DNA of 63,884 bases from a virus (lineage: Duplodnaviria > Caudoviricetes). Both the position numbers and the translations under genes were made by a program. The stretch is from IMG/VR virus record IMGVR_UViG_3300025132_000031, positions 1 through 63,884 of that record, one strand, 5' to 3'. The notes below the pieces were generated by a model. The model did not search any database. It was not told the DNA's origin and was given only the letters and a program-made list of their open reading frames with translations. Position 1 is the first letter of the stretch, and every line of letters begins with the position of its first letter. Positions 1 through 63,884 of the stretch are shown one piece after another.

Positions 1-1877
1 TCCGGAGCCAGAGTCTTGTTATGACATAAGAATCCTTCACAGAAATATGTATGTGCATCGTCAACTGTAATACTGACAACCTTTCCGTCAGGCATCCTTT
101 GCCTGCCTATTAAGGCCACTTCTCCATCTTCTAAAGCAACACGATCACCCTCTTTAAGATCTTCTGCAGTAATCCATTTGTCATCTGTTTCTGAGTAGAA
201 CTGATGAGTAGGAGAACATGTAATACTTTTACCTTCAAAGTTCAACTGCACGATTGGTGAGTCGACTAGTTCGACACGACTAACTTTGTAGTTACCAATT
301 GTGAAATCTTCTTCATGTGCTGTACGAACCTCGTCACCGACTTTGAGTTCCCCTGCAGGTTTCTGAGATTTATCTGACAGCAAAATTTTCATGTCCGGAG
401 TAGGACACCAACCGGGAGGAAATGGGCTTTTCCAAGGATCATCTCTTCTTGGATCGTCTCTCCATCCAGGAGGATCTTGTTCTTTTATTACAGGTGGGCG
501 TTGCTTATATTCATCACTAGCCTGAATGCTCCTTTTAATGTCATCTAAAGCCTGTGTATATTTCGCCGGTCCCAGACCATCTTCCATTTTCCAAGGATCT
601 GGATTGTCCAGAGCTTGGTCAACCCAATAGTTTAATCCTTCTTGATCAGCCTCTCTACCTAGTAAATTCTCATACATTCCCTTAACTCTGGAAGTTAAGT
701 AACCTTTGCCTCTATCGGCGACAGCTCCAACGCCTGGATCGTCTCTCCATCCCCCTGGTGGAGGACCAATCCTAGAATCACGTCCACCCGGTTTACGACC
801 ACCCTTACCTCTTTCTTCAGGAGTTGAATCTTCCCAACTTATATATGGCTGACCTGGCCCTCTTTGATTTCTATCATCTGTGCCGTCACCATCTTGATCT
901 TGGAAATCCATGGTAACCGCAAGATCAGGGTCCATTCCAATCCGACCACCATATCCCGGATTAGGATTCCTTCTTTTTTCCTCATCTGTCCAATATTCAG
1001 GAGCGACTCTTCCCATATTCCAACCATCTCCTCTATATCCCGGTAGATTTTTATCAATAGGAGGTGTTTCTCTCCTAATCGTATTCCAATAATTCTTGGA
1101 ATCAAACGATCTACTATCGTCTCTGTTGATATAGTCTTCTCTATTAATAATCTGTCTTCGTCTATCCAACTCGTCCTTGCTATATCTATCACCCTCTGAA
1201 TAATTAGTTCTATTAATAGACTCTTCACTTCTATTGATGTTATCCATAGCATCTTGGATAGCACGACCATATCCTCTCTCGTCTGGATTGGCCATCACTT
1301 GATCAGTCCAATATTTTAAACCTTCTGCATCAGCATCACGTCCTAAAACATTCTGATATCCTTCTCTAAGAATGTTTTCAATTTGACCTCTGCTGGGTGA
1401 TGTTCCAGGTCCTTGACTATTCCAACCTTCATCTGTAGGGCTAGGACGCTGATCATCGATTATAGGCATTGGGATAGGACCCATATCTATATCCCTAGAA
1501 GTATCTCTATTCGGATCAACGTCTGGAGGTCTAACGCCAATAGGTTTCTCTTGTGGAGTGTCGTATCTTATTCTCTCCATCTCTTCATCGCTGATCCATT
1601 TATCATCCCCAGGCTGTTGAGGATCCCATCTCTCTTCCTTGCCATACCCATGATTAAATCCTATTTGATTTCCTTGTCCATCCCAAATAACACTTTTCTG
1701 CCGATTATAGAAATCCATCCAATCACCAATATCGCCAGCATTCCCCCCTTGCATGGAAGGAACTCCACCTTGGAAATTATTAGAGATGCTACTACCTCTA
1801 TTTCTTATACGATCTAATTGATCTTCGTAATAACCTTGTGGTGCTAAACCATCAAGCTCTTGAAATACAGATGACAT
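1..1877 (-). CDS. Large Pro/Asp/Arg-rich protein with two DUF4214-like (LGRxxDxxGLxYW) motifs and a Hint domain; runs off the window start
   Basis: Missing from the ORF track (no stop in window). Manual translation from ATG 1877: MSSVFQELDG..., YQNVLGRDADAEGLKYWTDQ, YENLLGREADQEGLNYWVDQ, then an in-frame Hint domain. Confidence 0.85.
   Translation of the reverse strand, partial: MSSVFQELDGLAPQGYYEDQLDRIRNRGSSISNNFQGGVPSMQGGNAGDIGDWMDFYNRQKSVIWDGQGNQIGFNHGYGKEERWDPQQPGDDKWISDEEMERIRYDTPQEKPIGVRPPDVDPNRDTSRDIDMGPIPMPIIDDQRPSPTDEGWNSQGPGTSPSRGQIENILREGYQNVLGRDADAEGLKYWTDQVMANPDERGYGRAIQDAMDNINRSEESINRTNYSEGDRYSKDELDRRRQIINREDYINRDDSRSFDSKNYWNTIRRETPPIDKNLPGYRGDGWNMGRVAPEYWTDEEKRRNPNPGYGGRIGMDPDLAVTMDFQDQDGDGTDDRNQRGPGQPYISWEDSTPEERGKGGRKPGGRDSRIGPPPGGWRDDPGVGAVADRGKGYLTSRVKGMYENLLGREADQEGLNYWVDQALDNPDPWKMEDGLGPAKYTQALDDIKRSIQASDEYKQRPPVIKEQDPPGWRDDPRRDDPWKSPFPPGWCPTPDMKILLSDKSQKPAGELKVGDEVRTAHEEDFTIGNYKVSRVELVDSPIVQLNFEGKSITCSPTHQFYSETDDKWITAEDLKEGDRVALEDGEVALIGRQRMPDGKVVSITVDDAHTYFCEGFLCHNKTLAP
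18..407 (-). other. Hint (intein-like/BIL) domain, 130 aa, no endonuclease
   Basis: CPTPDMKILLSDKSQKPAGELKVGDEV...ITCSPTHQFY...WITAEDLKEGDRV...VVSITVDDAHTYFCEGFLCHN|KT: Cys1, block-B His, block F and terminal His-Asn. Confidence 0.9.
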
Positions 1878-1920
1878 ACTAAATCCGACAAGTCGTGCAG
1901 ACTACCTTTTAGTATCTTAC

Positions 1921-2343
1921 TTAATTACCAAACAGTAGAGGTAATAGCGACATACCACTACCGATAATGCGAGTCGTCATATCATGCTTGAGTTGAGGAT
2001 TGATAATATTTTGTAAATCCTGCTGTTGTCTTACTCCACGATCTTGAGTAGCTAAGTCTTGAATAGACCTATGTTCGGGTCCCCATTGAGATGTATCAAT
2101 ATCTTTGACATACATGCCTCTAGCGGCATCAACAGGTATCATGCCTGCAGCTTTTGTGGCTTCTAAAAGAGTATTAGTGAAAGTCTGATCATTACTTAAA
2201 GAGCCTAAGACTGCCTTAGCTTCGTCTTCTGTAAGACGACCTAACTTAGCTTTTTCTAAAGCCTTTGCATAGGTAGGACTTCTCCTTGCGGCTTCCTCTA
2301 TAAGAACCTGATTGAACTGTTTAGTATTTAATCTTTGTCCCAT
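1921..2343 (-). CDS. Hypothetical protein
   Basis: ORF in co-oriented block; upstream TACAAT -10-like box. Confidence 0.7.
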   Translation of the reverse strand: MGQRLNTKQFNQVLIEEAARRSPTYAKALEKAKLGRLTEDEAKAVLGSLSNDQTFTNTLLEATKAAGMIPVDAARGMYVKDIDTSQWGPEHRSIQDLATQDRGVRQQQDLQNIINPQLKHDMTTRIIGSGMSLLPLLFGN

Positions 2344-2380
2344 TGAAATAAGTAAAGCCTCTTTTTATTGTAATTGGATT

Positions 2381-2848
2381 TTATGATCCCAATCCTAGGC
2401 TTTTTCCTAGAACATTGTATATGGCAGTTGTGTCAAGTTGGCCCCCTGAAGAGGAGGGCATTTCTACAGTAGAAATTTGAGGAGTCAAACCGCCTGAAGT
2501 CGTCGCACCTTTTAAGTTATCCCCAGCCATTCTGAGGTTGGGTGAACTACCCCATATATTTGCAAGGTTGCTCATAATATTCTGTTGCTTCGTAAACTTC
2601 TGCCTTTTCTCTAATTCCCACTGCAACTGTTCGTTAATCATCTCTCTTTCTACTAAGTCACCCTTTACCTCTAGCATGTCTCCCGCTAGATCCATTCCCT
2701 TAGTAAAATTTAACTGATTAATCCGTTGAGCATCTTCTATCCCCGAAGTAGATTTAATGGCACTAAAACTTTCAATTGGGGGGTCACCAGGGAAGTTGTT
2801 GAGATAGGCTTGAGCAACTCCTAAGTTACTAGGTAAAGAAACTGCCAT
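2381..2848 (-). CDS. Hypothetical, putative virion/internal protein (DLAGD and RMAGD motifs)
   Basis: Tightly packed with neighbours; shared motif. Confidence 0.7.
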   Translation of the reverse strand: MAVSLPSNLGVAQAYLNNFPGDPPIESFSAIKSTSGIEDAQRINQLNFTKGMDLAGDMLEVKGDLVEREMINEQLQWELEKRQKFTKQQNIMSNLANIWGSSPNLRMAGDNLKGATTSGGLTPQISTVEMPSSSGGQLDTTAIYNVLGKSLGLGS

Positions 2849-2850
2849 AT

Positions 2851-3660
2851 TTAGTAACCTCCACCAAGAATAGTATTCACGGTTGAAGCTCCGGCAGATT
2901 GAGCATTAGCAATAGCATTGGCAACCATAGCGTCCTGTTGAGCCTGTCTGTTACGAGCTGACTGCTGATTTAGTAAATCTGTCATTGGAGCTAGTCTTGC
3001 TGAGTTGATTTCGTTTTGAATAGCCTGTCTCTTAAGCTGTTGATTCAAGTCAACATTAGGATCGATAATACTGTAAGCACCTCTCGCTAAACCTTTACCT
3101 GCTCCGCTTCCGAGCATTCCACCTATACCTGCTCCTACAACCCATCCAACGCCTGGAAGGAATGGCAATAAGGTTTGACCTACCACACCTCCTAACATTG
3201 TTCCACCTGCAGTACCTCCTAGGCTTCCGACTGCCTCTGCTACGTTGACTGCTGTTGGATCTGTAGGATCTCTTAATTCTTGTGCAGCATCCAAAATAGC
3301 CAGCAATGAACCTATACCTGCTACACCTCTTGCACGAGGGACTGTTCCTTTAATTCCAGCCTTTACATAACCCCAAGGACCTTTAATATTCTTAATTGCT
3401 TGTCTTCCTGCTTCAGTCTTTAATGCGTCTCCATACATTATTCCCATCCCTGTGTTATCTATGTTCTTACCCATAGCTCTTAACCAATCAGGAGCTCCAG
3501 CCTTTCTGAAGTTACTTGGATTAGGAACAGTTTTTTCTTGTACGTTTTGAAATAATGTATAAGGAACTAATGTTCCTGCTGTCTGGGCTGCTGCTGTTTT
3601 CCAAGAGCTGTTAGGTCGGATACCACCATCGTCTACCCAGGTATTAGAATATTGAGACAT
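2851..3660 (-). CDS. Gly/Ala-rich protein with glycine-zipper-like segment; putative ejection/internal protein
   Basis: GSLGGTAGGTMLGGVVG...GAGIGGMLGSGAG; Gln-rich helical C-terminus. Confidence 0.6.
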   Translation of the reverse strand: MSQYSNTWVDDGGIRPNSSWKTAAAQTAGTLVPYTLFQNVQEKTVPNPSNFRKAGAPDWLRAMGKNIDNTGMGIMYGDALKTEAGRQAIKNIKGPWGYVKAGIKGTVPRARGVAGIGSLLAILDAAQELRDPTDPTAVNVAEAVGSLGGTAGGTMLGGVVGQTLLPFLPGVGWVVGAGIGGMLGSGAGKGLARGAYSIIDPNVDLNQQLKRQAIQNEINSARLAPMTDLLNQQSARNRQAQQDAMVANAIANAQSAGASTVNTILGGGY

Positions 3661-3697
3661 TCTTTAAAGACACAATAAGCCTACTGTTTAGATTCTA

Positions 3698-4507
3698 TCA
3701 GTCTTCCATGTAAGGAAGTTTCTCAGGTTCTACCCACGGTACTAAATGAGCAACATTTTCTGCTGTCATATTTAATTTCTTACATTTAAAGAACTTCGGA
3801 GCACCCTCTCTGTTGTCTACACATTCAATAGAGGCATGGACATAGTCAGCATTATGTCTCTTCTCTGGACGTTCTCTCCATTTACCGTCTACCTTTTCGT
3901 AGCGTTTTTCATCAAACGGCACATCATAGTCTTCAATGTATTGCCATATGTCGTCATGAGTCCATTCCCTGAGAGGAAAGACCAAGGACGCAACACCCTC
4001 AGGCATTCCTCGTACTTCAACTCGAGTACCCGCATCCCCTCCTAATATCGGATCTGAATCACAATTCTTATGTCCTATCCATAACGCATCCACAAAGGGA
4101 ACACGTAATGATTCTTGTTTTGGACGCTTGAGAATATCTAAAGCAGTTGTGAAAGGTAAATCATCCGCTGGTTCCACAATCCCTGTCGGACAGGTCAATA
4201 TCGTGTTATTAAGTTTATACCAATGTTGCACTTCAAACTCGTCATCTACACGCTGCATAGCAGACTTAAAAGGATGCCATGTATAAACCAATAATTCCCA
4301 ATCTCTAATAATTCGATCTTGAAATTCATATTTAAACGGTTGCCACGGTTCTCTGAAAAATATGACAGGAACTTTAATACCATGTCTTCTTAAGAGATGT
4401 AACAAAACCATACTGTCTTTTCCACCTGACCAACAAACCATGGTCGATAAAAAATGATTCACAGAGGAATCAATAATCTGATCTGTACGTTCTAACTTAT
4501 CTCTCAC
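3698..4507 (-). CDS. PAPS-reductase-family (PP-loop) protein
   Basis: WSGGKDSMVLLHL; FPLREWTHDDIWQYI. Confidence 0.85.
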   Translation of the reverse strand: MRDKLERTDQIIDSSVNHFLSTMVCWSGGKDSMVLLHLLRRHGIKVPVIFFREPWQPFKYEFQDRIIRDWELLVYTWHPFKSAMQRVDDEFEVQHWYKLNNTILTCPTGIVEPADDLPFTTALDILKRPKQESLRVPFVDALWIGHKNCDSDPILGGDAGTRVEVRGMPEGVASLVFPLREWTHDDIWQYIEDYDVPFDEKRYEKVDGKWRERPEKRHNADYVHASIECVDNREGAPKFFKCKKLNMTAENVAHLVPWVEPEKLPYMED

Positions 4508-4547
4508 TAAAAATATTCAACTCTACTTAAGGTAGCGAAGAATAATC

Positions 4548-4952
4548 CTAAATCAATACCCCAGCGACAGTACCTATAACAGTTCCTCCAAGTTGCATCC
4601 AAGCGGCATCTTGTGCTCCTTGAGCCTGGCGTCTTGCAAAACGTTCGCTAGCCAATCTATTGCGATAAGCCATCTCTTCATTTGCTTTATTGCCTAACAT
4701 ATCTCCCGCCATTCTCAATTCATTCGTAAATTGATCATCCAAAACCTTAGCCTGATGTAAAGCTTCGTCTGCACCAAAACTAATCCCTGACAAGCCAGGT
4801 TCCATGCTTGGGGTGAATTGTTGATTTTGATGCCTTGCAGCATTAGGCATTACGCCTTTAAAAGCAGTAGGATCTGGTCCCGAGAATCCACCGGAAGAGT
4901 GCTCTTTCCTGAGCACCTTCATTACTTCTACTGGATCTAAGTCAAAAGCCAT
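4548..4952 (-). CDS. Hypothetical, putative virion protein (LRMAGD; hydrophobic C-terminus)
   Basis: ORF in operon-like block. Confidence 0.7.
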   Translation of the reverse strand: MAFDLDPVEVMKVLRKEHSSGGFSGPDPTAFKGVMPNAARHQNQQFTPSMEPGLSGISFGADEALHQAKVLDDQFTNELRMAGDMLGNKANEEMAYRNRLASERFARRQAQGAQDAAWMQLGGTVIGTVAGVLI

Positions 4953-4961
4953 AGCTATATG

Positions 4962-5471
4962 TTACCAAGTGTGAGGTGAATTATATCCGAAGATATTCGT
5001 TGAAGAAGTGCCTGGTATGTCCATATCAGTAGTCCATTCTATTGTTCTACCTCCGTAGGTACTATCAGTACCGAATGGATCGATATTATAACCTGAAGGA
5101 TTAACCATCGCATTTGGATCATCAAAATCCAATCCCCAAGCATCTGTACCACTCGATCCTCTCCCTGAGAATTGATTGCCTCCGCTATTCATCAAGGAAT
5201 TCGCACCCCAACTAATAAAAGGACTTGCAATTGAACCTAACATGCTTGTTAATCCTTGTGTCCGTGCCGCTTTTCCCGCTTGAGCTCCAGCATATTCAGT
5301 CGCTTTTGCTTGATGTTCGTTCTGAATTTCCTTACTCTTTATATCTCCTACCAATGAAGCAAGAGCATCACCTGCCATCCTATTCCTTGAATCAACATTA
5401 CGTGCACTTGTAATACCTAAGGCACTACCAATAGCTCCTAGTCCAGTAATCTTGGGGATTGGAATACCCAT
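4962..5471 (-). CDS. Hypothetical, putative virion protein (RMAGD)
   Basis: ORF in operon-like block. Confidence 0.7.
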   Translation of the reverse strand: MGIPIPKITGLGAIGSALGITSARNVDSRNRMAGDALASLVGDIKSKEIQNEHQAKATEYAGAQAGKAARTQGLTSMLGSIASPFISWGANSLMNSGGNQFSGRGSSGTDAWGLDFDDPNAMVNPSGYNIDPFGTDSTYGGRTIEWTTDMDIPGTSSTNIFGYNSPHTW

Positions 5472-5473
5472 TC

Positions 5474-6889
5474 TTATACGTCCTCAGTTCCCATAGTTCT
5501 TCTTATCGATTCTAGTCCCTGTCCTGTAATGCCTCCTACTGCTGCTGCACCTCCACCATATTTAAGTATTTCCCAAAGCATTTCCTTTTGACCTTCACGA
5601 GTTGCAGTTTCTTTTACCATTTTCTCTTGTTGCATCTCTTTTCTTAAGTCTTCGATGCGTGTAGGCTCTGCTATTCGACGAGCCATCTCTGGAGTATCTG
5701 GCTTAGCGTACTTAAGATCATCTTGTTCTTTTTTCATGGCCTTAATTTTCTCGTTTGCTAGGTTTTGAGCTTCTAATGGTCCCTTTGCACGAGCAATATT
5801 ACGTGCTCCACGCCTAAATCCGTAGCGTGCACCCGCCGCTGCAGCCAATGTAGGTAAAATTGCGGTTGCAGCAGGCATAGATTTACCCATGAAGTTTATT
5901 TCAGGGCCATGAATACCTGTAGCAGTCCCTTTTAGGGCTCCCAAGATGTTAAATGTGCCATCATCGAACGGGTTTAAGTCTGTTTTCCTGTCAAATTGGT
6001 AAGCTTTGTACCTTCTGTACTCTGATTCAGAGACATCTGGCCGTTCTTTGCTGAATTCGTCGTAAGGAAGTAAACGTCCTGTCCGTCCTAGGAAGTAACG
6101 ACTCACTAATTCGCCAATAGGAGAATCGGTTCTACGTGGATCGCTCTCACTAGGAAGAACTGCTTTGTATCCTGCGGGTCTTCCAATATTTCCAATACCA
6201 GTTGACATAGCAATAATGGCTGGAACAGTAGCCGCTAAACGAATATTCCTGTTTTTAAGTAAAGATTCGTGTGTTGGGTTAACCTGCTTCAGTCTTGCCG
6301 CTAATTCTTGATCTCCGATTGATGCATTAGTTCCAGGGTTCTCCATTCCAGCCTGTTCTCTATGTAGTCCTTCCAGCAAAGTTAACTGTGTTAATGCTTG
6401 TGGAGCATTTAAAAACCACCAAATATTACGGAGTCCGTCACTCATTACATCAGCAGCCAAGGCACCACCTATTTGCTGTGCTCTAGCTCCTGCACTAGGA
6501 GCCTGTCCTTTTGGGTAAGGTCTTGTATAAGTTTGAGCTACCTCAGGACGTTGCTCCAAGAATTGATCTCTAGCTTTTCTCTCGTCAGGATGGAATCCCC
6601 CTAGAGGAATTTGGCCTACGGTATCTCGAATTTTTTCGCTAATTCCTCTATTTCCTTCTCTGTTAATTGGAAGATAATCCAACTGCCTAATAGCTGAATT
6701 AAATAAATCACTTTCAGCTAAATTATGAGGTAAATAAAATCTTGCTGTATCTACAGCACTAGAACTCCCTGCAATATCTTCTAAAGGAGTATTTTGATAT
6801 ACCTTTCCTAGGTTTTTTAAATCGTCGGATCGCCTCGCCTCTTGATAGTTACGAGGACTCGTGAAGAAGGCGTCTTCAAAGATACTCAT
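5474..6889 (-). CDS. Hypothetical 471-aa protein, putative internal virion protein
   Basis: Long ORF, 2-nt gaps to neighbours, Ala/Gly-rich helices. Confidence 0.75.
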   Translation of the reverse strand: MSIFEDAFFTSPRNYQEARRSDDLKNLGKVYQNTPLEDIAGSSSAVDTARFYLPHNLAESDLFNSAIRQLDYLPINREGNRGISEKIRDTVGQIPLGGFHPDERKARDQFLEQRPEVAQTYTRPYPKGQAPSAGARAQQIGGALAADVMSDGLRNIWWFLNAPQALTQLTLLEGLHREQAGMENPGTNASIGDQELAARLKQVNPTHESLLKNRNIRLAATVPAIIAMSTGIGNIGRPAGYKAVLPSESDPRRTDSPIGELVSRYFLGRTGRLLPYDEFSKERPDVSESEYRRYKAYQFDRKTDLNPFDDGTFNILGALKGTATGIHGPEINFMGKSMPAATAILPTLAAAAGARYGFRRGARNIARAKGPLEAQNLANEKIKAMKKEQDDLKYAKPDTPEMARRIAEPTRIEDLRKEMQQEKMVKETATREGQKEMLWEILKYGGGAAAVGGITGQGLESIRRTMGTEDV

Positions 6890-6891
6890 AA

Positions 6892-7368
6892 TTAAACGAG
6901 AGCTCCTCCTGCAGATAATGCTCCACTGAGCAATGCCTGCTGAAGTTCACGTTGTATTAGTTCTTCCTGCGTAGCGGGAGCTGCTGCTGCCCCTGGAGTA
7001 CGTTGAGCTATATCTTCGTAAATCTTCTGTGAAATTGGGAATTTATAAATACCTGTCGCAGGTAACGCACTACCTACAAAGTCTGAAGCAGTGACCAAAT
7101 CCTGATATCTTTGACCTCTTAAACCCATAGCTCTACCTGCGCCTATACCAGCTCCAATTCCAAGAAGAGAAGCGGCTAGACCTACTCCTGCATCTTCTCC
7201 AAAAGCAAGACCCCTTTCACCCCACGTAGCATTTTCAGGAAGTCTCATCGCTGCTGCTCCACCAAATAGGACATCAGGCCCGAAACGGAAAAGAGCCGAC
7301 CTTGCATCAGGAGCTACTTCCTTCCTGATCATATTTAAGATCTGTCCAGCTTTTCTAAGGTTTCTCAT
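6892..7368 (-). CDS. Hypothetical Gly/Ala-rich protein (LRKAGQ at N-terminus)
   Basis: TAATG coupling to upstream gene. Confidence 0.7.
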   Translation of the reverse strand: MRNLRKAGQILNMIRKEVAPDARSALFRFGPDVLFGGAAAMRLPENATWGERGLAFGEDAGVGLAASLLGIGAGIGAGRAMGLRGQRYQDLVTASDFVGSALPATGIYKFPISQKIYEDIAQRTPGAAAAPATQEELIQRELQQALLSGALSAGGALV

Positions 7369-7733
7369 TACGCTACTGGCCCCTCCATAGGCATAGGTGC
7401 TGGTGGCATTTCTGTTACGGGATTAAACGACTCAACATTAATGGAATTGCTCATGAACATATCCATAAATCTTTGAAGTTTTTCCTGAGCAATAGGACTT
7501 GCTTCAGGTCCTGCAACAGTATTAGCTGCTGCTCCAAATTCACCAGTAATACCTACTCGTGATTCCGGATCCCAAATATCACCCGCAAAGCGATCACCAG
7601 GTTTTAACTGACCAACAGAAGACCTAGTGGTAATATCAACAGGACGCTCTCCTAGGTTACGCTGATTCTCATTAGCTTGATGTAATGTGCGACGTACACC
7701 GGATGGATCTTGGCTAATTCCTCGGAAAGACAC
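7368..7733 (-). CDS. Hypothetical protein (RFAGD)
   Basis: GTG start, coupled to the next gene. Confidence 0.65.
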   Translation of the reverse strand: MSFRGISQDPSGVRRTLHQANENQRNLGERPVDITTRSSVGQLKPGDRFAGDIWDPESRVGITGEFGAAANTVAGPEASPIAQEKLQRFMDMFMSNSINVESFNPVTEMPPAPMPMEGPVA

Positions 7734-7765
7734 ACTAAGACTGCACTATATATTCTTTATATTAA

Positions 7766-8005
7766 CTACTTTGAAATAACGTTCTTATAAAAATTAGCCT
7801 TCTTAACCATCTTGTCGGAATGCTCCTCTTTATTCTTTAAAACTTCATTAGCAAAAGCCTTGCGACCTTCTGGGGAATCCTCATGTCCTGCCTTAGTTGC
7901 AGCCGCAGTGAATGTACCTCCAGTACCACCTTTACTCATAGGCTTTTTCATCTTCTTGAAAGCTTGAGCTAAAGCCTTAGCCTTTTTGCGTTTTTCTTCA
8001 CTCAT
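7766..8005 (-). CDS. Small basic protein (GTFTAAATKAG...FANEVLKN...KKANF)
   Basis: Lys-rich 79 aa; resembles a motif recurring in phage virion-associated proteins (recognised from memory). Confidence 0.65.
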   Translation of the reverse strand: MSEEKRKKAKALAQAFKKMKKPMSKGGTGGTFTAAATKAGHEDSPEGRKAFANEVLKNKEEHSDKMVKKANFYKNVISK

Positions 8006-8213
8006 CTCTTAATTCTACTCCTGTAAGAGGCTGGCCTTTGAGTACATATTTGTACATCAGCCATGTATGCGTATTAAAGATCAATGTTGAAAAAATTACA
8101 ACAGACACAGGATCAAATCCATTTTCCTTCGTCAAGGCACCAAGCAACGCATACCCCTGTTCTGTATGTTTTCTCATATCTTCAGGGGTAATTGTAAACG
8201 TATGCTTTTTCAT
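7998..8213 (-). CDS. Hypothetical protein
   Basis: Overlap-coupled with both neighbours. Confidence 0.6.
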   Translation of the reverse strand: MKKHTFTITPEDMRKHTEQGYALLGALTKENGFDPVSVVIFSTLIFNTHTWLMYKYVLKGQPLTGVELRDE

Positions 8214-10804
8214 TAGCGTCGTCTTCTAAGAAGTCGTTGCATAATGTCGTTCATAGCCTTGTCATACTCAGGAGAACCTACGTCCTTATCTAGAGTGCCT
8301 AAACCTTCTAGTAAAGTATTTCTTGCTCCTACGGCTTCTGTCTCTGCTGCAACTCTTTGATAATTTGCAACCCTTTGAGCTTCCTCTGCTCGCTTGTAAT
8401 CTGTTGGTGTTAGTGGTTTCTCAGGGGCGTTCACCTGCGAAGCATTTGCAGTATTTATAGAAGAGGTCTGAGGTATGTTAGAAGACTCCTGATCAATCTG
8501 ATATGCCCTGCGTAATCGATTTGCTTCTGCGTTTCCTTCTTCTAAAGGAACCCCTAGGCCACGTCGGTAACCTTTCTCTACCCAGTATTTCTCGGCATTA
8601 GAGCCTGCAGGGATAATTGGATTTTCTTTTGTATCTAGAACTCGACTTGTATTAACTCCTCGAGACAAATCCCAACCACTCTCTAGCTCAGCTTTACGTG
8701 TTTTATTAGGATCTTTAATCGTCATCTGATTTGCCATGGCCTCGGAGAAATCAGTCGAAGCATCTTCTGATGAACTTCTTCTACGAGTCTTCCTTTCTCT
8801 CTCTTCTTCTTGAACTTCCGTCCTTCCTCCTTCTTCAATTGCGCTCACAGCTAAAGGTGCTTCTCTCAAAGAAGTAGCAACTTCTGTTGGATCGATTTGA
8901 TATTTTTTACCAATAGCCATTATCAGTTCACGACCTAAATCGACAGGCATCGCAGCACCCATCTTCACCTTGTAATCACTTAGGTTTTCATATAATTCAC
9001 GAGCAGCTTTATTCTTGTTAGTTAATGATGTCTCCCCGATAATATCTAACTCCCGACTCTTAGCGGATTTAGCTCTGATAGCACTTTCTAAATCTTGAAG
9101 TGCAGCACTCCCAGGCTTGAATCGTTTTAATATTTCTTGAGGATCAACGTCAACCACTCCTTTAGCAGTTCTTAATTTGCCTGTCATCACTGCATCTGCA
9201 ATATTATCCATAGCAGCACGAGACCCATCACTAGGTTCTTCCATAAAGGATCCGCCAGCTAACTGATGATAGAAGTCAATAGTATTCATGTCCGTAGCTT
9301 TCTCTCCGATGAAACGTGCGTATGCATCATCAGGTTGATTTAGTAGCTGAGTGATTCCTGTGTCATAAGTTCTATAAGAATCCGCAATACGATATCCAGA
9401 TCCGTCAGGTAGTAAGTGCAATAAAGTTTTTGTTCCATCAGGCCGTGTCATTTCTCCACGTTCTGACAATGTATTTCTTTCGAGGGCTGGAGATATTTCC
9501 GCACTAGCACCACGGTCATCTAAGCTCTTGAAAGAATATCCTTGCTGTTTGATCCGATTAATATCCGCTATAGAAATAGTTTGTTTCTTCTTCTTAATAG
9601 GACTCTTCATCGTCGTTGGTGCGAGCCCGAGACGGTGGGCCTGGCTGCGAAGATACTCCACATCACGAGACATGGGATTACCTATACGATATCTTCCTTG
9701 ATACTCCGCACCATTCCAGTTGAATACTGGCAATACTTCCTGCGTTGTTTTTGTTCCTACTCCCTGAACTTTTACAGTCTTCGGCCTAATAACTATTCCT
9801 ATAAGGTTTCGTGCTTCTTTGGACTTAGGGTCGTATCCTTTTTGTTGACTATACGCAAGTAGTTCTTCTGTATCTAGAAGCCTTAAATCAGGACTATCAA
9901 AATCAATTAACTCGGTTTTTGCTTCACGTAATATTTGAGATGCAACCTTACCTAGTCGCTCTCCTTGCTCCATATCTCCTTCTCCAAAAGCGTCAATTCT
10001 TATGGTTGGATCAATGCCTGCGTTTTTGGGCATCTCCTTTTCAACAACGTTCATATCCTTCGGAATCCAACCTTTCTTTCTGCTACGAGTTTGAACGAGA
10101 TTCAATGGATTGATATCACCATCTTTTTTCTCTGCAGGGTCTCCTTGATAGTTGATATAGTTAGCTTTACTCTCATCTTCTAAACTGCCAGCAGTTGGTG
10201 AAATTCCATACCGCCTATTATCTACCAAAGTTTCGTAAATAGGGTCGACCTCTCCGTCTCTGCTTAACTGACTCCTCTTTATCTCATTTTGTCTTGTATT
10301 ACCTATATCACTGGCTGTTTTTAAGTCAGTTCTTCTTTCTACTTCAGGGTTTCTAATCGCTACTTCTAGTGGAACTTCTTCTCCAGTAACCTTGTCAATC
10401 TCAGTTTTTTGATAATAATTGTAAGGAATACGACCTTTAGTCATATTCGTATCTATCAAGTTAAGTTTCTCTATTCCTAAAGGCCGACCTTCTATTAAAC
10501 CCTTTAATCCACCTTGATTTCTAGTTCTTGGACGTAGATCTTTTGGATCTCCTTGTGGAACTTCTGTTGCTGAAGAATATTCATCCGTAGTAACAATATC
10601 AGGTGGTATTCTCCTTACATTGTCATTTGCTTTGATAAGTTTTTTAACTTCACCCTGTAAATACTCTTCTTCCGCAGCGAGTTTGGCGGCTTCTTCGCTT
10701 CTGGATAGTATTGGTTCTTGTCTGATTATTGGTCTACGTCTACCTCTACGAGGATCATTCTCGTCTCCTCTTTGAGGAAATTGTCCAACACCGCCAAGCG
10801 CCAT
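8213..10804 (-). CDS. Large (863 aa) charged protein of unknown function
   Basis: Long ORF; no recognisable motif. Confidence 0.85.
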   Translation of the reverse strand: MALGGVGQFPQRGDENDPRRGRRRPIIRQEPILSRSEEAAKLAAEEEYLQGEVKKLIKANDNVRRIPPDIVTTDEYSSATEVPQGDPKDLRPRTRNQGGLKGLIEGRPLGIEKLNLIDTNMTKGRIPYNYYQKTEIDKVTGEEVPLEVAIRNPEVERRTDLKTASDIGNTRQNEIKRSQLSRDGEVDPIYETLVDNRRYGISPTAGSLEDESKANYINYQGDPAEKKDGDINPLNLVQTRSRKKGWIPKDMNVVEKEMPKNAGIDPTIRIDAFGEGDMEQGERLGKVASQILREAKTELIDFDSPDLRLLDTEELLAYSQQKGYDPKSKEARNLIGIVIRPKTVKVQGVGTKTTQEVLPVFNWNGAEYQGRYRIGNPMSRDVEYLRSQAHRLGLAPTTMKSPIKKKKQTISIADINRIKQQGYSFKSLDDRGASAEISPALERNTLSERGEMTRPDGTKTLLHLLPDGSGYRIADSYRTYDTGITQLLNQPDDAYARFIGEKATDMNTIDFYHQLAGGSFMEEPSDGSRAAMDNIADAVMTGKLRTAKGVVDVDPQEILKRFKPGSAALQDLESAIRAKSAKSRELDIIGETSLTNKNKAARELYENLSDYKVKMGAAMPVDLGRELIMAIGKKYQIDPTEVATSLREAPLAVSAIEEGGRTEVQEEERERKTRRRSSSEDASTDFSEAMANQMTIKDPNKTRKAELESGWDLSRGVNTSRVLDTKENPIIPAGSNAEKYWVEKGYRRGLGVPLEEGNAEANRLRRAYQIDQESSNIPQTSSINTANASQVNAPEKPLTPTDYKRAEEAQRVANYQRVAAETEAVGARNTLLEGLGTLDKDVGSPEYDKAMNDIMQRLLRRRR

Positions 10805-10843
10805 CTATTTATACGAGATATATCTGTATTACAAGTCTACTGA

Positions 10844-11533
10844 TTAAGCTTGATCTCTATCTTGCATTAATGCCGAAGCAATAGGCAATCCGGCTACGGA
10901 TCCAATTAAACCTGCAGCTCCCATTCGGCGCATGCGATTCTTCAGAATTTTATCTGCTGCAGATTCTTGTTTTGGCATTTTATCTCCTGAATCCATGGCT
11001 ACAGTCACTTCTGGTTCAGTTCGTTTAGCTTGTCTTTGTGCTTCTTCTGCAACAACCCTGTCCATTTCTGGGGTTGCAGGTTTACCTGCTTGAGCTGCAG
11101 AACCTGCGACTTCTGAAACTACTCTTATATAGTCTTGTTCTAAATTGACCTTTTCTTTTGCAACCCTTAGCACTTCAGGTATATCACCCGCTGCTTCAGC
11201 GGCGGCGGCCTTTCTGTCTAAGTCTTGCATCTGTCTCTTGTATTCATTATCTATATTGATCGCTTCTACCCCTGTTTGAGCAACATTACCCATGTTGGAG
11301 AAATTTTCACGTAAGACTGGATCTAGCGCTGCTGCTATTCCTGCTCCACCTACTCCAGTTGCTAGAGGAATGTTGGCAATTAAATTATTAAGCATTAATT
11401 CTCCAAAATTATCCGCATCCATGTAACCTTGGACTTGAGAAATTGCAGGAGCAGCAGTACTTCCCAGAAGCATTGCTAACAAGGCTGGATCTTGTCCCGC
11501 CATTCGTAAAGAGTTAAATACTGGGGCTGCCAA
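10844..11533 (-). CDS. Hypothetical Ala-rich protein (LRMAGQ near N-terminus)
   Basis: TTG start; upstream TAGAAT-N7-GTAG. Confidence 0.7.
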   Translation of the reverse strand: MAAPVFNSLRMAGQDPALLAMLLGSTAAPAISQVQGYMDADNFGELMLNNLIANIPLATGVGGAGIAAALDPVLRENFSNMGNVAQTGVEAINIDNEYKRQMQDLDRKAAAAEAAGDIPEVLRVAKEKVNLEQDYIRVVSEVAGSAAQAGKPATPEMDRVVAEEAQRQAKRTEPEVTVAMDSGDKMPKQESAADKILKNRMRRMGAAGLIGSVAGLPIASALMQDRDQA

Positions 11534-11570
11534 GGCTTTTCAAGAACGTCTACTTTTTGTATTCTATATT

Positions 11571-12224
11571 TTATCCATAACCAATGTTTCCCACTAAACA
11601 GCAACGTCCTTCTGCTTCTTGGTCTTTCGGTTCAACCCGATGGAAGCGTGGTCCAAGAAATACAGTTAAAGATCCTTCTTTTGCTTCAACATATTCCGAA
11701 GAACCATCGATATTATCAATAATTAAAGGTGCAGAGCCCTTAGGAGTATTGACATTGTAAGAAAAACTCAATATATAAGGGAAATGACAATGAGTAACAA
11801 CGCCGGTGTGTTTGGCGTAGGTAATTCCCCAACATTCTGCAACGTAAAACTTTGTTGTATCAAAACCTAGCGAACCTATTAAGTCCCCTCTTCTCCAATA
11901 TTTTTGATTTTCGAACCTACCGCAAGCGAAATTAACGCAAACTTCTAACATTTTGTCGTTTAAGAAGTGCATAAACTTTTGCATCGCAGGATTATCTTGC
12001 TCTATCTGGTGCAAATCCCAGGGTGTGCGTTTACTGTTCCCCTTGACAGGTCTTTCAATTAAATTTTTGATAATATTTCGCTCTAATTCGTCTTTAATTT
12101 CAGAATGATTTGGATTATCGCACTGCAAATACAAACATTCCGTTTTGTGCTGGAAGCTAAGGTCATCGACTGGCACCCCTTGCTCCATGATGCGTTGCGA
12201 TTTTACTTCGTTGGAGGCGGCCAT
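11571..12224 (-). CDS. Putative 2OG-Fe(II) oxygenase (TIGR02466-like)
   Basis: ECWG...HCH...SFSYNV...EGSLTVF...FHRV...RCCLVGN. Confidence 0.7.
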   Translation of the reverse strand: MAASNEVKSQRIMEQGVPVDDLSFQHKTECLYLQCDNPNHSEIKDELERNIIKNLIERPVKGNSKRTPWDLHQIEQDNPAMQKFMHFLNDKMLEVCVNFACGRFENQKYWRRGDLIGSLGFDTTKFYVAECWGITYAKHTGVVTHCHFPYILSFSYNVNTPKGSAPLIIDNIDGSSEYVEAKEGSLTVFLGPRFHRVEPKDQEAEGRCCLVGNIGYG

Positions 12225-12791
12225 AGCGACTTTTTACGTTCTTTTTATTATGACAACAAATAGGGAAAGCGTTTTTCCTGATGAAGCGTATTATTCACTA
12301 TTTAGGGCCTCGTGGGAAAAATCCGAAAAATTCCTCTCAGCGCCCGATACATTAAACACCCACTGCGAGTTGTAGAACCTTCCAAACAAAAAAAGAATAG
12401 GCAAATCTTTAGAGCAATAAGCGTTGATGTTAGTGCTGCACTGAGCGATGTTAGTTAATTGATAACAACCAATCGCAATCGCACACGCTATCGCTTACTT
12501 AAACGCACCTGATTTCATTTGAATGCGATTTCAATGGAGCTATTCCTTTGCATTCATTAGCTATCCCCATGCATTCCTGCGTAGGCAACAGTTATCCAGC
12601 ACATACCCGCATACATAACGCATATTCTGCACGCCGCTTCCTCGCTCGCTCCTTGGCTCCAGATCTCTTGACGCTTGGATATTACTGTTGCTATCTCACA
12701 CTTATAGCTTATCAATCCCAAAGGGTAGACGTATTTTGTACCTATATCTCAACTCAGTAGGTGTTGCACTATTTGATGTTAGTTGTATGTT

Positions 12792-12815
12792 AATGTACCT
12801 TTTCATCAGTACATT
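12792..12815 (+). promoter_or_regulatory. Conserved early element copy 1 (AATGTAC-cttttcatca-GTACATT)
   Basis: Perfect 7-bp inverted arms; ATG follows immediately at 12816. Confidence 0.8.
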
Positions 12816-13115
12816 ATGACTTTCCTTAATAAAGCATACGATGTAAACATTCAAGGTTTAAATGGATGTATCTTCCAATCCTATGGCACAGATTGGGACG
12901 ATGTTAATAGCAATAAGGACTTGACTTACACAGATGATCGTTACTGGACACACCCATGTGGTGGAGTCTCAGAAGAATTCATCTATTGGTATGTCAATGA
13001 TTATGGCTCAGATAGCATCGAATACTACAGAGTTCTCATAGGTCCAGATCCGGTTGACTCTAATTTGCAAGCACACCAAGCAGAATTTGCCAAAGAGCTT
13101 GCGATTCCTTTCTGA
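12816..13115 (+). CDS. Hypothetical early protein (99 aa)
   Basis: ATG directly after the motif; terminator after the stop. Confidence 0.75.
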   Translation: MTFLNKAYDVNIQGLNGCIFQSYGTDWDDVNSNKDLTYTDDRYWTHPCGGVSEEFIYWYVNDYGSDSIEYYRVLIGPDPVDSNLQAHQAEFAKELAIPF

Positions 13116-13122
13116 GTAAATG

Positions 13123-13152
13123 CCCCTGCTTCGGTAGGGGTTGCTTTCTTTT
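13123..13152 (+). terminator. Intrinsic terminator, cUUCGg hairpin
   Basis: cccctgc-ttcg-gtagggg plus T-rich tail. Confidence 0.75.
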
Positions 13153-13165
13153 GAAGTTCAACTGA

Positions 13166-13286
13166 TTCGCTCACTTTGTTCGCTCACCCAGGCCTCGAGT
13201 CACGCTCGCTTTGCTCGCTACTCTCGGATTCATGAAGGTCTCACCAGGTAAGCGACTAGGTAAGCACCAGAACAGCCACTAGGTAA
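13166..13286. repeat. Short repeats: CGCTCRCTTTGYTCGCT x2 and SACYAGGTAA x3
   Basis: Copies at 13168-13184 and 13203-13219; at 13242, 13254 and 13277. Confidence 0.7.
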
Positions 13287-13296
13287 TGTTGTTTAT

Positions 13297-13318
13297 TGTC
13301 AACTTTCATCAGTACATT
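13297..13318 (+). promoter_or_regulatory. Conserved early element copy 2
   Basis: TGTCA-actttcatca-GTACATT; ATG at 13327. Confidence 0.8.
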
Positions 13319-13326
13319 TCTTATTC

Positions 13327-13488
13327 ATGACTACGCTTAAATCTCTTGCAAATCCTTGGGTCATAGGAGTAATCATTGGAGTAGCCCTCCGATATTACAA
13401 CTGCGATGGCGACTGGAATCTATTCTTTTCGCTCAAGCTTTGGGACTTCACTCCGACTATCCCAGAGTTCAACATACTCACTAGGTAA
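13327..13488 (+). CDS. Small protein (53 aa) with hydrophobic N-terminal segment
   Basis: Manual translation MTTLKSLANPWVIGVIIGVALRYY...NILTR*; lies between motif and terminator. Confidence 0.65.
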   Translation: MTTLKSLANPWVIGVIIGVALRYYNCDGDWNLFFSLKLWDFTPTIPEFNILTR

Positions 13489-13506
13489 GCACCATGTCAT
13501 CCCAAC

Positions 13507-13545
13507 ACCCCTGCTTCGTTTCAATCGAGGTGGGGGTTTCTTTTT
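13507..13545 (+). terminator. Intrinsic terminator
   Basis: acccctgcttcg/cgaggtgggggt stem plus T tract. Confidence 0.8.
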
Positions 13546-13566
13546 GTCCACCATCATCAGTACATT
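13545..13566 (+). promoter_or_regulatory. Conserved early element copy 3
   Basis: TGTCC-accatcatca-GTACATT. Confidence 0.8.
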
Positions 13567-13581
13567 TTTGTACTCTCTGTC

Positions 13582-13731
13582 ATGCTTAACTCAGTTGATT
13601 ATGTAACAGAAGTCCTGCAGGAGAAGCGTATCGATAAGATACACAAGCTATCTGAGGAAGATTACAAAGCTTACATGCAATGCGTTAAAGATGGACTAGA
13701 ACCAGCCATGTGTCATCTATATATCTGGTAA
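13582..13731 (+). CDS. Small protein (49 aa)
   Basis: Manual translation MLNSVDYVTEVLQEKRIDK...CHLYIW*. Confidence 0.65.
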   Translation: MLNSVDYVTEVLQEKRIDKIHKLSEEDYKAYMQCVKDGLEPAMCHLYIW

Positions 13732-13756
13732 GCACCAGGTCAGACACATTCCCACT

Positions 13757-13792
13757 ACCCCTGCTTCGATTTACTCGAGGTGGGGGTTTTTT
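13757..13792 (+). terminator. Intrinsic terminator (same stem as 13507)
   Basis: acccctgcttcg/cgaggtgggggt plus T tract. Confidence 0.8.
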
Positions 13793-13794
13793 AG

Positions 13795-13816
13795 TGTGCC
13801 ATTTCATCGGTACATT
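13795..13816 (+). promoter_or_regulatory. Conserved early element copy 4
   Basis: TGTGC-catttcatcg-GTACATT. Confidence 0.8.
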
Positions 13817-13840
13817 TTTCCCACTTACAGGTTAATTTCT

Positions 13841-14308
13841 ATGACTGCAGCTCAAGTTACTCAAATCGAAAAGCTTACTCAGCAACTATCAGAAGCTAAG
13901 GCTGAGATAGATGCCGCCAAAGCTACCGAGTCAGCACCAGGTCAGGCTTGGTGCAACCTAGAGCTCAAGTTACGCTTACCAGCAGATCTCAATGATCTCA
14001 AGCCCAGCGAGTATAACGGTAACAAGTCTATTAGATTCCAAGCAACTCCCTTAGTTTGGAACAAGCAGACAAAAGGTTACCAAGAAGGCAGATCATACTT
14101 CTTTGAATCAACTGACAACGGTTTCGGAGCACTCGCTACCGAAGTCGAGACACGTATCAAAGAAGATCGCCGTGACATCATTGTCCGTGCCCGCTACGAG
14201 ACTTGGGTCTACACCAGAGATGGAGAAGAGGTCACTTGCGACAAGTGGAAAGTCGTAACCATTCAGGATATTCCAGTATCCAAGTATGCAACACAGGAAA
14301 CTGCATAA
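13841..14308 (+). CDS. Hypothetical protein, possibly SSB-like OB fold
   Basis: YFF...LATEV...IIVRARYETWVYTRDGE pattern; ATG 13841 preferred. Confidence 0.5.
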   Translation: MTAAQVTQIEKLTQQLSEAKAEIDAAKATESAPGQAWCNLELKLRLPADLNDLKPSEYNGNKSIRFQATPLVWNKQTKGYQEGRSYFFESTDNGFGALATEVETRIKEDRRDIIVRARYETWVYTRDGEEVTCDKWKVVTIQDIPVSKYATQETA

Positions 14309-14316
14309 CAAACCCT

Positions 14317-14355
14317 ATACCCTGCCTAGCTTTTACTTGCTAGGTGGGGTATTTT
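14317..14355 (+). terminator. Intrinsic terminator
   Basis: ataccctgcctagc/gctaggtggggtat stem. Confidence 0.75.
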
Positions 14356-14360
14356 CATTT

Positions 14361-14382
14361 TGTACCCTCTCACCAGTACATT
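14361..14382 (+). promoter_or_regulatory. Conserved early element copy 5
   Basis: TGTAC-cctctcacca-GTACATT; ATG at 14386. Confidence 0.8.
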
Positions 14383-14385
14383 TTC

Positions 14386-14724
14386 ATGACTTATAGCACC
14401 GACCACAATGGCTTGGCAGAATTCCTTGAACCATTGGATGATGACCCCGATATTTACATAGGAAGTCTCACCACCAAGGAAGCTCTTGGCATTATCGATG
14501 CTGCTCACAAATCAAACAGTAACTCCTTATCAAGAGTTCACCACCAAATAGTCCAAGGCATCGCCTTAAAAGTATCCACCCTCAAACACTCATCCAATAA
14601 GGATAAGAAACAGCTTGCCGAATACGCAGAGCATGAGGCCAAGTGGAAAGCCAAGCTTGACAAGGCTCTCGAAAAACACGAGGAAGAGTATTCACCACTC
14701 AACGAGGACACCGAACATGAGTGA
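14386..14724 (+). CDS. Hypothetical protein
   Basis: ATG 3 nt after the motif. Confidence 0.7.
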   Translation: MTYSTDHNGLAEFLEPLDDDPDIYIGSLTTKEALGIIDAAHKSNSNSLSRVHHQIVQGIALKVSTLKHSSNKDKKQLAEYAEHEAKWKAKLDKALEKHEEEYSPLNEDTEHE

Positions 14725-14893
14725 CCGACGTGGATTCGAAGGTCTTCCCAAGAAGATCAACCCTGATAAGACTGAATGGATAGGCACTCACCTAACTAAC
14801 AGTCTTTATGAGGAGGATGAGATTCCAGACAGAAAAGGCTACGCAGCCGATCAACTTCTCTTCGACGACACTCTCAACGAGTCCCATATATAA
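14717..14893 (+). CDS. Small acidic protein (58 aa)
   Basis: MSDRRGFEG...; overlaps upstream stop; followed by terminator. Confidence 0.6.
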   Translation: MSDRRGFEGLPKKINPDKTEWIGTHLTNSLYEEDEIPDRKGYAADQLLFDDTLNESHI

Positions 14894-14899
14894 ATGCAC

Positions 14900-14932
14900 A
14901 GCCCTGCCTTACTACTAAGGTGGGGCTTTTTT
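14900..14932 (+). terminator. Intrinsic terminator
   Basis: agccctgcctta/taaggtggggct plus T tract. Confidence 0.8.
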
Positions 14933-14935
14933 ATT

Positions 14936-14957
14936 TGTACCATCTCATCGGTACATT
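14936..14957 (+). promoter_or_regulatory. Conserved early element copy 6
   Basis: TGTAC-catctcatcg-GTACATT. Confidence 0.8.
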
Positions 14958-14973
14958 CTTTTGCTTATTCCTT

Positions 14974-15357
14974 ATGTCATCTTCTGCTTTATCTCCAGAG
15001 TTCAAAGACCTACCCGGAGAAATCATGGACATTCCAGACGACGTTTATGAAGAACACCAGGAAAGCGAGAACACCACTACTATGGATGTGAATATCACAG
15101 ATCAACTCTTGAAAATCATATCCAAAGTAACACTCGCTGGACTATTCATCTTCAACTTCTGCAAGGCTACATTCCATGCCGTGCTACCTAGCATTGTTCG
15201 TCTCTTATATAGATACAACAAGTGGGCTATGCAACAGAAACCACTATCCAATCTCATAAAATACCTCTACAACTTAAGAACCGAAGACTATTGGGTCTAC
15301 AAGACCAAGACTGGTCGATTAAAAGATCTAGACGGTAACTGGTTCTCTAAGAAGTAG
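14974..15357 (+). CDS. Hypothetical protein
   Basis: ATG after motif; terminator follows. Confidence 0.7.
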   Translation: MSSSALSPEFKDLPGEIMDIPDDVYEEHQESENTTTMDVNITDQLLKIISKVTLAGLFIFNFCKATFHAVLPSIVRLLYRYNKWAMQQKPLSNLIKYLYNLRTEDYWVYKTKTGRLKDLDGNWFSKK

Positions 15358-15368
15358 AGGGTAACCTC

Positions 15369-15420
15369 ACCCTCGTGGCTACTATGCTTCCGAGGGTTTT
15401 TTATTGTGATACATCAGTAC
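15369..15420 (+). terminator. Terminator followed by degenerate element copy 7 (CATCAGTAC)
   Basis: accctcg/cgagggt plus T tract; core at 15412-15420. Confidence 0.65.
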
Positions 15421-15432
15421 TAACCCCTTAAA

Positions 15433-15669
15433 CTACGCACCGTAAGCAGGCTCAGGCTGATACGATCCCGACAAGGCATACTCAGGCTGACTATATTCCG
15501 GTGCCATCACATTACCAAACGTACTCTCATCGTAAAACTGGTTCACCAGTGAACGAGGAATCATTTTATCCCGACGAAAACCACGACGGAGATTCTCTAT
15601 CTTGTCATTCTTTAGACCTTCTCTTATATCGAAGTCAAAGACATCACCAGCTAATCTCAGTCCTTCCAT
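15433..15669 (-). CDS. Hypothetical protein (LRLAGD at N-terminus)
   Basis: Minus-strand island; shares the late-protein motif. Confidence 0.65.
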   Translation of the reverse strand: MEGLRLAGDVFDFDIREGLKNDKIENLRRGFRRDKMIPRSLVNQFYDESTFGNVMAPEYSQPEYALSGSYQPEPAYGA

Positions 15670-15808
15670 TCCTTAACCTCTCTTTGTTCACACATCTCAA
15701 CAGTCTCTTGATACCACACATACTTAGATCCACGAGTATCCCCATGAGTCTCCATAGACAACAACACCTTCCTAGCTATATCACATTCAGTAGGAGTCGG
15801 TTGTTTAA

Positions 15809-16294
15809 TCATGAGGTTAATACATCAGATCTTCCAGCAGCTTGCTGCTCTCCTTCTTGCAAATAATCCATGATTGCAACTAAACCAGCAGCACCTGCGG
15901 TCATCGAACCACCATAAAATGAAGATCTTTGCACGTTTCCCCAGAAACCTTCGGAAGCCATGCCTCTAGAAACCTGCTCTCCAACTCCTGCTTGGCGAGC
16001 ACCTACAGCCTCATCTATTAAGTCTTCGATGTTAATACCTGCATCTCTCGCTCCTTTAACTCCAGTAGGAGAAGACCAATCCCCAGGTGCACCACCTTTA
16101 GGGGCATAGTCTTGACCGACACTAGCAGCTACCTTAGCGTCGAAACTATCCCATCCTTGAGCATCATCTATCTTGACTCGACGATTCAATTCATCTCTCA
16201 AAGCTTGATCACCAGCTTCTCTGAAACGATCAGCGTGACCAGTCCATACCTTGTGATGAGGCTGAACTATATTCTCATCAATCCAACGTCTCAT
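15809..16294 (-). CDS. Hypothetical Gly/Ala-rich protein (REAGD)
   Basis: 161-aa ORF in minus-strand island. Confidence 0.7.
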   Translation of the reverse strand: MRRWIDENIVQPHHKVWTGHADRFREAGDQALRDELNRRVKIDDAQGWDSFDAKVAASVGQDYAPKGGAPGDWSSPTGVKGARDAGINIEDLIDEAVGARQAGVGEQVSRGMASEGFWGNVQRSSFYGGSMTAGAAGLVAIMDYLQEGEQQAAGRSDVLTS

Positions 16295-16338
16295 CTGTAA
16301 ATAATAATTGCGATACCTATATTGTACGTCTTTTTATT

Positions 16339-16360
16339 TGTAAGCTTTCATCAGTACATT
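16339..16360 (+). promoter_or_regulatory. Conserved early element copy 8
   Basis: TGTAA-gctttcatca-GTACATT. Confidence 0.8.
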
Positions 16361-16399
16361 TTGTGCTGGTCTATTGCTTCACGTTGTTTGATTTTTCTC

Positions 16400-16762
16400 A
16401 TGAAAATCCCATTCATCAATGCAGAACTGAATCTCTATTCAGGGACTGATAACAAATACGGGACCAACTGGGGACACATCGAGTTCCTCATGTGGTCCGG
16501 TTCCAATGACTCCAAACTGGAGACAATCCTCACAGCAGGAATGAAATCCGATCACCTCGTCAAAGCCGTAGGCCAAGACGATCCCACTATCTTCGAAGTC
16601 GTTGACGGCCAGAAGATTCACCGCAAGATCCTCATTGTAGGAGGCAAGCCAGTCGGAGAAGTCCCTCTCAAGACTATGGTTGCCAACTATAAAAGAGATC
16701 AAGCTCGTAAGAATCTCGACAAGGCCGAAGCAGTCGAAGCTACCGTTGCATCCGCAGCATAA
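16400..16762 (+). CDS. Hypothetical protein
   Basis: ATG 16400 downstream of motif. Confidence 0.7.
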   Translation: MKIPFINAELNLYSGTDNKYGTNWGHIEFLMWSGSNDSKLETILTAGMKSDHLVKAVGQDDPTIFEVVDGQKIHRKILIVGGKPVGEVPLKTMVANYKRDQARKNLDKAEAVEATVASAA

Positions 16763-16767
16763 CTAAC

Positions 16768-16832
16768 GAGGGGGCAGTGCTCATCTGCAGTCATGGATAA
16801 TGCCTCTGCAGTAACTGACACTTAACCCCCTC
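16768..16832 (+). other. Long intergenic hairpin
   Basis: Nested pairs gaggggg/ccccctc, agtg/cact, tca/tga, ctgcag/ctgcag; no U tract. Confidence 0.55.
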
Positions 16833-16848
16833 TCCTACCACTTCTAAA

Positions 16849-17484
16849 ATGACTTCTAAATCTCAAGCTAAAACTCAAGCTAATCAAGTTCCATCTAAGC
16901 CAGTCTCCTCGGCGAAGATGATTCCACAGCAAATGAACCGAAGCAAACTCGAGAGAAACCTACGAGACCTTGCTTATGACATGCTTCAATGTCCACCTGA
17001 GGCAGACTTCATCGAAGATCTAACTTCAGAAGACCCTGTTCTAAAACAGAAGGCGCAAGAACAGGTTGAAATGTGTCTAGTAGGAGCCGAACAGTTCGAC
17101 GAGAATGCAGACCAACTCCTGAGCATGGTTAGCTGGTTCAAGAATCGAGCACAATTCAGGATCGACGAGGCCAAGAGAATCAAAGCTCTGGCCGAGAGAG
17201 ATACCAAGACAGCCGATAGACTTGAATCCTTTGTCTATTCCATGTTCAGACATGTGTACCAAGATCAGTTCACTAAATATGATCTACCTACACACAAAAT
17301 CACATCAAGGAAAACAGAATCCGTAGATGTAGATGAATACAACATTAACTGGGACAAGATTCCAGAATCATGTACTCGAACAAAGAAATCCATTGATAAA
17401 GCAGAAATCAAGAAACTATTAAAGACCAACATGAAATTCCAAGGGGTCACCCTCAAAGTAGAAAGGAAGTGGTCTTTCGCATGA
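16849..17484 (+). CDS. Siphovirus Gp157-family protein
   Basis: Coiled coil (EAKRIKALA) then RKTESVDV...IPE...IDKAEIKKLLK...GVTL. Confidence 0.75.
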   Translation: MTSKSQAKTQANQVPSKPVSSAKMIPQQMNRSKLERNLRDLAYDMLQCPPEADFIEDLTSEDPVLKQKAQEQVEMCLVGAEQFDENADQLLSMVSWFKNRAQFRIDEAKRIKALAERDTKTADRLESFVYSMFRHVYQDQFTKYDLPTHKITSRKTESVDVDEYNINWDKIPESCTRTKKSIDKAEIKKLLKTNMKFQGVTLKVERKWSFA

Positions 17485-18122
17485 AAAATATCAATCTTGA
17501 CAAGCCTCTTTATTTAGCAGAAGACTTCTTCGTCACCGCACGTGAAGATTCCAACTTAGTCAGTCTCACCCCTGTCACTGAAAAAGCAATCAACTATCTT
17601 CACGAACTTGTGCCTGACCTATCTAAAGGTGAATCATTCATCCAATCATACGATGATGTTTGCCTTCTAGTAGATACCTTTATCCCCTCCGAATTTTCAG
17701 TATCATGGTTATCCCCACTCAACGTGCTAAGAGAAATTCAAAGTACGATCCAGTCCACGTTATCACGACAACTCCAGGAGCCAGCATCCAACCAGAGCAG
17801 AAGCGAGCAGGATACTGGTTTGCCCGAATCGACTTCGCCCTTAGCAACGGAAAGAATGCCCCTATTGCATTCCACAAAGTTAATAAAGACCTCATCAAAA
17901 GAGGCATGCGTATCAGTACTGACGGCACACTCCTTAAGGACGGACGCAGCTTCACAACCGAACTCAAATACAACGAAACTCTCAAATGTGAGGAACTCGT
18001 TTTTGATCACCTCAGACCCAGCGGCAACCAATCGATGGAAGAAAGTAATCAGGAGCCTTCAGCGGATTTCGAAGGATACGGAGACGCTGACAGTATCACT
18101 GAGCTGCCCGAACAACCAGTGA
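17481..18122 (+). CDS. Hypothetical protein; 3' two-thirds overlaps next gene
   Basis: ATGA coupling to the Gp157 stop. Confidence 0.5.
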   Translation: MKNINLDKPLYLAEDFFVTAREDSNLVSLTPVTEKAINYLHELVPDLSKGESFIQSYDDVCLLVDTFIPSEFSVSWLSPLNVLREIQSTIQSTLSRQLQEPASNQSRSEQDTGLPESTSPLATERMPLLHSTKLIKTSSKEACVSVLTAHSLRTDAASQPNSNTTKLSNVRNSFLITSDPAATNRWKKVIRSLQRISKDTETLTVSLSCPNNQ

Positions 18123-18367
18123 GTTACGATCCATTCCCTGACCCTAGTGAGAAGACAGTCCTCAGAGGAAACCATTCAGAGAACCAACTAGATCCAGACT
18201 TCAAGTTCTTACTTGATCAATGTCTTAATGGTCATGTCTATATGACATCACGATTAGGAGTCAGAGAACACATTCGTCCTGATACTATTCAGAAGTATGT
18301 CACTTCAGTGAACATTGCTTTCGTAGACATCTACAAAGCCAAGAAACAACAAGGAGAATTGCAATGA
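17705..18367 (+). CDS. Hypothetical protein
   Basis: MVIPTQRAKR...; coupled to downstream gene. Confidence 0.7.
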   Translation: MVIPTQRAKRNSKYDPVHVITTTPGASIQPEQKRAGYWFARIDFALSNGKNAPIAFHKVNKDLIKRGMRISTDGTLLKDGRSFTTELKYNETLKCEELVFDHLRPSGNQSMEESNQEPSADFEGYGDADSITELPEQPVSYDPFPDPSEKTVLRGNHSENQLDPDFKFLLDQCLNGHVYMTSRLGVREHIRPDTIQKYVTSVNIAFVDIYKAKKQQGELQ

Positions 18368-18714
18368 AAATGCATGAGCATTCACCTACTCCCTCTGAAG
18401 TTCTTTCTGCGGGGCTACCTATCTATTTCCGAATAGGTAATAGCTCTAAGGAAGTTTTAGAAAGACAAGGAGTCGACAGCATCCAAGAAGAATACCCAGA
18501 GGAATTCGCATGGGTACCTAAAGGCGACTACGTCCACTGCTTTCACTTCCAGAAAGGACAAGGAGGAACCATGGTGAAACGTAAGAAAGACAAAGCTCTA
18601 GTAGAGCTGGCCTTGATTATGAATACTCACCCTGGTATAAAGAATGCAGAAGCTAGTCTACGCTTTGAAGCTCAATTTGCCGACGATGAAACCGACGACC
18701 AAGTATCGAGTTGA
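18364..18714 (+). CDS. Hypothetical protein
   Basis: AGGAG SD, ATGA overlap. Confidence 0.7.
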   Translation: MKMHEHSPTPSEVLSAGLPIYFRIGNSSKEVLERQGVDSIQEEYPEEFAWVPKGDYVHCFHFQKGQGGTMVKRKKDKALVELALIMNTHPGIKNAEASLRFEAQFADDETDDQVSS

Positions 18715-18913
18715 ATTCGTTATACAAGGTGAACCACCTCTCGAACTAGAAGATGTCATTGCAAACACTTGCAAGAAATGGGATCTTCAAGCTACCCAAT
18801 ATAGATATGTTCAACTAGTGGATCCACCTCAAAGAGAGATATCCTTCTCTCCTTCAGGAGTTCCTCTACATATGTTGGACAATATCCAAATACAAGAGCT
18901 ACCTGACTACTAG
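18686..18913 (+). CDS. Hypothetical protein
   Basis: MKPTTKYRVEF... Confidence 0.55.
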   Translation: MKPTTKYRVEFVIQGEPPLELEDVIANTCKKWDLQATQYRYVQLVDPPQREISFSPSGVPLHMLDNIQIQELPDY

Positions 18914-18984
18914 CACGACTCCATAGGGAATATTCTCATCTTCTGACATGCTGTTTTAAACTATCTCAAGTTGCGAACTTAAGC

Positions 18985-19149
18985 ATGAATGCACCAAGAC
19001 TTATTCCAACCGACGCTACTAAGTTAGATGAGGTTGATCAGTATTTCGAGTGTATTGCTAGCTGCCCACCAGCAGATCCAGAATGCAATGCCGAGTGCAC
19101 AGAAGAATTAAAGAGTGACGTAGCTCAACTCAATGTCCCATCCTATTAA
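18985..19149 (+). CDS. Small 4-Cys protein (YFECIASC...ECNAEC), similar to a conserved picocyanobacterial small protein
   Basis: Manual translation, 54 aa, twin CxxxC. Confidence 0.6.
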   Translation: MNAPRLIPTDATKLDEVDQYFECIASCPPADPECNAECTEELKSDVAQLNVPSY

Positions 19150-19345
19150 GTTGGACTCTTTGGCCAGACAGCTTGCTGACTGGGAGATTAGATATCAATT
19201 TAACAGTCCTCACGCAGAGCTTTTCATTGCTGAAAATTGCACTGCATCTCAAGCATGGTACCGATTCTTATCCTTAATCCCTGAGGATGAGAGAGGTAGC
19301 AGTAATAGTAATTGGTCTCTTAAACCTGTAGAAGACTACGACTAA
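19133..19345 (+). CDS. Hypothetical protein
   Basis: ORF track; co-oriented. Confidence 0.55.
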   Translation: MSHPIKLDSLARQLADWEIRYQFNSPHAELFIAENCTASQAWYRFLSLIPEDERGSSNSNWSLKPVEDYD

Positions 19346-19863
19346 CCACAGTTACGGATGGTTGCCTTAATCATCCAACTAGTCTTCCATACATCTCCTA
19401 GTAACTCTGCCAAATAATTAGCAACATCATAGGCTTGACACTGTTGTGCTGCCGGCTCAACCATCTTGAGCATATTAGAGAACGCTTCTAAGTTCTTTAA
19501 GTAAGTAGCCAACATATCTTTGCCTTCGTAGGACTCAACGTTCTTAAAGCATGGACCTAAAGCCTCTTTTAGTCCACAAGCACACATTGGCATCCAATAG
19601 TCAAGAGTTCTCACCAACTCTCCTAGCTTGTCAAACTGCTCTGTATGTAACTCATACTGATCCTTTAAGAACTCATGTACTGCTAAGAAGTTGCTGCCCT
19701 CATAATTGAAATGAATCAAATGCGATTGAGTCTGTAACTCTTTCGCAAAGGCTGCCAATAATACAAGCTTCTGACCTATATCCCCTACCTGTTCTTCCTT
19801 TATCGACTCACTCGGTAACACTTGCAATAGCAAGTCATCAGGTTGGCTTGGGATAATGTCCAT
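19342..19863 (-). CDS. dps: Dps / ferritin-like protein
   Basis: HFNYEGSNFLAVHEFLKDQYE...FDKLGELVR...KTSWMI ferroxidase pattern. Confidence 0.85.
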   Translation of the reverse strand: MDIIPSQPDDLLLQVLPSESIKEEQVGDIGQKLVLLAAFAKELQTQSHLIHFNYEGSNFLAVHEFLKDQYELHTEQFDKLGELVRTLDYWMPMCACGLKEALGPCFKNVESYEGKDMLATYLKNLEAFSNMLKMVEPAAQQCQAYDVANYLAELLGDVWKTSWMIKATIRNCG

Positions 19864-19903
19864 GGACTAGGCGCTGCTGTATCTATTGTAAGGCGTTTGT
19901 TTC

Positions 19904-19925
19904 CGCCGAATTACATCGGTACATT
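19904..19925 (+). promoter_or_regulatory. Conserved early element copy 9 (left arm degenerate)
   Basis: ttaCATCGGTACATT. Confidence 0.7.
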
Positions 19926-19948
19926 TGTTAACCTCTGACTTCGTTTTC

Positions 19949-20566
19949 ATGTCTAAAACCACAGATCAACTGATCGACATTCGTAATACTCTCCCTCTAG
20001 ACGAGAACGGCTTGCCAATGAAGCCGGCATTACCTCTCCTGACTATGGGAATCAATCGAGATGGCTGTCTCTACGGTTATGGAGATACTCCTGACAAGCC
20101 TAAGTTCACATGGGCAGAGAATGCAGGACTCTTCTTCTTTGGTAAGCCAACTCTAGGCTTAACCCATCACGTAACAAGAGGAAGCAGACATCCTTACCTC
20201 AATGTCTATCTCAACACTGTACAGATAGATGATGGAGGCTTCCCTAACCCTGATAAGAACGGATTGACAATCTTAAAGATGAAGATGGGTAACAACCCAG
20301 TGCAGAATGCTCCAGTCACTTTCCTTGGAGATCTAAGGAAACTACATGCAGGAGGTACTATTGACCGAGAGAAATTTAACGGCATCATATACACAAACAA
20401 AGGTACCAAAGGTGGCATCTTTGCTCATATCTATTCAATGGATAACCGAGCTATTGATGGCGTTCCTTTCAACCGTGAACCAGAGCGTTTCCAAGAAGAA
20501 CTTGGACACTTCTGTGAAGCTTTGGGTCAGACTAGTCTCTTTCCTCGAATAATCAATGTCGAATAA
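19949..20566 (+). CDS. Hypothetical protein
   Basis: ATG after motif. Confidence 0.75.
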   Translation: MSKTTDQLIDIRNTLPLDENGLPMKPALPLLTMGINRDGCLYGYGDTPDKPKFTWAENAGLFFFGKPTLGLTHHVTRGSRHPYLNVYLNTVQIDDGGFPNPDKNGLTILKMKMGNNPVQNAPVTFLGDLRKLHAGGTIDREKFNGIIYTNKGTKGGIFAHIYSMDNRAIDGVPFNREPERFQEELGHFCEALGQTSLFPRIINVE

Positions 20567-20819
20567 AACAGTCACAGATCTATCTGCATTTCGCCAACAG
20601 AAGGCATTGCTTCAACGAGTATCACAAGAGGAAACTCTTAACCTCGGGGTTCTACCCACTATCGAGCACTTACTAAAAAGTATCCCTTCACTGAAGGAGT
20701 CACTCCCTCCTCAGTTCAGAAATCGTTTGGCGTTAATAGAGATAGAACTTGAACGACTGAGAGACAACGTTAAAGACATCAACATATTAATTAACCCTTA
20801 CCTTCCTTTACCTAAATGA
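20556..20819 (+). CDS. Hypothetical protein
   Basis: Coupled ORF. Confidence 0.6.
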   Translation: MSNKTVTDLSAFRQQKALLQRVSQEETLNLGVLPTIEHLLKSIPSLKESLPPQFRNRLALIEIELERLRDNVKDINILINPYLPLPK

Positions 20820-21928
20820 TTAGGTTTGCCATGACTTCCTCTCAAGCTAAAACCCACGAAATCAAAATGCCAATGACTGTCACAGGACTATGCACTAAAG
20901 ATGTAGAAGATCCGGGCTCTGAAACTTTCAGCCCTGGCAAAGTCACTCGAGCAGACGCACAGTTCTTTCAAGGACTTAAGTCCGAATGCCGAGAGTGGCA
21001 ATCGACAGAAGAACAACTGAAATCCATTGGTTGCAACTGGCTAGTAACTCCTGAACCTTTATATTCAAAAAGATATGACAGAACCTACCCTGAGATCGTT
21101 AACTGGTACACCAGTGATGGAGATCGCTTAGGTCAGTTCTCTAACTGCAGACATATCATCCATCCTCAAGATGGTTTGAATTGGTATAAAGAGTTTATCC
21201 GTCAAACAAAAGCTGCCTTCTTACAGGAGCTCACGTTAGATGTCATAGGTTATTTACCTGATCAGAAAGTTTTATACTTTGCATCCAAACTCACTGACCT
21301 GAATCCTGAGAAGCTTAAAGAAGTTGGTGATACAACTGATTTCTTCTTGATGTTCAGCATCAACTACATGGAACCTAGAGCTATGAAGGCTCAGATATGG
21401 GCTAACGAATTAGTCTGTGAGAACGGTATGACCCGTCGCATCAGAGATGGTCAAGCAACTGTGAATCACAGGCAAGCTCGTGGCCAATTTGATATATACA
21501 AAGCATTAGAAGCTGCTGTCTTAGAAGCTAAGAGACACGTATATATAAAGGAAAGCTTCATAGATACTCCATGTAACGATGTGGAAGGCAGGAGATACAT
21601 CCGTCGCTTCTTCCAAGATTCAATACCAGAGGAACATCGTGAGTATGCAATAGACAATCCTACATGTAATGTTGATTCTCGAATCATCAACCAATTAGAA
21701 CATACATTCTTGCATAGTCTTAAAGGTGGACACCTTGAGACAAGACAAGACAACTTATTCCGTGTTCATTCCGCAGTAACGGAGTACACAAGCCACCATA
21801 AGGCTGTTAGAAACGGTGATGATTCAAGGTTTGCCAAGCAATTAGATGGCAATCTTTCAAGGATCAATACTCAGTTCACTGAGTTCCTTCAAAAAGCAAC
21901 AACAGGAAGAGACTTCAATGCCATTTAA
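20816..21928 (+). CDS. DUF932/DUF945-like phage protein
   Basis: LVCENGM, downstream H, N-L-F-x-V-H-S-A-V-T-E-Y-T-S-H motif. Confidence 0.7.
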   Translation: MIRFAMTSSQAKTHEIKMPMTVTGLCTKDVEDPGSETFSPGKVTRADAQFFQGLKSECREWQSTEEQLKSIGCNWLVTPEPLYSKRYDRTYPEIVNWYTSDGDRLGQFSNCRHIIHPQDGLNWYKEFIRQTKAAFLQELTLDVIGYLPDQKVLYFASKLTDLNPEKLKEVGDTTDFFLMFSINYMEPRAMKAQIWANELVCENGMTRRIRDGQATVNHRQARGQFDIYKALEAAVLEAKRHVYIKESFIDTPCNDVEGRRYIRRFFQDSIPEEHREYAIDNPTCNVDSRIINQLEHTFLHSLKGGHLETRQDNLFRVHSAVTEYTSHHKAVRNGDDSRFAKQLDGNLSRINTQFTEFLQKATTGRDFNAI

Positions 21929-22190
21929 GAAAAGATCTAACAAGACTGAACCTCCAAAATACAAAGCTGGAGATAGAGTCTCTAGAGCTACTGGTCTTCC
22001 ACGTCAAGGTACCGTTCTTAAACGTGTCGACGACTTGGAGTACACCAATGGAAGGAAGCATAAACAATTCCTCGTCAAGTGGGACAACTCATCCCACCCT
22101 GAGGAGATTGTCACTCAACGTTTACGTCTTATAAAATCACAAAATCCTGATGGGCAAACACAAAAGGAAGACATACAGTCAAAAATATAG
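21918..22190 (+). CDS. Small SH3/Tudor-like protein
   Basis: YKAGDRV...GTV...FLVKWD. Confidence 0.55.
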   Translation: MPFKKRSNKTEPPKYKAGDRVSRATGLPRQGTVLKRVDDLEYTNGRKHKQFLVKWDNSSHPEEIVTQRLRLIKSQNPDGQTQKEDIQSKI

Positions 22191-22332
22191 ACTAAGAGAA
22201 GGTAGCTACAAGCGTGCCCTTCGCCACCAATTAAATTCTGACGGTACCCCTTTATTCCAAGATGGACACATTGATGTTCTCGACCTTAACGCCTCGAGAA
22301 AAATTCTTAATAGAGATAGAAAAAGCAGCTAA
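22150..22332 (+). CDS. Small basic protein
   Basis: ORF track. Confidence 0.45.
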   Translation: MGKHKRKTYSQKYRLREGSYKRALRHQLNSDGTPLFQDGHIDVLDLNASRKILNRDRKSS

Positions 22333-22389
22333 CACAGTGCTTTCTCAACAACCTAATGCTTTCTGTAACCTCTACCCAAATTCATCACA

Positions 22390-22608
22390 ATGCCAACTAC
22401 AACAATCGACTGCGACATCTATACGATTAGCGAACTGATCTTTATTAGAGACGCCATACAAGGAGTGCCATCTCGTTCTCCTGAGCAAGAAGAAAAGAAG
22501 ATCGATATGATCTCCAAGACTAATGAATTGATAGCAGAAATATCCGCTAAGGCACGGAGGAAAGAAAGAGCCACCCACTCTTCTCTTGATAAAGGTATAC
22601 TCGATTAA
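22390..22608 (+). CDS. Hypothetical protein
   Basis: ORF track. Confidence 0.6.
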   Translation: MPTTTIDCDIYTISELIFIRDAIQGVPSRSPEQEEKKIDMISKTNELIAEISAKARRKERATHSSLDKGILD

Positions 22609-22610
22609 CC

Positions 22611-22690
22611 TCTGGCAGTGAGGAGGGGTTGGTCGTCTTCTGATAAAGAATATTAAGACTGAGACAGGCGACCACTCATGTAAGACCAGA
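22611..22690 (+). ncRNA. Candidate structured intergenic RNA
   Basis: tctgg/ccaga, tgag/ctca and tggtcgtct/aggcgacca stems with a UGUAAG internal loop. Confidence 0.45.
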
Positions 22691-22696
22691 CTATTG

Positions 22697-22729
22697 AACC
22701 CTCTACGTGGTGGGCGTAGGGGGTTTTTT
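22697..22729 (+). terminator. Intrinsic terminator
   Basis: aaccctctacg/cgtagggggtt plus T tract. Confidence 0.8.
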
Positions 22730-22731
22730 AG

Positions 22732-22753
22732 TGTCCACTTTCATCGGTACATT
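22732..22753 (+). promoter_or_regulatory. Conserved early element copy 10
   Basis: TGTCC-actttcatcg-GTACATT; ATG at 22758. Confidence 0.8.
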
Positions 22754-22757
22754 GCTT

Positions 22758-23399
22758 ATGTCTTTGCTTAAGCTTGGCGCTGGGAATGCCAAGTTATCAG
22801 ATACAATCCTGACTTTCAGTACTCCCGCAGGACATTGCTGTCCTGGTGCTAAATATTGTCACGTATTAGCAGACAGAGAAACAGGCAAGCTAACAAAAGC
22901 TTCCAATCTTCTGTATGACTGCTATGCCTCTCGAATGGAAGCACGTTGGCCGACAGTACGCAACGCTCGTTGGCACAACAAAGATCTCATAGATTCTATG
23001 ACTCTTACAGATCTCATAGATTGTATGGTCTTATCCATCAATGAACATAAGAGCTTCAAGAAAGCTGAAATGTTTAGATGGTTTGTTTCAGGTGATTGCG
23101 ACTCGATAAAACTTCGTGATGCAATTTTTGCCACTGCTCGAGAAGTGAATCACCTTATTCATTACTCGTACACCAAAAACTTACCCTTGTTCTTAGACAT
23201 TAAAAAGCCTGAGAACTATCGGCTAAGTGCTAGTTGGGGAGGTCGCTTCGATCACCTCATCAACCCTATTGACTTTCCACGTAACGCAAGAGTCGTTCGC
23301 TCAGTAGAAGAAGCTGCCAAGCTTAACCTCCCTATTGATAAGAAAGATGATCTTGCTTACGGTCCAATAGATCAACCCTTTGCCCTTCTCTATCACTAA
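22758..23399 (+). CDS. Gp88-like protein
   Basis: GNAKL...PAGHCCPGAKYC...CYA...FRWFVSGD...YSYTK. Confidence 0.75.
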   Translation: MSLLKLGAGNAKLSDTILTFSTPAGHCCPGAKYCHVLADRETGKLTKASNLLYDCYASRMEARWPTVRNARWHNKDLIDSMTLTDLIDCMVLSINEHKSFKKAEMFRWFVSGDCDSIKLRDAIFATAREVNHLIHYSYTKNLPLFLDIKKPENYRLSASWGGRFDHLINPIDFPRNARVVRSVEEAAKLNLPIDKKDDLAYGPIDQPFALLYH

Positions 23400-23401
23400 C
23401 T

Positions 23402-23611
23402 ATGAAAGGTTGTACTAACGATTATTCAGCGAACGTAACCGTCAGCGATTTCCTTGCTGGCGTCGAGAAGTTCGTCTGGGGTAACATCGACCCCTGTCAA
23501 GAATATACCCTCTACGAAACGTTAGAGGAACTCACTACTCAATTCAGAAGAGTATCAGAAGCAGAACAATTTGCTGCTGACTTAGCTATTCAATCTGCGG
23601 AGAAATCATGA
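23402..23611 (+). CDS. Hypothetical protein
   Basis: Coupled small ORF. Confidence 0.6.
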   Translation: MKGCTNDYSANVTVSDFLAGVEKFVWGNIDPCQEYTLYETLEELTTQFRRVSEAEQFAADLAIQSAEKS

Positions 23612-23799
23612 TTGATTCAAAAACTAGAGACGAAATTATTCGTCGATGTGAAATCTTACGGTATCTTGGCGACGACGGTATCTGTTCTGATTACAATCAA
23701 ATTCCTCCCGATGAATTGATGGAACGCTACGGTGATCTTCTGAAAGATACCAGCAATATATTTGATCAAGAACTTAGGCTCGTTCCTAAAGATGACTAA
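23608..23799 (+). CDS. Hypothetical protein
   Basis: ATGA overlap. Confidence 0.6.
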   Translation: MIDSKTRDEIIRRCEILRYLGDDGICSDYNQIPPDELMERYGDLLKDTSNIFDQELRLVPKDD

Positions 23800-24010
23800 A
23801 TTCACTAAGAAATTCAACCATGCCTTCTGGTTAGGATTTTCAGTCGATACAGACCATGAAGATTTCCCTACAGAACAAGAAATCCTACATGCTTTAACAG
23901 GCAGACTTACAGACATTCTTGATCCAACTCCACATCCTTCTAAAGGGAACCTGCTCAGTGAGCTGAAGCAGGAACTAGATGGACCTCACGACACCTGCGA
24001 AAATGACTGA
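23792..24010 (+). CDS. Hypothetical protein
   Basis: MTKFTKKFNHAF...; coupled. Confidence 0.6.
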   Translation: MTKFTKKFNHAFWLGFSVDTDHEDFPTEQEILHALTGRLTDILDPTPHPSKGNLLSELKQELDGPHDTCEND

Positions 24011-24200
24011 ACTTAAAACGTGGAGATTGACTGCTTCCAAGACAATCACTTACACCACAACAGTCGAAGCTTTCGACCGCATCGAAGCTGAATCAATGTC
24101 CAAATCAACAGGTCTGGACTGGCAAATGATTCAAGACGATGAGCTTGAGATGGAAGAGAACACTGGCTACAACGTTCACACTATCGAGGAGGATGAATGA
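24003..24200 (+). CDS. Hypothetical protein
   Basis: MTELKTWRL...VEAFDRIEAE. Confidence 0.6.
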   Translation: MTELKTWRLTASKTITYTTTVEAFDRIEAESMSKSTGLDWQMIQDDELEMEENTGYNVHTIEEDE

Positions 24201-24371
24201 ATGAGCGACGAAACAAATACCAAAAGCCTAGAAAGACATTACCAAGATGTCTTAGAAGAATGCCCTGAGTATTCAGAACCAAGCAGTGCTCACTATGACT
24301 TAGATCATTGCAGATCTCTAGCTCAAATCCGTTTCGAACGAGAAGCGGATGGCTTCTACGACGACAACTAA
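24201..24371 (+). CDS. Small acidic protein (56 aa)
   Basis: Manual translation MSDETNTKSL...GFYDDN*; GAGGAGG SD. Confidence 0.55.
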   Translation: MSDETNTKSLERHYQDVLEECPEYSEPSSAHYDLDHCRSLAQIRFEREADGFYDDN

Positions 24372-24387
24372 CTCCAACCTTATTCCC

Positions 24388-24762
24388 ATGACTAAATTCG
24401 TCCACATGCAAACACCCACGTCATCAGAATTCTATGAATTCATTAACAATTCCCCTGTTGAAATCCTTGATAAAGAAGAAACAGAACAGATTTACAACAC
24501 TGGTGGAAAAATGTATCGCAAGATTAATTATGCTTTCAAGGTTCCATTTGACAAAGTTGAATATGAAGAATGGTGCATACAAAAATGTTTAATGGATCTT
24601 CTCAGGAATTACTGCGATAACCAAAGGATTCAACATGGTGCTATAGATGACATCCTTGCAAAGCCAAGAGACAATTTCGATCAAGAAATTAAGTTAAGTG
24701 GCGAACAAAAGTCAGTTCTATTAAATTACAGCAAGATCTGGGACAAGCTGCTTGACTCTTAA
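24388..24762 (+). CDS. Hypothetical protein
   Basis: ORF track, ATG 24388 preferred. Confidence 0.6.
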   Translation: MTKFVHMQTPTSSEFYEFINNSPVEILDKEETEQIYNTGGKMYRKINYAFKVPFDKVEYEEWCIQKCLMDLLRNYCDNQRIQHGAIDDILAKPRDNFDQEIKLSGEQKSVLLNYSKIWDKLLDS

Positions 24763-25813
24763 GTTACTCGATGCCTTCGCTGGTATAGGAGGATTCTCTT
24801 ACGCAGCAGAAAGACTAGTCGGTGGATTTGAAACTAAACAATTTATTGAAATCGACCCTTACTGTCAGTCAGTTTTAAAGAAGAACTTCCCTCACGTTCC
24901 TATACACAATGACATCACAACATTCCAGTCATACCAAGGAGAGTACGACGTACTTACAGCAGGATTTCCTTGCCAGGATTTGTCCGTGGCTGGATCGCAG
25001 AAGGGTATTGGAGAGGGAACTCGCAGCGGCCTTTTCTACGAAGTCATGCGTTTGGTTAGGATCATTCGACCTCGATTCGTCCTACTTGAAAACGTTAGAA
25101 ATCTTATCTCGCACCAGCAAGGGGAAACCTTCCAGGAAATTCTCTTTCAAATTGCCTCGGAGGGGCTTGATGCTGAGTGGGAAATTATTTCAGCTCGAGA
25201 CGTTGGAGCGTGTCACAAAAGAGAACGTATCTGGATCATTGCCTACCCCAAACACAATGGACTCCCTCCCTCTCAGGAGCAAGGAATCCATGATCAAGCA
25301 AGTGACAGAGACGAGACCAGGCAGGACACAACTCTCCAACCTCAGGGAAGCAGTCAACCCAGAAGCAGTTCAACTCTTCGAGGAACTGAAGGAGATGAGG
25401 AATCCACCTCTACCAACTCCGACAGCACGAGACCACAAGGACTCGGGACCCAACCTGAACTACGAGAAGGCTCACCAGAAAAGAAGGCTAGCTGGTTCGG
25501 CGGTCGTCTTGACGAACAGCCTACCAACCCCATGCGCTCGGGATTGGAAGGGCAGATCAGGCCAAGGTTTCCAGGATCGATCAGGTGGGAGACCCCGCCA
25601 ACTTCCAGACGTCTTAACCCGCAGTGGCGAGAGTACGTATCTGAACCCACACTTCGTAGAGGAGATGATGGGTTATCCAATCGGGTACCTCGTTTAAAGG
25701 CACTTGGGAACACAATCGTTCCTCAATGTGCAGCTATTCCTCTACAACGAATCAAACACTTATCTACTTACCCCCACTATGAACAACGAAGCATCTCTCG
25801 AACCTCTCAATGA
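24752..25813 (+). CDS. dcm: DNA (cytosine-5) methyltransferase, main chain
   Basis: Motifs I DAFAGIGG, IV GFPCQD, VI LLENV, VIII HKRERIWI, X LKALGNTIVP; no motif IX. Confidence 0.9.
   Translation: MTLKLLDAFAGIGGFSYAAERLVGGFETKQFIEIDPYCQSVLKKNFPHVPIHNDITTFQSYQGEYDVLTAGFPCQDLSVAGSQKGIGEGTRSGLFYEVMRLVRIIRPRFVLLENVRNLISHQQGETFQEILFQIASEGLDAEWEIISARDVGACHKRERIWIIAYPKHNGLPPSQEQGIHDQASDRDETRQDTTLQPQGSSQPRSSSTLRGTEGDEESTSTNSDSTRPQGLGTQPELREGSPEKKASWFGGRLDEQPTNPMRSGLEGQIRPRFPGSIRWETPPTSRRLNPQWREYVSEPTLRRGDDGLSNRVPRLKALGNTIVPQCAAIPLQRIKHLSTYPHYEQRSISRTSQ
24909..25697 (+). CDS. Embedded alternative-frame ORF, probable second MTase subunit (TRD and motif IX)
   Basis: Three LPTP repeats and YLNPHFVEEMMGYPIGY (motif IX-like). 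Confidence 0.65.
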   Translation: MTSQHSSHTKESTTYLQQDFLARICPWLDRRRVLERELAAAFSTKSCVWLGSFDLDSSYLKTLEILSRTSKGKPSRKFSFKLPRRGLMLSGKLFQLETLERVTKENVSGSLPTPNTMDSLPLRSKESMIKQVTETRPGRTQLSNLREAVNPEAVQLFEELKEMRNPPLPTPTARDHKDSGPNLNYEKAHQKRRLAGSAVVLTNSLPTPCARDWKGRSGQGFQDRSGGRPRQLPDVLTRSGESTYLNPHFVEEMMGYPIGYLV

Positions 25814-26306
25814 CAAAGAGGTTGAAGATTTCCTAGCTAGACAACGTCGAGCTCAAGAAGATTCTGAATGGAAAACTTCTACTGGAGTAAAAGAAACAAT
25901 AGCTAAAGCAGAAAGACTTCAAAAGAAAATAGCAAAGCAAAAAGAAGCTGCTAAAAGGAAACCAAGGAAACTTCCCTTCGGAGATGCTTGGGCCAACAGA
26001 TTCAGAGAACAACTATTAGGCAGGACAATAACTGCTGTTAAATATTTAAGTGCTGAAGAATGCGGTCCATGGGAGAATTCCACTTTAGCTCTAAGACTAT
26101 CAATAGGTTCGACACCTAATCCCTATAAAGATATATGGGCTATTGCATCTCAAGATGATGAACAAAATGATGCTGGAGTTATGACCTTCTGCACTGTCGT
26201 TGAACCTGACAAATATAAGGGAGGAGAATTAGAAGAACTTGCTCCCAATATCTACAAGCACGAATTAAATAAGACTGATCATTGGATGAACGAGAAAAAG
26301 AAATGA
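25779..26306 (+). CDS. Hypothetical phage protein (SQDDEQNDAG motif)
   Basis: ORF track; ATG 25779 preferred. Confidence 0.7.
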   Translation: MNNEASLEPLNDKEVEDFLARQRRAQEDSEWKTSTGVKETIAKAERLQKKIAKQKEAAKRKPRKLPFGDAWANRFREQLLGRTITAVKYLSAEECGPWENSTLALRLSIGSTPNPYKDIWAIASQDDEQNDAGVMTFCTVVEPDKYKGGELEELAPNIYKHELNKTDHWMNEKKK

Positions 26307-26357
26307 ACAACTTAGTCAGAGCATTCATGGAATCCATCTCTATCGTTACTATCATCT

Positions 26358-26564
26358 ATGTCATTTTCTCCTGAATTAAAAATCGGAAACATGGAGTGTC
26401 TCAGGTATTGGGCACTCCTAAAAGACACAGAAAATCTAGACCAAGCTGCTAAAGCTGCAACTGATCTAGATAAACTGGCTGGGTTATACGGAACTAAAAG
26501 ACATTCAATTAAAGAATGGACTTTCATGCTGGAAGCCACACTCCTCAATAAGAATATGATCTAG
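26358..26564 (+). CDS. Hypothetical protein
   Basis: ORF track. Confidence 0.5.
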   Translation: MSFSPELKIGNMECLRYWALLKDTENLDQAAKAATDLDKLAGLYGTKRHSIKEWTFMLEATLLNKNMI

Positions 26565-26662
26565 CAAACGCAAAGAGGTCTGGACTTAGCCATGGAAAGC
26601 TGTGCGTCATGTAGACGCTGCAGCCTCCGCATCCTGTTACGGATAAGAAGTAAGTTGTTCAT
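26561..26662 (-). CDS. 33-aa peptide MNNLLLIRNRMRRLQRLHDAQLSMAK..., resembling the N-terminal half of DUF4278-type cyanophage peptides
   Basis: Manual translation; LHDAQ motif. Confidence 0.5.
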   Translation of the reverse strand: MNNLLLIRNRMRRLQRLHDAQLSMAKSRPLCVC

Positions 26663-26669
26663 GCTACAC

Positions 26670-26762
26670 CTATGCGTAAACTACTTTTCTTACTGGCTTC
26701 AAAAAGCTAACTCCTCTGTAAGTTAGCTTGACACTAGGTGCCTTCACTGCTGTTTTAGTCAT
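26670..26762 (-). CDS. 30-aa DUF4278-like peptide (KLTYRGVSF)
   Basis: Manual translation; GGAG SD 7 nt upstream. Confidence 0.65.
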   Translation of the reverse strand: MTKTAVKAPSVKLTYRGVSFLKPVRKVVYA

Positions 26763-26834
26763 GGATCAACTCCACTAGTCAGTGCCCCCGTCGTATGACA
26801 CTGGGTGGGTGCAACCTCTCATAAAGGTCCGACG

Positions 26835-26888
26835 ATTATATCTATATCCTAACAAACTGTATCAACAGATACTGTATCACACTGATAC
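26835..26888 (-). promoter_or_regulatory. TATAAT -10 box with upstream NtcA-like GTA-N8-TAC site and a second GTA-N9-TAC
   Basis: attata at 26835-26840; GTAtcaacagaTAC at 26859-26872. Confidence 0.55.
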
Positions 26889-26901
26889 CATTTTATGATT
26901 C

Positions 26902-27204
26902 TTAATCTTCTATAAAGTTTGGTATCGGTACAGGTACAGGCTCTATCTCTTTGTAGATAGGTGGTCCGTATACAGAAGGCGGGGGTATAGGAAGAAACCT
27001 AGGTCGAGGAGCCAACTTCTCGAACCCTTTATATAAGGTGTAGTCAGAGCGATTAATAGATTGTGCTATATCATCCAAGCTCTCACTTAGTCGACGGTAT
27101 CCGCCAGCAATTGCCATTTGTCCTACGACAACAGCAAGAGTGGCGGCTCCCCAAAAGACGTAGTAAGCCCTGGACTTTACTTGTTTATACTCGTACTCGT
27201 CCAT
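26902..27204 (-). CDS. Cyanophage-type small membrane protein (YYVFWGAATLAVVVGQ)
   Basis: One TM segment, Pro-rich tail. Confidence 0.65.
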   Translation of the reverse strand: MDEYEYKQVKSRAYYVFWGAATLAVVVGQMAIAGGYRRLSESLDDIAQSINRSDYTLYKGFEKLAPRPRFLPIPPPSVYGPPIYKEIEPVPVPIPNFIED

Positions 27205-27272
27205 AAAAACCCCATAGATATACCACACTCTAAAACCTACCCCGATAATATCAACTTGATAGAAGAGATGTA

Positions 27273-27301
27273 TTGCATCCCTATATCAAGAGATATAAGA
27301 T
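27273..27301 (+). promoter_or_regulatory. Sigma70-type promoter TTGCAT-N17-TAAGAT
   Basis: Sequence match; similar copy at 28180. Confidence 0.6.
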
Positions 27302-27322
27302 AATAACCCAGAGGGAAACAAA

Positions 27323-27553
27323 ATGATTAGGAAGCGAGCAGTTCTCATCAACTACTTAACTCACGAAGTTCTAGATCCAAACTACCAGCCCTTACTTACC
27401 TCAAGGGAATTAACAGAAGGCAACAAGAACTTAGAGAGACGTCGTATGATGTGGCGCTTGCGTTGGTTAAATAAAGTTATTAACATCTCAGGCAAAGCCG
27501 AACAAACAGAAAATGCTCAACTGCAATTCAGCGCTCCTAGCCATTGCGTCTGA
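27323..27553 (+). CDS. Hypothetical protein
   Basis: GAGGG SD after promoter. Confidence 0.6.
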   Translation: MIRKRAVLINYLTHEVLDPNYQPLLTSRELTEGNKNLERRRMMWRLRWLNKVINISGKAEQTENAQLQFSAPSHCV

Positions 27554-28172
27554 GTTCGTAGGCAGATACTCTCCATATCAATCAATTCAAATATCCCCTG
27601 CGTCTTACTACGGAGGGGTTTATTTTGCTTCGACTGATGGTGGAAAAATATCTTGCCTCGCTTATGACCCAAGTGGTTCAATGGATGACTACATCACCTT
27701 GCTACCTAATAGCGAACTAATCAAAGCATCGAGAGGAGTGAAGACTGCATCTCGAACACTCTCTATAGAGACTGATTCTAAAGTCGCATTAGTAACAACC
27801 CATAGGAAAACAACATCCGAATCCAAAGAGATTCCAGTCACATACAGCTCAGTTGAGTTTCCTGATTTAGCAGGTGCTTTAAAAGACTGTATTAAAAGAT
27901 GGAAAGTAGCGTCGTCTGCCACCGCAGGTAGGTACGACATCAACTACGTACAAAGAGCTATCAAGAGCTTGAGTTCCATCAATTCATCGGTAACCTTACA
28001 TTCCTTCGACGGTGGTCCAATGAGGATACAAGAGGAGACAGGAAACATTGTGATTTTAGTAATGCCTCAAACGGCAGAACCTATTCCACCTATTCCAGAT
28101 TGGTTGAAAGCTTACTCTCAAGACAAGATGGCACGAGGGTTTTATGACCCCGACACCCCACCTGTGGTGTAA
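27513..28172 (+). CDS. Sliding-clamp (DnaN)-like protein, about two domains
   Basis: FASTDGG, EFPDL, LVMP motifs. Confidence 0.55.
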   Translation: MLNCNSALLAIASEFVGRYSPYQSIQISPASYYGGVYFASTDGGKISCLAYDPSGSMDDYITLLPNSELIKASRGVKTASRTLSIETDSKVALVTTHRKTTSESKEIPVTYSSVEFPDLAGALKDCIKRWKVASSATAGRYDINYVQRAIKSLSSINSSVTLHSFDGGPMRIQEETGNIVILVMPQTAEPIPPIPDWLKAYSQDKMARGFYDPDTPPVV

Positions 28173-28179
28173 CAAATAC

Positions 28180-28207
28180 TTGCATCCCCTATATGCAGCG
28201 TTAAGCT
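28180..28207 (+). promoter_or_regulatory. Sigma70-type promoter TTGCAT-N16-TAAGCT
   Basis: Sequence match. Confidence 0.55.
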
Positions 28208-28231
28208 GAGTTGCCCTTATAAGCAAATAGA

Positions 28232-28915
28232 TTGTCTACTGCAATCCTTACTGTTGCTATAGGTTCGACCCCAACTCAGGTGGTGGTCAACGGTCAAGAG
28301 TATCTTGAAGCTCCTGCCGTTGCCAGCACTCCTGAACCACTGCCAGTCATCCTTAGAGCAAGAGCCACTACTAACACAGGTCCCGCCTCCAGATTTCAAT
28401 CCAAGAAACAAGACGATTTAGTTCTTGTTACTGGTGCGTTATCTCTGGGTCCCAAAGACTCAGACCACGATGGGTATCCCGTCATCACAATGACTTCTAT
28501 CTGCGATGCAACCAAAGATCAATTCATCAACGAAGCGATGTTTGTTGGACGTTTTTCAAAGGATGGAAAACCAGCAGAGAAGAGCGCTAGTCGTAGCGTT
28601 GCCGTCAACAGGTATGTTGCAGGTAATCAAGTTACAGACTGGTACCGAATAAGAGGATACGGTAATTGGAAAGAACGAATCCTTGACTATCCAAAAGGAA
28701 GTCTTGCAGAAGTTCTTGGAATGCTTACTCCTGCTAAAGACGGTAAAGGAAAACTTTACACCGAAGTTAAATGCAGACGTATTCGTATCCACGAAAGAAC
28801 AAAAGGTGGTGGAGCTAACCCCGCTAAAGACACTACCGCATCAGGCTACGAACCTTCTGCTTTTCTAGGAGAAGACGAAGCTGGTGACATGCCAACATCT
28901 AACACTTGGAACTAA
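28232..28915 (+). CDS. SSB-like protein, two OB folds and acidic tail
   Basis: NEAMFVGR...SVAVNR...TDWYRIRGYG...KGSLAEVLGML. Confidence 0.7.
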   Translation: MSTAILTVAIGSTPTQVVVNGQEYLEAPAVASTPEPLPVILRARATTNTGPASRFQSKKQDDLVLVTGALSLGPKDSDHDGYPVITMTSICDATKDQFINEAMFVGRFSKDGKPAEKSASRSVAVNRYVAGNQVTDWYRIRGYGNWKERILDYPKGSLAEVLGMLTPAKDGKGKLYTEVKCRRIRIHERTKGGGANPAKDTTASGYEPSAFLGEDEAGDMPTSNTWN

Positions 28916-28917
28916 CT

Positions 28918-29664
28918 ATGGGATTCTTTCCTCCTGACCACAAGTTTGCTACTGATACAGCAAGTACCTTTACCCAAGAAGAAACAGATCGTTTCTATTC
29001 CCCAGGTAAACAACTAAAAGATGGTGACTCCCATGAAGTTATTGTTTGCGGTGGATTCGATACTGGTCACGTTATTAGTGGCTATAAGTATTTCAAACAT
29101 GATGGCCAACCACTGACCACTCCTTTTTCTGAGGGCTATCCCAAAGATTATAAGGATAATATTGGACTCAACTTTGAGGCTAAATTCAAACGGAATGTGG
29201 AATACGGCAAACACACAGAAGATGACCTTGATAAACCTAAGCAGATCCTTAGCTTCATTGGTTATATCAAGGAGAAGAAAGACTTCGCCATCATCGAGTT
29301 CAGCACTCGTGGATTAAGAACTTCATTAGAAGAAATCCTTTCGATGGATTCTTATGAAGCTAATGAAGATGGTGTCTATAACTTCATGATGAAACTAGCT
29401 CGTAAAGGAGCTGGTACCGATACTGTTTATACTTTGACACCTGCTCCCCTCAAAGCTCCAGTCAGAAATGCTGTCGCTAAGAAATGGAAAGAGATCAAAG
29501 ATAAATGGTACCTCCCAGCTCTCTATGACAATGCTGATCCTTTTGCAGGGAAACCAGCAGAAGCAAAAACAAGAGGATTGCCACCTACTCATAGAGATGA
29601 GCTAGGAGCAGACCACGAAATATCATCTACTAATTCTGAAGAAATTGGGGGTGATTGGGTCTGA
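28918..29664 (+). CDS. Putative ssDNA-binding/recombination protein
   Basis: KLARKGAGTDTVYTLTPAP, DPF motif, acidic tail; replication context. Confidence 0.5.
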   Translation: MGFFPPDHKFATDTASTFTQEETDRFYSPGKQLKDGDSHEVIVCGGFDTGHVISGYKYFKHDGQPLTTPFSEGYPKDYKDNIGLNFEAKFKRNVEYGKHTEDDLDKPKQILSFIGYIKEKKDFAIIEFSTRGLRTSLEEILSMDSYEANEDGVYNFMMKLARKGAGTDTVYTLTPAPLKAPVRNAVAKKWKEIKDKWYLPALYDNADPFAGKPAEAKTRGLPPTHRDELGADHEISSTNSEEIGGDWV

Positions 29665-29740
29665 TGCAAGGATTTATTGTTCTCTTTTGTGTGATCATTC
29701 TGATCTACATACTCCTTCGTAACATCCATCTCAATTATTG

Positions 29741-29992
29741 ATGGATGAGTCTATAGCTCTTATGTCTCTCCGCAGGGCAACCTGCGGTAGGGATGTAAAA
29801 AATATCATTGAGCAATACGGTCAAGCAGAATGTAATAAAGCTTGGAAGCAACTGAGTCCTCTCGAGAGAGCTTCGTTGCAATTAGCTAATGCCTTTAACG
29901 GAGCAATTATCCATGACTATGAAGAACGAGGAAGGGAAGAATCAATACCAAATGATGTCAGAACTCCTCGACCACCTAAAAATGAATGGTGA
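29741..29992 (+). CDS. Hypothetical protein
   Basis: ORF track. Confidence 0.5.
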   Translation: MDESIALMSLRRATCGRDVKNIIEQYGQAECNKAWKQLSPLERASLQLANAFNGAIIHDYEERGREESIPNDVRTPRPPKNEW

Positions 29993-30302
29993 GTATTTAA
30001 GTATCATGTCTAAGCAATTAGAAGATATTAAATACTTACTTAACGGTTTCACCTCTGGAGGAGCCAGTCTCAATGGCTACCTCCCCGACTCTTCGATGCT
30101 TGCCTACCTTAGTCTTATAGGTCCAGCTCTCGCAAGACATCTAGATAAAACAATAGGACTAGAAGAAATCCTTAAAGGAGGAGTTCATTTATCTAGTCGC
30201 ATGGTAGAAGAATATGCAGCTTACCAATCTGAAAGACAACCCTTAGATAATCTCAAGAACTCATTAGAGTTTCTCGAACATAAGGAAGGTAAAGCTGATT
30301 AA
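29913..30302 (+). CDS. Hypothetical protein
   Basis: ORF track; GGAG upstream of ATG 29913. Confidence 0.6.
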   Translation: MTMKNEEGKNQYQMMSELLDHLKMNGEYLSIMSKQLEDIKYLLNGFTSGGASLNGYLPDSSMLAYLSLIGPALARHLDKTIGLEEILKGGVHLSSRMVEEYAAYQSERQPLDNLKNSLEFLEHKEGKAD

Positions 30303-30307
30303 AGATA

Positions 30308-30531
30308 GGGCGTCTGTCTGGTCGCTTGCATGACGATTTAATTATCCTGCCTTCACTGGAGAAAGTAACTACTCGGACTATGTGGTTGGTTCTAACAAGA
30401 CTGTAATCTTGTTTCTTTCAATGGTGACTGAGAATCGTAGGTGTCCGTCGAGACCAGCTAGTAGATCCAAACGGGTGCAAGTCCGATTCATAGGGCTAGC
30501 TGACAAGGATAATAAGACAGTGTAAGTCCCC
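30308..30531 (+). ncRNA. Candidate ~220-nt multi-stem structured RNA
   Basis: ctgtct/agacag, attatcct/aggataat, aacaaga/tcttgtt and cagctag/ctagctg pairings; T-loop-like GGGTGCAAGTCC. Confidence 0.55.
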
Positions 30532-30598
30532 CTCTTTTGTCGCAAATAGTTACAAACTGAAATTAATCGTTACATTAATAATAGTTATGTAACAATTA

Positions 30599-31447
30599 AT
30601 GACTAAGCCAACTCGTTTTGAGATTAATGGTGAACGTCATTATGCAACAGATAAAGCAGATAAAGCCTACCCTTCAGTAACAACAATCCTAGGTAAGACC
30701 TCTTCCGACAGAAGCAAGAAAGCTCTTCTTAATTGGCAAGCTAAAAACCCAAATGGTGCAAAGCTCGCAGCCGAAAGAGGGTCAGCGGTACACCAAGCGT
30801 GCGAGGATTATATTCGAGGGAAAGAAATAAAAATAAAAGAAGAATACCTACCATTTTGGAATGGGATGAGTAAACACCTAGATAAATACGATGAATTTAT
30901 CTGGAGTGAAATGCCACTCAGACCTGAATGGAATTTCTGTACAGGAGAAGATGGAATTAGCAGAGTATGGAGTCACAAATATATGTACTGTGGCTGCCCT
31001 GACTTACTAGGAATTCGCAACGACACTGTAATTATTGGGGACTTTAAAACCTCTAACCAACCCTATTGTCGCTATTACCCAACGGGAAAAGACAATAGAT
31101 CTCTCTTCACTGGTTGGAACAAATTCAATAAGTGTGCGATGCAATTAGCAGCTTATGCTCAAGCCTGTAAAGAAACTCTAGGCGTCAACGTTAGCTGTGC
31201 CGAGATCATTGTTTCTACACCAGAGATTGATCAAAGCTTTATCTTAAATGCCAACGAACTTAACAAGTTCCAAACCAAATGGCTCCAGAAAGTTCGTCGC
31301 TATCAAGAGATAAAGGAGGAAGAAAAGGAAGCCAAACATATTCTGAAAGAATTGAAAGAATCAAAAGATATGGGGGATCAATTGCCCAGTAGTGATGTAA
31401 GCACCGAGGCCAGCAACAAATCCAATCATTGCAAGGCGACCGTTTAA
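30599..31447 (+). CDS. PD-(D/E)XK exonuclease
   Basis: YPSVTTIL, RGSAVH, GCPDL, DFKTS, QLAAYA. Confidence 0.9.
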   Translation: MTKPTRFEINGERHYATDKADKAYPSVTTILGKTSSDRSKKALLNWQAKNPNGAKLAAERGSAVHQACEDYIRGKEIKIKEEYLPFWNGMSKHLDKYDEFIWSEMPLRPEWNFCTGEDGISRVWSHKYMYCGCPDLLGIRNDTVIIGDFKTSNQPYCRYYPTGKDNRSLFTGWNKFNKCAMQLAAYAQACKETLGVNVSCAEIIVSTPEIDQSFILNANELNKFQTKWLQKVRRYQEIKEEEKEAKHILKELKESKDMGDQLPSSDVSTEASNKSNHCKATV

Positions 31448-31558
31448 CATCTCTGCTTCCTTGACATATCCTTTGTAATCCTCAACCAATTGAGGCTGAG
31501 TCTCTCTGCCAAAGATGTTTTGCTTACCGTATTCAGTTACAACAGTAGAAGAAGACAT
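31361..31558 (-). CDS. hli: High-light-inducible protein (65 aa)
   Basis: AEMLNGRLAMIGF...TTGQLIP; true start 31558. Confidence 0.95.
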   Translation of the reverse strand: MSSSTVVTEYGKQNIFGRETQPQLVEDYKGYVKEAEMLNGRLAMIGFVAGLGAYITTGQLIPHIF

Positions 31559-31665
31559 TAGAAAACTCCTGGGATAATCTGGCCAGTTGTGACATATGCT
31601 CCGAAAGCTGCAACGATACCAAGCATTGCTGCCCAACCGTTAAACTTTTCTGCTTCAGGTGTCAT
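31558..31665 (-). CDS. hli: High-light-inducible protein (35 aa)
   Basis: Manual translation MTPEAEKFNGWAAMLGIVAAFGAYVTTGQIIPGVF*; TAATG coupling. Confidence 0.95.
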   Translation of the reverse strand: MTPEAEKFNGWAAMLGIVAAFGAYVTTGQIIPGVF

Positions 31666-31752
31666 CAAATCTAAAGGAAATATTACAGACTAAGTATAGC
31701 TGCTAGGTATTATTACTTATTCTTATACCGTCCATCAAAGATTGTAATAGAG

Positions 31753-31787
31753 AAAAAACCCCCTAGGAAATGCAGAAACCTAGAGGG
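31753..31787 (-). terminator. Intrinsic terminator
   Basis: ccctctagg/cctaggggg stem plus T tract on minus strand. Confidence 0.6.
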
Positions 31788-31815
31788 CATTGGTATCCCA
31801 TTTACCTTGAGAATC

Positions 31816-32403
31816 TTAGCAGTCGTGATACCACTCTGCCAAGTTTTCTCCTACCTCAGTCCCTTTCTTAGCTCCGAAAGCAGTAGCAAAGCCAGATGCA
31901 ACCCAACCGATAATAGGTATGGAAGAAACGGAAGGAGCGATATACTCAGTAGCTGCCGCAGCGCCAACCGCAGCCCCAACTCCGGCTCCGGCTCCAGCCT
32001 TTTTGAGGCAGGCGATTTGCTTTTCTGTAAGCTTGCCGTCTCCTCCTGCTTGAGATTGAAAGATACCTGGTCCTATCAAATGCTGGTGACCCTCCATCGT
32101 GTATTGCTCGAGCTGATAAATCTTCTTCTCCTTCTTACCACCAAACAATCCGCCTTGAGGTACAACAATATCCTTACGCATCTCCATCACCTTCGGATCA
32201 TTCATCCTATGTGTTATGCGATAGCCATCTTTACTTGCATCAATCGTGTACTGACTATATTGTCCTACAGGAAGATCGAACTTAGGTAGTCCACCTTCTT
32301 TGTTTGCGATGAGACTAATCATCCACAAGTGAGACAAACCAAATGTTCCTCCCACTAAAATAATGATTGTCTTCTGCAACCAATTATTATTCGTCAGCAC
32401 CAT
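31816..32403 (-). CDS. Cyanophage-type membrane protein with glycine zipper
   Basis: N-terminal TM; CLKKAGAGAGVGAAVG...IPIIGWV. Confidence 0.7.
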   Translation of the reverse strand: MVLTNNNWLQKTIIILVGGTFGLSHLWMISLIANKEGGLPKFDLPVGQYSQYTIDASKDGYRITHRMNDPKVMEMRKDIVVPQGGLFGGKKEKKIYQLEQYTMEGHQHLIGPGIFQSQAGGDGKLTEKQIACLKKAGAGAGVGAAVGAAAATEYIAPSVSSIPIIGWVASGFATAFGAKKGTEVGENLAEWYHDC

Positions 32404-32479
32404 AATCGAAAGCCCTTTGAATAGATTTTAGAATAAGAAAGCAGGATTGCAATCTCTCAAATATTAGGCATACTTTCTT

Positions 32480-32695
32480 ATGCAGCTATTTAAGTGTGAA
32501 CCCGAAGTGCAGGAAACCCCGAAACTCATATTAACGACACCTCTAGGTGGCACTGTTCATACCTATCCAATCACTGGAGGCAAGACCACATTCGTCAGAC
32601 ACTTAGCTTGTTATTTAGGCTCTTGTAGATTTTGCAATGATTTAGAAGAAGCGACTCATCATCTCAACGAAATAGAACCAAATGTATCAGATTGA
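32480..32695 (+). CDS. Hypothetical protein
   Basis: Upstream TTGCAA-N16-CATACT; coupled to primase. Confidence 0.6.
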   Translation: MQLFKCEPEVQETPKLILTTPLGGTVHTYPITGGKTTFVRHLACYLGSCRFCNDLEEATHHLNEIEPNVSD

Positions 32696-35027
32696 ATTCA
32701 GTGTTCATCCCACACTGAAAGACAAGCCCAAAACTTGGGCATCTTCTTTCGGGAAGAATTGGAACAGACAGAAAGGAACTCTCCAAGACTTGCGTGACCA
32801 CGTAGGACATGGAGGAGCTTTCATCCCCGCTGCCATGATTTCTGGCCATCGGAATAGTGCAGCCTTTGATCACTCAGACTTAGCTGTTGTAGATATAGAT
32901 AATGGTCTCACCTTGGACGCATTCCGAGACCATCCTCTTGCTCAAGTAGCAGCATGGGTATATACTTCTGCGAGTCACAATCCAACCGAAGGCAAGCATC
33001 GCTTCAGAGTGATTTTCCTCTTGCCTCAAAGAGTATCAGACGGAGAGCTATACCAATCAATCACGGGACTACTGATTAAGTCACTGGGAGGTGACGCTAA
33101 TTGTTCTGACCGTTGCAGGATCTTCTACGGCAACAGTCGTGCGACACATCCTATTTGGCAACCAAAAGCAGTACTTCCTAAATCTTTTCTAGAGGATGCA
33201 CAAAAAGCTGCAGCCCAAGAGAAGACAACTTACCATTCTCAATCAGCAGACGTAGATGAACATTCCATTAACCTTGCTGCTTACTGTCTCGAGCATATCT
33301 TGGAGCCAACCTCCGACGGAGAGAGAGACCACTTCTGTAACATCACCCGAGCAGCGAGCACCGGTGGAGATGCTTTGTTTTCCTATTGGTCCGACTGGGC
33401 ATCCAGAGGACATCACGGAAAAGGAAAGAACTCTTCCCAAACCTCAGAAAAGTTCTTCAGGGGATGGAGGGGTCGATCACTCGCCACAATCTTTTGGGCT
33501 GCCGATACCCAACAACCCGGTTGGAGGAAGTCATTACCTGCAGAACTAAAAGGAGAGTCAGGGTCTTTTAGGTTAGGCGTTCATGGTGATAGTTTCGCTG
33601 GTTATGATCACGAAGATTTTCTCGGAGAGAGAGAAGTCGTCGAACCAGTAGAACAATCTCAAGGTCTCTTCGACAAAGATAAACCTTGGACGCAGATAGC
33701 AGTGATCGAAAAGCCAGATGAGGAGACTGAACCGGCTGAAGTCGCCACCTTCGATTACGAAGATGTTCCTCCTCCTAGGCCAGCAAATAGAAGAGAAGGC
33801 GATAGCCAAGACTTAGTCGAAAGAATTAAAGATCTGCTCAACATTCAATACAACGGTCTAAGATTGAATTGTATGAGTCAACAGTTGGTCTACGGACCAA
33901 AGGATCGTCCTCGGGAGATTCACGATATATCACAGGCATATGTTTATATTTCCAGAGGACAAGGACAAGTCTTCCCAAAGACATTAGTATTTGATCTCGC
34001 TGGAGTTATTGGTTATGAAAACAGATTTCACCCTGTCAAAACGTATTTGGAGCATTGTGCTGCTAGCTCTGATCCTTGCCCCTATTTTGATCGAATAGCA
34101 TCAGAACTCTTAGGAGTTCCTAAAGATGATATTCAAAATCCAGTAATGCCAGATGGCAATCTCTTAGCAGATGTCATCATGAAAAGATTTCTTATTGGGG
34201 CAGTAGCAAGAGTGCTATCTCCTGGATGTCGCCATGACTGGATGCCGATTCTTATTGGCAACCAAAATTGCGGTAAGACCACCTTCTTTCAATACCTCAC
34301 TCCTCCCTCTGTGGAAGACCTTGGTACTTACCCTTGGGTTGTCACTATGCAACAAGGTATCGAATACCTCAAGGAAAAGCCTCACGCCTTGCATGCAGGA
34401 TTCATCGTGGTCATGGATGAGTTTGAACGCTACTGCAAACGAAAGTATTCAGAAGAACTCAAAAACTTAATCTCAGTATCAGTTGATAGGTCTGCAAGGA
34501 AGTATGAGAATGAGAAGTCTTATCCTCGTGCCTTCGTATTAGCAGGAGCAACAAATAATACAGACTTCCTTTGCGACCCAACTGGCAACCGTAGATTCAT
34601 GCCAATCATTGTCAAGGGCAAGGTTCCTTCTAAGGAGAATCCTGACCTCAAGATCATTGACTTAGATCGCTTAAAGAGAGATCGCAATTCGATCTGGGCT
34701 GCAGCTTATAAGGCTTATCTAGATAATCCAGTGCATGTGTTCTCCAGTTATGAGCTCAGCCATATCGCTGATTACCAAGACTCATTCACGAGAGATACTC
34801 CTATCGATGCTGTTGTCTCTAGGGCAGTAGAAGAGAATACTAGTGGCTACCACAATAACCGCAAGTACATATCACTTGCTGATCTATTTAGTTGGATCGA
34901 TATCAATGTTGCTCAACAAGGACAAATGAATATTCCTGTTACTGATTGCTTAAAAAGATTAGGTTATAAACCAAAAAGAATCAAAAGAAATAATAAAAGT
35001 CAACGAGTTTGGATAGAAGAAACCTGA
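32682..35027 (+). CDS. Primase (AEP/PriCT-like)-VapE helicase fusion
   Basis: VDID, YTSASH, RFRVIFLL; Walker A GNQNCGKTT, Walker B VVMDE, GATN, DPTGNRRF. Confidence 0.9.
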   Translation: MYQIEFSVHPTLKDKPKTWASSFGKNWNRQKGTLQDLRDHVGHGGAFIPAAMISGHRNSAAFDHSDLAVVDIDNGLTLDAFRDHPLAQVAAWVYTSASHNPTEGKHRFRVIFLLPQRVSDGELYQSITGLLIKSLGGDANCSDRCRIFYGNSRATHPIWQPKAVLPKSFLEDAQKAAAQEKTTYHSQSADVDEHSINLAAYCLEHILEPTSDGERDHFCNITRAASTGGDALFSYWSDWASRGHHGKGKNSSQTSEKFFRGWRGRSLATIFWAADTQQPGWRKSLPAELKGESGSFRLGVHGDSFAGYDHEDFLGEREVVEPVEQSQGLFDKDKPWTQIAVIEKPDEETEPAEVATFDYEDVPPPRPANRREGDSQDLVERIKDLLNIQYNGLRLNCMSQQLVYGPKDRPREIHDISQAYVYISRGQGQVFPKTLVFDLAGVIGYENRFHPVKTYLEHCAASSDPCPYFDRIASELLGVPKDDIQNPVMPDGNLLADVIMKRFLIGAVARVLSPGCRHDWMPILIGNQNCGKTTFFQYLTPPSVEDLGTYPWVVTMQQGIEYLKEKPHALHAGFIVVMDEFERYCKRKYSEELKNLISVSVDRSARKYENEKSYPRAFVLAGATNNTDFLCDPTGNRRFMPIIVKGKVPSKENPDLKIIDLDRLKRDRNSIWAAAYKAYLDNPVHVFSSYELSHIADYQDSFTRDTPIDAVVSRAVEENTSGYHNNRKYISLADLFSWIDINVAQQGQMNIPVTDCLKRLGYKPKRIKRNNKSQRVWIEET

Positions 35028-35029
35028 GA

Positions 35030-35342
35030 ATCTTAAGACTAGACTAATTAAATCTCAACTCAAGACTGCTGATATAACTTAATCGGCGGTCTTTTTTATT
35101 GAGGCCCTGACACCAAAAGTACCAGGGTCTTTTCTTCTTGCTTGTTCTGCGGGAATAAGTCTCATTAATAGGTGCCAGGGTGACATGCTTTTAGAAAACC
35201 TTTCTTAGAAAAAAGAAAAGTTGTTCACTTTTTATAAGTCTTATTATTTACATATGTGAAGAAGTTAGTTATAAAGAATTAAGAAGAAGGAAAATATCTA
35301 AAAAAGTTTATAGATACCCCGTCCCCCCTGGTACCCTGGCAC
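35030..35342. other. Candidate replication origin
   Basis: AT-rich core flanked by inverted repeats gtgccagggt/accctggcac and gtaccaggg/ccctggtac, directly after the primase-helicase. Confidence 0.55.
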
Positions 35343-35343
35343 G

Positions 35344-35646
35344 ATGACCCATCCTATGTACAATACTGATCGAGATATTATCAGTCGACTAGCATCTAAA
35401 CCACTGGAAGAATTAACCAATGAAGACATTGTTAACGCAGCCCGACTTCTTATTCGTTATGACGGCTTATCTGACGGTGAAGATCTTCGAGGTGATATTA
35501 TCTTGGCCCTTCATAACTGGAACAAAACTCCCAATCAACTTCACATCAAAGCAAGAGAAATCTGGCAAAGCGGTTGGAGGCCGGGGCAACTCGATGACGA
35601 CGAAGTAGGTTCAGGCGCAGACGTTACTTCTGGGTGCGGCCAATAG
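35344..35646 (+). CDS. DUF3288-family protein
   Basis: HPMYNTDR...ARLLIRY...W...R.IW..G. Confidence 0.7.
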   Translation: MTHPMYNTDRDIISRLASKPLEELTNEDIVNAARLLIRYDGLSDGEDLRGDIILALHNWNKTPNQLHIKAREIWQSGWRPGQLDDDEVGSGADVTSGCGQ

Positions 35647-35833
35647 AAAGAAAGGTCTGCATGTCAGTACCATCGTTTGGTAATCCTAATGTTTTATATT
35701 CCAACTGCTGATTCAAAAAGTCGATTTGCGCTTTCAATTTTTGATTCTCGTCTTCAAGTTCTTCAATGTGGTCTTGATAGACAGTAATCATTTGCTCGCT
35801 AGATAGAAGTTTGGTTTCGAGTTCCCAGTCCAC
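35624..35833 (-). CDS. Small coiled-coil protein
   Basis: ORF track. Confidence 0.6.
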   Translation of the reverse strand: MDWELETKLLSSEQMITVYQDHIEELEDENQKLKAQIDFLNQQLEYKTLGLPNDGTDMQTFLSIGRTQK

Positions 35834-35836
35834 GCA

Positions 35837-36052
35837 TCATCTTCTCTTAGATTTTTCAAGTTGTCTAAGTCTCATTTCATGATCCTTGACATCTTCCTTT
35901 AACATTACTATATCCTTAGATAGTTCAGTTCTTAATAACTTAACTTCTCTTAAGATTGCTTCCATACCTGTCTTCATGCTGCCCCAAGTGAAAGCCATCC
36001 TCCACAGGGCTCCAGCAGAAGCAATTCCGATAATGGCGGTGACTTCCAACAA
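35837..36052 (-). CDS. TM plus coiled-coil protein (HEMRLRQLE), possibly lysis-related
   Basis: Hydrophobic N-terminus; TAGAAT upstream. Confidence 0.6.
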   Translation of the reverse strand: MLEVTAIIGIASAGALWRMAFTWGSMKTGMEAILREVKLLRTELSKDIVMLKEDVKDHEMRLRQLEKSKRR

Positions 36053-36083
36053 TTGACGACTCCGTCCTACACCTACATTCTAT

Positions 36084-36590
36084 ATGACTTCTCTTAAGCC
36101 TCCTAAATCACCACATCATTGGGATCAACGATTCCTTTATGCAGCTCGAATGTTCGCTGGTTGGTCTAAAGATCCAAGTACTAAGGTCGGAGCAATAGCA
36201 GTAAGAGATCGCAGAATATTAGTAGAAGGATATAACGGCTTGCCCAGTGGCATTACTGATTCAGATACTCGACTAAAAAATAGAGACACTCGGCTAAGTT
36301 TAACTGTTCATGCCGAGATGAATTGCGTTGCATATGCAGCACGTAACGGGGTCTGCTTAGCTGGTGCAACAATGTATATTTGGCCGTTCATGGCCTGCAG
36401 TCAATGTGCCGCCGTATTAATACAAGCCGATATTGGTAAGATTGTAATTCCAGACTATGTAGAACCTTATCGTTGGCAAGAATCATTTGATAGAGCCAGA
36501 GAAATGTGTGTCGAAGCTGGAATATCTGTTCACAAAATACCAATGGAAGGTGATATAGACGAGGTTGAACATTCTGTCACTGAAGATTAA
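36084..36590 (+). CDS. dCMP deaminase
   Basis: SKDPSTKVGA, GYNG, HAE, CSQC. Confidence 0.92.
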   Translation: MTSLKPPKSPHHWDQRFLYAARMFAGWSKDPSTKVGAIAVRDRRILVEGYNGLPSGITDSDTRLKNRDTRLSLTVHAEMNCVAYAARNGVCLAGATMYIWPFMACSQCAAVLIQADIGKIVIPDYVEPYRWQESFDRAREMCVEAGISVHKIPMEGDIDEVEHSVTED

Positions 36591-36625
36591 ACTATCGTAA
36601 CAATTGAATCAACGTCTATCTAGGA

Positions 36626-36850
36626 ATGTCTAAGTTTGAATTAGGCCATCGAGTCACTAATCAAGTTGATGGGAGGGATGGTTTTGTTGTCAGTGCCCCA
36701 TATAATAAGCTCGTCCCTGTTGCTATAGAGCAAAGTACTCGCAAAGAATTATGGCCTGAGACTCAAGTCTTAATGAAACCACAAGACGAACAGCTCGTAG
36801 CTATGGGAGGCGATTACAACGCACCACCAGGTTTTCCTTTAAACATTTAA
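36626..36850 (+). CDS. Hypothetical SH3-like protein
   Basis: FELGHRV...GFV. Confidence 0.6.
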   Translation: MSKFELGHRVTNQVDGRDGFVVSAPYNKLVPVAIEQSTRKELWPETQVLMKPQDEQLVAMGGDYNAPPGFPLNI

Positions 36851-36851
36851 T

Positions 36852-37532
36852 ATGGCTCAATGGGCATTACCTCCGAAGCTTCATTCCGAAATAGAAGGAG
36901 GTCCTCTATGTTTTCATGCCGACCACAATATAGGCTCGAAGGATGGACGTGTTCCAAGATACAATGATAGCCACTCGTGTGTTAGATGTATTAGTGCTTT
37001 AACAGAAGGACGTTTAGCTCTCGATGTTCATCGAATAGAAAGAAAATATAGACGTAGGTTTCTAGAGTTTTGGTCGTTCGTAGAGATCAGAGGACCCAAC
37101 GAATGTTGGCCATGGAGAGGAAAGTATCATTCAAGATCTAACTCCAGTTACTTTGCTATGCCTAGGCACTGGGGATCAGGAAGACAATACTCTGCTCAAA
37201 GATGTGCCGTTTGGTTTACGTGGGGAGACGTTGGTCGACTACCTATTAAACCTGTTTGTGGCGATCATAATTGCTGCAATCCCTTGCACTTAAGAGTTAA
37301 AGGCGTTCCTCATTACTTCCAAGACCGTCACCTTCAATCAATCGACTTAGAATTCAATTCCAATAAATTATTAGGCGAGACACAATTATTTTTAGAGACA
37401 ACATACGATAAAGATCCTAAACGATTTGAGAAACTTCAAAAAGCCAATAAGATTTGGATTGACTTCCGTCTAGCATCCAACGGTCCGGTTGATCCTATGA
37501 GCATCCACTCTCTCAACGCCCATAAGAAATGA
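36852..37532 (+). CDS. HNH/His-Me finger homologue, catalytic His apparently absent
   Basis: FWSFV...ECWPWRG...AQR...PVCGDHNCCNPLHL. Confidence 0.7.
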   Translation: MAQWALPPKLHSEIEGGPLCFHADHNIGSKDGRVPRYNDSHSCVRCISALTEGRLALDVHRIERKYRRRFLEFWSFVEIRGPNECWPWRGKYHSRSNSSYFAMPRHWGSGRQYSAQRCAVWFTWGDVGRLPIKPVCGDHNCCNPLHLRVKGVPHYFQDRHLQSIDLEFNSNKLLGETQLFLETTYDKDPKRFEKLQKANKIWIDFRLASNGPVDPMSIHSLNAHKK

Positions 37533-37551
37533 ATGACCTAAGATAGATGTA

Positions 37552-38454
37552 TTGAATTACTCAGAGAAAGAGGTAATGGCAGCATCATTTGCTAAGGATC
37601 AAGAAGCTTTTTATCGCTCCCAAGGCTGGAAGAATCTGGACGACAAGGATAAAGCTAGAAATAAACATATTTACGATCAAATAATAAGCTCGGCAGGTGA
37701 AGACAAGTCCTTATCCTATGACGAATATGAAAATATATTTAAGGATCGTGGAGATGCATGGGGCAAGTACGCCTATAGCAGGGATGCTTTAGCTGCTGCG
37801 ATGGCCGAAGCGGGGACCTCAGGCGGAATTAAACTAGATGCAAATGCTCGTTATATGAGGGATAATGATTTAGCTTTTGATGGAGACGATCTTTTATTAA
37901 GAGCTGACGGAGGTTGGGATGATTTTGATATCGACCTTAGAAGCTCGGGTAAAGCCCGTTTCGAAAGAATGGAAGAAGATGGTGATGACGATTACTGGAA
38001 TATCTATAGATATACAGGTGCTCCAGCCGTAGTAGAAAAAGAAAAAGAAATAGAAGAAGAAGTGGTACAGCCTATCGTAGAAGATACAGTTAAACCTAAA
38101 CCAACAGATCCATATCTTATTGACAAAAGAGAAGAGTGGGACGAAACGACTGATCCAACCCGCACACCTACTCCTAAAGTAGGGGGTCGTGGCATGCAAG
38201 ATTATATGCCAATACAAATGGATAGGTGGATGAATGTAGGTGTTAATCCTGGTCGCAGATTAGGTGTTGATTTGACTCCTATGGAACAGCTAGGAAGTAT
38301 ACCTTTTATCACAGCAGGACAATACGATCAAAGTTTAAACAAAAAAACTCCAACTCTTTCTGGCGGAAGATTCTATGGATTTCTTAAGAACGAACCTGGT
38401 AGTGCGTCGTCTTTAGCTAGTGGTCTTATCGACGATATGAAAAAGACAATATAA
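37552..38454 (+). CDS. Acidic hypothetical protein
   Basis: 300-aa ORF. Confidence 0.75.
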   Translation: MNYSEKEVMAASFAKDQEAFYRSQGWKNLDDKDKARNKHIYDQIISSAGEDKSLSYDEYENIFKDRGDAWGKYAYSRDALAAAMAEAGTSGGIKLDANARYMRDNDLAFDGDDLLLRADGGWDDFDIDLRSSGKARFERMEEDGDDDYWNIYRYTGAPAVVEKEKEIEEEVVQPIVEDTVKPKPTDPYLIDKREEWDETTDPTRTPTPKVGGRGMQDYMPIQMDRWMNVGVNPGRRLGVDLTPMEQLGSIPFITAGQYDQSLNKKTPTLSGGRFYGFLKNEPGSASSLASGLIDDMKKTI

Positions 38455-38488
38455 CAGTTAAGATATAAATATTAAGACTAAAGAGAAC

Positions 38489-39316
38489 ATGTCAACTCCA
38501 GTATTAAATGACCCTACAACTGCAAGGGAAAGAACGCAGGAATGGTTGAGAGGAGTGTACAGAGATGAACTTGGTAGAGAAGTAGACCAAGAAGGTTTAG
38601 ATTATTGGACTGCAGACATACATGACCGTGGTCAAAATCGCAACAACGTTCTGTCTAATATTCGACGTAGTGACGAGAAATGGTTGGCAGATACATATGA
38701 AAGAGAACTAGGTAGAGGTCTTGGCGATGAAGGTAGAGAATACTGGATGGGAGACCTTCGAGGCAAGGGATCAGGCAAAGATGATTTAACCTACGGTTCT
38801 GATAGACCAGTTCAAACCAGAGATCAAGTTCTAGATAACATCAGAAGATCTGAAGAGTATAAGAATTATCAGGGTGGTGCTGATCCTGAGGATCCAATCA
38901 TTAAAAATCCTATAACTCCACCAGGCGATCCAGATCCAGTAGTTCCAATCGTTCCTATACCTACTCAGCCAGATCCAAACACTGATCCAAGAAATATTGA
39001 TTGGGGTAAATTCAATCCCAATACAATGCCAGAGTATAAAATAGATCCCAACTCACCAGGGATTAGTGCTGCTGTTAGTGCAGGCAACAGAATGACCGAT
39101 GATTTCTATGGCCGCTTCCTACCTAATTGGAAACGCACTACTGATTTAGGTACATTAGAGATGAGCTACGCTAATAACAAAAATATGAATCGCCTATTCA
39201 ATAGAGACGATAAAGGCAACGTGACCGGCGTTAATATTACGGTTTCTGATTACGAAGATCCAAAGGAAATGTTTGACTATTACTACGACAAAATGTACGG
39301 AGACAAAGACGATTAA
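38489..39316 (+). CDS. DUF4214-like repeat protein with Pro-rich linker
   Basis: ELGREVDQEGLDYW and ELGRGLGDEGREYW, each followed by NIRRS[D/E]E. Confidence 0.75.
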   Translation: MSTPVLNDPTTARERTQEWLRGVYRDELGREVDQEGLDYWTADIHDRGQNRNNVLSNIRRSDEKWLADTYERELGRGLGDEGREYWMGDLRGKGSGKDDLTYGSDRPVQTRDQVLDNIRRSEEYKNYQGGADPEDPIIKNPITPPGDPDPVVPIVPIPTQPDPNTDPRNIDWGKFNPNTMPEYKIDPNSPGISAAVSAGNRMTDDFYGRFLPNWKRTTDLGTLEMSYANNKNMNRLFNRDDKGNVTGVNITVSDYEDPKEMFDYYYDKMYGDKDD

Positions 39317-39394
39317 TCTTTACATTTCTTAATCAGATTACTATTGCATACCTAGGAATTTCTGCCTAACCTTCACCAAGGTGATGGGTTACCT

Positions 39395-40159
39395 GTGGAT
39401 TCTTTCCAAACTTGTTCTGTTCAAAAAATTGCTGCGACAGAAATGCCGCAACGATTAATTTACACAGCCTTATATTCTGCCAGATTTGGTGGCTCTTTAG
39501 CAGAAAAAGAACTGCAAAGAGAAAATGATAGTAATCAATATGCTGAAGATTCTTGTGGTCACTACATAGCTGAACACTACAGAAATAGCAGCAATAAATT
39601 ACCTTCTTGGAATCTTTATTCTCCCTTAGAGCATCCAACTATCTCTTTCGAAATCAAAGCAAATCACTCGACTATATATGAATTAGCAGTCGAAAGCAAC
39701 TCTCTTGTTTTTACCAATCAAACATTAGAAGAAGTTGCAGAAGGCACTCAATCGTTATTAAAGAATAAAGCCACGCCAATAGAAGCCTTGTTCGGCTCAC
39801 GCCCTGTCGGAAATTACCCTGACCATGCAGGTCATCGTCATCCATGGAGTGAAGAAGACAGAGAGGATCAATTGTCTTTTGGATTGTCTACCGCTTTAGA
39901 TATACAGGACAAAAAAGAGAAAGGAATATCTGCCGAACAAAGTAGTCAATGGCTCACTGTGAATGTATTGCAAAACTCAATAGCTTCGGGTAGTCTGCGT
40001 TCATGGCTACAACTACTCGACAGTCATTCTCGCCCTCATAAGTCTTATGAGATGAGAGATGTTATGTCGAAGATTTCTGATCATATCCAATCTTGGATCC
40101 CTGAAGTCTACAGTTGGTGGTCTACGCAGCACAGGTCTAAATTAGATCTTCGAGTTTAA
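39395..40159 (+). CDS. Cyanobacterial-type ThyX homologue lacking the catalytic motif
   Basis: SPLEH, RPVGNY, SLRSWL, EMR and W.PE align to ThyX; RxHR...S motif replaced. Confidence 0.75.
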   Translation: MDSFQTCSVQKIAATEMPQRLIYTALYSARFGGSLAEKELQRENDSNQYAEDSCGHYIAEHYRNSSNKLPSWNLYSPLEHPTISFEIKANHSTIYELAVESNSLVFTNQTLEEVAEGTQSLLKNKATPIEALFGSRPVGNYPDHAGHRHPWSEEDREDQLSFGLSTALDIQDKKEKGISAEQSSQWLTVNVLQNSIASGSLRSWLQLLDSHSRPHKSYEMRDVMSKISDHIQSWIPEVYSWWSTQHRSKLDLRV

Positions 40160-40160
40160 T

Positions 40161-40343
40161 ATGGATGAACTACTGAAACTAGGCATCTTTCATGATGGAT
40201 GCTCTGATCTTCTTGATCAAATAGAAAAACAAACCAAGTTCAAGTCACTAAAGAACAAGGCTCAGCACATAGAAGAATCTGCTGATTTATTATTTGTCGA
40301 CTTTCAACGAGACATAACACATGGCAAGACCGCAACCGGTTGA
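40161..40343 (+). CDS. Hypothetical protein
   Basis: Coupled ORF. Confidence 0.5.
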   Translation: MDELLKLGIFHDGCSDLLDQIEKQTKFKSLKNKAQHIEESADLLFVDFQRDITHGKTATG

Positions 40344-40767
40344 ATTACTTGTTAAGTTTTTTCCAGAATTAATAGATAAGACAGTTGCTTCTTCTAACAA
40401 GGAAGCTTCTAAGGAATTGAATGTCAGGATATGTGAAGCGATTATGTCTGACATGATCAGACATTTTGACAGTATTAGAAGTTACCTAGGTGATGGAGCC
40501 ATCATATTGAATCTCTTGTCTGAACATGTCCAAGACCGACAGAATTACGTCAATAAATTTATGATGGAACAAGACTTGAAAGATGCAGAAGAGAACAAAG
40601 ATACAACAGTTGTAGAGTTCTGCAAAGATGCATTAAAAACTTTTGATGCTATAGATTTTGAGAAGGAAATATGTTTTATTTTGCTGGATAAATCAGGCGG
40701 ATCAATACTCAAACTGCCTAGAGACAATCCTGCAAAACGCATTCAATCAATGATGGATGGATTATAA
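40321..40767 (+). CDS. Hypothetical protein
   Basis: Coupled ORF. Confidence 0.7.
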   Translation: MARPQPVELLVKFFPELIDKTVASSNKEASKELNVRICEAIMSDMIRHFDSIRSYLGDGAIILNLLSEHVQDRQNYVNKFMMEQDLKDAEENKDTTVVEFCKDALKTFDAIDFEKEICFILLDKSGGSILKLPRDNPAKRIQSMMDGL

Positions 40768-41403
40768 ATGTCTCGTAGTGCTACTGAATGTCCGGCTAAG
40801 TGTGATCTAGCTCCACCAGTAGACGTTGTAAGAGCTGCTCGTTCTGTCTTAGGGGCTATAGATTTAGACCCCTATTCCACACCAGATATTAACCGTTTAG
40901 TTCAAGCTGCTCGTTTCTATGACCGCAATGAAATATCACTAGAAGAAATTATACGTACTGATTGGGAATCTCCTAATGGTAAGCGTGTCTTCGTTGGAGC
41001 ACCTACAGGTGCAGCTTTAACTCGACGACTACTCAATAAAACATTAACCGAATACAGAGCAGGTCGTATCGATCACGCAGTGCTATGGTTAGCCCATAAC
41101 GAAGCACTGATTAGGGCACCTTGGGTCTGGGACTTTCCCGTTTGTATTCCATTTAGAAGATTGCGACCCACTTGGTGGGATGATGAACTGGAAGTATTTA
41201 GAGGGGTAGCTCCATCTGATTGGTCTGCTGTGGTATATCTTCCTCCACCAGAATCACATCAACAGTTTGATGCGATGGTTTCTCGCTTCCATAATGCTTT
41301 CAATCCTATTGGCCGAATTGTATTTAATGAATATAGTGGTAGTAATGATTGGGAAAAATCCTATCAAATTACTGTGAAGAAACCATATAATTATAAATCT
41401 TGA
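40768..41403 (+). CDS. Phage Dam-type N6-adenine MTase homologue with NPPY replaced by GAPT
   Basis: AARSVLGAIDLDPYS...N..V.A.RFY...RVFVGAPTG...EY.AG.I..AV...PVC...R. Confidence 0.7.
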   Translation: MSRSATECPAKCDLAPPVDVVRAARSVLGAIDLDPYSTPDINRLVQAARFYDRNEISLEEIIRTDWESPNGKRVFVGAPTGAALTRRLLNKTLTEYRAGRIDHAVLWLAHNEALIRAPWVWDFPVCIPFRRLRPTWWDDELEVFRGVAPSDWSAVVYLPPPESHQQFDAMVSRFHNAFNPIGRIVFNEYSGSNDWEKSYQITVKKPYNYKS

Positions 41404-41859
41404 ATGACCTTAATAGATCCGCTATTTGATAATTCCCCTGACATCTTCTTGGTTCCAACAGGTCAAAAATTTTTGACGATTAGAGCAATCATTTATGACT
41501 CGTGGATCATGTGGAAAGACGCTCTTCCTTGTGACAAAGAACATCACTCACTACTATCCCATGATGTATATAACAATATCATCGAGTTAGCTACAAGAAT
41601 ACATAAACTTCATCAATCGTTACCTACTTACAAAGGAACATCAGAAACTCCTTTTGAATTCGTCTTATGGTGGGATCCTACCGATGCTGACGAAGACTGG
41701 AGCACTGGAAAGACTTGTCGATTCATGATAGAAGACTATTCAGCTCAAGACTTACTGCATTACAACAGCATGAAAAGAAATAGTCGCCTCTCCTTAAAAG
41801 AATTAACAAGTAAGCTTGTTCAAGCTTCTGCTATTCCTCAAGTGCCTAAGTCAGGATAA
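41404..41859 (+). CDS. Possible degenerate peptidase M15 (endolysin-like) homologue
   Basis: W.DAL...NIIELA.RI...PF..V.WW.P...WSTGKTCRF versus SxHxxGxAxD. Confidence 0.45.
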   Translation: MTLIDPLFDNSPDIFLVPTGQKFLTIRAIIYDSWIMWKDALPCDKEHHSLLSHDVYNNIIELATRIHKLHQSLPTYKGTSETPFEFVLWWDPTDADEDWSTGKTCRFMIEDYSAQDLLHYNSMKRNSRLSLKELTSKLVQASAIPQVPKSG

Positions 41860-42128
41860 ATATCTTTCTTCACTTCCCAGGCGGCTGATCTAGCACCTAA
41901 AGCACCTCTGCCTGCTTCCTCAAAGACCTTACCTTTTTCTGCCTGCTGTGCAGATCTTTGACTCATGGTTGCTATACCTCTTCCTCTAGCATCGAGGCTC
42001 TTCCTTCCGCCCGTACTTCCACCATAGGATTGAGCGTTAGAGTTATATCTCCTAGCCTGTGCTAAATAATTACGTACTAATGCGTCCTTCTTTCTGTACC
42101 TGTAAGGAGCGCTTGAATTACCTCTCAA
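41838..42128 (-). CDS. Small basic protein
   Basis: Arg/Lys-rich ORF. Confidence 0.55.
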   Translation of the reverse strand: MRGNSSAPYRYRKKDALVRNYLAQARRYNSNAQSYGGSTGGRKSLDARGRGIATMSQRSAQQAEKGKVFEEAGRGALGARSAAWEVKKDIYPDLGT

Positions 42129-42179
42129 AACTTGTTAGTACTTGATTCCTTTTCTATCCTAGGCAAAATAGAAACATGA

Positions 42180-42500
42180 ATGGAAAAGACTCGCTTTGAT
42201 CTCGTCCCTTGGCAAGCTGTTGGAGACATCGCTGACGTTCTCGGCTACGGTGCTCGAAAGTATAGTTCTAATAACTGGTGCAGGGGAACTGAGTGGGGGC
42301 GTTACTTTGCCGCACTCTGCAGGCACCTGTTCGCATGGTGGAGAGGAGAGGATCGTGACCCCGAAACAGGATTCTCACACCTCGCCCACGCCGGATGTTG
42401 CTTGCTCTTCCTCATGGAATATCAAAGAAACGGATGGGGAACCGATGACAGATTCACAGGTCCAGACTCCGAAGATTTCACCAAAGGAGATGGCAGGTGA
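42180..42500 (+). CDS. dATP/dGTP diphosphohydrolase domain (DUF5664)
   Basis: KTRFDLVP...GARKY...NW...RHL..W..GED.DPETG.SHLAHA.C. Confidence 0.9.
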   Translation: MEKTRFDLVPWQAVGDIADVLGYGARKYSSNNWCRGTEWGRYFAALCRHLFAWWRGEDRDPETGFSHLAHAGCCLLFLMEYQRNGWGTDDRFTGPDSEDFTKGDGR

Positions 42501-42553
42501 CAATTAATACATTTCTCTTGATATTATTAGTGATCGCTGCTTACCTGAATTTA

Positions 42554-42763
42554 TCAATCAACCTTAGGAGAAGATGAATCTTCTACCTGCTTGATTACTT
42601 TAGAAATATCTAGCAACGTATCTATCTTTAATAAGATGTCGGCAATATGTTTGCTGATATAAGGCTTTTCAGATCTAGCAGAAAAAGCTAATGCTTCACG
42701 TAAATCTTGCTGGGCTTGATTTAAAGCTTCTTCAACTGGTTCAGTCAATCTCATCTCATTCAT
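42554..42763 (-). CDS. Conserved cyanophage hypothetical (LREALAFSARSEKP)
   Basis: Motif recognition. Confidence 0.65.
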   Translation of the reverse strand: MNEMRLTEPVEEALNQAQQDLREALAFSARSEKPYISKHIADILLKIDTLLDISKVIKQVEDSSSPKVD

Positions 42764-43197
42764 GATTGCTCTCCTGTAGGGAAAGGACGTTGATAATCTA
42801 TTGATTGATTTTCGAATTTATCTAATAATGCGGCAGCATCTTGCATGGCTTTCATGCTTTGTTCGTGTGCCTGTAATGATCTTAATTGGTCTGGTGTTAA
42901 CTGAGGAGGTGCGGGTCTTTGTACAGATTGAATGGCAGGTTGAGAAACCTGATTCATCTCTTGCTGCACTGCCTGCATCACAATAGGCGGAACCTTGTTT
43001 AAAGCATCTGCAACTTCCTGTCGACCTATTAACAGAGGCATCTTCTCTTCAACCAATTCAATACGTCTTTCAATCTGTCCTCGCCACTCAAGAGAAGCAT
43101 TGTTAGCTCTGCTTCCACTCCTAGCTCGCTTGTAAACTGTCTGGCCACAAAGCAATCCAACGGTAGTAGCAATGACTGCTCCGAGAATACTTTCCAT
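42760..43197 (-). CDS. Hypothetical protein with N-terminal TM
   Basis: ORF track. Confidence 0.65.
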   Translation of the reverse strand: MESILGAVIATTVGLLCGQTVYKRARSGSRANNASLEWRGQIERRIELVEEKMPLLIGRQEVADALNKVPPIVMQAVQQEMNQVSQPAIQSVQRPAPPQLTPDQLRSLQAHEQSMKAMQDAAALLDKFENQSIDYQRPFPTGEQS

Positions 43198-43231
43198 TTA
43201 ATTAATCCAATTGATCCTTAGTGTATCTACA

Positions 43232-43579
43232 TTACTCGCCAGGTTCAAGAACGATAGCTTCCATATCTAATTCCATACCTACATTCTCTTGCACCGTCTC
43301 TAAATAATCCTCGGCATCTTCCCACGTTGGCATGTATCCATTAGCGGCTTCGAACTCTTCAACAGCAGTCTCAGGCATAACAGCAACGCCTTCGTTCAAA
43401 TTAAAACTAAAGCCTGCTTCGTGACTACTGGCAACAAAGGTTTGCTTCTGTCTGAACCGAGCCTCCCAACAAGCAAGTAATGCCTCGATGAGTTCGTCCT
43501 TTGAGTATGTCTGCACTTCGAGAGATATTCGATGCAGCATGAACTGTTGTTCTTGAGTTAACGACGGTACTGGGTTCAT
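43232..43579 (-). CDS. nblA: NblA-like phycobilisome degradation protein with acidic C-terminal extension
   Basis: SLTQEQQFMLHRISLEVQTYSKDELIEAL; AGGAGG SD before ATG 43579. Confidence 0.65.
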   Translation of the reverse strand: MNPVPSLTQEQQFMLHRISLEVQTYSKDELIEALLACWEARFRQKQTFVASSHEAGFSFNLNEGVAVMPETAVEEFEAANGYMPTWEDAEDYLETVQENVGMELDMEAIVLEPGE

Positions 43580-43940
43580 TGTTTCCTCCTTTTGAAAACC
43601 AATGTTCGAATACTTCAGAGCTTCGAGGCTTGGTCCATACCTCAATCCTGGCAGCTCTAGAAGAACAGAAGAAAGCTTGTGCTTTAAACCATTCCTTCCA
43701 TTCTGCTGATCCTTTTTGAGAATTGCATTGAACGCAAGCAGGGATCAAATTAGATCTCATGCTACTGCCACCACGGACTCTTGGCCGTATATGATCTAAT
43801 GTTAGATGAATTTGATTCTTACCACAATAAGCACAACACCCCCATTCGTCTTTTATTGACTGACGGAAACGTTTGCGAGCAGCTTTACCTGAGAGGTCTA
43901 CCAGACCAAACACGTAGGTACCCCAGTGTTCTGGTGTCAA
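43425..43940 (-). CDS. HNH endonuclease
   Basis: CAYCG...TLDHIRPRVRGG...NLIPACVQCNSQKG. Confidence 0.9.
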   Translation of the reverse strand: MTPEHWGTYVFGLVDLSGKAARKRFRQSIKDEWGCCAYCGKNQIHLTLDHIRPRVRGGSSMRSNLIPACVQCNSQKGSAEWKEWFKAQAFFCSSRAARIEVWTKPRSSEVFEHWFSKGGNNEPSTVVNSRTTVHAASNISRSADILKGRTHRGITCLLGGSVQTEANLCCQ

Positions 43941-44041
43941 ATAACGAGTTCAATTAATACCACGCTACAATCGTCTGTAGATATGTTTTTTGTGTTCACT
44001 ACTGAAAACTCTCTACAATTAAAAGTGGCACCTAAATAACC

Positions 44042-44308
44042 ATGAAAAATCTTCCAACTATTCTCGCAGCAGCAAGCTTAGCGTTATCTGGAAGTCTTGT
44101 TGGTGGAACTATTGCAGCGTATTTCTATATCAAAGCTCCAGCAACACAACAAAAAATCAAACAGGCATTAATTGAACAAGTCGGACCGTTGGTCGAATCT
44201 CAAATCAAGGGTGCACTACCTGGTATCGGTGGTGATTCTGCTGGTGGCACTAGCAGTTTTCTATCTATTCCTAGTACCACTGGGGGAGTGCTGCCAATTA
44301 ATAAGTAA
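44042..44308 (+). CDS. Cyanophage-type membrane protein
   Basis: N-terminal TM; IPSTTG tail. Confidence 0.65.
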   Translation: MKNLPTILAAASLALSGSLVGGTIAAYFYIKAPATQQKIKQALIEQVGPLVESQIKGALPGIGGDSAGGTSSFLSIPSTTGGVLPINK

Positions 44309-44313
44309 GATCA

Positions 44314-45114
44314 GTGGGTACCATCCCTCGGATAGGAGTCAGGGAGGTATACGTTCCACAGGTTCCGACATGGGCAATTGATTTACCTTTAAGTATTCCT
44401 CAAGCGCCTCCTGTCACACTTCAAATAGGCTTTCCAACCGTAGAGATGCCTGGTTGCGTCGAAGCCAGAGAGACATCAGGAAACAATAAGCTCATAGAAG
44501 ATGACCCTCAAGGAACACTAACGCTCTGCTCAGGGCCAGGGATGCCTTCATTCAATCCCCCTGAATTTGATCCAAGCAAAGAGTTAGTTGTAATACCAAT
44601 GGACAACAGTCCAAATATAGGGGCAGTTGGTGGCTTAGGAGGTAATAATTCGGAGAAGAAAAATGAATCGACTACAGAAGGAACAGGTCAAATCACTAAT
44701 ATTCCTGACCTCGATGTTAACGCTGTTACATCTACTAACATTGATCTTCCCTGTCCCAGACCAGGAAGCCCCCCACCGGGAGCATACGGTAAGTATGGTA
44801 CGAAGGTTGTAAAAGGCTACGAAAAGAACTCTGAAGGCGAATGTATCACCTTGTATGAAGATATTGCCTTGCTCAATGTTATCAACAACTACACGCCCCC
44901 TCCGGCGACCATCCTAAATACTACTTCGATAGCTGTAGGCGCAACTCTAGGGGTGGCCCTAGTGGGCCAACCTCTTCAACAGTACTTAATGAAGGTTGTG
45001 AAGCCTCTTGCGAAGAAAGTGACGAAGACTGTTCTAAAGAAGATTCTGAAGAAACCTGAGAAGATCCTGTCTGTTCGAGAGAGGATGGCTGAGCAGAGGA
45101 AGAATCGAAAGTAA
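44314..45114 (+). CDS. Conserved cyanophage protein (PPVTLQIGFP.V.MPGCVEA)
   Basis: Motif recognition; C-terminal TM and basic tail. Confidence 0.7.
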   Translation: MGTIPRIGVREVYVPQVPTWAIDLPLSIPQAPPVTLQIGFPTVEMPGCVEARETSGNNKLIEDDPQGTLTLCSGPGMPSFNPPEFDPSKELVVIPMDNSPNIGAVGGLGGNNSEKKNESTTEGTGQITNIPDLDVNAVTSTNIDLPCPRPGSPPPGAYGKYGTKVVKGYEKNSEGECITLYEDIALLNVINNYTPPPATILNTTSIAVGATLGVALVGQPLQQYLMKVVKPLAKKVTKTVLKKILKKPEKILSVRERMAEQRKNRK

Positions 45115-45766
45115 TAGGATCGATTGAATGACTGTGATTTAATAACACGCCGGGAGGATTCGTTAAGAGGACATCCTCGCAGATGACCTTGTATTTGCTG
45201 GTCGGATCCCATACTATGCCCTCCTTGGCTAAATTTCCGCAATGCTTAAGTCGTGAAATTTCGTAGTCTAAAACCCGTAAATTTAATGTCGCTTTTCTTA
45301 AGGCGATTTCAGTCGCAGCAGCGTCCTTGCAAAGAGACATCATCTCCTTGTCCAATGGTCGACTCCATTGAGCCGTTACTCCCATATTCAAGGAGTAGTT
45401 ATCCTTCTGCAAGGTCTGAACTGTTTTATACCACAAAATATCTCCAGGATTGTCTGGGGCTCCGTCCCCATCAATATCTCGAACGTCGTACACAGGATCT
45501 TCGTAGGTTTCAAAGAAAGGTGTTTTAATATTGGCTGAACGACCTACATAAGGAGATATAGTTAATGTTTCTGATTGACAAACGACACCATTAGTAAAAC
45601 CTGACTGCATAAAATTTCCTGTCAACACTTGGTATGCATTGACATTCGCTTGACCAGAAGAGTTAGCCACCGGATTAGAGGTAGCGGATATTCCTCCCAC
45701 ATCACTTGCCTTGGCGACAGGACAAAAAGGGATTAGCATTAATACGCTAAGAACCCTTGGTATCAC
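44921..45766 (-). CDS. Conserved cyanophage exported protein (ANSSG...CQ...LDYEISRLKHCG)
   Basis: GTGA-coupled start at 45766; signal peptide. Confidence 0.7.
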   Translation of the reverse strand: MIPRVLSVLMLIPFCPVAKASDVGGISATSNPVANSSGQANVNAYQVLTGNFMQSGFTNGVVCQSETLTISPYVGRSANIKTPFFETYEDPVYDVRDIDGDGAPDNPGDILWYKTVQTLQKDNYSLNMGVTAQWSRPLDKEMMSLCKDAAATEIALRKATLNLRVLDYEISRLKHCGNLAKEGIVWDPTSKYKVICEDVLLTNPPGVLLNHSHSIDPITFDSSSAQPSSLEQTGSSQVSSESSLEQSSSLSSQEASQPSLSTVEEVGPLGPPLELRLQLSK

Positions 45767-46251
45767 TGAGAAAATACGGAAACCGATTCTATCGTTGTGT
45801 CCGTTTCTATAGTCCTCGTTATGGTCGTGCGATTCTGAAGTCCGGGTCCTGAATAACTTGATTGAAATTGGAACGAACCCCCTGGTTGAGTCAGTGTCCA
45901 ATTTGGCTTGTTGGTTACGTCTAAGCCTGTCCATTTAGTGGTTATTCCTGACGCAGAAGTTGTATTTGTATTGATTATGGCACCTGGTTCAATAGATGCA
46001 CCATTTAAATTTATACCTGTGCCACTTACCGTATACTGCCAACCGGTCGCATAGTCTTCTGACACTATCGACTCAGATATCACAGATCGGGACGTCGTTG
46101 TCTGAGTTAGTTGTCCGGACGAGAAGTTTGGGACTACTGGAACCGCACCTGCAGGTATGACAAATACACCCGCCACAATTGCTGCATACTTGAATGTCGA
46201 TATTACGCCAACAATTGGGGCAGCCAGTCTCCCTAATGCATGAGTAGACAT
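45763..46251 (-). CDS. Conserved cyanophage exported protein (AVPVVPNF)
   Basis: Signal peptide; Thr/Ser-rich beta protein. Confidence 0.75.
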   Translation of the reverse strand: MSTHALGRLAAPIVGVISTFKYAAIVAGVFVIPAGAVPVVPNFSSGQLTQTTTSRSVISESIVSEDYATGWQYTVSGTGINLNGASIEPGAIINTNTTSASGITTKWTGLDVTNKPNWTLTQPGGSFQFQSSYSGPGLQNRTTITRTIETDTTIESVSVFSQ

Positions 46252-46258
46252 ATGACAT

Positions 46259-46789
46259 CTACTTCACATTAAGAGTAGATATAAATTGTCCAATCGCCGT
46301 TGTGCCTGATCCGCCGGCTGTTAATGAAGTTATTGTTCCACCAGCCAAACTTGAGACTCCACCAGCTAACGTACCTTTTGTCCCCCCAGCAAAAGTCGTA
46401 GTTGATCCAAACGCCGGAATAGAGGCGACTTGTCCGGTCGTTGATGACACAGTTGAACCGGCATTAATACCAGGTATAGCGTCTCCTTGGAGCCAACTTT
46501 CGGAAAAACTGAACTGATTTCCGGGGGTATTTTGCACGTAGGTCCCAGCCTTGATTGTCGCTGCCGCCGTGGCCGATCCTGCTGTTAATCCACCAAAAAC
46601 ATCGTTATTACCGGTACCTACTTTGATGTTCGTGCCACTTACCGCATATGTTGACCCCAGCCTGGTTGCAACTGATGAAGCCCCATCCACAGTTAATTGG
46701 ACAGAAGAACTTAGACTATGCGTTATATCTGCCATTGCAGGTGCTGCAAGGGAAGTAAGTAACAGCGCCGGTAATACTACGCGCTTCAT
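46259..46789 (-). CDS. Conserved cyanophage exported protein (ADITHSLSSSVQLTVD)
   Basis: Signal peptide ending AMA|D. Confidence 0.75.
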   Translation of the reverse strand: MKRVVLPALLLTSLAAPAMADITHSLSSSVQLTVDGASSVATRLGSTYAVSGTNIKVGTGNNDVFGGLTAGSATAAATIKAGTYVQNTPGNQFSFSESWLQGDAIPGINAGSTVSSTTGQVASIPAFGSTTTFAGGTKGTLAGGVSSLAGGTITSLTAGGSGTTAIGQFISTLNVK

Positions 46790-46825
46790 GGGAAAAATTT
46801 AGACGTCTCTACCTATAGTAGGTAA

Positions 46826-46927
46826 TTATTTTTTCCTACAGATTTTTTCTTCCTGCCAATGTTGCATGCGATGCTGTTGCCTAAGAATCTCTTGACAATG
46901 AGGGCACTCGCACCCTCTATATGTCAA
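46826..46927 (-). CDS. Possible 33-aa CxCxxC peptide
   Basis: Manual translation (M)TYRGCECPHCQEILRQQHRMQHW... Confidence 0.35.
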   Translation of the reverse strand: MTYRGCECPHCQEILRQQHRMQHWQEEKICRKK

Positions 46928-46931
46928 AGAT

Positions 46932-47129
46932 TCACTTGTTAAGTCTTTGGTTATTGTGTCCATGAGCAATACCTAACTCGTGCATTTTGGCATGTTCATC
47001 GATTGTGTCTCGTAATTGTTTAGATCCCGGACCAAAGGTCATATAGATTCCATAGGTGACAGAACCTAATATCAATGTCATAAATCCAATGATTAGTAAA
47101 ACTAATTGTGGATCGGTTGTTTTTTCCAT
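46932..47129 (-). CDS. psbN: PsbN-like protein
   Basis: TM helix then YGIYMTFGPGSKQLRD..DEH. Confidence 0.7.
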   Translation of the reverse strand: MEKTTDPQLVLLIIGFMTLILGSVTYGIYMTFGPGSKQLRDTIDEHAKMHELGIAHGHNNQRLNK

Positions 47130-47729
47130 TCAAATTATTCCAAGATATTTTTTAACAGATGCCAGCACAACTGGATCTGCTAGGTTCCTTATTTCTATAT
47201 CTGGACGCACTTCAGCTATTCTTAACGCTTGACCAGTTCCGCCACTATCAGGGTTTTGTCTCCTATTTTGTATATTCATTGGATCATATCGAGGATCCCA
47301 TCCTGTTGCAGCACGAGGAGTGTATGCAACAACCAACTTCGAAGGAGTTTGCAAGTCAGAACCTAAGACCTGCATTGCGTTTCGTGCCATTAGATCATAA
47401 GTAAACGGATTCATACTAGCTGCGTATGCATGATACATAGGAACCATGCGACGAGCATCTGCGGCAGCACGTAATGTTTGGTAGTTAATGAAATGAGGTT
47501 GGCTACCTGCTATCTGATTATTAAACTTGCGACCAGGTAAATAAATTTCAGCATTAGCCCGAGGATTGCGGAGACCTGAGAGAAATGCAGAATCTGATCC
47601 TTTAGCACCTCCAGACCTGAGTATCCATCCTTCGCTTTCTAATTTATTAGCCAGCAGGCTCATGATACGTAAAGTATCGGACGGCACTCTTTCCCGAGAA
47701 CCTATGCCAGCGTAATAACGTCTATTCAT
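47130..47729 (-). CDS. DprA/SLOG-like Rossmann-fold protein
   Basis: YAGIGSR, LRSGGAKGSDSAF, ARN..QVLG, GGTGQALRIA. Confidence 0.8.
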   Translation of the reverse strand: MNRRYYAGIGSRERVPSDTLRIMSLLANKLESEGWILRSGGAKGSDSAFLSGLRNPRANAEIYLPGRKFNNQIAGSQPHFINYQTLRAAADARRMVPMYHAYAASMNPFTYDLMARNAMQVLGSDLQTPSKLVVAYTPRAATGWDPRYDPMNIQNRRQNPDSGGTGQALRIAEVRPDIEIRNLADPVVLASVKKYLGII

Positions 47730-47938
47730 AAATACGCTTTCGATATATTCGTAGCAAACCCTATTAATGTCACTCCGGCTGCCAATACTGCTGCAGCCCC
47801 TATAACCCACTTCTCTACAACTTTGAGACGTTCACGTAACTCTTCTTGCTTCTCTTCCAATCTTTCAATCTTTAAAGCTTGTACTGTTAGACGAGTCTCC
47901 TGAGACGCATCTACATGTGAAGGATTGTCGCAAGTCAT
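47726..47938 (-). CDS. Coiled coil plus C-terminal TM (holin/XhlA-like architecture)
   Basis: LRERLKVVEKWVIGAAAV. Confidence 0.6.
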   Translation of the reverse strand: MTCDNPSHVDASQETRLTVQALKIERLEEKQEELRERLKVVEKWVIGAAAVLAAGVTLIGFATNISKAYL

Positions 47939-48384
47939 GATTTCTTGGAAGAGTCAACAACGTCTGCTCCTAATATTTTAATTGGAGTCTCTACACGAAT
48001 TGTTTGGAATCCGCCCCCTGTGTTCATTAATGCCAACATCTCTTTTTTGCTTAAAGGCTTATCGTCTCCACTAGCGTCATATGTTCCATCACCTTTCTTC
48101 TTGGCACTCTTATCCAGGCCAAAGCTAGCAAGCGACGAAGCCAGGAGAGAAGCCGGAAAAGTTATATCCTGTTTTTCCCCTGACGTCAACCCAGGAATTT
48201 CTGGCAGATAATTTAGGGTCACTAATGCCCCGGACCAGGCAACCACGACCAGTCTGACTAAAACTGAGATGTATTCAAACTGTTCTTCCTTATCATCTAA
48301 CTTCTCTTTCAACGTCTGAAAGACACCCTTCTTCTTTTCCTCCTCGTTCTTTTGTGGAATTTCTTTATCTGCCGTAGTAGCCAT
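47935..48384 (-). CDS. Conserved cyanophage two-TM protein (WSG..LTLNY-like; ITFPAS...SFGL)
   Basis: Motif recognition. Confidence 0.7.
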   Translation of the reverse strand: MATTADKEIPQKNEEEKKKGVFQTLKEKLDDKEEQFEYISVLVRLVVVAWSGALVTLNYLPEIPGLTSGEKQDITFPASLLASSLASFGLDKSAKKKGDGTYDASGDDKPLSKKEMLALMNTGGGFQTIRVETPIKILGADVVDSSKKS

Positions 48385-48418
48385 TTCATTGGATTAATCT
48401 ACATTAATAGTAGACGTT

Positions 48419-48592
48419 TTAAGTTGGGTAATAAGCTGGTACCAAAGTTCCTCGGTCATCATCGTCGTCATCATCATCCTTAAATGGTAATTCACCAAGC
48501 ATAAGAATGCTCACAATGAATACGGAAATAACAGGTAGGAAAGGAAATAAGAAAGCTAATTGAATCGTTGACGGGTCAGCTAGTTCGTTCAT
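48419..48592 (-). CDS. Small TM protein with poly-Asp tail (57 aa)
   Basis: Manual translation MNELADPSTIQLAFLFPFLP...KDDDDDDDDRGTLVPAYYPT*. Confidence 0.6.
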   Translation of the reverse strand: MNELADPSTIQLAFLFPFLPVISVFIVSILMLGELPFKDDDDDDDDRGTLVPAYYPT

Positions 48593-48764
48593 GAGCATTA
48601 GATAGTTTGTTGTAAGCCTTTTGAGCCTTTTTAATAATTTTACGAGCCTCTTCTCGAGACATACACTTTTCTGCTTTTCTAGCCAGTCGTATTAATTTAT
48701 GATGCTGTTTATTCGTCGTAGTCGTAGATTTCTGAAAGTCCATAAAGTCCGGCAAGTCCTCCAA
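48576..48764 (-). CDS. Small basic protein (KAEKCMSREEARKIIKKA)
   Basis: Resembles a small picocyanobacterial protein. Confidence 0.5.
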   Translation of the reverse strand: MEDLPDFMDFQKSTTTTNKQHHKLIRLARKAEKCMSREEARKIIKKAQKAYNKLSNAHERTS

Positions 48765-49989
48765 GTAAGCTAGCTGCTGTATGACCTGGTCCCCATCTCA
48801 TCGCATTACGACGATTCCTTGAACCGAAGTTCTTAGGAGTATCTACAGGTGGATCAATTCCAGGTTCAGTAGAAGCAGTAGACTGACCTGTTGGTCCTGC
48901 AGCAACATTAGATTGAGGAGCTGTTCCCGCTAGATACTTTTGGTATTCAGGAATATCTATATTACCACTTGGTGTCAAATTATAAGGAGCAGCTTCACGA
49001 GCTGGTCTTACTACATTATTAACTCCAAAATTTCCTGTTAAGTAAGGATCTGCGGATTCAGCAGCTTGAGCAGTTAAAGCTCTCCTAAGATCTGTCATCT
49101 CAGTATCTACTGCTCTTGCAGGATCTTGTCCTACTTTCATGCGAGCTAGCTTCTTCGAATCAAGATCACTTAGACCTAATTTCCTCCCTTCCAAATAAGC
49201 AGCATTCCAATCTTCATCACGTAATGCCGTATTGATGGATCCACCTGTGCCATATCTAGAAGCAGGATATCCTGATGGTGTTCTGTCTGAAACCATCCTT
49301 GAATCTCCTCCAACCAAGTACTGAGCCATCTCAGGAGAATTTCTGAAAGCTGCTAAAGCTTGTTCATCCTTTTGAGTTAATGCTCCAGCAGCCAGTAACT
49401 TGCTTGCATCATCATATTGGTAAACATCTCGCATATCTCTATCAACAAATACACCACGAGGGATGTTTGGTCCGATCTCAACCGATTTTCCTCGATACTC
49501 CTTAGGAAAGTCGCCAGGAGAACCACCCTCTGGCACTAGTAAATCATCACTAAAATATTCACGAAGAGCATTAGTCGTGGAACCATCTAGGTCTAATTCT
49601 CCTTGCGTTACCAGTCCTGCCATGCTCTTAGCTAAATTAGCCTTAGCAATATCAGCCTGATATAGCAGATTCTGTACTCCTTCTCCTGCTCCAGAAATAA
49701 GCCTTCCAGATCCTTCTCTTAATTTGTCGAGCCTAGCCCTAGCAGCAGCAACTGCTATGGAATGTCTATCCATCCTCTCAGGTATGGATCGAACTAACGC
49801 TTCAACTCTAGGTGCACTCCAATTGTATGTAGTACCTACATCTCTAACTGCCTTTCTGATAACCATGGCAGCACCTCTTTCGCCTGTCTTGGCTAGGTTC
49901 CACAAGGAATCTACAGTTCCACCTTTAGATTCAACTGTATCTCTCAGGGCGTTAAAAAACTGATTGAAATCTTCTGATCCTTGGCTCAT
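48709..49989 (-). CDS. Hypothetical 426-aa protein
   Basis: Long ORF. Confidence 0.8.
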   Translation of the reverse strand: MSQGSEDFNQFFNALRDTVESKGGTVDSLWNLAKTGERGAAMVIRKAVRDVGTTYNWSAPRVEALVRSIPERMDRHSIAVAAARARLDKLREGSGRLISGAGEGVQNLLYQADIAKANLAKSMAGLVTQGELDLDGSTTNALREYFSDDLLVPEGGSPGDFPKEYRGKSVEIGPNIPRGVFVDRDMRDVYQYDDASKLLAAGALTQKDEQALAAFRNSPEMAQYLVGGDSRMVSDRTPSGYPASRYGTGGSINTALRDEDWNAAYLEGRKLGLSDLDSKKLARMKVGQDPARAVDTEMTDLRRALTAQAAESADPYLTGNFGVNNVVRPAREAAPYNLTPSGNIDIPEYQKYLAGTAPQSNVAAGPTGQSTASTEPGIDPPVDTPKNFGSRNRRNAMRWGPGHTAASLLGGLAGLYGLSEIYDYDE

Positions 49990-49991
49990 GA

Positions 49992-50321
49992 TTAAAACGT
50001 TGGCAAAGATGGACCGCCTAAGATTCGCTTAATTGTCTCTACCTCGTTCATATTGTCATTAGCTCTGATCTTGTTATAAATTTTGGCAGCTTTATTAGCT
50101 CCTTTATGTCCCCCACCAATATCGAAACTAGGGTTAGCCGCCATAATCCAATCCTTACCTGGAGGCATAGGATTAGGGTATCCAGGCCAAGGTGGTCCTC
50201 CTGGTACTACTGGAGGAGAATCAGGTCTCTTTTCTGCAAACAATCCAGCATCGCCATAGATAGGCTTTGGAGGAAAACTCTGTAGAAATCCAATAATGTT
50301 TCTATCGCCTGCGAATAACAT
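49992..50321 (-). CDS. Pro-rich hypothetical protein (LFAGD)
   Basis: ORF in operon. Confidence 0.65.
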   Translation of the reverse strand: MLFAGDRNIIGFLQSFPPKPIYGDAGLFAEKRPDSPPVVPGGPPWPGYPNPMPPGKDWIMAANPSFDIGGGHKGANKAAKIYNKIRANDNMNEVETIKRILGGPSLPTF

Positions 50322-50327
50322 GATTAA

Positions 50328-50813
50328 TTAGAAAGTATTAGAGAAGCCTGCTTGCCCCCCAAAGCCGCCTCCATGACGACCATCCTGTTTGTAGTCTACC
50401 CCTAGATTCCAGTTAAACCCTTTAGGAGCCTGTCTTCCTATGCCTACTTGAGCATTGACCGATCCTGGGTTGTCGTAATTAAATGTGCCAAATTGATCTT
50501 GGCCCTGACCGCTGAACGGGAAGTTAACGTCTAATCCTCCGGAGGCGTTAATATTTTTTTGCTTATTTATAGGTACTTGCACTGAACCTTTAGCCCCATA
50601 TATTCCCTCTTGATCTACTTTTAGTGTCCCCGCTGCAAAGGCACCGAAATCAGGAGTGGAGCCTTGAATAGGCATATTAGTTCCTTGGTAGTTATCAAAG
50701 GTATTACCAAGAGCATTGATAGCCATGTTATTAGCTTTTTGATTCTCTAGCAATCCCAACACTCTCGGGTCACCAGCCATTCTACCTGCCTGATTAGCTC
50801 CTGAATTCGACAC
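50328..50813 (-). CDS. Hypothetical (RMAGD) with beta-strand C-terminus ending in Phe
   Basis: Alternating beta pattern; ends GFSNTF. Confidence 0.65.
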   Translation of the reverse strand: MSNSGANQAGRMAGDPRVLGLLENQKANNMAINALGNTFDNYQGTNMPIQGSTPDFGAFAAGTLKVDQEGIYGAKGSVQVPINKQKNINASGGLDVNFPFSGQGQDQFGTFNYDNPGSVNAQVGIGRQAPKGFNWNLGVDYKQDGRHGGGFGGQAGFSNTF

Positions 50814-50841
50814 AAAAAAACCAATCTAGTATTTCACTATT

Positions 50842-51588
50842 CTAGTCTGGTTCTTCTTTTGGAGGTTTACCAAATGACAAGAACGTATCTGATGAATAAA
50901 AATAACCTTGTTCATCCTGAATACTTGTCGGTTTCACAAATTCCGTAGGATCAGGAGGAAGGAAATGACACCAACCAGTAGCGATATATTTTGTTTCAGT
51001 AGGACTAACAATACCTCTATGAGTATACGTCCAATCGGGAGGCCAAATAACTGTCGAACCTTTTACGGCTTTCGTTTGATAATTCTGATGCAGCCATTCC
51101 GTGCCTCCTCCATCTTGCACATCGTTGAGATACGTCATAAATACTAAATATCTCGTGACAGTAGAACGACTCATTGTTGTTCTTTCTGAATGCCAACGAT
51201 AAAAACCTTCCCCCGGTTCATACTTTTGAATATTAAAAAAATCCCAAGCAGAATTACCCCAAGGTTGACATCCTTTGCTTACCCAAGGGAACTTAATTTC
51301 GTATTCATCTAAAACTTTATTTAAGGCATTATTATATCTTTCAATTCTTTCATCTTCCAAGTAGTGAGGAACAGACAAATCTGTAGAACGCTTCATACTA
51401 TGATCGAGACATAATTCTTTATTTGCTTTCGTTTTCCCCTCGGATTTTACCCCATGAAATGTTCCAAATTTTTTACTTTCCCATTGAAGATTTCCTGAAG
51501 GATGCTCTTCAAAGAAATCAATTAATCCATCACAAATCTCAACATCTATTTGACTGCTATAAATGAAATCTTTACTCATTTTTTCCAT
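50842..51588 (-). CDS. 2OG-Fe(II) oxygenase
   Basis: NIQKY.PGEG...WHSE...FMTYLNDV..GGGTE...THRG...KYIATGW. Confidence 0.9.
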   Translation of the reverse strand: MEKMSKDFIYSSQIDVEICDGLIDFFEEHPSGNLQWESKKFGTFHGVKSEGKTKANKELCLDHSMKRSTDLSVPHYLEDERIERYNNALNKVLDEYEIKFPWVSKGCQPWGNSAWDFFNIQKYEPGEGFYRWHSERTTMSRSTVTRYLVFMTYLNDVQDGGGTEWLHQNYQTKAVKGSTVIWPPDWTYTHRGIVSPTETKYIATGWCHFLPPDPTEFVKPTSIQDEQGYFYSSDTFLSFGKPPKEEPD

Positions 51589-52234
51589 AATTAAATGATG
51601 CACTTATACGAGGCGTTTTTTCTGAATTACGAGTAACTCCATGTGATAAATAAGAAGGAAAGAGTATCAAAGTTCCTTCTTGAATTGGTAATGCTTCTCC
51701 TACATAGATTCTGTCCATAGGCTGCATTCCTATAGTCCCATCGTGATGAAATGGTACTGGTGAATCTATATAAAATGAGCCTGAACGTTTTTTACTTTCT
51801 TTTGGTAATTGATAGTAATAAACTCCTGATATTAAATGTGGTCTATGCTCATGTGTATGAGCATAATCTCCTTCGTTAAAACGACTCAGCCATGAAGAAT
51901 GATATCTCAAGTTCCTTGTTGTTTCTATTGGATGAAGATCAGAATTAACCGACATCGCAAAGCTTAAAATTTCTTGTTCAACAATATTAGGTAAAATGCT
52001 CAGTTCTTGAAATAAGTCAGGAGGAATGATGTCTGTGTCATTCTTGGTCATACTATTCATTGCAGTTGCAGAGACCTCGTGTGTCTTGCCCCAATCTTCC
52101 ATGTATTGAAACGTTGCTTGAGACTCTATAAATTCACTTAATTCTGCCTGTATTTCATTAAAGAGTTGATGTTCTCGCAAGGATATGACACCTATATGAG
52201 TAGGAAAACATGCGTGAAATTCATCTTGTTGCAT
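51572..52234 (-). CDS. TIGR02466-like 2OG-Fe(II) oxygenase
   Basis: HEH...SGVYY...EGTLILFPSYLSHGV...RISASFN. Confidence 0.85.
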   Translation of the reverse strand: MQQDEFHACFPTHIGVISLREHQLFNEIQAELSEFIESQATFQYMEDWGKTHEVSATAMNSMTKNDTDIIPPDLFQELSILPNIVEQEILSFAMSVNSDLHPIETTRNLRYHSSWLSRFNEGDYAHTHEHRPHLISGVYYYQLPKESKKRSGSFYIDSPVPFHHDGTIGMQPMDRIYVGEALPIQEGTLILFPSYLSHGVTRNSEKTPRISASFNYGKNE

Positions 52235-52287
52235 AAAAAAACCGCCCATACCACTACAGTATGGACGATCTTTAATAAAAAATCTAT

Positions 52288-52659
52288 TTAGAAGTTGTAC
52301 TTAATACCTAGCTTGCCACCTGTTGCAAAATCTTCTTTCTCTTCACCTGTAAGGAAAGAAAGTTCACCATATACATCAGTAGCTTCAGTAAGAGCAACAC
52401 TTGCACCTGCTTTACCAGATATACGAGTTTCAGTATCTGCATCCTTAACAGCTACGAATGCTGGGCCACCTTGAACGTAGTAAGAGAGCTTACCAGTATC
52501 ATTCGAACCTGCGTATCCTACGTGTACGTCTGTAGTTGCATTTGTATACTTTTTATCTGTCCAATTCGCATTGGTTTCAGCATTAATGTAAGGTCCAGCA
52601 ATTGAGGCTGGGACAGAGATGATTGCTAAGGCAGCAGCACCGTAAAGAGTTCTTAACAC
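52288..52659 (-). CDS. Small outer-membrane beta-barrel-like protein of picocyanobacteria/cyanophages
   Basis: Signal peptide, AGPYINAETN, YVQGGP, ends GIKYNF. Confidence 0.8.
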   Translation of the reverse strand: MLRTLYGAAALAIISVPASIAGPYINAETNANWTDKKYTNATTDVHVGYAGSNDTGKLSYYVQGGPAFVAVKDADTETRISGKAGASVALTEATDVYGELSFLTGEEKEDFATGGKLGIKYNF

Positions 52660-52713
52660 AGAATTAAAAATTTTTAATAACAGTTTCCATTTTATACACG
52701 ATTTGTAGTATTT

Positions 52714-52923
52714 TTACTCAGTTTGTGCCACTATCTGAGCCTTATCAATAGGACATGGCTCATAATAGTCGCTTTTATATTCACGACCTGACACTTCCCC
52801 TAGGTTTTCCTCAATGTTTTTTGTCGTTAATTCACACGCATTACACGCAACACCAATCACTTCTTCGCTGACGACACCATCAGCAGAGATTCTGAAACGT
52901 ACAGTTGTTTGAGTCAAGGCCAT
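52714..52923 (-). CDS. DUF2997-family protein
   Basis: F.I..DG.V.EEV.G....C...T..IE..LG. Confidence 0.8.
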   Translation of the reverse strand: MALTQTTVRFRISADGVVSEEVIGVACNACELTTKNIEENLGEVSGREYKSDYYEPCPIDKAQIVAQTE

Positions 52924-52974
52924 TCATATCAGCTTAATTCATTTGTATCCTTAATTTTTCAATTTGAAAAGGGA

Positions 52975-53178
52975 TTAAACCTTAAATTCTTTTTCCAAGA
53001 TCGGCCTTAATTCTGCGGCGGGAGGAAAATGCCTAAGCAACGTCTGAGCTTCACGCCTGACTTCTCTTGGAATCCTTGGCTCTTCTTTTGGATTCGTTAG
53101 TCTCAGCAAAAAATCACGAGCCGAAATAATTGCATCAACCTTTTTAGAAGGAGGACTAAGCGGCTGTCTGAGTTTCAT
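52975..53178 (-). CDS. BPSL0761-like protein
   Basis: RDFLLRL...PRIPREVRREA..LLRHFP. Confidence 0.7.
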   Translation of the reverse strand: MKLRQPLSPPSKKVDAIISARDFLLRLTNPKEEPRIPREVRREAQTLLRHFPPAAELRPILEKEFKV

Positions 53179-53476
53179 TATCACTCTCTTTGTTGTCACT
53201 GCTATCTTGAACAGGATCAAAATCAAGACGTACAGGATGTGCTGTATTGAATGCACGAATTTGTGCCTGAGTTTTTTCGTCATGCCATAATTCCACTTGA
53301 CGTTCGATTTCTTTCATTCCAACATGTTTTGCATATGTTTCAGCTAAACCTGTATATGTATTACGTAAAGGAATAGGAGCTTCATCTCTCCTATACAGTT
53401 CATACAAATAGCTCATGAAGTCAGATCTATTCTGATTGTTTCTTACCCTCTGCAATGGGGTCATCGTGTCTGACAT
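53156..53476 (-). CDS. Hypothetical cyanophage protein (LY...R......TYTGL)
   Basis: ORF track. Confidence 0.6.
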   Translation of the reverse strand: MSDTMTPLQRVRNNQNRSDFMSYLYELYRRDEAPIPLRNTYTGLAETYAKHVGMKEIERQVELWHDEKTQAQIRAFNTAHPVRLDFDPVQDSSDNKESDNETQTAA

Positions 53477-54149
53477 TTTTATCTTTAGGACTTCTCAAAG
53501 AATAGCTATCATTATTCTCTAAATCAAGGATCTGCGAATCACCTCTTCCATAAGGAGGTATGGGAACAATATTGAAGGCTAGGGATTCTCTTGTTTTCTC
53601 TGAGCGATGCATAGCAATTTTATGCATTAAGTAACTTGGGAACAGAATTAATCTTTGATGTTCAGGAGGGATAGTCCATAAATCTGCTGTTTCCAATGGA
53701 ATCTTTCCATGTACGTCGTAATCTGTCTCCATCTTGTAGCTGCCATGGTATTGCAAAGGACTGGCAACTTCAAAGCCAGCAGCATCGTCATCATATTCAC
53801 CATAATAAAAAACGCCGCTATAAAACGAATTACGATGATTATGCCATTGAGAATCTTGGTCACTATTCGTTTTAGTAATCCAAGAAGTAGTTATTTTCCA
53901 GTCATTACCGGTTTCTCCTGTTCGGTATTTGAAGACTTCAAGATTAATTAACTTGAAAACTTCAAGCAAAGATTCTCGAATTGCAGGCATAGAATCTAAA
54001 ACTTGTATTGATTGTTGAATATTTTTTTCAGTTTCATATTTAGTAGCCTTAATTGCTTCATGAGATTTCCCCTGCAATAACGTCACGTCAATATCTAACT
54101 TTGCAATAAAGACATTAGAAGCGAACAAAGGTAATACATCTATCTCCAT
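53427..54149 (-). CDS. TIGR02466-like 2OG-Fe(II) oxygenase
   Basis: SW...HNH.NS..SGVFY...LILFPSYLMH...RESLAFN. Confidence 0.85.
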   Translation of the reverse strand: MEIDVLPLFASNVFIAKLDIDVTLLQGKSHEAIKATKYETEKNIQQSIQVLDSMPAIRESLLEVFKLINLEVFKYRTGETGNDWKITTSWITKTNSDQDSQWHNHRNSFYSGVFYYGEYDDDAAGFEVASPLQYHGSYKMETDYDVHGKIPLETADLWTIPPEHQRLILFPSYLMHKIAMHRSEKTRESLAFNIVPIPPYGRGDSQILDLENNDSYSLRSPKDKNVRHDDPIAEGKKQSE

Positions 54150-54790
54150 TAATACAACTCCTTGTGGTAAGGACAATTCTTGGACGGTACGTAATTAATA
54201 TTGACAACAAATCTAGCAAAAGTATCACTAGTTGATGAGCCACAGTGCTCATGTTTATTATTAAAAATTGCCAATCTATTTGCTTGACTCATTATTTTTT
54301 CACCTGGCTCACCATTCTCATCTTTCAATCGAGTATATCCATCACATGTATTGAGGTAAAAAACAGCATTAAACATTGAATCAAACGCCCCTTTTCCATC
54401 CTCATCTACACGATCTTGGTGATAGTGTCCTTCTACCACTTTTCCTTCTGTATGAAAATTCACATTCGCTTTAATTCGAATCGTAGCTAACGGATTTAAG
54501 ATAGTAAACAATTGAGACATAACAGGCCGCAACAGATCCAACCTGCAGTTAAAATCCATTCCATTATGTCCGTAAGGATTGGGATAAAAAATATGCTGAT
54601 ATAAATCGTCAAAAAGAGAACAACTTCCTTGATAATTATTTACTGCAGGCGTTTCTCCTTTTATGGGATCATAGACAATCATATCTAATTTCCATGTAGC
54701 TAAAGGAGACATGAAAAACTCCTGAAATGGAGTAAACACTTCAGGAGTTACAACGTTATCAAAGACTAAATAATTAGCCATTTTTTCCAC
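54149..54790 (-). CDS. Cyanophage 2OG-Fe(II) oxygenase-like protein
   Basis: RIKAN...HQD...FYLNTCDGYT...NRL..F....H...R.V.NINY. Confidence 0.85.
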   Translation of the reverse strand: MEKMANYLVFDNVVTPEVFTPFQEFFMSPLATWKLDMIVYDPIKGETPAVNNYQGSCSLFDDLYQHIFYPNPYGHNGMDFNCRLDLLRPVMSQLFTILNPLATIRIKANVNFHTEGKVVEGHYHQDRVDEDGKGAFDSMFNAVFYLNTCDGYTRLKDENGEPGEKIMSQANRLAIFNNKHEHCGSSTSDTFARFVVNINYVPSKNCPYHKELY

Positions 54791-54802
54791 ATACTATACC
54801 AT

Positions 54803-55294
54803 TCAACCGACTCCGGGAGGTACCTTATCTAATTGGTGAATTGTTGTGAGTTTAGTGATTGTCGCATCAGTCAAAATCCCTTCGGCTTTTAGATTGGCCA
54901 AGACATCCTTCCCTTGTTCATTTTGTGCATGATCTAATAACCATACATCTCCAGAATTTTGGAATATGTCTTCGAGATCGTTAACAGTATCGCTTGTCCC
55001 TGCTTTAACTGCAGCTTTGTAAGCTGTTCGTTCTGCACGAGTCATCTCTAAAAAGAAAAGAGATTTGGTGACACATTGAGTATGCACCATCGAATTCGTG
55101 TCAGGAGTAGGTTCTGGGATATCTGCAGGGGCTTCCCACTTCGATCCGTTTTTAACCCATCCTGGTTTAGCCGAAGCAGAGACAGAAACGAAGAGCTTTG
55201 CTAAATCCTCATGAAACTGTTTAGTAGGATCAGATGAGACTTGAGTGATAGTCTCTTTACCATCAATAGTCTCTACTAGTCCGTAATTAGCCAT
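54803..55294 (-). CDS. Putative tail-fibre assembly/accessory protein (copy 2)
   Basis: Follows a Gly-rich fibre; FHEDLAK, MTRAER match 56596-57024. Confidence 0.6.
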   Translation of the reverse strand: MANYGLVETIDGKETITQVSSDPTKQFHEDLAKLFVSVSASAKPGWVKNGSKWEAPADIPEPTPDTNSMVHTQCVTKSLFFLEMTRAERTAYKAAVKAGTSDTVNDLEDIFQNSGDVWLLDHAQNEQGKDVLANLKAEGILTDATITKLTTIHQLDKVPPGVG

Positions 55295-55317
55295 AATAGA
55301 AATCCTTTATTGTTATT

Positions 55318-56592
55318 TTAAGCTATTGCATATGTAATAACAATTAGGCCATTTCCGCCCATTTCCCATCCATAGTGATGATGTCCGGGGTTGCCATCAT
55401 AACCGCTACTTCCAGCACCGCCACCACAACCTCCGTTTGAGCCTTGTTGATATTGAGCTGCTCCTCCTCCTCCTCCTAGAACTCCTCCGTTACCGGCAAT
55501 AGCTCCTCTCGTGTCATTACTACTGTCGTAAGTACCAACAGCACCACCACCAGCTCCAGGTCCGCCACATCCAGCATTACTAGGCCAACAAGCGCTACTA
55601 AATCTTCCGGCACAGGAACCGCCTCCTCCGCCTCCGCCTAGCATGAGCATGTTAGGATCCCAAATTGCACCACCTTTACCATCTGCAGCATATGCTTCGG
55701 ATGGACGAGCACTGTCGTTACTGGAATACCAATTCTTTGTAGCACCTCTTCCGCCTGCCCCGAACAGACCTGCTCCTCCTGGTCCGCCACGAGTTCTTTC
55801 GCCAGTGCCATCGTAAGGGCCGCTTCCATTTCCAGCAGTACCAGCTCCTCCTGGAGGACTCCAAGTAGTATGCGGTCTACTACCGTTGAATTTTATAGAA
55901 GCTCCGGAACCTGCTGTGTAGCTAACTCCACGTCCACCCATGAATCCATCTCTTTGTCCATCTGGGGCAGGAGCTGAAGCTCCACCGCCACCGAATCCAG
56001 AACCTGGGTTTTGACTACCTTCTCCACCCCATCCGCCTCGACGGTTGATATCTCCTCCTATACCAACACCTCCTTGGGCGTTTTGGTTATTCAAAGGGTT
56101 ACTATTTTCTCCTGTGGAATTTGGGTTGCCAGGAGGGTTACTAGAATATTCTCCATCATTACCTCCTGATGCAGAACAATGAGAACCAAAAGAGCTAGTA
56201 GTACCTCTAGAGTTGTAACTAGCATAGGATGGCACTCCTACAGTTACGGTTTCTGTGGAACCTAACGAAGAAATTGCAATTTCTTTGTAAGCCATTCCAC
56301 CACCACCACCACCATAACCATTACCACTACCACCACTACATCCACCATTTCCGCCTGGTCCCCACACCCAAACCCTTAGAGGAATGTCAGTATTAATATT
56401 GGAAGGCTTGGTCCATGTGTAGACACCGTCATAGAATCGGGTCCAACTGTTGTCCCACTTGTTTGTCACAAAGCTTGCGGAAGGGTCGGCCTTAGGCGAG
56501 CACCAATACTCAATTCTATTACGTGGGCCTGTGACTGTACCAGTAGCACCAGCATTAGCTGTAAAGCCTGGTGTTAATCCGAATCCTGTCAT
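55318..56592 (-). CDS. Glycine-rich tail fibre/receptor-binding protein (copy 2)
   Basis: WGPGGNGG, GGGGG, SSFG, GNGLIVI.Y. Confidence 0.75.
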   Translation of the reverse strand: MTGFGLTPGFTANAGATGTVTGPRNRIEYWCSPKADPSASFVTNKWDNSWTRFYDGVYTWTKPSNINTDIPLRVWVWGPGGNGGCSGGSGNGYGGGGGGMAYKEIAISSLGSTETVTVGVPSYASYNSRGTTSSFGSHCSASGGNDGEYSSNPPGNPNSTGENSNPLNNQNAQGGVGIGGDINRRGGWGGEGSQNPGSGFGGGGASAPAPDGQRDGFMGGRGVSYTAGSGASIKFNGSRPHTTWSPPGGAGTAGNGSGPYDGTGERTRGGPGGAGLFGAGGRGATKNWYSSNDSARPSEAYAADGKGGAIWDPNMLMLGGGGGGGSCAGRFSSACWPSNAGCGGPGAGGGAVGTYDSSNDTRGAIAGNGGVLGGGGGAAQYQQGSNGGCGGGAGSSGYDGNPGHHHYGWEMGGNGLIVITYAIA

Positions 56593-56595
56593 AAT

Positions 56596-57024
56596 TTATT
56601 TACCCCATGCATCAAGTTTAGCTTTACTATCTGCGCCTATGAATGACTTGGTGACGAAGTAGTCGATATCCGCCTTAACGTCGGTCGCTTCTAGATCATG
56701 TGGTCCACAATTAAACATATCCATGAAGTCTTCAACAGTTTCATCTGTTGCAGTTGCTGCCCTTAATGCTTTCCTTTCTGCTCCTGTAAGGCATTGATTG
56801 AAAGCTAACCTCTCAATATTCCTGTGTACTGTCCCTGCAACTACTGCTGCTGGGGCGGGTCTGTCAGAGTATTTGCCCTCACTATCCCGATCTTGATCCG
56901 TAGTTACAGAATCATCTACTTCAACATAATGCTTCGCAAGGTCTGCATGCATTACCGTTGCTGGATCGACGTCCAATGTCTCGGTAACATGTCCGGTGTC
57001 GTCATGGATTGCCCATTTTGCCAT
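56596..57024 (-). CDS. Putative tail-fibre assembly/accessory protein (copy 1)
   Basis: MHADLAK, LTGAER. Confidence 0.6.
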   Translation of the reverse strand: MAKWAIHDDTGHVTETLDVDPATVMHADLAKHYVEVDDSVTTDQDRDSEGKYSDRPAPAAVVAGTVHRNIERLAFNQCLTGAERKALRAATATDETVEDFMDMFNCGPHDLEATDVKADIDYFVTKSFIGADSKAKLDAWGK

Positions 57025-57036
57025 CAGTTAATCCTC

Positions 57037-58251
57037 CTAAGTAACCTTGTATTGAATAAAGATTAGGCCATCGCCTCCTCTTTGTGAGCCGTATTGGTAG
57101 TCTCTATTAGCTGTGTTATCATATCCAGTCTGACCTCCGTAACCACTAGCACCAGCTCCTCCAGCATTACCTCCAGAACCACCAGTGCAATATTGGCCGC
57201 CGCCGCCGCCGCCGCCTAGAACTCCACCTGACCCACCACAGAAGTAGGCATTGTCGGCACTACTGCTATATGTATGGACTGAACCTCCACCAGCACCTGG
57301 ACCGCCGCATCCACCATTTGCTCCCGTCCTCTCTGATGATTGATGGTTAGCAGCACCGCCACCGCCACCGCCTCCTCCTAAGAAGATGTGATTAGGTCCC
57401 CAAGTTGCTGTACCTTGTCCGTCTCCGGCAGCAGATGCCTGAGTCCAACCATTACTCCAAGTAGAACTACTAGCTCCTCGTCCTCCTGAACCATTCAATC
57501 CTGCTCCTCCTGCTCCTCCTCTACCTGCGTTACTCCAAGCTCCCCAACGACTGCATGATCCCGTCCCAGCAGTACCTGCACCGCCGGCAGCGGTGTAACT
57601 AGTGTAAGACCTAGTTCCTGGGAAGTTAATAGATGCACCACTTCCTCCGCAGTAGCTATCACCTCTTCCACCTCTGAATCCATCTGTATATCCCTGAGGA
57701 CTTGGAGCCGAGCCTCCTCCTCCTCCATATCCACTGCCTGGGTTCTGAGATCCATATCCTCCCATTCCTCCTCTTCTAGTGATATCTCCTCCTACTCCAA
57801 CACCTCCTTGGGCACTAGTACCCGCTTGAGGATTACTATTTTCGCCCGTTGTATTAGGGTTTCCAGAAGGATTGCTAGCGTTATCTCCGTCATTACCTGC
57901 TGTTGCGGAACAATGGGAACCAAACGAAGTATCACCACCTCTGCTGTTGTAGGTACCATTTGCAGCAGCCCCAATCGTTACTGTTACAGTTCCTCCTGCA
58001 GATAAACCAGTGACTTCTTTAATAGATAAGCCACCGCCTCCTCCGCCCCAACTATTACCTGAACCTTGATTGGTTCCTGAATTACCACCTGCTCCCCAAC
58101 AGTAAACTTTTACAGAGACACTGTTGTCGAAATTGCTTGGAATATTCCAAGTGTAAGTACCCTTTGCATTCCACATTTCAGTGGTATTTCTAGGCCCATC
58201 AAGGTAGCCACCACCACCACTACCTTTAACTAATCCTGATAAAGTAGACAT
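57037..58251 (-). CDS. Glycine-rich tail fibre/receptor-binding protein (copy 1)
   Basis: WGAGG, TSFGSHCSA, GDGLIFIQY. Confidence 0.75.
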   Translation of the reverse strand: MSTLSGLVKGSGGGGYLDGPRNTTEMWNAKGTYTWNIPSNFDNSVSVKVYCWGAGGNSGTNQGSGNSWGGGGGGLSIKEVTGLSAGGTVTVTIGAAANGTYNSRGGDTSFGSHCSATAGNDGDNASNPSGNPNTTGENSNPQAGTSAQGGVGVGGDITRRGGMGGYGSQNPGSGYGGGGGSAPSPQGYTDGFRGGRGDSYCGGSGASINFPGTRSYTSYTAAGGAGTAGTGSCSRWGAWSNAGRGGAGGAGLNGSGGRGASSSTWSNGWTQASAAGDGQGTATWGPNHIFLGGGGGGGGAANHQSSERTGANGGCGGPGAGGGSVHTYSSSADNAYFCGGSGGVLGGGGGGGQYCTGGSGGNAGGAGASGYGGQTGYDNTANRDYQYGSQRGGDGLIFIQYKVT

Positions 58252-58578
58252 CTAAGTAATCCTCCAACCTTGAGCAGTGTTGTAATAAGTTAAGCGGAAA
58301 CCTACGTTCTTCATGTCGATAGTCATATCTTCCGCTAAACCCATGATGTTCAAACCGTTCCTAGCAACAGTGACGTTATTATCAGCCAAATTCCCTGTCG
58401 CATCTGCGAAGTCGACATAGTCATCTTCTACAGCACTACTAGGCATAGTGATGGTAAAAGCACCGCCTGCGCTATCTAACAATAGTGCGTCACCTGCAAC
58501 GGCAGTATAGTTAGCAGTCTTTGCAGACCAATCGGCATCAGATCCTGAAATGCCGTCGAATGAGAGTTTTCTACCCAT
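58252..58578 (-). CDS. Tail/fibre structural domain protein
   Basis: YTAVAGD..L.DSAGGAFTITMP...NNVTVARNG..I.G...GW. Confidence 0.75.
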   Translation of the reverse strand: MGRKLSFDGISGSDADWSAKTANYTAVAGDALLLDSAGGAFTITMPSSAVEDDYVDFADATGNLADNNVTVARNGLNIMGLAEDMTIDMKNVGFRLTYYNTAQGWRIT

Positions 58579-58608
58579 GTTTATTCCTCATATGGTGATC
58601 AAGTCTCA

Positions 58609-58947
58609 TTAAGTCTCAATACCGTAAGCGGTAAAGGAGACATTTCCTGCTCCACTGCCTACCATGATACGAGCAGTATTCTCAAGGGTAATGCCAGTTC
58701 TTTCCATGGCTGAATTACCACTTAATGAATAGTCGTATTCAATGTAATGCTTAGCACCTATAGCACCAGAAGTTGCTGACACGCTAGAATCTACTACGGC
58801 AATACGAACGGTATCAGGTGTTGCAGCCTGATTACATACTGACAAAATGACAGTTGTTGTTGCAGTGGCACCAAATAATTTGTAGGTATTAGTCAGATCC
58901 GGTGCACCACCAGCCGGTTTTAGACTCCCTTTAATTCCCGAGGCCAT
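58609..58947 (-). CDS. Small virion structural protein
   Basis: LSVCNQ...VRIAV...IEYD...ERTGI.L. Confidence 0.65.
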   Translation of the reverse strand: MASGIKGSLKPAGGAPDLTNTYKLFGATATTTVILSVCNQAATPDTVRIAVVDSSVSATSGAIGAKHYIEYDYSLSGNSAMERTGITLENTARIMVGSGAGNVSFTAYGIET

Positions 58948-59027
58948 ACGATCTCTATAAAAACAGGTGGGCAGTTGAACTGCCTCGTCACTTTAGTATA
59001 GAGCTTATCGAACTTGAGTAGTCGTTA

Positions 59028-59192
59028 TTAAGGTCCTATACCAAAGTCGCCGTTAAGTTCTACTCTCTTCCTTAAATTACTCATAGTCGTCCTTGCTTTC
59101 TTCATTGCACGAGTATTAGCCTTGTCTGTTCTCATATCTGTAAGCTCTAATTTTTTCTTTTCTGCTTGCTTTGCTTTCTTAAATAAAGGCAT
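59028..59192 (-). CDS. Small basic protein (54 aa)
   Basis: TGATG-coupled start MPLFKKAK. Confidence 0.5.
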   Translation of the reverse strand: MPLFKKAKQAEKKKLELTDMRTDKANTRAMKKARTTMSNLRKRVELNGDFGIGP

Positions 59193-60508
59193 CAGTTCAT
59201 TGCACCATAGAAGAACGCTTGAGATAAGAAAGTTGAACTTGTCGTAAACTGTCCTGAAATAATTAACTGCCAATTTGTTGCTTCTGATCCTGATGTAGGA
59301 GTAGCTCCGTTCGATAAATGATCATTCACATTCATATACATGTTCAAGTTTGGTGCAGAACCTGTTGTTACTAAATCATTTTTAAAGTAATCCGTTGCAT
59401 CAGCATAGCCACCACGATAATACTGACCACTTGACATTCTTTCCCAATGGTTATTACCAGTGAAATCAGTTAAGAAGCTAGCTGCTGCAGTGTGGTTATT
59501 TAATGCTCTATAAGTCTGCCCTAGATGAATAACAACATCATCAACTTTGTAGACAGTGGTAGTAGCCCAGTTTCCTCTTTGGTTTAGGGCTTGAATGTAT
59601 AGATCCCAATACGTAGCATTAGGAGGCTCATTTCCAGTACTTCTCTGTTTGCAACGGTAAACATTTCCACCTAGTGTTACTAGATCATTAAATTCATACT
59701 GAGTACCTGCTGCATATGCTCCTTTTTCTTTGAATCCTTCAACAAAGATTGTCCAGTAAGAAGCATTAGGAGGAATATTTCCTGTTGAGTCTGCAGTACA
59801 AACGTATAAACATCCACTAAGAGTAACGACGTCGTTAACTTCGTAAGCTGTTGCGTTGTTATAAGCACCTACAAGATTAAAACCAGCAGCAAATACATTC
59901 CAGTAAGTTGCATTAGGAGGGTTTTGACCTGTATGAGCAAGCACACAGATATAATTAACACCGTTTTGTAGTGCTATATCGTTGAGTTTGTATGCAGTTG
60001 AGTTACTCCAGTTTCCTGTGTAATTAAAACCAGGGGTAAATACTGTCCAGTAAGAAGCGTTTGGAGGCTCTTGGTTGGTATTATTCGCTGTAGCTATATA
60101 GTTAATACCATTAAGCATTGCGACGTCATTGACTTTATATGCCGTCGAGTTATCCCAAACTCCTTTATATTTAAATCCTTCTAAAAATAAAGCCCAATAA
60201 GTTGCGTTAGGAGGAGTATTGCCAACTGTTGTTTGCTTTGCACGATATATCAGTCCACTAACTCGAACTAAATCATTCTTTTGGTAAGTAACCGCATTGT
60301 CATAGTCTCCAAGGTCTGAGAGACCATCGACCATGTTGGACCAATAGGTTGTATTAGAAGGTGCATTGCCTGCGCCCGCAATTCTACTGATATAAACGTA
60401 AGAGTTACCACCGTAGGAAACTACGTCGTTTAGCTCATAATTAGTGGCTGGATTGTATACTCCTCTGTACAAAAAGCGGAGTTTACCAAGATCAATAATG
60501 GTGCTCAT
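59192..60508 (-). CDS. Tail protein with about 8 carbohydrate-binding-like repeats of ~47 aa
   Basis: MSTIIDLGKLRF; repeat G.W/Y..ST.Y..ND.V...G..Y.....T..PPNATYW. Confidence 0.8.
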   Translation of the reverse strand: MSTIIDLGKLRFLYRGVYNPATNYELNDVVSYGGNSYVYISRIAGAGNAPSNTTYWSNMVDGLSDLGDYDNAVTYQKNDLVRVSGLIYRAKQTTVGNTPPNATYWALFLEGFKYKGVWDNSTAYKVNDVAMLNGINYIATANNTNQEPPNASYWTVFTPGFNYTGNWSNSTAYKLNDIALQNGVNYICVLAHTGQNPPNATYWNVFAAGFNLVGAYNNATAYEVNDVVTLSGCLYVCTADSTGNIPPNASYWTIFVEGFKEKGAYAAGTQYEFNDLVTLGGNVYRCKQRSTGNEPPNATYWDLYIQALNQRGNWATTTVYKVDDVVIHLGQTYRALNNHTAAASFLTDFTGNNHWERMSSGQYYRGGYADATDYFKNDLVTTGSAPNLNMYMNVNDHLSNGATPTSGSEATNWQLIISGQFTTSSTFLSQAFFYGAMN

Positions 60509-60792
60509 ACGATTTCAACTTGTAAATGTCCTGGGTAAACGCCAGCAGTTAAAGGCCAACTAAAATTTAGAAGCTTGTTTGACCAAACAACTTGGGCATA
60601 GTCGTCATTACTTATTATATTATCGTCTGGAAGCTTAACGAAGTCTGAGTCGTCATCATGACGCACCACGTTGAGAGCTCCAGTTGCGGGATCAAATTGG
60701 AAGCCATAGGCAATTTTGCCAGTGGGTTCGGGAAATTCAATAATCCCTGGGGTTTCAACTTCTTTAAGAAGTTCAATAGAATCAAGGCTCAT
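60505..60792 (-). CDS. Hypothetical virion protein
   Basis: Coupled ORF. Confidence 0.65.
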   Translation of the reverse strand: MSLDSIELLKEVETPGIIEFPEPTGKIAYGFQFDPATGALNVVRHDDDSDFVKLPDDNIISNDDYAQVVWSNKLLNFSWPLTAGVYPGHLQVEIV

Positions 60793-61166
60793 TAGTTCAC
60801 ATCCTCATAAACAGATAACCAACAACTAAAGGTTGTAGTAGCCCCATCATCTACTGTTGGAGCATTTGCTTTGACAGTGTCATAGCTTGTAGCTTCGCCA
60901 ACTAAAACAATCTTCTGACCACTATCCATCAACTGTACAGTTTCACCTGCAGGTACTCTTTGAGACTTAGCTAGATAATGCTTAGTCGTTCCTCCTGCTT
61001 TTTGAATCCATACGTCACAAGGCAGATCAAATTTACTGTTATTAGAAACAGATACTCCTGCAACTACACTTGTTTTATTAGCAGGGGCTGGGTAAATGCT
61101 TACCTCATCACTAGTGGGGTAGTTGGCATGCCCAAAAGGTAAGCTAAATTTCTTGAATTCTGCCAT
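60792..61166 (-). CDS. Small virion structural protein
   Basis: IY.AP...SV...V.VSN...VPAG.T......KIVL. Confidence 0.65.
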   Translation of the reverse strand: MAEFKKFSLPFGHANYPTSDEVSIYPAPANKTSVVAGVSVSNNSKFDLPCDVWIQKAGGTTKHYLAKSQRVPAGETVQLMDSGQKIVLVGEATSYDTVKANAPTVDDGATTTFSCWLSVYEDVN

Positions 61167-61795
61167 TAACCGTAAGCGAGGATATCGTTAATAGAGCCGC
61201 CTCCCCCTCCACCACCGCCACTGCTGACAGCGACCCAAGCATTAAGAGAGCCTGCTATGTACATACTAAAGCTTCCCGCCGTTGAGTTATACCACCAATC
61301 ACCTTCTACCATCCCTGATGTTGGAGCCACGGCTGCGGAGAATGTTTTATGACCTACTTCAGTCCATGCACTGCCTATGTAAATCTTTAGTCTGCTACTT
61401 GTTGTATCCCACCAATATTCTCCTTCGGCAGGAGAACTAGGTGCTGATCCTGTTACATAGGTTTGAGTCTCTGTTAATTCCCATGAGGTCGAAGCCGTGA
61501 CATATATTTTTAACTGATTTTTAGTAGTATCAAACCATAACAATCCATTACTAGGACTGCTTGGTGCTGACGCAGAGACAATAACTGTTGATAAGCTCTC
61601 GCTAGGCTCTGTCCAAGCCGAGCCATCGTAAACCTTTAAAAGATTACCACCAGTATCAAACCATAAATCACCTGTCTTTGGACTAGATGGAGCAGAACCT
61701 GAAACGGTTACAACTCCAATACTGTTTAAACGGTCTCCATCAGCGAGTTGCTCAGGATAACCATTTACATAAACAATAGGTTTGCGATCTGCCAT
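61166..61795 (-). CDS. Tail fibre-like protein with four APSSP..GxxWxD-type repeats
   Basis: SAPSSPKTGDLWFDT...LKVY...W repeats. Confidence 0.75.
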   Translation of the reverse strand: MADRKPIVYVNGYPEQLADGDRLNSIGVVTVSGSAPSSPKTGDLWFDTGGNLLKVYDGSAWTEPSESLSTVIVSASAPSSPSNGLLWFDTTKNQLKIYVTASTSWELTETQTYVTGSAPSSPAEGEYWWDTTSSRLKIYIGSAWTEVGHKTFSAAVAPTSGMVEGDWWYNSTAGSFSMYIAGSLNAWVAVSSGGGGGGGGSINDILAYG

Positions 61796-62325
61796 TAGCT
61801 CAATAACACAGGTGTACTAGTTTTTATATCTAATTTATCGTTGTTAATTCCTTCTCCTACTAAAACATTGTATGATCCCGCAGTACTTACTGGGGTGTTA
61901 GAAATCGTTCCCTCTGCTCCAGTCACGCCAGTAAGAAAATACTGGGTTGATACTCCATAAGCACCTGTGTTTTCTAGTATTCCTCTAGTAACAACATCCA
62001 CCACTGCATCTGCTACTGCATCTTCTTTGGCAAAACCAATAACAGTAGCTTTCATTCGAGTATCATCTACCCTTGCTCTGAAAACTTTGCCGTTACTGAA
62101 GATGTACAATGCATCTCCTTTCGACACGTCTTCACCTGCTGTCATCTCTACAGAAAGAGAAGATCCGCTTCCTCCAGTTCCAAGAGCTGCTTGTAAAGCT
62201 ACTAAAGCTTGAATAATTCCACCCGTGTTCTTCGGATAATCAGTCGTCAATGTACCCCCCGCTGCGACAATACAGGCTTGTATGGCGGCAATGATTCCAC
62301 CAGTATTTTCAGGATAAGCTGCCAT
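61795..62325 (-). CDS. Virion protein (head-fibre/cement-like)
   Basis: AGEDVSKGDALYI...IGFA...V.TRG; N-terminal YPxNTGGII x2. Confidence 0.6.
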   Translation of the reverse strand: MAAYPENTGGIIAAIQACIVAAGGTLTTDYPKNTGGIIQALVALQAALGTGGSGSSLSVEMTAGEDVSKGDALYIFSNGKVFRARVDDTRMKATVIGFAKEDAVADAVVDVVTRGILENTGAYGVSTQYFLTGVTGAEGTISNTPVSTAGSYNVLVGEGINNDKLDIKTSTPVLLS

Positions 62326-62334
62326 GATTTAATT

Positions 62335-63753
62335 TTACTTGATAATGACAGGGGCATCAGCAGAGCTGCCATCAACGGCTTCAATCATTGGGTATTCGAC
62401 TCCCCCTTGAGTGACTGTTGATTCGAAAGCTTGCGTTGCGCTATTAAAAATCCTCATACTTTGAGTACCTCGTTGTAGCCACCAATCATTTTGTCGACAC
62501 CAACTAATGTCTGGTTCAGTGGGATCATTCCATAGCATAGGCAAATTAGAAGGTCTAATGTTGTCTCTGACGTCTCCCCCCGGAAATAATTCAATACCTA
62601 CAACTTCCGCCAACGAAAGAATATAACGGTCGTAATTAATTCTGTTTCTTGCATTGTATTGCCTATAAACTTCATCATCAAAATCACGTTCCATCTTCAC
62701 ACCAAAAGACCTTAAATCGTCGTCGTTCACTGGATAATCATTAGGTTCATACCAAGGAATACCACACTCCCACCTGAGAGCATGCATGTGCTTGCATTCT
62801 CTTCTTTCATCTATACGTCTAGGTAAACTTCTCCATTGTCTGTAGTAACCTGCACCTTCTTTTTCCCATGCGGAAAATACACTTCTACTTGCGTTAGGCA
62901 GGGGGAAGGAATCCATCCCTCCGCTGTCTTTAGGAAATTCTAAGTTTGCGAGTGCACCACCTAAGTGATCAGGGCAGCAACAAAATAACTTATGGGAAGA
63001 GCATAAATGACGGCTACCACTAGTATCCCATAGGTTGGGAGAAGCTGGATCATAGTCTAATTTTTTCCAATAGATTGTATTATTTACCTTAACTCTTCCA
63101 TACGCTTTTGATAAGTCAAATGTCAGTGTCATACCAGCAACACTTGCAGCTTTTAGCGTTAAAGCAACACTGCCTACAGGTTCCTCTACAACATCACTTG
63201 GGTAGTTAGTTCCACTCGCTGTGTCTTCAAATTGATCACCAATAAATACATTAAAAATACCCACCTGAGATGCTGTCAAAACACCACTCACGTCGTAAAC
63301 TAATTCGTGATTTGCCGGTTCAGGATCTGCAGTAAAGGTCGTGATTGCAGAAGCACTAAGAGGTTGAGGAAGAATAATACTTCCACGAGTTCGACAACCT
63401 ACATACCATGTTCTCTCTGGACTTGATTTGCTAGGAAACATAACAACAATATCTTTAGATACTCCACTAACAGCTCCAGTAGAGAATCTAGTATTGCTAT
63501 ATAGATATTTATCATCCCAAGAACGACCTAATCCGTAAAAATAAGCTTGTCCTAATTGCCAACGTTTATAGTCAGTTGTTTGATTGTATTGTTCTAAAAC
63601 TGTAGGAAATAAAGCCGTTCCATATTCACCTGCTCCTGACGTCTTGTTTGGATATAATCCCTTTGCTCTGGGCTTTAATCCACGACTCATTGACTGCATG
63701 CCGAAGCCACTTCCCAAAGAAGCAGCTCCTAGTCCACAGCAACTCTTACCCAT
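62335..63753 (-). CDS. Protein with SWIM-like zinc finger
   Basis: FCCCPD...ECKHMHA (CxC-Xn-CxH). Confidence 0.65.
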   Translation of the reverse strand: MGKSCCGLGAASLGSGFGMQSMSRGLKPRAKGLYPNKTSGAGEYGTALFPTVLEQYNQTTDYKRWQLGQAYFYGLGRSWDDKYLYSNTRFSTGAVSGVSKDIVVMFPSKSSPERTWYVGCRTRGSIILPQPLSASAITTFTADPEPANHELVYDVSGVLTASQVGIFNVFIGDQFEDTASGTNYPSDVVEEPVGSVALTLKAASVAGMTLTFDLSKAYGRVKVNNTIYWKKLDYDPASPNLWDTSGSRHLCSSHKLFCCCPDHLGGALANLEFPKDSGGMDSFPLPNASRSVFSAWEKEGAGYYRQWRSLPRRIDERRECKHMHALRWECGIPWYEPNDYPVNDDDLRSFGVKMERDFDDEVYRQYNARNRINYDRYILSLAEVVGIELFPGGDVRDNIRPSNLPMLWNDPTEPDISWCRQNDWWLQRGTQSMRIFNSATQAFESTVTQGGVEYPMIEAVDGSSADAPVIIK

Positions 63754-63755
63754 CT

Positions 63756-63884
63756 CTATAAATAACTCTTGTCGTAATAAAAGCTACTTCTCTTTGGTGC
63801 CCCTCGTTTTAAACCGGCTTTTGCATAAGGACGATCACGACTTGACCCTGGTCCTGCTGTAACCATTCCAGAATCGTCAGTTCT
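63756..63884 (-). CDS. 3' end of a gene starting beyond the window
   Basis: Open frame ...GAPKRSSFYYDKSYL* ending 2 nt before the next ATG. Confidence 0.55.
   Translation of the reverse strand, partial: RTDDSGMVTAGPGSSRDRPYAKAGLKRGAPKRSSFYYDKSYL

What the first reader, a model, noticed from the sequence alone, without database searches (positions are those of the whole stretch)
2519..50783. Shared R-x-A-G-[D/Q] peptide tag across about ten late proteins: candidate capsid-targeting or maturation-cleavage signal
Seen: RMAGD (2519-2533), RMAGD (4701-4715), RMAGD (5367-5381), RKAGQ (7342-7356), RFAGD (7578-7592), RMAGQ (11492-11506), RLAGD (15643-15657), REAGD (16208-16222), LFAGD (50304-50318) and RMAGD (50769-50783), plus DLAGD and RKAGA variants. 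All are in minus-strand unknown proteins, and six lie within ~30 aa of the N-terminus. Ala and Gly codons vary (gct/gcg/gca; ggg/gga/ggt/ggc), so conservation is at the protein level rather than a DNA repeat. Established: T4 internal proteins carry a capsid-targeting sequence removed by gp21, and poxvirus I7 cleaves core proteins at AG|X. Inference: this is a sorting or AG|D cleavage signal for a set of packaged/ejected proteins, including genes lying far from the main cluster.
Basis: partly seen in the sequence, partly recalled or inferred. Interest (0 to 1): 0.85.

Follow-up and report, generated by a model that had tools for sequence, protein, structure and literature searches.

The report
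Shared R-M/F-A-G motif in cyanophage proteins
Several small, unrelated late proteins of an uncultured marine cyanophage carry the same short peptide (Arg, a bulky hydrophobic residue, Ala, Gly, then usually Asp); it is real and conserved, but nothing shows that it is a cleavage site.

Summary
All 10 peptides are at the stated coordinates on the minus strand. RMAG[DQ] occurs 5 times in the late ORF set against 0.01 in shuffles, and never in plus-strand ORFs. Synonymous codons vary within and between orthologues, so selection acts on the protein.

The ten sites are not independent. The 155-, 134- and 169-aa carriers are paralogues. One start codon is ambiguous. REAGD is not conserved and LFAGD has no orthologue to test.

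Four or five non-homologous families still share R-Phi-A-G. This order is enriched 3- to 7-fold over the other 23 orders on the late strand of five related genomes.

The window is about 76% of an ~85-kb S-EIV1-like cyanophage. The carriers lie in a helical cluster with a lysin-like gene, upstream of the terminase.

No protease was found. In the wider clade the Gly is often replaced.

Best reading (0.4): a shared recognition or docking motif of internal-virion or ejection-type proteins. Cleavage is 0.2. Paralogy plus independent structural constraint is 0.3.

The parts
2381..2848 (-). 155-aa protein of paralogue superfamily A. It has RMAGD at 2519-2533 (aa 106-110) and DLAGD at 2678-2692 (aa 53-57). 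DLAGD is the site homologous to the motif in the other two paralogues.
   Evidence: BLASTP against 4962-5471 gives E 4.7e-07; hhalign probability 98.9% and 97.7%; orthologues keep NLRMAGD but have MDMATD at the first site
2851..3660 (-). 269-aa lysin-like protein of the cluster, with an RKAGA variant at 3493-3507.
   Evidence: phrog_1047 tail-associated lysin E 4.3e-11 and phrog_10341 endolysin; no Pfam or PDB match; RKAGA is kept in G002
4548..4952 (-). 134-aa protein of superfamily A, with RMAGD at 4701-4715 (aa 80-84) and a hydrophobic Gly-rich C-terminus.
   Evidence: The N-terminal 79 aa diverge from G001/G002 while the motif and the C-terminal 50 aa are nearly identical. The AF2 model has a helix over residues 58-132, mean pLDDT 59.
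4962..5471 (-). 169-aa protein of superfamily A, with RMAGD at 5367-5381 (aa 31-35).
   Evidence: Orthologues have NRMAGS, so the core is kept and the next residue changes.
5474..6889 (-). 471-aa conserved all-alpha core protein of the cluster. It carries no strict motif. It has an orthologue in S-EIV1.
   Evidence: A1 alignment of 26 sequences; AF2 all-helical, mean pLDDT 70; no PDB fold match at E<=0.001; S-EIV1 hit E 7e-14
6892..7368 (-). 158-aa protein (family B), with the N-terminal motif MRNLRKAGQ at 7342-7356. Its start is coupled to the upstream stop (TAATG).
   Evidence: R-Phi lies at the N-terminus in 20 of 23 orthologues, and the full R-Phi-A-G in 5 of 23. The S-EIV1 gene at the same position starts (V)RLAGR.
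7368..7733 (-). 121-aa protein (family C), with RFAGD at 7578-7592 (aa 48-52).
   Evidence: R-F-A-G in 15 of 21 aligned orthologues; F49 and G51 are nearly invariant; Arg, Ala and Gly codons vary
8213..10804 (-). 863-aa protein of unknown family, the largest gene of the cluster. It has no motif.
   Evidence: no PHROG, Pfam or PDB match; 83% identical in G001
10844..11533 (-). 229-aa protein (family D), with the N-terminal motif RMAGQ at 11492-11506, followed by hydrophobic Gly/Ala-rich segments.
   Evidence: Orthologues read RMAGT (G001), RMAGR (G007), RYAAA (G003) and NRLAGD (G004). The G003 and G004 forms have no Met, so translation must start upstream.
15433..15669 (-). 78-aa ORF (family F) starting MEGLRLAGD (15643-15657). 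It lies on the minus strand inside the early region.
   Evidence: 4 of 5 family rows have R-[LF]-A-G-D at the N-terminus. Differences from G001 fall 2/2/8 by codon position in this frame, against 2/6/2 in the overlapping plus-strand ORF.
15809..16294 (-). 161-aa ORF with REAGD at 16208-16222. This is a weak member.
   Evidence: The closest orthologue has QQAGD, so the Arg is not kept.
49992..50321 (-). 109-aa ORF starting MLFAGD (50304-50318). This is a weak member: it has no Arg.
   Evidence: no homologue in the loci or the four relatives
50328..50813 (-). 161-aa Gly-rich protein (family E), with RMAGD at 50769-50783. The start codon is ambiguous.
   Evidence: A 67%-identical orthologue is called from MAGDPRV.... 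It is not homologous to family D (hhalign probability 0.3%).

Best explanation
The motif is a short linear recognition element with consensus [L/M/I]-R-[M/F]-A-G-[D/E/S/Q]-x-[L/F/I]. It is carried by several small, mostly helical, Gly/Ala-rich late proteins of an S-EIV1-like marine cyanophage.

Most carriers sit in one cluster upstream of the terminase gene. That cluster also holds an 863-aa protein, a 471-aa all-alpha protein and a lysin-like protein, and it resembles the internal-virion or ejection-protein module of podoviruses.

I infer that one common partner reads the motif during assembly or sorting of these proteins into the particle or the ejection complex. On this reading the motif docks; it need not be cut.

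Shown: the motif exists, it is selected at the protein level, it is confined to late-strand genes, it recurs in non-homologous families, and it is often N-terminal.

For: 1. Enrichment. RMAG[DQ] is 5 against 0.01 and R.AG[DQ] is 7 against 0.46 in late ORFs, and 0 in plus-strand ORFs. RMAG and RMAGD are the top k-mers.

2. Composition-matched control. Among the 24 orders of {R, Phi, A, G}, R-Phi-A-G is first or tied first on the late strand of all five genomes. Counts against the mean of the other orders are 9 vs 1.35, 5 vs 1.7, 9 vs 3.13, 10 vs 2.83 and 4 vs 1.39. It is not enriched on the other strand: 0, 1, 0, 1, 0. Collapsed by family over six genomes, it is in 9 N-terminal families against 1-5 for other orders, and in 22 internal families against 5-18.

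3. Families B, C, D and F are not homologous to each other or to superfamily A (hhalign probability 4.5% or less), yet all carry the motif.

4. Conservation with synonymous change. RFAG is in 15 of 21 family C orthologues. RMAG is kept while the next residue changes D->S and Q->T. Arg uses six codons across orthologues. The family B N-terminal R-Phi reaches as far as S-EIV1.

5. Positional turnover. The G007 family C orthologue lacks the motif at the aligned site but has DRMAGE near its C-terminus. The 155-aa family keeps a second copy where the first has decayed.

6. Context. The cluster holds a lysin-like gene and an all-alpha 471-aa protein, and it lies just upstream of TerL and portal in relatives. 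Podoviral internal virion proteins are described as extensively helical, hard to detect by sequence and accompanied by a muralytic domain (passages of PMC4819975).
Against: - No partner is identified.
- Three carriers are paralogues, and across 99 distinct superfamily members only 51 have Phi-A-G-[DESNQT]. At the homologous site Gly is often R, T, S, Q or K.
- In family B the full R-Phi-A-G is in only 5 of 23 orthologues. Phi-A-G-[DESNQT] is not enriched there: 5 of 27, against a mean of 7.2 for other orders.
- After collapsing paralogues and dropping the ambiguous family E start, strict RMAG is shared by only two families. A 4-mer seen in three unrelated proteins is not rare among 160,000 possible 4-mers (my estimate; the early set also shows 3-protein 4-mers).
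- Families were partly split, which inflates counts for a conserved motif.
- Virion membership of any carrier is untested.
Confidence: 0.4

Rival explanations
1. The motif is a proteolytic processing site, cut after Ala-Gly (R-Phi-A-G | D/E/S/Q) by an unrecognised phage protease or a host protease. Cutting would remove short N-terminal propeptides (families B, D, F) and split the internal carriers (superfamily A, family C).
For: - The N-terminal sites lie 5-15 residues from the start.
- The logo has small residues where P2 and P1 would be, and alternating hydrophobic/basic/hydrophobic residues before them, as expected for an extended substrate (67 contexts).
- The residue after Gly varies freely among close orthologues while R-M-A-G is kept.
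- In the 134-aa family, the part before the motif diverges and the part after it is almost invariant.
- Precedents are recalled: T4 gp21 cuts at L/I-x-E, and poxvirus I7 cuts at A-G|X. Search listings only were seen for the T4 and SPN3US papers.
Against: - There was no match to Peptidase_S78, CLP_protease, Peptidase_C48, Peptidase_C39 or Peptidase_C57 in 0 of 5 records each. The Peptidase_S77 search rang in no control genome, so it is uninformative.
- No peptidase family came from PHROG or Pfam scans of 40 window proteins and 20 proteins of relatives (30 protein scans), other than the lysin-like hits and a sub-threshold M60-like_N.
- The head module of G003 has the portal, an unknown 224-aa protein and a 382-aa capsid protein of ordinary length, with nothing protease-like between them.
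- Gly is replaced by R, T, S, Q, K, A or M at the aligned site in many relatives.
- A low-confidence model puts the 134-aa site in mid-helix.
- The podovirus phiRIO-1, which lacks a protease, shows no processing of its virion proteins (passage of PMC4819975).
Confidence: 0.2
2. There is no common reader. The apparent shared tag is the sum of paralogy (three proteins), ordinary within-family conservation of unrelated segments, and local structural preference in Ala/Gly-rich helical proteins. An example of such a preference would be a small-residue packing or turn element followed by a helix-capping Asp or Ser.
For: - Superfamily A paralogy is shown. Its ancestral site reads x-Phi-A-x-x-A-L, with Gly not required.
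- In family C, RFAG is one of several conserved islands rather than an isolated one.
- The residues after Gly (D 28, E 10, S 8, Q 6 of 67) partly match helix N-cap preferences (recalled).
- The AF2 model is helical through the motif.
- Cross-family significance is modest once multiple testing and the ambiguous family E start are allowed for.
Against: - A generic structural preference should also appear in early-strand proteins, but it does not: 0-1 per genome, at or below the permuted orders.
- The same order of four residue classes is top or tied top of 24 in five genomes.
- It recurs at the extreme N-terminus of non-homologous families, where no preceding helix can exist.
- Positional turnover within families fits a linear signal better than a fixed structural element.
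Confidence: 0.3
3. The pattern is chance, or an artefact of wrong ORF or start calls.
For: - The pattern was defined after seeing the data.
- Two members are weak (REAGD, LFAGD).
- One start is ambiguous.
- The 78-aa ORF overlaps a longer plus-strand ORF.
Against: - 0 of 300 shuffles reach the observed counts.
- Orthologues keep the motif through synonymous changes.
- The family B start is fixed by a TAATG overlap.
- The 78-aa ORF shows third-position-biased change.
Confidence: 0.05

Closest known systems
T4 capsid-targeting sequences and gp21 propeptide sites (L/I-x-E) of internal proteins (recalled; search listings only: PMC3012670, PMC9026906)
   Same: A short shared peptide, often N-terminal, on several small proteins thought to travel inside the particle.
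   Different: No prohead protease is detectable. The motif chemistry differs (Ala-Gly, not Glu). Several sites are internal. Packaging and cleavage are untested.
Jumbo-phage propeptide cleavage (phiKZ gp175, SPN3US gp245; A/S/G-x-E motif) (recalled; search listings and abstract starts only: PMC5694885, PMC10052503)
   Same: Many head and ejection proteins share one short motif.
   Different: Those phages encode an essential prohead protease and the cuts have been mapped by mass spectrometry. Here there is neither a protease nor such data.
Poxvirus I7 core-protein processing at A-G|X (recalled from memory; no paper read)
   Same: An Ala-Gly core with a hydrophobic residue before it and a variable residue after it.
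   Different: No clan CE peptidase was found (PF03290 and PF02902, 0 of 5 records each). The virus realm is unrelated, and Gly is not kept across the clade.
Internal virion (ejection) protein modules of podoviruses: T7 gp13-16, P22 gp7/20/16, phiRIO-1 (passages of PMC4819975)
   Same: A cluster of small and large, strongly helical proteins with a muralytic domain, undetectable by ordinary sequence search, lying next to packaging genes.
   Different: There is no sequence or profile link to any of them. To my knowledge (recalled) no shared pentapeptide has been described for those modules. An enzyme-like PP-loop gene sits inside this cluster.
Host Prp protease trimming short N-terminal leaders of Staphylococcus phage 80alpha capsid and scaffold proteins (recalled from memory; no paper read)
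   Same: It shows that short N-terminal leaders on phage structural proteins can be cut by a host enzyme, without a phage protease.
   Different: The host phylum and motif differ. No evidence was obtained here for a matching cyanobacterial protease.

Membership tests
Prohead-protease propeptide or capsid-targeting signal (T4 or jumbo-phage type) | The phage encodes a prohead maturation protease | tested here: not met
   PF04586 and PF00574 gave 0 of 5 complete or near-complete relatives, and the controls rang. PF03420 gave 0 of 5, but its control rang nowhere, so that search is uninformative. No protease came from PHROG or Pfam scans. A very divergent protease cannot be excluded.
Prohead-protease propeptide or capsid-targeting signal (T4 or jumbo-phage type) | The signal lies at the N-terminus of the carried proteins | tested here: inconclusive
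   Of 12 sites, 5 lie within the first 15 residues and 7 lie at residues 25-110. One N-terminal site depends on a doubtful start.
Prohead-protease propeptide or capsid-targeting signal (T4 or jumbo-phage type) | Carriers are present in virions and are cut at the motif | not testable with these tools
   This needs virion proteomics or N-terminomics. The S-EIV1 paper was not held and supplements are closed.
Poxvirus-type A-G|X processing | A clan CE cysteine protease (I7/Ulp1-like) is present | tested here: not met
   PF03290 gave 0 of 5 (its control rang only below the cut-off). PF02902 gave 0 of 5.
Poxvirus-type A-G|X processing | An Ala-Gly dipeptide is invariant at the sites | tested here: not met
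   Gly is replaced at the aligned site in many orthologues of superfamily A and family B. It is kept in 15 of 21 family C orthologues.
Double-glycine leader peptides cut by C39 peptidase | A C39 peptidase domain is encoded with the substrates | tested here: not met
   PF03412 gave 0 of 5 phage records. The control shows that Synechococcus elongatus has the family, so a host enzyme is not excluded.
Podoviral internal virion or ejection protein module | A cluster of small and large, extensively alpha-helical proteins | tested here: met
   The 471-aa protein is all helices, mean pLDDT 70. The 134-aa protein has a helix over residues 58-132, but mean pLDDT is only 59. The 863-aa protein was not modelled.
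Podoviral internal virion or ejection protein module | A muralytic domain lies within the module | tested here: inconclusive
   PHROG lysin families match at E 4.3e-11 and 1.5e-4. There is no Pfam, PDB or Atlas support for a named catalytic domain.
Podoviral internal virion or ejection protein module | Homology to T7 gp14/15/16 or P22 gp7/20/16 | tested here: not met
   There was no PHROG, Pfam or PDB-sequence match for the carriers or for the 471- and 863-aa proteins, and no fold match for the 471-aa model.

The most novel reading that the evidence does not exclude
S-EIV1-like cyanophages use an R-Phi-A-G|D code to sort, and then trim, a set of ejection proteins without a recognisable prohead protease. 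The protease would be a host enzyme or a new phage-encoded fold. This would be a poxvirus-like Ala-Gly processing logic in a tailed phage. The signal would turn over in position within proteins and would be lost in a coordinated way in some lineages, such as G003.
Probability: 0.15. Interest if true: 0.75.

Novelty: new variant of a known kind. Interest (0 to 1): 0.45.

Why it matters
The S-EIV1-like lineage is widespread in marine and fresh waters. Its structural genes are almost entirely unannotated (passages of 10.1101/325100 and PMC8790148).

A shared peptide tag would give a handle for three things:
- listing the proteins that travel with the DNA;
- finding the partner that sorts or cuts them;
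- recognising the same class of proteins in metagenomes, where homology searches fail.

If the motif is only paralogy plus structural convergence, it is still a useful marker of one small-protein superfamily, but of local interest only.

Tried and rejected
1. DNA-level repeat or internal start codon. Rejected. Arg, Ala and Gly codons vary. The hydrophobic position is F, L, K or Y in many orthologues. The family D motif in G003 and G004 has no Met.

2. Rejected as unsupported. R-Phi-A-G counts in the cluster are the same in loci with the gene (15 loci, mean 3.0) and without it (20 loci, mean 2.85).

3. Family E as a diverged copy of family D, because the two occupy equivalent positions in G003 and G007. 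hhalign probability is 0.3%.

4. The 471-aa protein as a hidden protease. The model is all-alpha with no PDB fold match at E<=0.001. Sequence and profile searches of the PDB found nothing significant.

5. Complex prediction of the 471-aa protein with residues 1-45 of the 158-aa protein. The answer was 'no answer' (score 0.00, mark 0.32). It counts neither for nor against binding.

6. Naming the proteins. The Atlas search of the lysin-like protein found only unnamed viral clusters. PDB sequence searches of the lysin-like protein, the 863-aa protein and the A4 profile found nothing significant.

7. Orthologues of family E in IMG/VR. None were found. The big protein collection gave 3 proteins.

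8. Literature. Searching 'RMAGD' anywhere hit 82 papers; the 10 listed were unrelated. 'S-EIV1' plus 'cryo-EM' gave 2 unrelated papers. No paper describing this motif was found. The S-EIV1 genome paper is not held.

9. The first shuffle script timed out with no output. It was rerun with fewer shuffles.

Full report
WHAT THE WINDOW IS. The window is the whole held record. CheckV rates it 76% complete. It has no terminal repeat, and an ORF runs off its start. Minus-strand genes fill 1-12,224 and 42,554-63,884; plus-strand genes fill the middle.

There is no nucleotide or protein match in the phage collection for the 12-kb cluster or for its 863-aa protein. Two close partial relatives were found (G001 and G002).

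In G001 and G002 the gene order continues past the window's first gene. It runs into a large terminase (phrog_38, E 5.5e-70) and a 743-aa virion protein that I take to be the portal (phrog_20475, E 1e-185). The window therefore lacks the head and packaging genes.

The portal finds 123 relatives in IMG/VR, of which 80 were kept. Several are 80-85 kb long with direct terminal repeats. The only match in the phage genome collection is Synechococcus phage S-EIV1, at 45% identity over 90% of the protein. Relative G003 carries psbA and a 382-aa capsid protein (phrog_1357).

This is the uncultured marine lineage whose nearest isolate is S-EIV1. Its structural genes are described as mostly unrecognisable (passages of 10.1101/325100 and PMC8790148).

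THE OBSERVATION. Their positions in the ORFs are given.

- Shuffling residues within proteins never reaches the observed counts. RMAG[DQ] is 5 against 0.01 and R.AG[DQ] is 7 against 0.46 in 50 late ORFs, with 0 of 300 shuffles reaching either. There is none in 48 plus-strand ORFs.
- A blind k-mer count puts RMAG and RMAGD first in the late proteome.
- Codons differ between sites and between orthologues; Arg alone uses six codons. The constraint therefore acts on the peptide.

HOW MANY INDEPENDENT CARRIERS. There are fewer than ten.

- The 155-, 134- and 169-aa proteins are paralogues. BLASTP gives E 4.7e-07 and hhalign gives 98-99%. The profiles came from overlapping jackhmmer sets, so the hhalign figures are somewhat circular.
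- The site that is homologous among the three is DLAGD in the 155-aa protein. Its RMAGD is an extra copy.
- The 158-aa (B), 121-aa (C), 229-aa (D) and 78-aa (F) families show no homology to each other or to the paralogues.
- The 161-aa protein at 50,328-50,813 (E) is not related to D. A 67%-identical orthologue is called from the Met of the motif, so its Arg may not be translated.
- REAGD is QQAGD in the nearest relative.
- LFAGD has no Arg and no orthologue.
- The 78-aa ORF is probably real. Changes against G001 fall 2/2/8 by codon position in its frame, and it has N-terminal R-[LF]-A-G-D relatives in G003 and G007.
- The start of B is fixed by a TAATG overlap with the upstream gene.

CONSERVATION ACROSS THE CLADE. 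I called ORFs on the portal-co-oriented strand of the 80 loci and in four complete relatives, then built family alignments.

- Family C keeps R-F-A-G in 15 of 21 orthologues, and F49 and G51 are nearly invariant.
- Family B keeps an N-terminal R-Phi in 20 of 23 orthologues, but the full R-Phi-A-G in only 5 of 23. The S-EIV1 gene at the same position begins (V)RLAGR.
- Family D reads RMAGQ, RMAGT, RMAGR, RYAAA and NRLAGD.
- In the paralogue superfamily the aligned site is x-Phi-A-x-x-A-L, with Gly often replaced. Only 51 of 99 distinct members have Phi-A-G-[DESNQT] anywhere. That is still the top of 24 orders, whose mean is 22.5 and whose next best is 37.
- Close orthologues keep R-M-A-G while the next residue changes: D to S, and Q to T.
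- The pooled logo from 67 distinct contexts is [L/M/I]-R-[M/F]-A-G-[D/E/S/Q]-x-[L/F/I].

IS THE SHARING BEYOND CHANCE. As a composition-matched control I counted all 24 orders of R, Phi, A and G.

- On the late strand, R-Phi-A-G is first or tied first in all five genomes, at 3 to 7 times the mean of the other orders.
- On the other strand it is at or below that mean.
- Collapsed by family over six genomes, it is first both within the first 16 residues (9 families against 1-5) and elsewhere (22 families against 5-18).
- Some orthologue groups were split in that clustering. This favours a conserved motif, so I read the excess as real but about 3-fold, not more.
- The five genomes share orthologues and are not independent samples.
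- Strict RMAG alone, once paralogues are merged and family E is set aside, is shared by only two families. That would not survive multiple testing on its own.

WHAT THE CARRIERS ARE. None matches a PHROG or Pfam family at useful significance. They are small and rich in Gly and Ala, and several end in a hydrophobic Gly-rich segment (sequences).

Their neighbours are:
- an 863-aa protein of unknown family;
- a 471-aa protein that models as all helices, with no PDB fold match;
- a lysin-like protein;
- a PP-loop enzyme.

The cluster lies directly upstream of the terminase gene in relatives. This resembles the internal-virion or ejection-protein modules of podoviruses. Those are described as strongly helical, linked to a muralytic domain and hard to find by sequence (passages of PMC4819975). 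Membership by homology is not met.

CLEAVAGE OR NOT. Six protease families were sought in the window and in complete relatives, without a hit. One of the six searches is uninformative because its control also failed.

PHROG and Pfam scans of 40 window proteins and 20 proteins of relatives (30 protein scans) gave no peptidase. In G003, nothing protease-like lies between the portal and the capsid gene. The replaced Gly in many relatives argues against an obligatory cut after Gly. A helical, low-confidence model of the 134-aa protein points the same way.

Some features still fit a substrate or a linear signal:
- the N-terminal bias;
- small residues at the would-be P2 and P1 positions;
- a free next residue;
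- positional turnover, meaning that the G007 family C member has the motif moved to its C-terminus and the 155-aa family keeps a second copy.

A host protease cannot be excluded.

VERDICT. The motif is real, acts at the protein level, is restricted to late genes and is shared by four or five unrelated families. It is concentrated in a putative ejection-protein cluster of a poorly known cyanophage lineage.

My probabilities are:
- 0.4 for a common recognition or docking signal;
- 0.3 for no common reader (paralogy plus structural convergence);
- 0.2 for a true cleavage site;
- 0.05 for chance.

The function rests on inference; no step of it was shown. The motif was not found in print in the searches.

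Noticed in passing
window 3-1877 (-): A protein of 625+ aa has DUF4214 repeats and a Pretoxin-HINT/intein-like C-terminal domain, and it runs off the window's start. Its counterparts in relatives differ in length (510, 664 and 772 aa) and share only parts of it.
   Followed up: partly
window 3698-4507 (-): A PAPS-reductase-like PP-loop enzyme sits inside the putative ejection-protein cluster. It is 98% identical to the G002 copy, while its neighbours are 53-89% identical. It is present in 15 of 35 relatives' clusters. Its presence does not track motif counts.
   Followed up: partly
window 11571-12224, 50842-51603, 51572-52249, 53427-54176 (-): At least four 2OG-Fe(II) oxygenase paralogues lie among the late genes. 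Another lies after the portal in G001.
   Followed up: no
window 50328-50813 (-): This Gly-rich 161-aa protein ends in ...GFSNTF. That is reminiscent of the C-terminal Phe signature of outer-membrane beta-barrels (a recalled feature). Only 3 relatives were found among 5.8 billion proteins.
   Followed up: partly
window 15433-15866: The 78-aa minus-strand ORF overlaps a longer 121-aa plus-strand ORF. Codon-position bias of the differences from G001 favours the short minus-strand ORF (2/2/8 against 2/6/2).
   Followed up: yes
L089 (G003) 10089-11174 (-); G007 80193-80537: Relatives carry psbA (photosystem II D1) between the portal and the capsid gene, inside the head module.
   Followed up: no
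G004 and G006 (L096-L105): Two complete relatives with the same gene order have about 60% G+C, against 41-42% for the window, G003 and G007. This suggests hosts of very different composition within one phage lineage.
   Followed up: no
G003 77995-79623 (-) and G007 72726-73361 (+): The unit [L/M]-R-V-A-G-Q-E-[N/K]-R occurs twice in a 542-aa protein and once in a 211-aa protein, just upstream of the terminase. This region is missing from the window. It is another family with the motif.
   Followed up: no
G003 71844-72518 (-): The 224-aa protein directly after the portal, at the place where a scaffold gene might sit, begins MRFAGADLSKLFGKLRRAGT. That is two motif-like units at its N-terminus. 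The G007 counterpart may start MRYAS.
   Followed up: partly
window 59192-60508 (-): A tail-fibre protein carries five CBM_5_12 (chitin-binding type) repeats.
   Followed up: no

Follow-up and report, generated by a model that had tools for sequence, protein, structure and literature searches.

The early genes of an uncultured marine cyanophage are headed by a repeated unit that consists of an RNA hairpin followed by a 22-nt box. The window (the whole stretch of 63,884 nt analysed here) represents a marine phage related to Synechococcus phage S-EIV1, and all counted boxes cluster at 12.8-22.8 kb, in a region that is mosaic among relatives. We consider it probable that these units are composite terminator/promoter junctions resembling the PeSL elements of T4-type myoviruses, each carrying a private, co-evolving promoter that would yield near-leaderless mRNAs, and that the same junctions serve as crossover points.

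Six boxes follow predicted terminators

A first-pass annotation of this DNA described ten copies of a motif, with coordinates that proved accurate to within 2 nt. We found the 22-nt box TGTnCCnT-TTCATCRGTACATT nine times in full and once in a decayed form between 12794 and 22753, always on the + strand. With up to two mismatches, the core YTCATCRGTACATT has 10 matches, all on the + strand, compared with a shuffle expectation of 1.94 (sd 1.29, max 6), and none of 100 shuffles reached 10 matches. Nine of the 10 matches fall within 12802-22753; the tenth, at 30563 with two mismatches, was left out of the box count because the upstream TGT and the terminator context are missing there. Scanning the whole record at no more than one mismatch to the core, a check proposed when the motif was first described, returned nine forward and no reverse copies. 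The decayed copy, first noted as a partial copy near 15412, reads ATACATCAGTACTA; a hairpin precedes it, no + strand ORF follows, and it is also present in the relative L142. Complete TGTAC-N10-GTACA arms occur in three of the nine copies (12794, 14361 and 14936), as originally reported, with a predicted hairpin stability of -2.8 kcal/mol or weaker. Read directly from the sequence, the gap between TGT and TAC is an 11-nt spacer, and the best-conserved portion of the box is the "spacer" sequence TCATCRG.

The first-pass annotation also placed six copies directly behind GC hairpin terminators, and the terminator scan agrees: six copies (13545, 13795, 14361, 14936, the partial copy at 15401, and 22732) lie 7-8 nt downstream of GC hairpins whose T-runs are canonical and merge into the box. 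The scan yielded 24 sites where 8.8 were expected. For seven of seven hairpins, the + strand RNA exceeds its - strand counterpart in stability by 3-9 kcal/mol, a strand specificity that is due to G.U pairs. Because predicted terminators stand right before the boxes, upstream transcripts should end ahead of the box and the next gene would need its own start. Three or four copies have no hairpin. Eight early ORFs had no match in a PHROG search, and box copy 8 is divergent from a Dps-like gene (19342-19863, - strand).

Table 1 Hairpins, boxes and adjoining genes at 12.8-22.8 kb of the window.
Feature	Position	Strand	Context
Box copy 1, TGTACCTTTTCATCAGTACATT	12794-12815	+	No hairpin before; ATG of ORF 12816-13115 abuts; left partner in cassette-1 deletion
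Cassette 1: 99-aa ORF 12816-13115 and terminator hairpin 13122-13141	12816-13141	+	Polymorphic in nature
Box copy 2	13297-13318	+	8 nt to ATG of 53-aa ORF 13327-13488; right partner in cassette-1 deletion
Junction: hairpin 13507-13537, T-run, box copy 3 at 13545-13566	13507-13566	+	Then ORF 13582-13731
Junction: hairpin 13757-13787, T-run, box copy 4 at 13795-13816	13757-13816	+	Then ORF 13841-14308
Junction: hairpin 14317-14352, T-run, box copy 5 at 14361-14382, full arms	14317-14382	+	3 nt to ATG of ORF 14386-14724
Junction: hairpin 14900-14927, T-run, box copy 6 at 14936-14957, full arms	14900-14957	+	Then ORF 14974-15357
Hairpin 15369-15397 and decayed box 15401-15422	15369-15422	+	Faces inverted three-gene module 15433-16294 (-)
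Box copy 7	16339-16360	+	No hairpin; heads operon 16400-19345, including Gam/Gp157-like gene 16849-17484
Box copy 8, without TGT	19904-19925	+	Heads operon 19949-22608, including DUF932 gene 20816-21928
Junction: hairpin 22696-22726, T-run, box copy 9 at 22732-22753	22696-22753	+	4 nt to ATG of GP88-family gene 22758-23399

Many start codons lie at or near the box

By copy order, the first ATG that opens an ORF of at least 40 aa lies 0, 8, 15, 24, 3, 16, none, 39, 23 and 4 nt past the box, so the distances of 0, 3, 4 and 8 nt initially given for four of the ten copies were correct. Across four genomes, an ORF-opening ATG falls at -1 to +8 nt in 18 of 35 copies (null 6.8%, binomial P 1.3e-12, with copies that are partly orthologous), and in L142 one ATG overlaps the final box base. 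The conserved start of GP88 (MxLL...) lies 0-6 nt past the box in all marine variants, and in variant E its ATG directly follows TGCA. This TGCA|ATG arrangement excludes an ordinary -10 reading, and transcription must, to judge from start-codon geometry, begin inside the box. The proposal that TACATT is not a normal -10 element is thus strengthened by the GP88 junctions. The accompanying remark that no Shine-Dalgarno (SD) sequence precedes these genes is true but is not special to boxed genes, since just 22 of the window's 92 gene starts carry an SD-like 4-mer. The orthologous promoter-like region of S-EIV1 has an activator-like box and a putative TAAACT -10 (TGTCC-N12-TAAACT) with a leader of 25-35 nt; this layout hints at host RNA polymerase and weakens the case for a start inside the box for the lineage as a whole.

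A box that adjoins the AUG in half of its copies could alternatively be an RNA-level element in a read-through early transcript: a processing site, or a translational operator or enhancer, recognised by a phage protein in RegA/RegB-like fashion, while the hairpins would stabilise 3' ends. The hairpins are indeed strand-specific RNA structures, co-evolution of the box with an RNA-binding protein of the phage is conceivable, and neither a polymerase nor a sigma factor would be necessary. We nevertheless regard this as unlikely. The ATG is 14-46 nt away in 15 of 35 copies and no ORF lies behind two of 35, and therefore the box is not tied to the start codon. Also against an RNA element are the T-runs that run into the box, the absence of anti-SD complementarity on direct inspection, the absence of antisense copies from the genome, and the copy at 12794, upstream of which there is neither a + strand gene nor a recognisable promoter that could supply a transcript.

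An ordinary host SigA/sigma70-type promoter, with TACNTT as the -10, TGTnC as an activator site or short-spacer -35-like element, and a start 6-8 nt downstream, is quite unlikely. TACATT matches TAnnnT, - strand genes within the array have TACAAT 24-30 nt ahead of their ATG, the S-EIV1 ortholog has the layout described above, and a phage polymerase or sigma factor was not detectable. However, the start would then land in or after the conserved start codon in the 18 abutting copies and at all marine GP88 junctions, including TGCA|ATG. The 11-nt spacer is too short for a -35/-10 pair, no such pair with a 16-18 nt spacer was found at the boxes, and it is the "spacer" that is best conserved. The region contains fewer sigma70-like consensus sites than expected (11 vs 22.8), and host sigma specificity leaves unexplained the at least seven box variants found among close relatives. 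We also considered and rejected an NtcA/CRP-type cyanobacterial box. That box is a GTA-N8-TAC dyad; the dyad here is GTA-N12-TAC, occurs in three of nine copies and is missing from variants C to G.

Box type follows the genome

Relatives of the window share the same layout with at least seven box variants, each uniform within its genome. A-type boxes (...ATCRGTACNTT) are present in nine copies in the window, 12 in G001 and eight in L142, while B-type boxes (TAATTCAAYNNTGCATT) account for five of five copies in G002, five of five in L235 and four of four in L252. Variants C to G were found at the orthologous GP88 junction, which we compared across 36 metagenome loci and nine viral loci. Three variants occur among contigs with the same name prefix. 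Conservation of the inverted arms does not extend across the variants; C to G lack them. The GP88 of L235 is 91% identical to that of the window, yet L235 carries a B-type box and a B-clade early region, and its homology to the window starts at the GP88 ATG. By these alignments, L235 is a recombinant whose parentage switches exactly at the box/ATG boundary. Among the genomes compared, box type tracks the genome and not the gene, and none of the early-region proteins tracks box type.

A search of representative genomes of 185,579 cellular species returned 47 single matches, none of them titled Prochlorococcus or Synechococcus, and no genome with two or more. In IMG/VR, multiple box copies occur in this clade only. 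On the evidence of these searches, the box is not a host element and is private to this phage lineage.

Cassettes are gained, lost and swapped at the boxes

Cassette 1 is precisely skipped in contigs of four runs from four metagenome studies, through two different crossovers inside boxes 1 and 2 (12793>13297 and 12815>13321). Read depth in the bin 12948-13321 is 0.25-4.4, compared with 6-110 in other bins; the bin 12574-12947, part of which overlaps the deleted stretch, is intermediate. A contig of run X3 leaves the window at 13818, after box 4, and continues into the gene that lies behind the first box of G001. Around box copy 3, G001 homology is confined to 13508-13566, the unit of hairpin and box, and L142 homology stops at 14394, near box copy 5. 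At box copy 6, homology blocks of G001 and L237 stop at 14957 and those of B-type genomes at 14935. In total, the junction zones, which make up 8% of the region, take in 10 of 48 homology-endpoint clusters (P 0.004), a modest statistic based on BLAST block ends. Comparing relatives for breakpoints, which had been suggested at the outset, thus uncovered gain, loss and swap breakpoints in the box.

These results bear out only a weak form of the early suggestion that the motif is a recombination site forming an integron-like array: gene content changes by gain, loss or swap at breakpoints within the box, but the integron form fails. Because no integrase or recombinase was found and the arms are not conserved across variants, the fitting analogy is PeSL-type homologous exchange and not an integron. 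A site-specific recombination site of the attC kind, or another mobile element end, is accordingly very unlikely, even though the array, like integron cassettes, consists of single, promoterless-size genes flanked by a repeated site with exchange, breakpoints lie in the box and three copies have partial inverted arms. Integrase, resolvase, transposase and recombinase families are absent among the 95 window ORFs. The arms are weak, restricted to three of nine window copies and do not form a conserved imperfect palindrome. The crossovers fall at differing points of the repeat, as homologous exchange predicts, and every cassette brings a predicted terminator and start signal of its own, unlike integron cassettes with one common promoter. 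Since the same ~60-bp unit is repeated about ten times, the junction could double as a homologous-recombination crossover point, and single-gene cassettes would therefore be gained, lost and exchanged between related phages.

Search for a reader of the box

We looked for a gene whose product might read the box. T7-type RNA polymerase (PF00940) gave no match at E<=10 in the window, G001, G002, G006 or S-EIV1, while the P-SSP7 enzyme, a positive control, matched at E 2.7e-69. Sigma region 2 (PF04542) was absent in the window and sigma region 4 (PF04545) in four genomes, with 14 of 14 controls positive; highly diverged gp55-type factors would escape these models. No HTH, sigma or RNA polymerase families were found among the 95 window ORFs, and no RNA polymerase or sigma gene was recognisable in the window, a 95%-complete relative or the complete S-EIV1 genome. 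Leaving aside the portal-like protein, the large terminase and a stretch of a 483-aa protein, G001 and S-EIV1 share no conserved large unknown protein. The genome scan for a polymerase, sigma factor or recombinase that the first-pass annotation recommended therefore came back negative with its control positive.

The other early suggestion, a phage-specified reader producing near-leaderless mRNAs, agrees with the terminators ahead of the boxes, the genome-wide change of the box and the limit of one copy per cellular genome, whereas a recognisable polymerase or sigma gene is lacking. Its further notion of a virion-borne polymerase found no support. N4-type early promoters are hairpins with a 5-7 bp stem and a 3-nt loop, read by a giant virion RNA polymerase. 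A promoter of this kind fits the early-gene location, the non-sigma70 sequence and the inverted arms of some copies but is extremely improbable here, as the arms (5 bp with a 10-nt loop in three of nine copies) are weak and unconserved, the largest ORFs, 863 aa and 979 aa proteins beside the array, are unrelated between box-sharing genomes, and no relative has an ORF >979 aa.

Proposed function of the junctions

We infer promoter activity and the start site (both from geometry), the nature of the reader and the mechanism of recombination; the sequence turned up in no RNA run. In the composite junction that we favor, the RNA hairpin and its U-run would end the upstream transcript, and the 22-nt box, 7-8 nt past the hairpin, would start the next. 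The box formula is TG(T/C)nC(C), four A/T-rich nt, T(C)AWC, NR, TRCA and WW, and the most likely start would be the purine of the 3' T-R-C-A element. About half of the units would then give an mRNA leader of 0-10 nt, making the transcript leaderless or nearly leaderless. The box, which is not of sigma70 type, would be read by something that co-evolves with it, most probably host RNA polymerase redirected by a small unrecognised phage factor and less likely an unrecognised phage polymerase.

Comparison with known systems

PeSLs, the analogue named in the first-pass annotation, are the closest known system: stem-loops, clustering at ORFans and indels ending in the elements were all found here. 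In the published accounts, the PeSLs (promoter-early stem-loops) of T4-type myoviruses join an early promoter to a stable stem-loop that contains G-T pairs and serves as a terminator or attenuator. Many copies lie in a hyperplastic region, each directly ahead of small ORFans, and indels and replacements between close relatives end in them; exchange between neighbouring copies also gives rise to mini-circles. PeSL promoters fit the E. coli sigma70 consensus (-35, -10, AT-rich sequence upstream), with a Shine-Dalgarno sequence and start codon behind them, and promoter and terminator activity were tested (Arbiol et al. 2010, PMC2839356; Comeau et al. 2014, PMC4122927). Likewise, the array has seven + strand hairpins with T-runs that are predicted terminators, clusters upstream of ORFans in a mosaic region, and shows the cassette-1 deletion, the gene switch after box 4 and the L235 recombinant at the GP88 box. 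Unlike PeSL promoters, the box does not resemble a sigma70 promoter, lacks an SD and ends 0-8 nt ahead of the ATG in half of the copies; its hairpin is fixed 7-8 nt upstream, whereas five variable placements are described for PeSLs. The box also changes genome-wide between relatives, the lineage is S-EIV1-like and not T4-like, and both the terminator and promoter parts are predicted from sequence, in contrast to the tested activity described for PeSLs.

T7-group promoters, blocks of 23 bp, contain the start site and evolve together with the phage RNA polymerase. The box is similar in being a block of ~22 nt that must, by its geometry, contain the start, with specificity variants between close relatives that are uniform per genome; it differs in that the window, G001, G002, G006 and S-EIV1 have no T7-type RNA polymerase gene. 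To our knowledge, the box has no sequence likeness to known T7-group promoters.

T4 middle promoters place a MotA box ~12 bp upstream of a TAnnnT -10 and depend on sigma appropriation. Here, an upstream TGTnC is separated by 11-12 nt from a TAnnnT-like hexamer (the clearest case is S-EIV1), an arrangement that would imply a phage factor redirecting host polymerase. Unlike at T4 middle promoters, the start codon in the marine clade is too close for a start 7 nt past the hexamer, and neither MotA nor AsiA was among the 23 Pfam families found.

In halovirus HF2, repeated intergenic sequences are described as proven promoters (PMC8707807). Both HF2 and the phage studied here have repeated intergenic sequences in a virus genome, and HF2, as described there, has an archaeal host and transcription system.

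A 22-nt box is repeated behind predicted terminators

Searching the window with the pattern YTCATCRGTACATT (up to 2 mismatches) returned 10 matches, all on the + strand, against 1.94 expected from dinucleotide-preserving shuffles (n = 100), none of which reached 10. Nine of the matches lie within 12802-22753, and the tenth, at 30563, lacks the surrounding context of the others. The array is real and non-random. Aligning the copies defined a conserved block of 22 nt, TGTnCCnT-TTCATCRGTACATT, with a T-rich stretch in front of it; we call this block the box and number its full copies 1 to 9 along the window. The counts in the first-pass annotation were correct: three copies have full TGTAC-N10-GTACA arms, six sit behind hairpins, and ATG follows after 0, 3, 4 or 8 nt. 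The inverted arms fold weakly (-2.8 kcal/mol or weaker). Among cellular genomes (one for each of 185,579 species), the window's box type (A-type) was never repeated; there were 47 single matches, none titled Prochlorococcus or Synechococcus. Six of these (L278, L283, L294, L297, L310 and L316) are in filamentous cyanobacteria (Rivularia, Nostocales, Plectonema) and may represent a conserved coding segment. A 15-mer exact-motif scan of IMG/VR gave single chance matches only, and IMG/VR loci with two motif copies were coding-sequence coincidences in unrelated phages.

Terminator-like sites in the region number 24, against 8.8 expected. The array hairpins (n = 7) share the theme CCCCTGC...GGTGGGG, and in 7/7 the + strand RNA folds 3-9 kcal/mol better than the - strand RNA because of G.U pairs. 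These hairpins are real, strand-specific predicted terminators. Since the box starts 7-8 nt past the hairpin stem, inside the T-run, transcripts from upstream would end in the T-run before the box.

Other elements lie in or near the array. An inverted three-gene module (15433-16294, - strand) fits exactly between the decayed box copy and box 7; minus-strand genes embedded in the array (15433-16294 and 19342-19863) have TACAAT boxes 24-30 nt before ATG, so they look host-type in promoter. The window also has two non-coding stretches of about 570-595 nt, 12225-12793 and 26307-26901, neither with an Rfam or tRNA match. The first is partly conserved in three relatives (G001, G002 and L142) and holds a box-like sequence with a 5-nt insertion, TTTTGTACCTATATCTCAACTCAGTAGG, at about 12727-12754.

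Transcription is predicted to start inside the box

Across four genomes, 18 of 35 box copies have an ORF-opening ATG at -1 to +8 nt (null 6.8%; P = 1.3e-12, a value inflated by orthologous copies). In the first copy of the related locus L142 the start codon overlaps the last box base, and in one box variant (E, see table) it directly follows TGCA. The first-pass annotation had argued that TACATT is no normal -10 box, and this held: with TACNTT as a -10 box, transcription would start inside the ORFs, and the TGCA-ATG of variant E agrees. An alternative start for the gene behind box 9 (22758-23399, family GP88) is excluded because its N-terminus is conserved from residue 1. Near the 3' end of the box, the T-R of TRCA is the one pyrimidine-purine step that is conserved, and from this we infer that transcription starts there; on the same sequence comparison, the TGCA-ATG of variant E pins the predicted start inside the box. 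Among RNA runs, none was listed as containing 12700-22699.

Relatives keep the layout and vary the box

A primase search recovered seven IMG/VR loci related to the window. One relative, G001 (80.5 kb, 95% complete), shares synteny with the window, and its early region carries 12 copies of CATCRGTAC(A/T/G)TT, most behind hairpins, with ATG 0-4 nt behind 8 of them; L142 carries 8 box copies. A second genome, G002, has a different box at the same places, TTGCAG-TAATTCAAC-NN-TGCATT, in 5/5 copies. The change from TGTAC/GTACA to TGCA/TGCA looks compensatory, though it is a single event.

The GP88-family gene is the one conserved throughout, and comparison of its orthologous junction (hairpin, T-run and box) in 36 metagenome loci and 9 viral loci revealed at least seven box variants. 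A hairpin precedes most of them and a T-run all of them, and the box ends 0-6 nt before the conserved MxLL start. The variants share the plan TG(T/C)nC(C), W4, T(C)AWC, NR, TRCA. Variants C to G lack inverted arms, and a dyad or hairpin is thus no part of the conserved design.

Box variants at the GP88 junction and the decayed copy of the window
Feature	Position in window	Sequence	Found in
Decayed box copy	15401-15422		window
Variant A		TTCATCRGTACNTT	window, G001, L142
Variant B		TAATTCAAYNNTGCATT	G002, L235, L252
Variant C		TCATATAACAGTGCAATT	L242, L245
Variant D		TTTATCCGTACGTT	L246, L247
Variant E		TTTTTCAACGGTGCA, then ATG directly	L254-L259
Variant F		TTTATCAACCGTGCAAAAAT	L221, L260
Variant G		AATATCATCTGTGCAA	L225, L261-L264

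In the complete S-EIVl genome, the GP88 ortholog and three further genes are preceded, at about 25-35 nt from ATG, by CCTGTCC-N-CATGACA-TAAACTGCT; by its sequence, this element is a putative related architecture with a normal leader. It forms a second promoter-like class of S-EIVl (KJ410740), heading four replication-region genes. The small early genes of S-EIVl (KJ410740, L149/L150; for example upstream of 41408 and 40711, - strand) instead carry TGGTATAAGT / TGGTGTAAGT, extended -10-like and enclosed by the arms of a ccctggg...cccagg hairpin. Distant AT-rich phages with GP88 (IMG/VR L145-L148) offer a useful contrast to the window box in their promoter-like repeats: ten copies of TATATTTG lie upstream of genes (for example L145 1911-19850), about 19 nt behind a TTG, which we take to be the Bacteroidota-type -33/-7 promoter pattern. 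Separately, L236 and L247 belong to one metagenome contig (Ga0208158_1000028, 113,552 bp) with two GP88 genes, 85% and 73% identical to that of the window and differing in box subtype; two related phages may have been joined in this contig by chimeric or concatenated assembly.

Box type follows the genome and points to a putative phage-specific reader

The GP88 of the related locus L235 is 91% identical to that of the window, yet 5/5 L235 boxes are B-type. Its early region is B-clade-like, its GP88 and later genes are A-clade-like, and its nucleotide homology to the window starts at the GP88 ATG. Contigs with the same name prefix include A-like, B and E types. Box type thus belongs to the genome, not the gene. 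Uniformity within genomes together with differences among close relatives is the pattern expected of a co-evolving trans-acting reader, and recognition by a host sigma factor would not readily explain it. Methylation does not account for the boxes: genome-wide, the palindromes GTAC (A-type) and TGCA (other types) occur at 0.78-0.98 of expectation and thus show no avoidance, and L235 pairs an A-like methyltransferase with B-type boxes. A guide RNA was likewise rejected, since no antisense box copy occurs and scans of the window matched neither an Rfam family nor a tRNA.

We searched for the reader among the phage proteins. T7-type RNA polymerase (PF00940) had no match in the window, G001, G002, a further relative (G006) or S-EIVl, while the positive control, the P-SSP7 polymerase, was found at E 2.7e-69; sigma region 2 gave no match in the window, nor did sigma region 4 in four genomes. 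Pfam assigned 23 families in 85 window ORFs, and with 10 more ORFs scanned, none of the 95 had a sigma, polymerase, HTH regulator or recombinase family. Among 60 window and G001 proteins compared with PHROG, no polymerase or sigma appeared, and a D.D.D motif search gave only Ca-binding-like or non-conserved matches. The first-pass proposal of a phage polymerase or factor thus fared unevenly: no RNA polymerase, sigma factor or recombinase was recognised in the window, and the concerted box variation does suggest a phage-specific reader. In three proteins the window resembles G001 far more closely than it resembles G002: GP88, a 227-aa SSB-like protein and a membrane protein of 88 aa. GP88 as reader is ruled out by L235 (A-like GP88, B-type boxes), and a PDB profile search with it gave nothing useful. 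Within a box type, the conserved proteins of the L235 early region reach only 25-38% identity from genome to genome.

We favour a small, unrecognisable phage factor, possibly injected, that would redirect the host polymerase; we give this reading a little under an even chance. An unrecognised phage polymerase is unlikely, since the only proteins above 400 aa common to G001 and the complete S-EIVl genome are portal-like, the large terminase and part of a 483-aa protein, so that a conserved large polymerase could hardly be accommodated; judged by synteny with S-EIVl, G001 seems to be missing no more than a short stretch between its ends. That the box is no promoter at all is improbable to a similar degree. 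Reading by the host enzyme alone is the least probable, given the box variation among close relatives. Besides these candidates, an 863-aa gene of the window (8213-10804, - strand) and a 979-aa gene of G001 (L137:611-3547) occupy the same position by the early array, adjoining a conserved 71-aa gene, and their proteins have no detectable similarity. Neither has a PHROG match (the only scan made of the 979-aa protein), and for the 863-aa protein Pfam and the Atlas also returned no match (best Atlas score 0.77).

Cassettes are exchanged at the junctions

Contigs from four DNA metagenome runs of four studies, aligned over 12200-23400, lacked cassette 1 (the 99-aa ORF behind box 1 and its hairpin) in 4/4 runs. 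Two runs join 12793 to 13297 (4 ambiguous bases) and the other two 12815 to 13321 with one T between, which places the crossovers at the left or right edge of the repeated box. Depth in the skipped bin was 0.25-4.4 versus 6-110 in other bins, and the preceding bin, part of which falls in the deleted stretch, was intermediate. In run X3 a contig departs from the window 2 nt past box 4 into the gene behind the first box of G001. Blocks of homology to relatives stop at 13566, at 14394 and at 14957, where box 6 ends, and those of B-type genomes at 14935, just before box 6. Junction zones, 8% of the region, hold 10 of 48 homology-endpoint clusters (P = 0.004), a noisy measure because many BLAST ends are mere divergence. 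Breakpoints of gene gain and loss at the motif, which the first-pass annotation had proposed to seek in relatives, are thus present. The window encodes a PD-(D/E)XK exonuclease and Gam/Gp157-like, anti-RecBCD-like and SSB-like proteins or matches; with these and no recombinase, homologous exchange on the roughly 60-bp junctions is the economical mechanism by which cassettes would move.

Lineage and comparison with known systems

The window, a 63,884-bp IMG/VR virus record of 76% estimated completeness, has no close isolate that we found. A conserved protein (44921-45934) has 419 phage-record matches, all Synechococcus or Prochlorococcus cyanophages; the sole match of a relative's portal-like protein is Synechococcus phage S-EIVl (47.5% identity); Pfam detected a cyanophage outer-membrane-protein domain; and an SD-like 4-mer precedes only 22/92 gene starts. 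On these grounds the window is assigned to the S-EIV1 lineage as a marine member, with a probable cyanobacterial host. PMC5332604 reports marine environmental genomes of this lineage and assigns 3.3% of marine cyanophage reads to its gOTU G238.

The closest system to the junctions is the promoter-early stem-loop (PeSL) of T4-type phages, the analogue named in the first-pass annotation. As described in PMC2839356 and PMC4122927, PeSLs are repeated intergenic units of a sigma70-consensus early promoter and a stem-loop terminator with G-T pairs, upstream of ORFans in hyperplastic regions, where they mediate modular shuffling. Three of the four PeSL features tested occur in the window and a sigma70-type promoter with SD does not; we therefore file the junctions as PeSL-like, with a putative private start signal, in a phage lineage unrelated to T4-type phages. 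T7-type promoters, N4-type promoters and NtcA sites each fail a defining feature. The integron-like array that had been suggested earlier falls as well, since a defining integron feature fails and the 95 window ORFs include no recombinase family. In the literature searched on cyanophage promoter motifs, terminators and early genes, on S-EIV1 and on cyanophage leaderless mRNAs, no account of the element was found.

The likeliest reading of box plus hairpin is a composite terminator/promoter junction whose promoter is private to the lineage and which also takes part in cassette shuffling. The fuller picture is tentative, possible rather than probable: S-EIV1-like marine cyanophages would have a private initiation system in which an unrecognised factor or polymerase reads a 22-nt promoter and starts inside it, giving leaderless mRNAs in picocyanobacteria; the system would have split among close relatives into at least seven specificities, each distinct from the others, with the same junctions serving as exchange points of a shared early-gene cassette pool. 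If the box is a promoter, these abundant but unstudied cyanophages rely on a start signal that fits no described class of bacterial or phage promoter and has no recognisable reader. Identifying that reader would reveal a new route by which cyanobacterial RNA polymerase is redirected or replaced, and would supply a set of short orthogonal promoters. For picocyanobacteria, sparing users of Shine-Dalgarno sequences, the near-leaderless layout is relevant to how translation begins. Whoever the reader, the data carry PeSL-type modular shuffling beyond T4-like phages and show it at work in natural populations.

Other features of the window

Where a maximal-order Markov model expects 38 copies of CGCG, the 63,884 bp contain a single one (ratio 0.03), and GCGC has a ratio of 0.48. 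Relatives are not likewise depleted of CGCG (G001, 42 versus 60 expected; G002, 26 versus 44), which suggests strain-specific restriction avoidance. PHROG and Pfam scans recognised no DNA polymerase in the window; S-EIVl has a family A enzyme. A nucleotide-metabolism and possibly DNA-modification gene set (42180-42500, 36084-36590, 39395-40159, 24752-25813, 50842-51603) includes a dATP/dGTP diphosphohydrolase N-terminal domain (E 1e-31), dCMP deaminase, a Thy1-like protein, a DNA methyltransferase, three 2OG-Fe(II) oxygenase matches and PAPS-reductase/PP-loop matches. Finally, an ORF running off the window end (3-1877, - strand) combines DUF4214 repeats with a C-terminal pretoxin-HINT/intein-like domain.

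Follow-up and report, generated by a model that had tools for sequence, protein, structure and literature searches.

Four enzyme-derived or enzyme-fold phage proteins lack canonical catalytic residues and are maintained by purifying selection

Results

Gene organization of the region

The window is the whole 63.9-kb IMG/VR virus record of an uncultured marine phage, whose host is probably a cyanobacterium. The region described here is an early replication and nucleotide-metabolism block of this phage lineage. On the plus strand, an intact dCMP deaminase (36084..36590; Pfam PF00383, 1.4e-17; phrog_174, 2.3e-37) is followed by orf74 (36626..36850), a conserved small ORF found in 39 of 56 related loci, and by the HNH-like protein (36852..37532), which joins an N-terminal Cys/His cluster to a His-Me-finger scaffold without the catalytic His. 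Then come orf300 (37552..38454), a DUF4214-domain protein (38489..39316; Pfam PF13946, 1.5e-10) present in 27 of the 56 loci, and a degenerate ThyX (39395..40159), here called ThyX-like, that retains the Thy1 fold and has lost the residues assigned to FAD and dUMP binding. The plus-strand run continues through the small, poorly conserved orf60 (40161..40343), with tblastn matches in relatives L003 and L004 only, and orf148 (40321..40767) to the MT-like protein (40768..41403), which has a predicted class I methyltransferase fold, probably derived from Dam, without motif IV, and the M15-like protein (41404..41859), which has a predicted LAS/M15 fold without the zinc-ligand signature. A conserved minus-strand ORF of 96 amino acids (41838..42128) ends the run. 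Its DNA alignment across six relatives is 78% identical, and many of the differences, judged by eye and uncounted, lie three bases apart. Beyond it on the plus strand is an intact DUF5664/dATP-dGTP diphosphohydrolase-like protein (42180..42500; Pfam PF18909, 9.7e-32; phrog_801, 1.7e-41), which together with the dCMP deaminase served as a control for selection.

The ORFs between these enzymes differ in conservation. Neither orf74 nor orf300 matched a Pfam or PHROG family, and orf148 had no significant match in either. The fast-evolving orf300 is 38–72% identical to its relatives and varies in length, its dN/dS is 0.33 in the single usable pair, and its copies in other metagenomes carry in-frame indels and one 1-base indel. 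In two metagenome runs orf60 has a paired 1-base deletion and insertion. The conserved orf148 is found in 55 of the 56 loci that carry MT-like, adjoining it on its upstream side in most of them, and M15-like is found in all 56, directly downstream of MT-like in 54.

An earlier note on this DNA had proposed that the HNH-like, ThyX-like, MT-like, and M15-like genes keep enzyme scaffolds and have lost their catalytic residues. As it described, the four are full length, unbroken, and closely packed. They lie on the plus strand; the orf148/MT-like (40767/40768) and MT-like/M15-like (41403/41404) junctions have no gap. The translations contain the strings that it quoted, within SAQR and KPVCGD in HNH-like, within VGAPTG in MT-like, and as EDWSTGKTCR in M15-like, and the ThyX-like translation contains neither RHR nor S-x-R-Y. 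The flanking dCMP deaminase retains its active-site motifs, HAE and C-x2-C, again in agreement with the note. The proposed scaffolds are upheld by profile alignment for HNH, ThyX, and Dam (hhalign 96.8%, 99.8%, and 99.1%, respectively); the M15 scaffold is upheld by predicted fold, with no sequence link found.

The HNH-like protein

HNH-like matches phrog_1872 at 6e-11. The window protein has no Pfam HNH_3 match at E ≤ 1, and the orthologue from relative L010 scores 0.031, under the cut-off. The profile of the orthologues nevertheless aligns to a member of Pfam HNH_3 (PF13392) with an E-value of 2.3e-10, and this alignment pairs A(Q/P)R with AHR and K.VCGD with RHTCDN. The His of AHR, which we take to be the general base of the HNH_3 nucleases, is absent from all 46 HNH-like proteins, and the column is occupied by P (23), Q (10), Y (6), A (4), or S (3). 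The loss of this His reported for the window holds in all of them. The metal-binding helix Asn of HNH_3 is not kept either: column 156, which aligns to the Asn of G-T-x-x-x-N, is F (18), H (17), Y (10), or R (1). Ten Cys and His residues are conserved in 46 of 46 (C20, H25, C43, C46, C85, C136, C141, C142, H146, and H154), among them the structural zinc-loop residues C85, C136, C141, C142, and H146; H106 is kept in 35. HNH-like would be a zinc-stabilized DNA-binding protein that binds without cutting. The classification as catalytically dead refers to the canonical motifs, and an unconventional site built from H106, H146, and H154 is conceivable.

The ThyX-like protein

ThyX-like matches Pfam Thy1 (PF02511) at 1.5e-8 with 35.1 bits against a gathering cut-off of 24.8, over profile positions 40–191 only. 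Its score with the NCBIfam equivalog TIGR02170 is 39 bits, under the cut-off of 87.9. The 99.8% hhalign match is to the canonical ThyX of the syntenic relative L010. The loss of the ThyX signature stated in the earlier note stands: the window has V-E-S and T-L-E-E in the columns of RHR and S-x-R-Y, whereas T-H-R and S-x-R-Y were counted in 25 of 25 canonical relatives. The arginines of A-R..L-P and D-V-R, which PBCV-1 ThyX shares with the canonical relatives that were aligned or listed, are Q and H in the window. We take RHR, S-x-R-Y, and the two arginines to be the FAD and dUMP binding residues described in the ThyX structural literature.

The state of ThyX differs between sub-lineages. It is canonical in 25 relatives (GC content about 0.62), degenerate in the low-GC sub-lineage that includes the window, and deleted in four relatives with full flanks. 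In the degenerate copies the former active-site segment is hypervariable. The 95%-complete relative G002 has no ThyA, and its sole thymidylate synthase match is the degenerate Thy1. ThyX-like of the low-GC sub-lineage has probably lost the ability to bind FAD and dUMP, and it would be retained for a secondary function of its fold or oligomer.

For the other three proteins, no copy found among the 56 related contigs has the canonical residues, even where the relative's ThyX is fully canonical. Retention of the motifs by orthologues, which the earlier note named as counter-evidence, is thus seen for ThyX only, whose loss is later and particular to one sub-lineage. A single coordinated inactivation of all four was considered and rejected, since three of the absences are lineage-wide and ThyX has degenerated only in the low-GC sub-lineage.

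The MT-like and M15-like proteins

The window MT-like protein and eight close representatives have no Pfam match. The family profile reaches four members of PF05869 (P0195, P0203, P0210, and P0199), and the 99.1% hhalign match to a PF05869 (Dam) member aligns GAPT with NPPY, as the earlier note had placed them. GAPT comes after the predicted strand at residues 73–76. Motif IV, (D/N/S)PP(Y/F/W/H) after strand 4, is absent from every MT-like sequence in a set of 47 and in a set of 57; the tetrapeptide is variable, and residues 73–82 at this position take 22 different ten-residue forms among the 57. In remote relatives of the PF05869 type the motif reads NPPY or NPPG. The AF2 model (pLDDT 89.5) matched the cap-specific adenosine methyltransferase CAPAM in Foldseek (E 9e-4), and 50 of the 50 top VIA rows have the class I SAM-dependent methyltransferase fold (Z 7.2–9.1). 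Most of these rows are methyltransferases, including E. coli Dam, T4 Dam, and TaqI; the others are spermidine synthase, precorrin decarboxylase, and uncharacterized proteins. D32, D34, N42, R73, E112, R131, and R183 are invariant, and D32 and D34 form a D-x-D-P motif at the end of strand 1, the predicted cofactor site, in 57 of 57. MT-like retains the predicted cofactor-side D-x-D and not the adenine-side motif IV. With its invariant D-x-D, MT-like may have an altered chemistry, and the invariant polar set is as compatible with a binder as with an enzyme that acts on another substrate.

M15-like is tied to the M15 peptidases by its predicted fold, with a moderate Z. Its AF2 model (pLDDT 89.9) aligned in VIA to the zinc DD-peptidase 1lbu_A over 110 of 151 residues (rmsd 3.2) with Z 9.1, just above the Z of 7–8 that, by the tool's own caution, unmatched models typically reach. 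This row leads the following one by 3.5 Z units, and at least 10 further rows have the LAS fold (Hedgehog, VldE, VanXYg, VanX, MepA, DacB, and the RB49, T5, PLY500, and LysB4 peptidases, phage L-Ala-D-Glu peptidases among them). BFVD returned three matches at E ≤ 1e-3, and rows named Peptidase M15A C-terminal had a probability of 1.0. Foldseek against the PDB gave none at E ≤ 1e-3, and no sequence link to M15 was found with Pfam, PHROGs, tblastn, or Atlas; an hhalign comparison with a genuine M15_3 domain encoded on a related contig reached a probability of 0.2.

The zinc ligand set H-x(3-6)-D...H has no conserved counterpart in the M15-like family. In the 40-sequence set, the only polar columns conserved at 70% or above are D32, H67, H70, E81, D91, and C105, with none after residue 105. 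In the set of 57 sequences, H67 (49), H70 (51), and C105 (39) fall short of invariance, and 55 of the 57 have Trp where the earlier note placed the first ligand. That note had equated EDWSTGKTCR with SxHxxGxAxD, a putative residue-by-residue correspondence; the result for the family is the absence of a conserved H...D...H set. Given the constancy of their neighborhood, MT-like, M15-like, and orf148 may form an obligate three-gene module whose function is probably non-catalytic.

Selection on the four genes

Median dN/dS values, taken within the low-GC sub-lineage from pairs with 0.05 < dS < 1, are 0.008 for HNH-like, 0.048 for MT-like, 0.069 for M15-like, and 0.108 for ThyX-like, compared to 0.021 for the dCMP deaminase and 0.043 for DUF5664; dS is saturated for most pairs, and dN/dS in the high-GC sub-lineage is uninterpretable. 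The median for orf148 is 0.051. Individual values span 0.003–0.16 across the four genes and 0.003–0.06 for HNH-like, which is the most constrained gene of the block and under tighter constraint than the dCMP deaminase beside it. Among the four genes, the highest dN/dS is that of ThyX-like. In every relative examined the four reading frames are open, and no indel within them was found in four independent marine metagenome runs. Among the 40 variants listed of 418, the ratio of synonymous to non-synonymous changes is 10:1 in ThyX-like, 3:1 in HNH-like, and 1:0 in MT-like. These data show that all four genes are under purifying selection.

Discussion

Each of the four proteins is connected to an enzyme family by homology or fold, lacks the canonical residues, and is under purifying selection, and a retained non-canonical role is therefore the simplest reading. 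The same features recur in as many as 56 related viral contigs, which makes them more than chance. Judged by their sequences, the four proteins probably no longer catalyze the ancestral reactions in the canonical way. We consider it likely that these enzyme-derived or enzyme-fold proteins keep non-catalytic or altered roles. The exaptation of several folds put forward in the earlier note agrees with the absence of the residues and the retention of the genes; as one coordinated event it does not hold, in view of the sub-lineage-specific ThyX loss. The sponge, decoy, dominant-negative, and transcription-complex roles suggested there are speculative candidates.

The genes could be decaying remnants under relaxed selection that are open by chance. 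The deletion of ThyX in four relatives with full flanks and the hypervariable former active-site segment would look like a slow route to loss, and ThyX-like has the highest dN/dS. Against this, dN/dS is 0.16 or lower for all four genes, the reading frames are open throughout the relatives, the metagenome runs contain no indels in these genes and their listed variants are mostly synonymous, and the constraint on HNH-like exceeds that on an intact enzyme. Because purifying selection maintains the genes despite the absence of the canonical residues, general decay is excluded, as the earlier note had argued; we regard the decay reading as largely refuted and very improbable. A second possibility is that at least one of the four is still an enzyme with a changed chemistry or substrate, such as an MT-like SAM-dependent transferase acting off adenine N6, an M15-like protein with a non-canonical metal site, or an HNH-like protein with a relocated general base. 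The unusually large invariant polar set of MT-like, with the motif I aspartates D32 and D34, the gradation among its remote relatives, which have NPPY, NPPG, or no motif, the conservation of H67, H70, D91, and C105 in the smaller M15-like set, and the invariant H146 and H154 of HNH-like are consistent with this idea. However, the variation of H67, H70, and C105 in the larger set speaks against a metal site, the motif IV position of MT-like varies freely, and Pfam, NCBIfam, PADLOC, and PHROGs suggest no other activity. We judge continued catalysis of this kind to be unlikely.

The M15 assignment could also be a chance fold resemblance, with M15-like being an unrelated small alpha/beta protein that was never a peptidase. 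The lack of a sequence signal, the low hhalign probability, the empty Foldseek search of the PDB, and the tool's warning on middling Z values agree with such a resemblance, whereas the separation of 1lbu from the next row, its coverage of the model, the additional LAS-fold rows, and the BFVD matches argue for a true relationship. We judge a chance resemblance to be unlikely, and retained non-catalytic or altered roles for proteins of enzyme origin or fold remain the preferred reading for all four.

A limited literature search turned up no paper on cyanophage proteins of this kind. HNH-like shares with the HNH_3/His-Me finger homing-type endonucleases, such as Gordonia phage Yvonnetastic gp71, the C-W-x-W start, the hairpin, and the C..C-x-N-P-x-H zinc-binding loop. 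It differs from them in an extra N-terminal domain of ~70 residues with invariant C-x4-H and C-x2-C, in the replaced general-base His, and in the F, H, or Y at the helix Asn. ThyX-like belongs to the same fold family as ThyX (PF02511, TIGR02170; the cyanophage/cyanobacterial type and PBCV-1 ThyX, PDB 2cfa), occupies the genomic slot of the relatives' canonical ThyX, and retains the L-E-H-P motif, the insertion of the cyanophage type, and the C-terminal tail, but RHR, S-x-R-Y, and the two arginines are missing. MT-like and the phage Dam-type N6-adenine methyltransferases (PF05869) have profile-level homology, a D-L-D-P motif, and, by prediction for MT-like, a class I fold in common. MT-like differs in lacking motif IV and a Pfam match and is longer; it carries a conserved P-W-x-W-D-F-P-x-C-x-P-F-R-R-L block and is extended at the C terminus. 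M15-like resembles the LAS/peptidase M15 D-Ala-D-Ala and L-Ala-D-Glu peptidases (Streptomyces albus 1lbu and the phage M15A endolysins) in predicted fold, but not in sequence or in H-x(3-6)-D...H, and unlike the endolysins it sits among early genes rather than lysis genes. The four window proteins combine catalytic-residue loss with purifying selection in the same way as pseudoenzymes generally, the inactive homologues that are kept for binding or regulation.

Gene block and genome setting

All ORFs named in an earlier note on this DNA are open and packed on the plus strand in the window translations, and each motif string that it quoted is found there. The four enzyme-derived ORFs are HNH-like (36852–37532), ThyX-like (39395–40159), MT-like (40768–41403), and M15-like (41404–41859). 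Interspersed among them are orf300, a DUF4214 protein, orf60, and orf148, and two controls, a dCMP deaminase (36084–36590, +) and DUF5664 (42180–42500, +), flank the set. In all related contigs that encode them, those of phages with a canonical ThyX included, the HNH-like, MT-like, and M15-like proteins are without the canonical residues. Thus, the "cluster of four" is a conserved early-gene block and not a joint event.

The 63,884-base window is the entire IMG/VR record, with an estimated completeness of 76% and a GC content of approximately 0.42. According to PHROG and Pfam scans, the genome is that of a tailed phage, and genes without a family are the majority. The identifiable genes encode a primase-helicase, an exonuclease, a Gam/Gp157-like protein, a DprA-like protein, endonuclease V, several 2OG-Fe(II) oxygenases, and tail fibres, and the window also encodes DUF3288 and DUF4214, which are chiefly cyanobacterial families. 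Among isolates, the nearest protein matches come from Synechococcus phages, with ACG-2014f nearest in the case of ThyX and S-EIVl in that of the HNH-like gene, and from these matches we infer that the host is a cyanobacterium. The block had no match to phage records at the DNA level by blastn. Near-identical block DNA was found in marine metagenome runs of eight studies (study P1, to which the possible source run belongs, was excluded), and 11 of all 20 runs with matching block DNA contain at least half of the sampled words. No RNA runs are listed among the sequencing runs with block DNA. Scans of the block for tRNAs and Rfam families found none, promoter and terminator scans gave no excess over shuffles, and the deaminase was the sole PADLOC match in the block.

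Several other features of the window were recorded. Four 2OG-Fe(II) oxygenase-like genes lie on the minus strand (11571–12224, 50842–51603, 51572–52249, and 53427–54176), and a PAPS-reductase-like gene is located at 3698–4507. A minus-strand ORF at 3–1877, open at the window end, contains DUF4214 repeats and a PT-HINT/intein-splicing-like domain (7.4e-10, 9.6e-6). The 320-base "gap" after the M15-like ORF is filled by a 96-residue minus-strand ORF (41838–42128), over which the DNA of six relatives is often different at each third base as judged by eye. About 20 bases just upstream of DUF5664 (approximately 42140–42175) are invariant in all six relatives. The coding status of orf60 is doubtful: relative to the window, contigs from two metagenome runs lack one base at 40230 and gain one behind 40235, with the frame regained after two codons, and four of its nine variants shown are non-synonymous.

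Constraint on the enzyme-derived ORFs

dS was saturated in most pairs, and dN/dS values are read with that limit. They were 0.003–0.06 for HNH-like (median 0.008, n = 4 pairs), which is the strongest constraint in the block, 0.06–0.15 for MT-like (median 0.048), 0.05–0.15 for M15-like (median 0.069), and 0.05–0.16 in the less saturated pairs for ThyX-like (median 0.108, n = 13 pairs). In metagenomes, where 40 of 418 population variants are shown, the ThyX-like variants shown are 10 synonymous and one non-synonymous. The high-GC sub-lineage gave dN/dS values of 0.14–0.57 in every gene, controls included; these were treated as an artefact that codon bias produces in dS and were disregarded.

Three families without canonical residues

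The HNH-like protein matched PHROG endonuclease families (6e-11, 2.7e-6, and 1.6e-5) and had no match in Pfam. A profile of seven orthologues aligned by hhalign with 96.8% probability to gp71 of Gordonia phage Yvonnetastic, itself a member of Pfam HNH_3 (8.6e-11). The alignment pairs S-A-(Q/P)-R with K-A-H-R and I-K-x-V-C-G-D with V-R-H-T-C-D-N, and the G-T-x-x-x-N helix of HNH_3 is G-V-P-H-Y-F in the HNH-like protein (alignment A9). The A-H-R column lacks His in all 46 sequences (45 loci and the window), with P in 23, Q in 10, Y in six, A in four, and S in three. The same 46 sequences all keep C85, C136, C141, C142, H146, and H154 together with the N-terminal C20, H25, C43, and C46. ESM Atlas searches returned viral hypothetical clusters with HNH_3 no higher than rank 17, and PDB sequence searches with the orthologue profile (alignment A5) and with A4 gave chance-level rows only.

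The MT-like protein had no match in Pfam or PHROGs. Its sole tblastn match was an Alteromonas phage "methyltransferase" (25% identity, 9e-5) that belongs to the PF05869 Dam family (4.7e-8). The Dam-derived MT-like family comprises 742 proteins (E ≤ 0.01, 90% clusters), and none of the 120 members listed has a Pfam domain. HMMER over 1.84 billion representatives returned 4850 hits at E ≤ 1e-3, 504 at ≤ 1e-10, and 15 at ≤ 1e-30; of 34 sampled, four were above the PF05869 cut-off, eight more were below it, and 22 had no Pfam match. Motif IV reads N-P-P-Y or N-P-P-G in the remote relatives, and hhalign of the family against one PF05869 protein (P0203, 1.3e-15) placed G-A-P-T on N-P-P-Y with 99.1% probability. 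In the AF2 model (pLDDT 89.5), G-A-P-T directly follows the strand at residues 73–76. The best Foldseek matches were N6-adenosine methyltransferases, namely the cap-specific adenosine enzyme CAPAM (E 9e-4), RlmJ, and KsgA. All of the top 50 VIA rows have the class I SAM-dependent methyltransferase fold (Z 7.2–9.1); most are methyltransferases, E. coli Dam, T4 Dam, and TaqI among them. No (D/N/S)PP(Y/F/W/H) motif occurs in 47 or in 57 sequences of the family.

Two further genes in the window match enzyme families strongly: HNH endonuclease family phrog_2214 at 43425–43940 on the minus strand (1e-26) and DNA methyltransferase family phrog_363 at 24752–25813 on the plus strand (3e-69). Strong homologues of both enzyme types therefore coexist with the inactive-looking ones.

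No sequence link between the M15-like protein and any named family was found in Pfam, PHROGs, phage tblastn, or ESM Atlas, and none of 37 homologues has a Pfam domain. The AF2 model built from 40 sequences has a pLDDT of 89.9. Foldseek against the PDB gave nothing at E ≤ 1e-3, with weak Hedgehog N-domain rows only. An exhaustive VIA search ranked the Zn DD-peptidase 1lbu_A first (Z 9.1, rmsd 3.2, 110 aligned residues), followed by ShhN (5.6), VldE, VanXYg, the RB49 and T5 L-Ala-D-Glu peptidases, PLY500, LysB4, DacB, VanX, and MepA. BFVD gave three matches at E ≤ 1e-3, with the "Peptidase M15A C-terminal" rows at probability 1.0. The second-best BFVD neighbour is a 110-residue uncharacterised protein of Bacillus phage PBS1 (E 5.8e-4, TM 0.47/0.61); PBS1 is a uracil-DNA phage, and this likeness may be coincidence. 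Among 57 sequences, W99 is kept in 55, G102 in 56, and D91 in 54, and H67 (49), H70 (51), and C105 (39) are not invariant. No conserved His, Asp, Glu, or Cys column follows residue 105. In two close relatives, a lysozyme-like protein carries a Peptidase_M15_3 domain at its C terminus (L016:1417–2547, −, E 7.8e-14; L017:661–1824, +, E 1.2e-10); the S-x-H-x-x-G-x-x-x-D motif is present in the former, and Tyr is at the His position in the latter. Neither the window record nor G002, a 95%-complete relative, has such a match. By hhalign, the M15-like profile is not similar to a genuine M15_3 domain of a related contig (probability 0.2).

Loss of canonical ThyX residues

The ThyX-like protein matched Pfam Thy1 at 35.1 bits, limited to profile positions 40–191, and scored 39 bits against an NCBIfam equivalog model with a cut-off of 87.9. 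A PDB sequence search gave chance-level rows only, and a related-locus search with the single sequence found no locus. The syntenic relative L010 has a canonical ThyX in the same genomic slot (Pfam 9.7e-38) that is alignable to PBCV-1 ThyX (2cfa), and a profile of the window clade aligned to it with 99.8% hhalign probability. Where canonical ThyX of this type has (R/T)-H-R and S-x-R-Y, the ThyX-like protein has V-E-S and T-L-E-E, and the Arg residues of A-R..L-P and D-V-R are replaced by Gln and His, respectively. H-R-H at residues 147–149 was rejected as a substitute for RHR because R148 alone is kept in other degenerate copies, and a canonical relative has R148 too.

An alignment of 14 sequences (A11) forms a gradient of four canonical proteins, two intermediates with S-x-R only (P0164 and L009), and eight fully degenerate ones. 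ThyX was matched in 49 loci: the canonical form in 25, a degenerate form in 22, an intermediate in one (L040), and a copy too fragmentary to classify in one (L038); four further loci have full flanks and no ThyX. The former active-site segment is highly variable in degenerate copies and nearly constant in canonical ones. Median GC is 0.62 for canonical-ThyX loci, 0.41 for degenerate loci, and 0.42 for ThyX-less loci. Compared with the window, loci L018–L071 form a low-GC group (median 0.41, ThyX degenerate or missing) and a high-GC group (median 0.62, ThyX canonical). These data show a stepwise loss of ThyX that is linked to the low-GC sub-lineage and culminates, for some relatives, in deletion of the gene. 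G002 contains neither a second Thy1 match nor ThyA, and its gene content suggests that the low-GC sub-lineage, which keeps dCMP deaminase, lacks a working thymidylate synthase of its own.

Linkage of orf148, MT-like, and M15-like

An MT-like profile search of viral contigs gave 56 loci (43–83% identity, contigs up to 94 kb), and genes were counted by HMM searches of six-frame ORFs. The counts are conditional on MT-like because the loci were found through it. M15-like is present in all 56 loci, directly downstream of MT-like in 54, and orf148 in 55, the exception beginning at a contig end. ThyX is present in 49, HNH-like in 45, dCMP deaminase in 42, and DUF5664 in 37; the loci without upstream genes mostly have short upstream flanks. 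In the window, orf148, MT-like, and M15-like adjoin with zero gap. Co-folding of MT-like with M15-like, run without controls, scored 0.00, which speaks neither for nor against binding. Metagenome reads at 85% likeness contain several joints with short sides (26–97 letters) inside MT-like and M15-like, of a kind that often comes from foreign organisms.

Discussion

The core inference of the earlier note stands: the genes are not decaying, and the ancestral mechanism is not possible. The four proteins probably retain non-catalytic or altered roles. The HNH-like protein would act as a zinc-stabilised DNA binder. The Dam-derived MT-like protein, with its cofactor-side motif kept, would centre a three-gene module, and the ThyX-like protein would be retained for a fold- or oligomer-dependent role.

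Altered chemistry in one or more of the four is unlikely and would be most plausible for MT-like. In that family, D32, D34, N42, W66, R73, E112, R131, and R183 are invariant, while the motif IV position varies freely. A relocated general base is possible for the HNH-like protein, which keeps H146 and H154. We consider it quite improbable that the ThyX-like protein is a dominant-negative or regulatory subunit acting on host ThyX and, separately, that orf148, MT-like, and M15-like form an obligate module of inactivated enzyme folds. ThyX active sites are each assembled from several subunits of the tetramer, and a fold-competent copy without the FAD- and dUMP-binding residues could therefore join host ThyX. 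A cyanobacterial-type ThyX-like protein would co-assemble with the host enzyme and slow or divert dTMP synthesis, with the phage dCMP deaminase still producing dUMP. If true, this would be a new phage means of controlling host thymidine supply and could hint at unusual pyrimidine use in the low-GC lineage.

HNH-like, MT-like, and M15-like are three uncharacterised marine-virus protein families that automated annotation would overlook or wrongly name as nuclease, methyltransferase, or peptidase. For experiments, the invariant trio of orf148, MT-like, and M15-like offers a clearly delimited target, and any of these proteins that targets host enzymes or defences would represent a new mode of phage–host interaction. 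The ThyX slot offers a clean natural series (canonical, intermediate, degenerate but constrained, and deleted) of a phage metabolic gene ceasing as an enzyme, and its state tracks genome GC, which shifts from roughly 0.62 to roughly 0.41. In the literature searched on cyanophages, ThyX, and phage pseudoenzymes, no paper dealt with a degenerate ThyX or with these families.

Cyanophage S-EIVl carries an unannotated ORF of 225 residues that is related to HNH-like and nearly equal to it in length (26% identity, E 1e-15). The S-EIVl record (KJ410740; L012:5878–6555, +) instead annotates a 146-residue CDS within this ORF in the same orientation, along with two short hypothetical CDS on the other strand. 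The gene that follows it was rejected as a counterpart of orf300 (BLASTP E 1.1). The S-EIVl ORF shares with the window protein a Gln at the HNH His position. The Alteromonas phage methyltransferase has N-H-P-F where the MT-like protein of the window has G-A-P-T.
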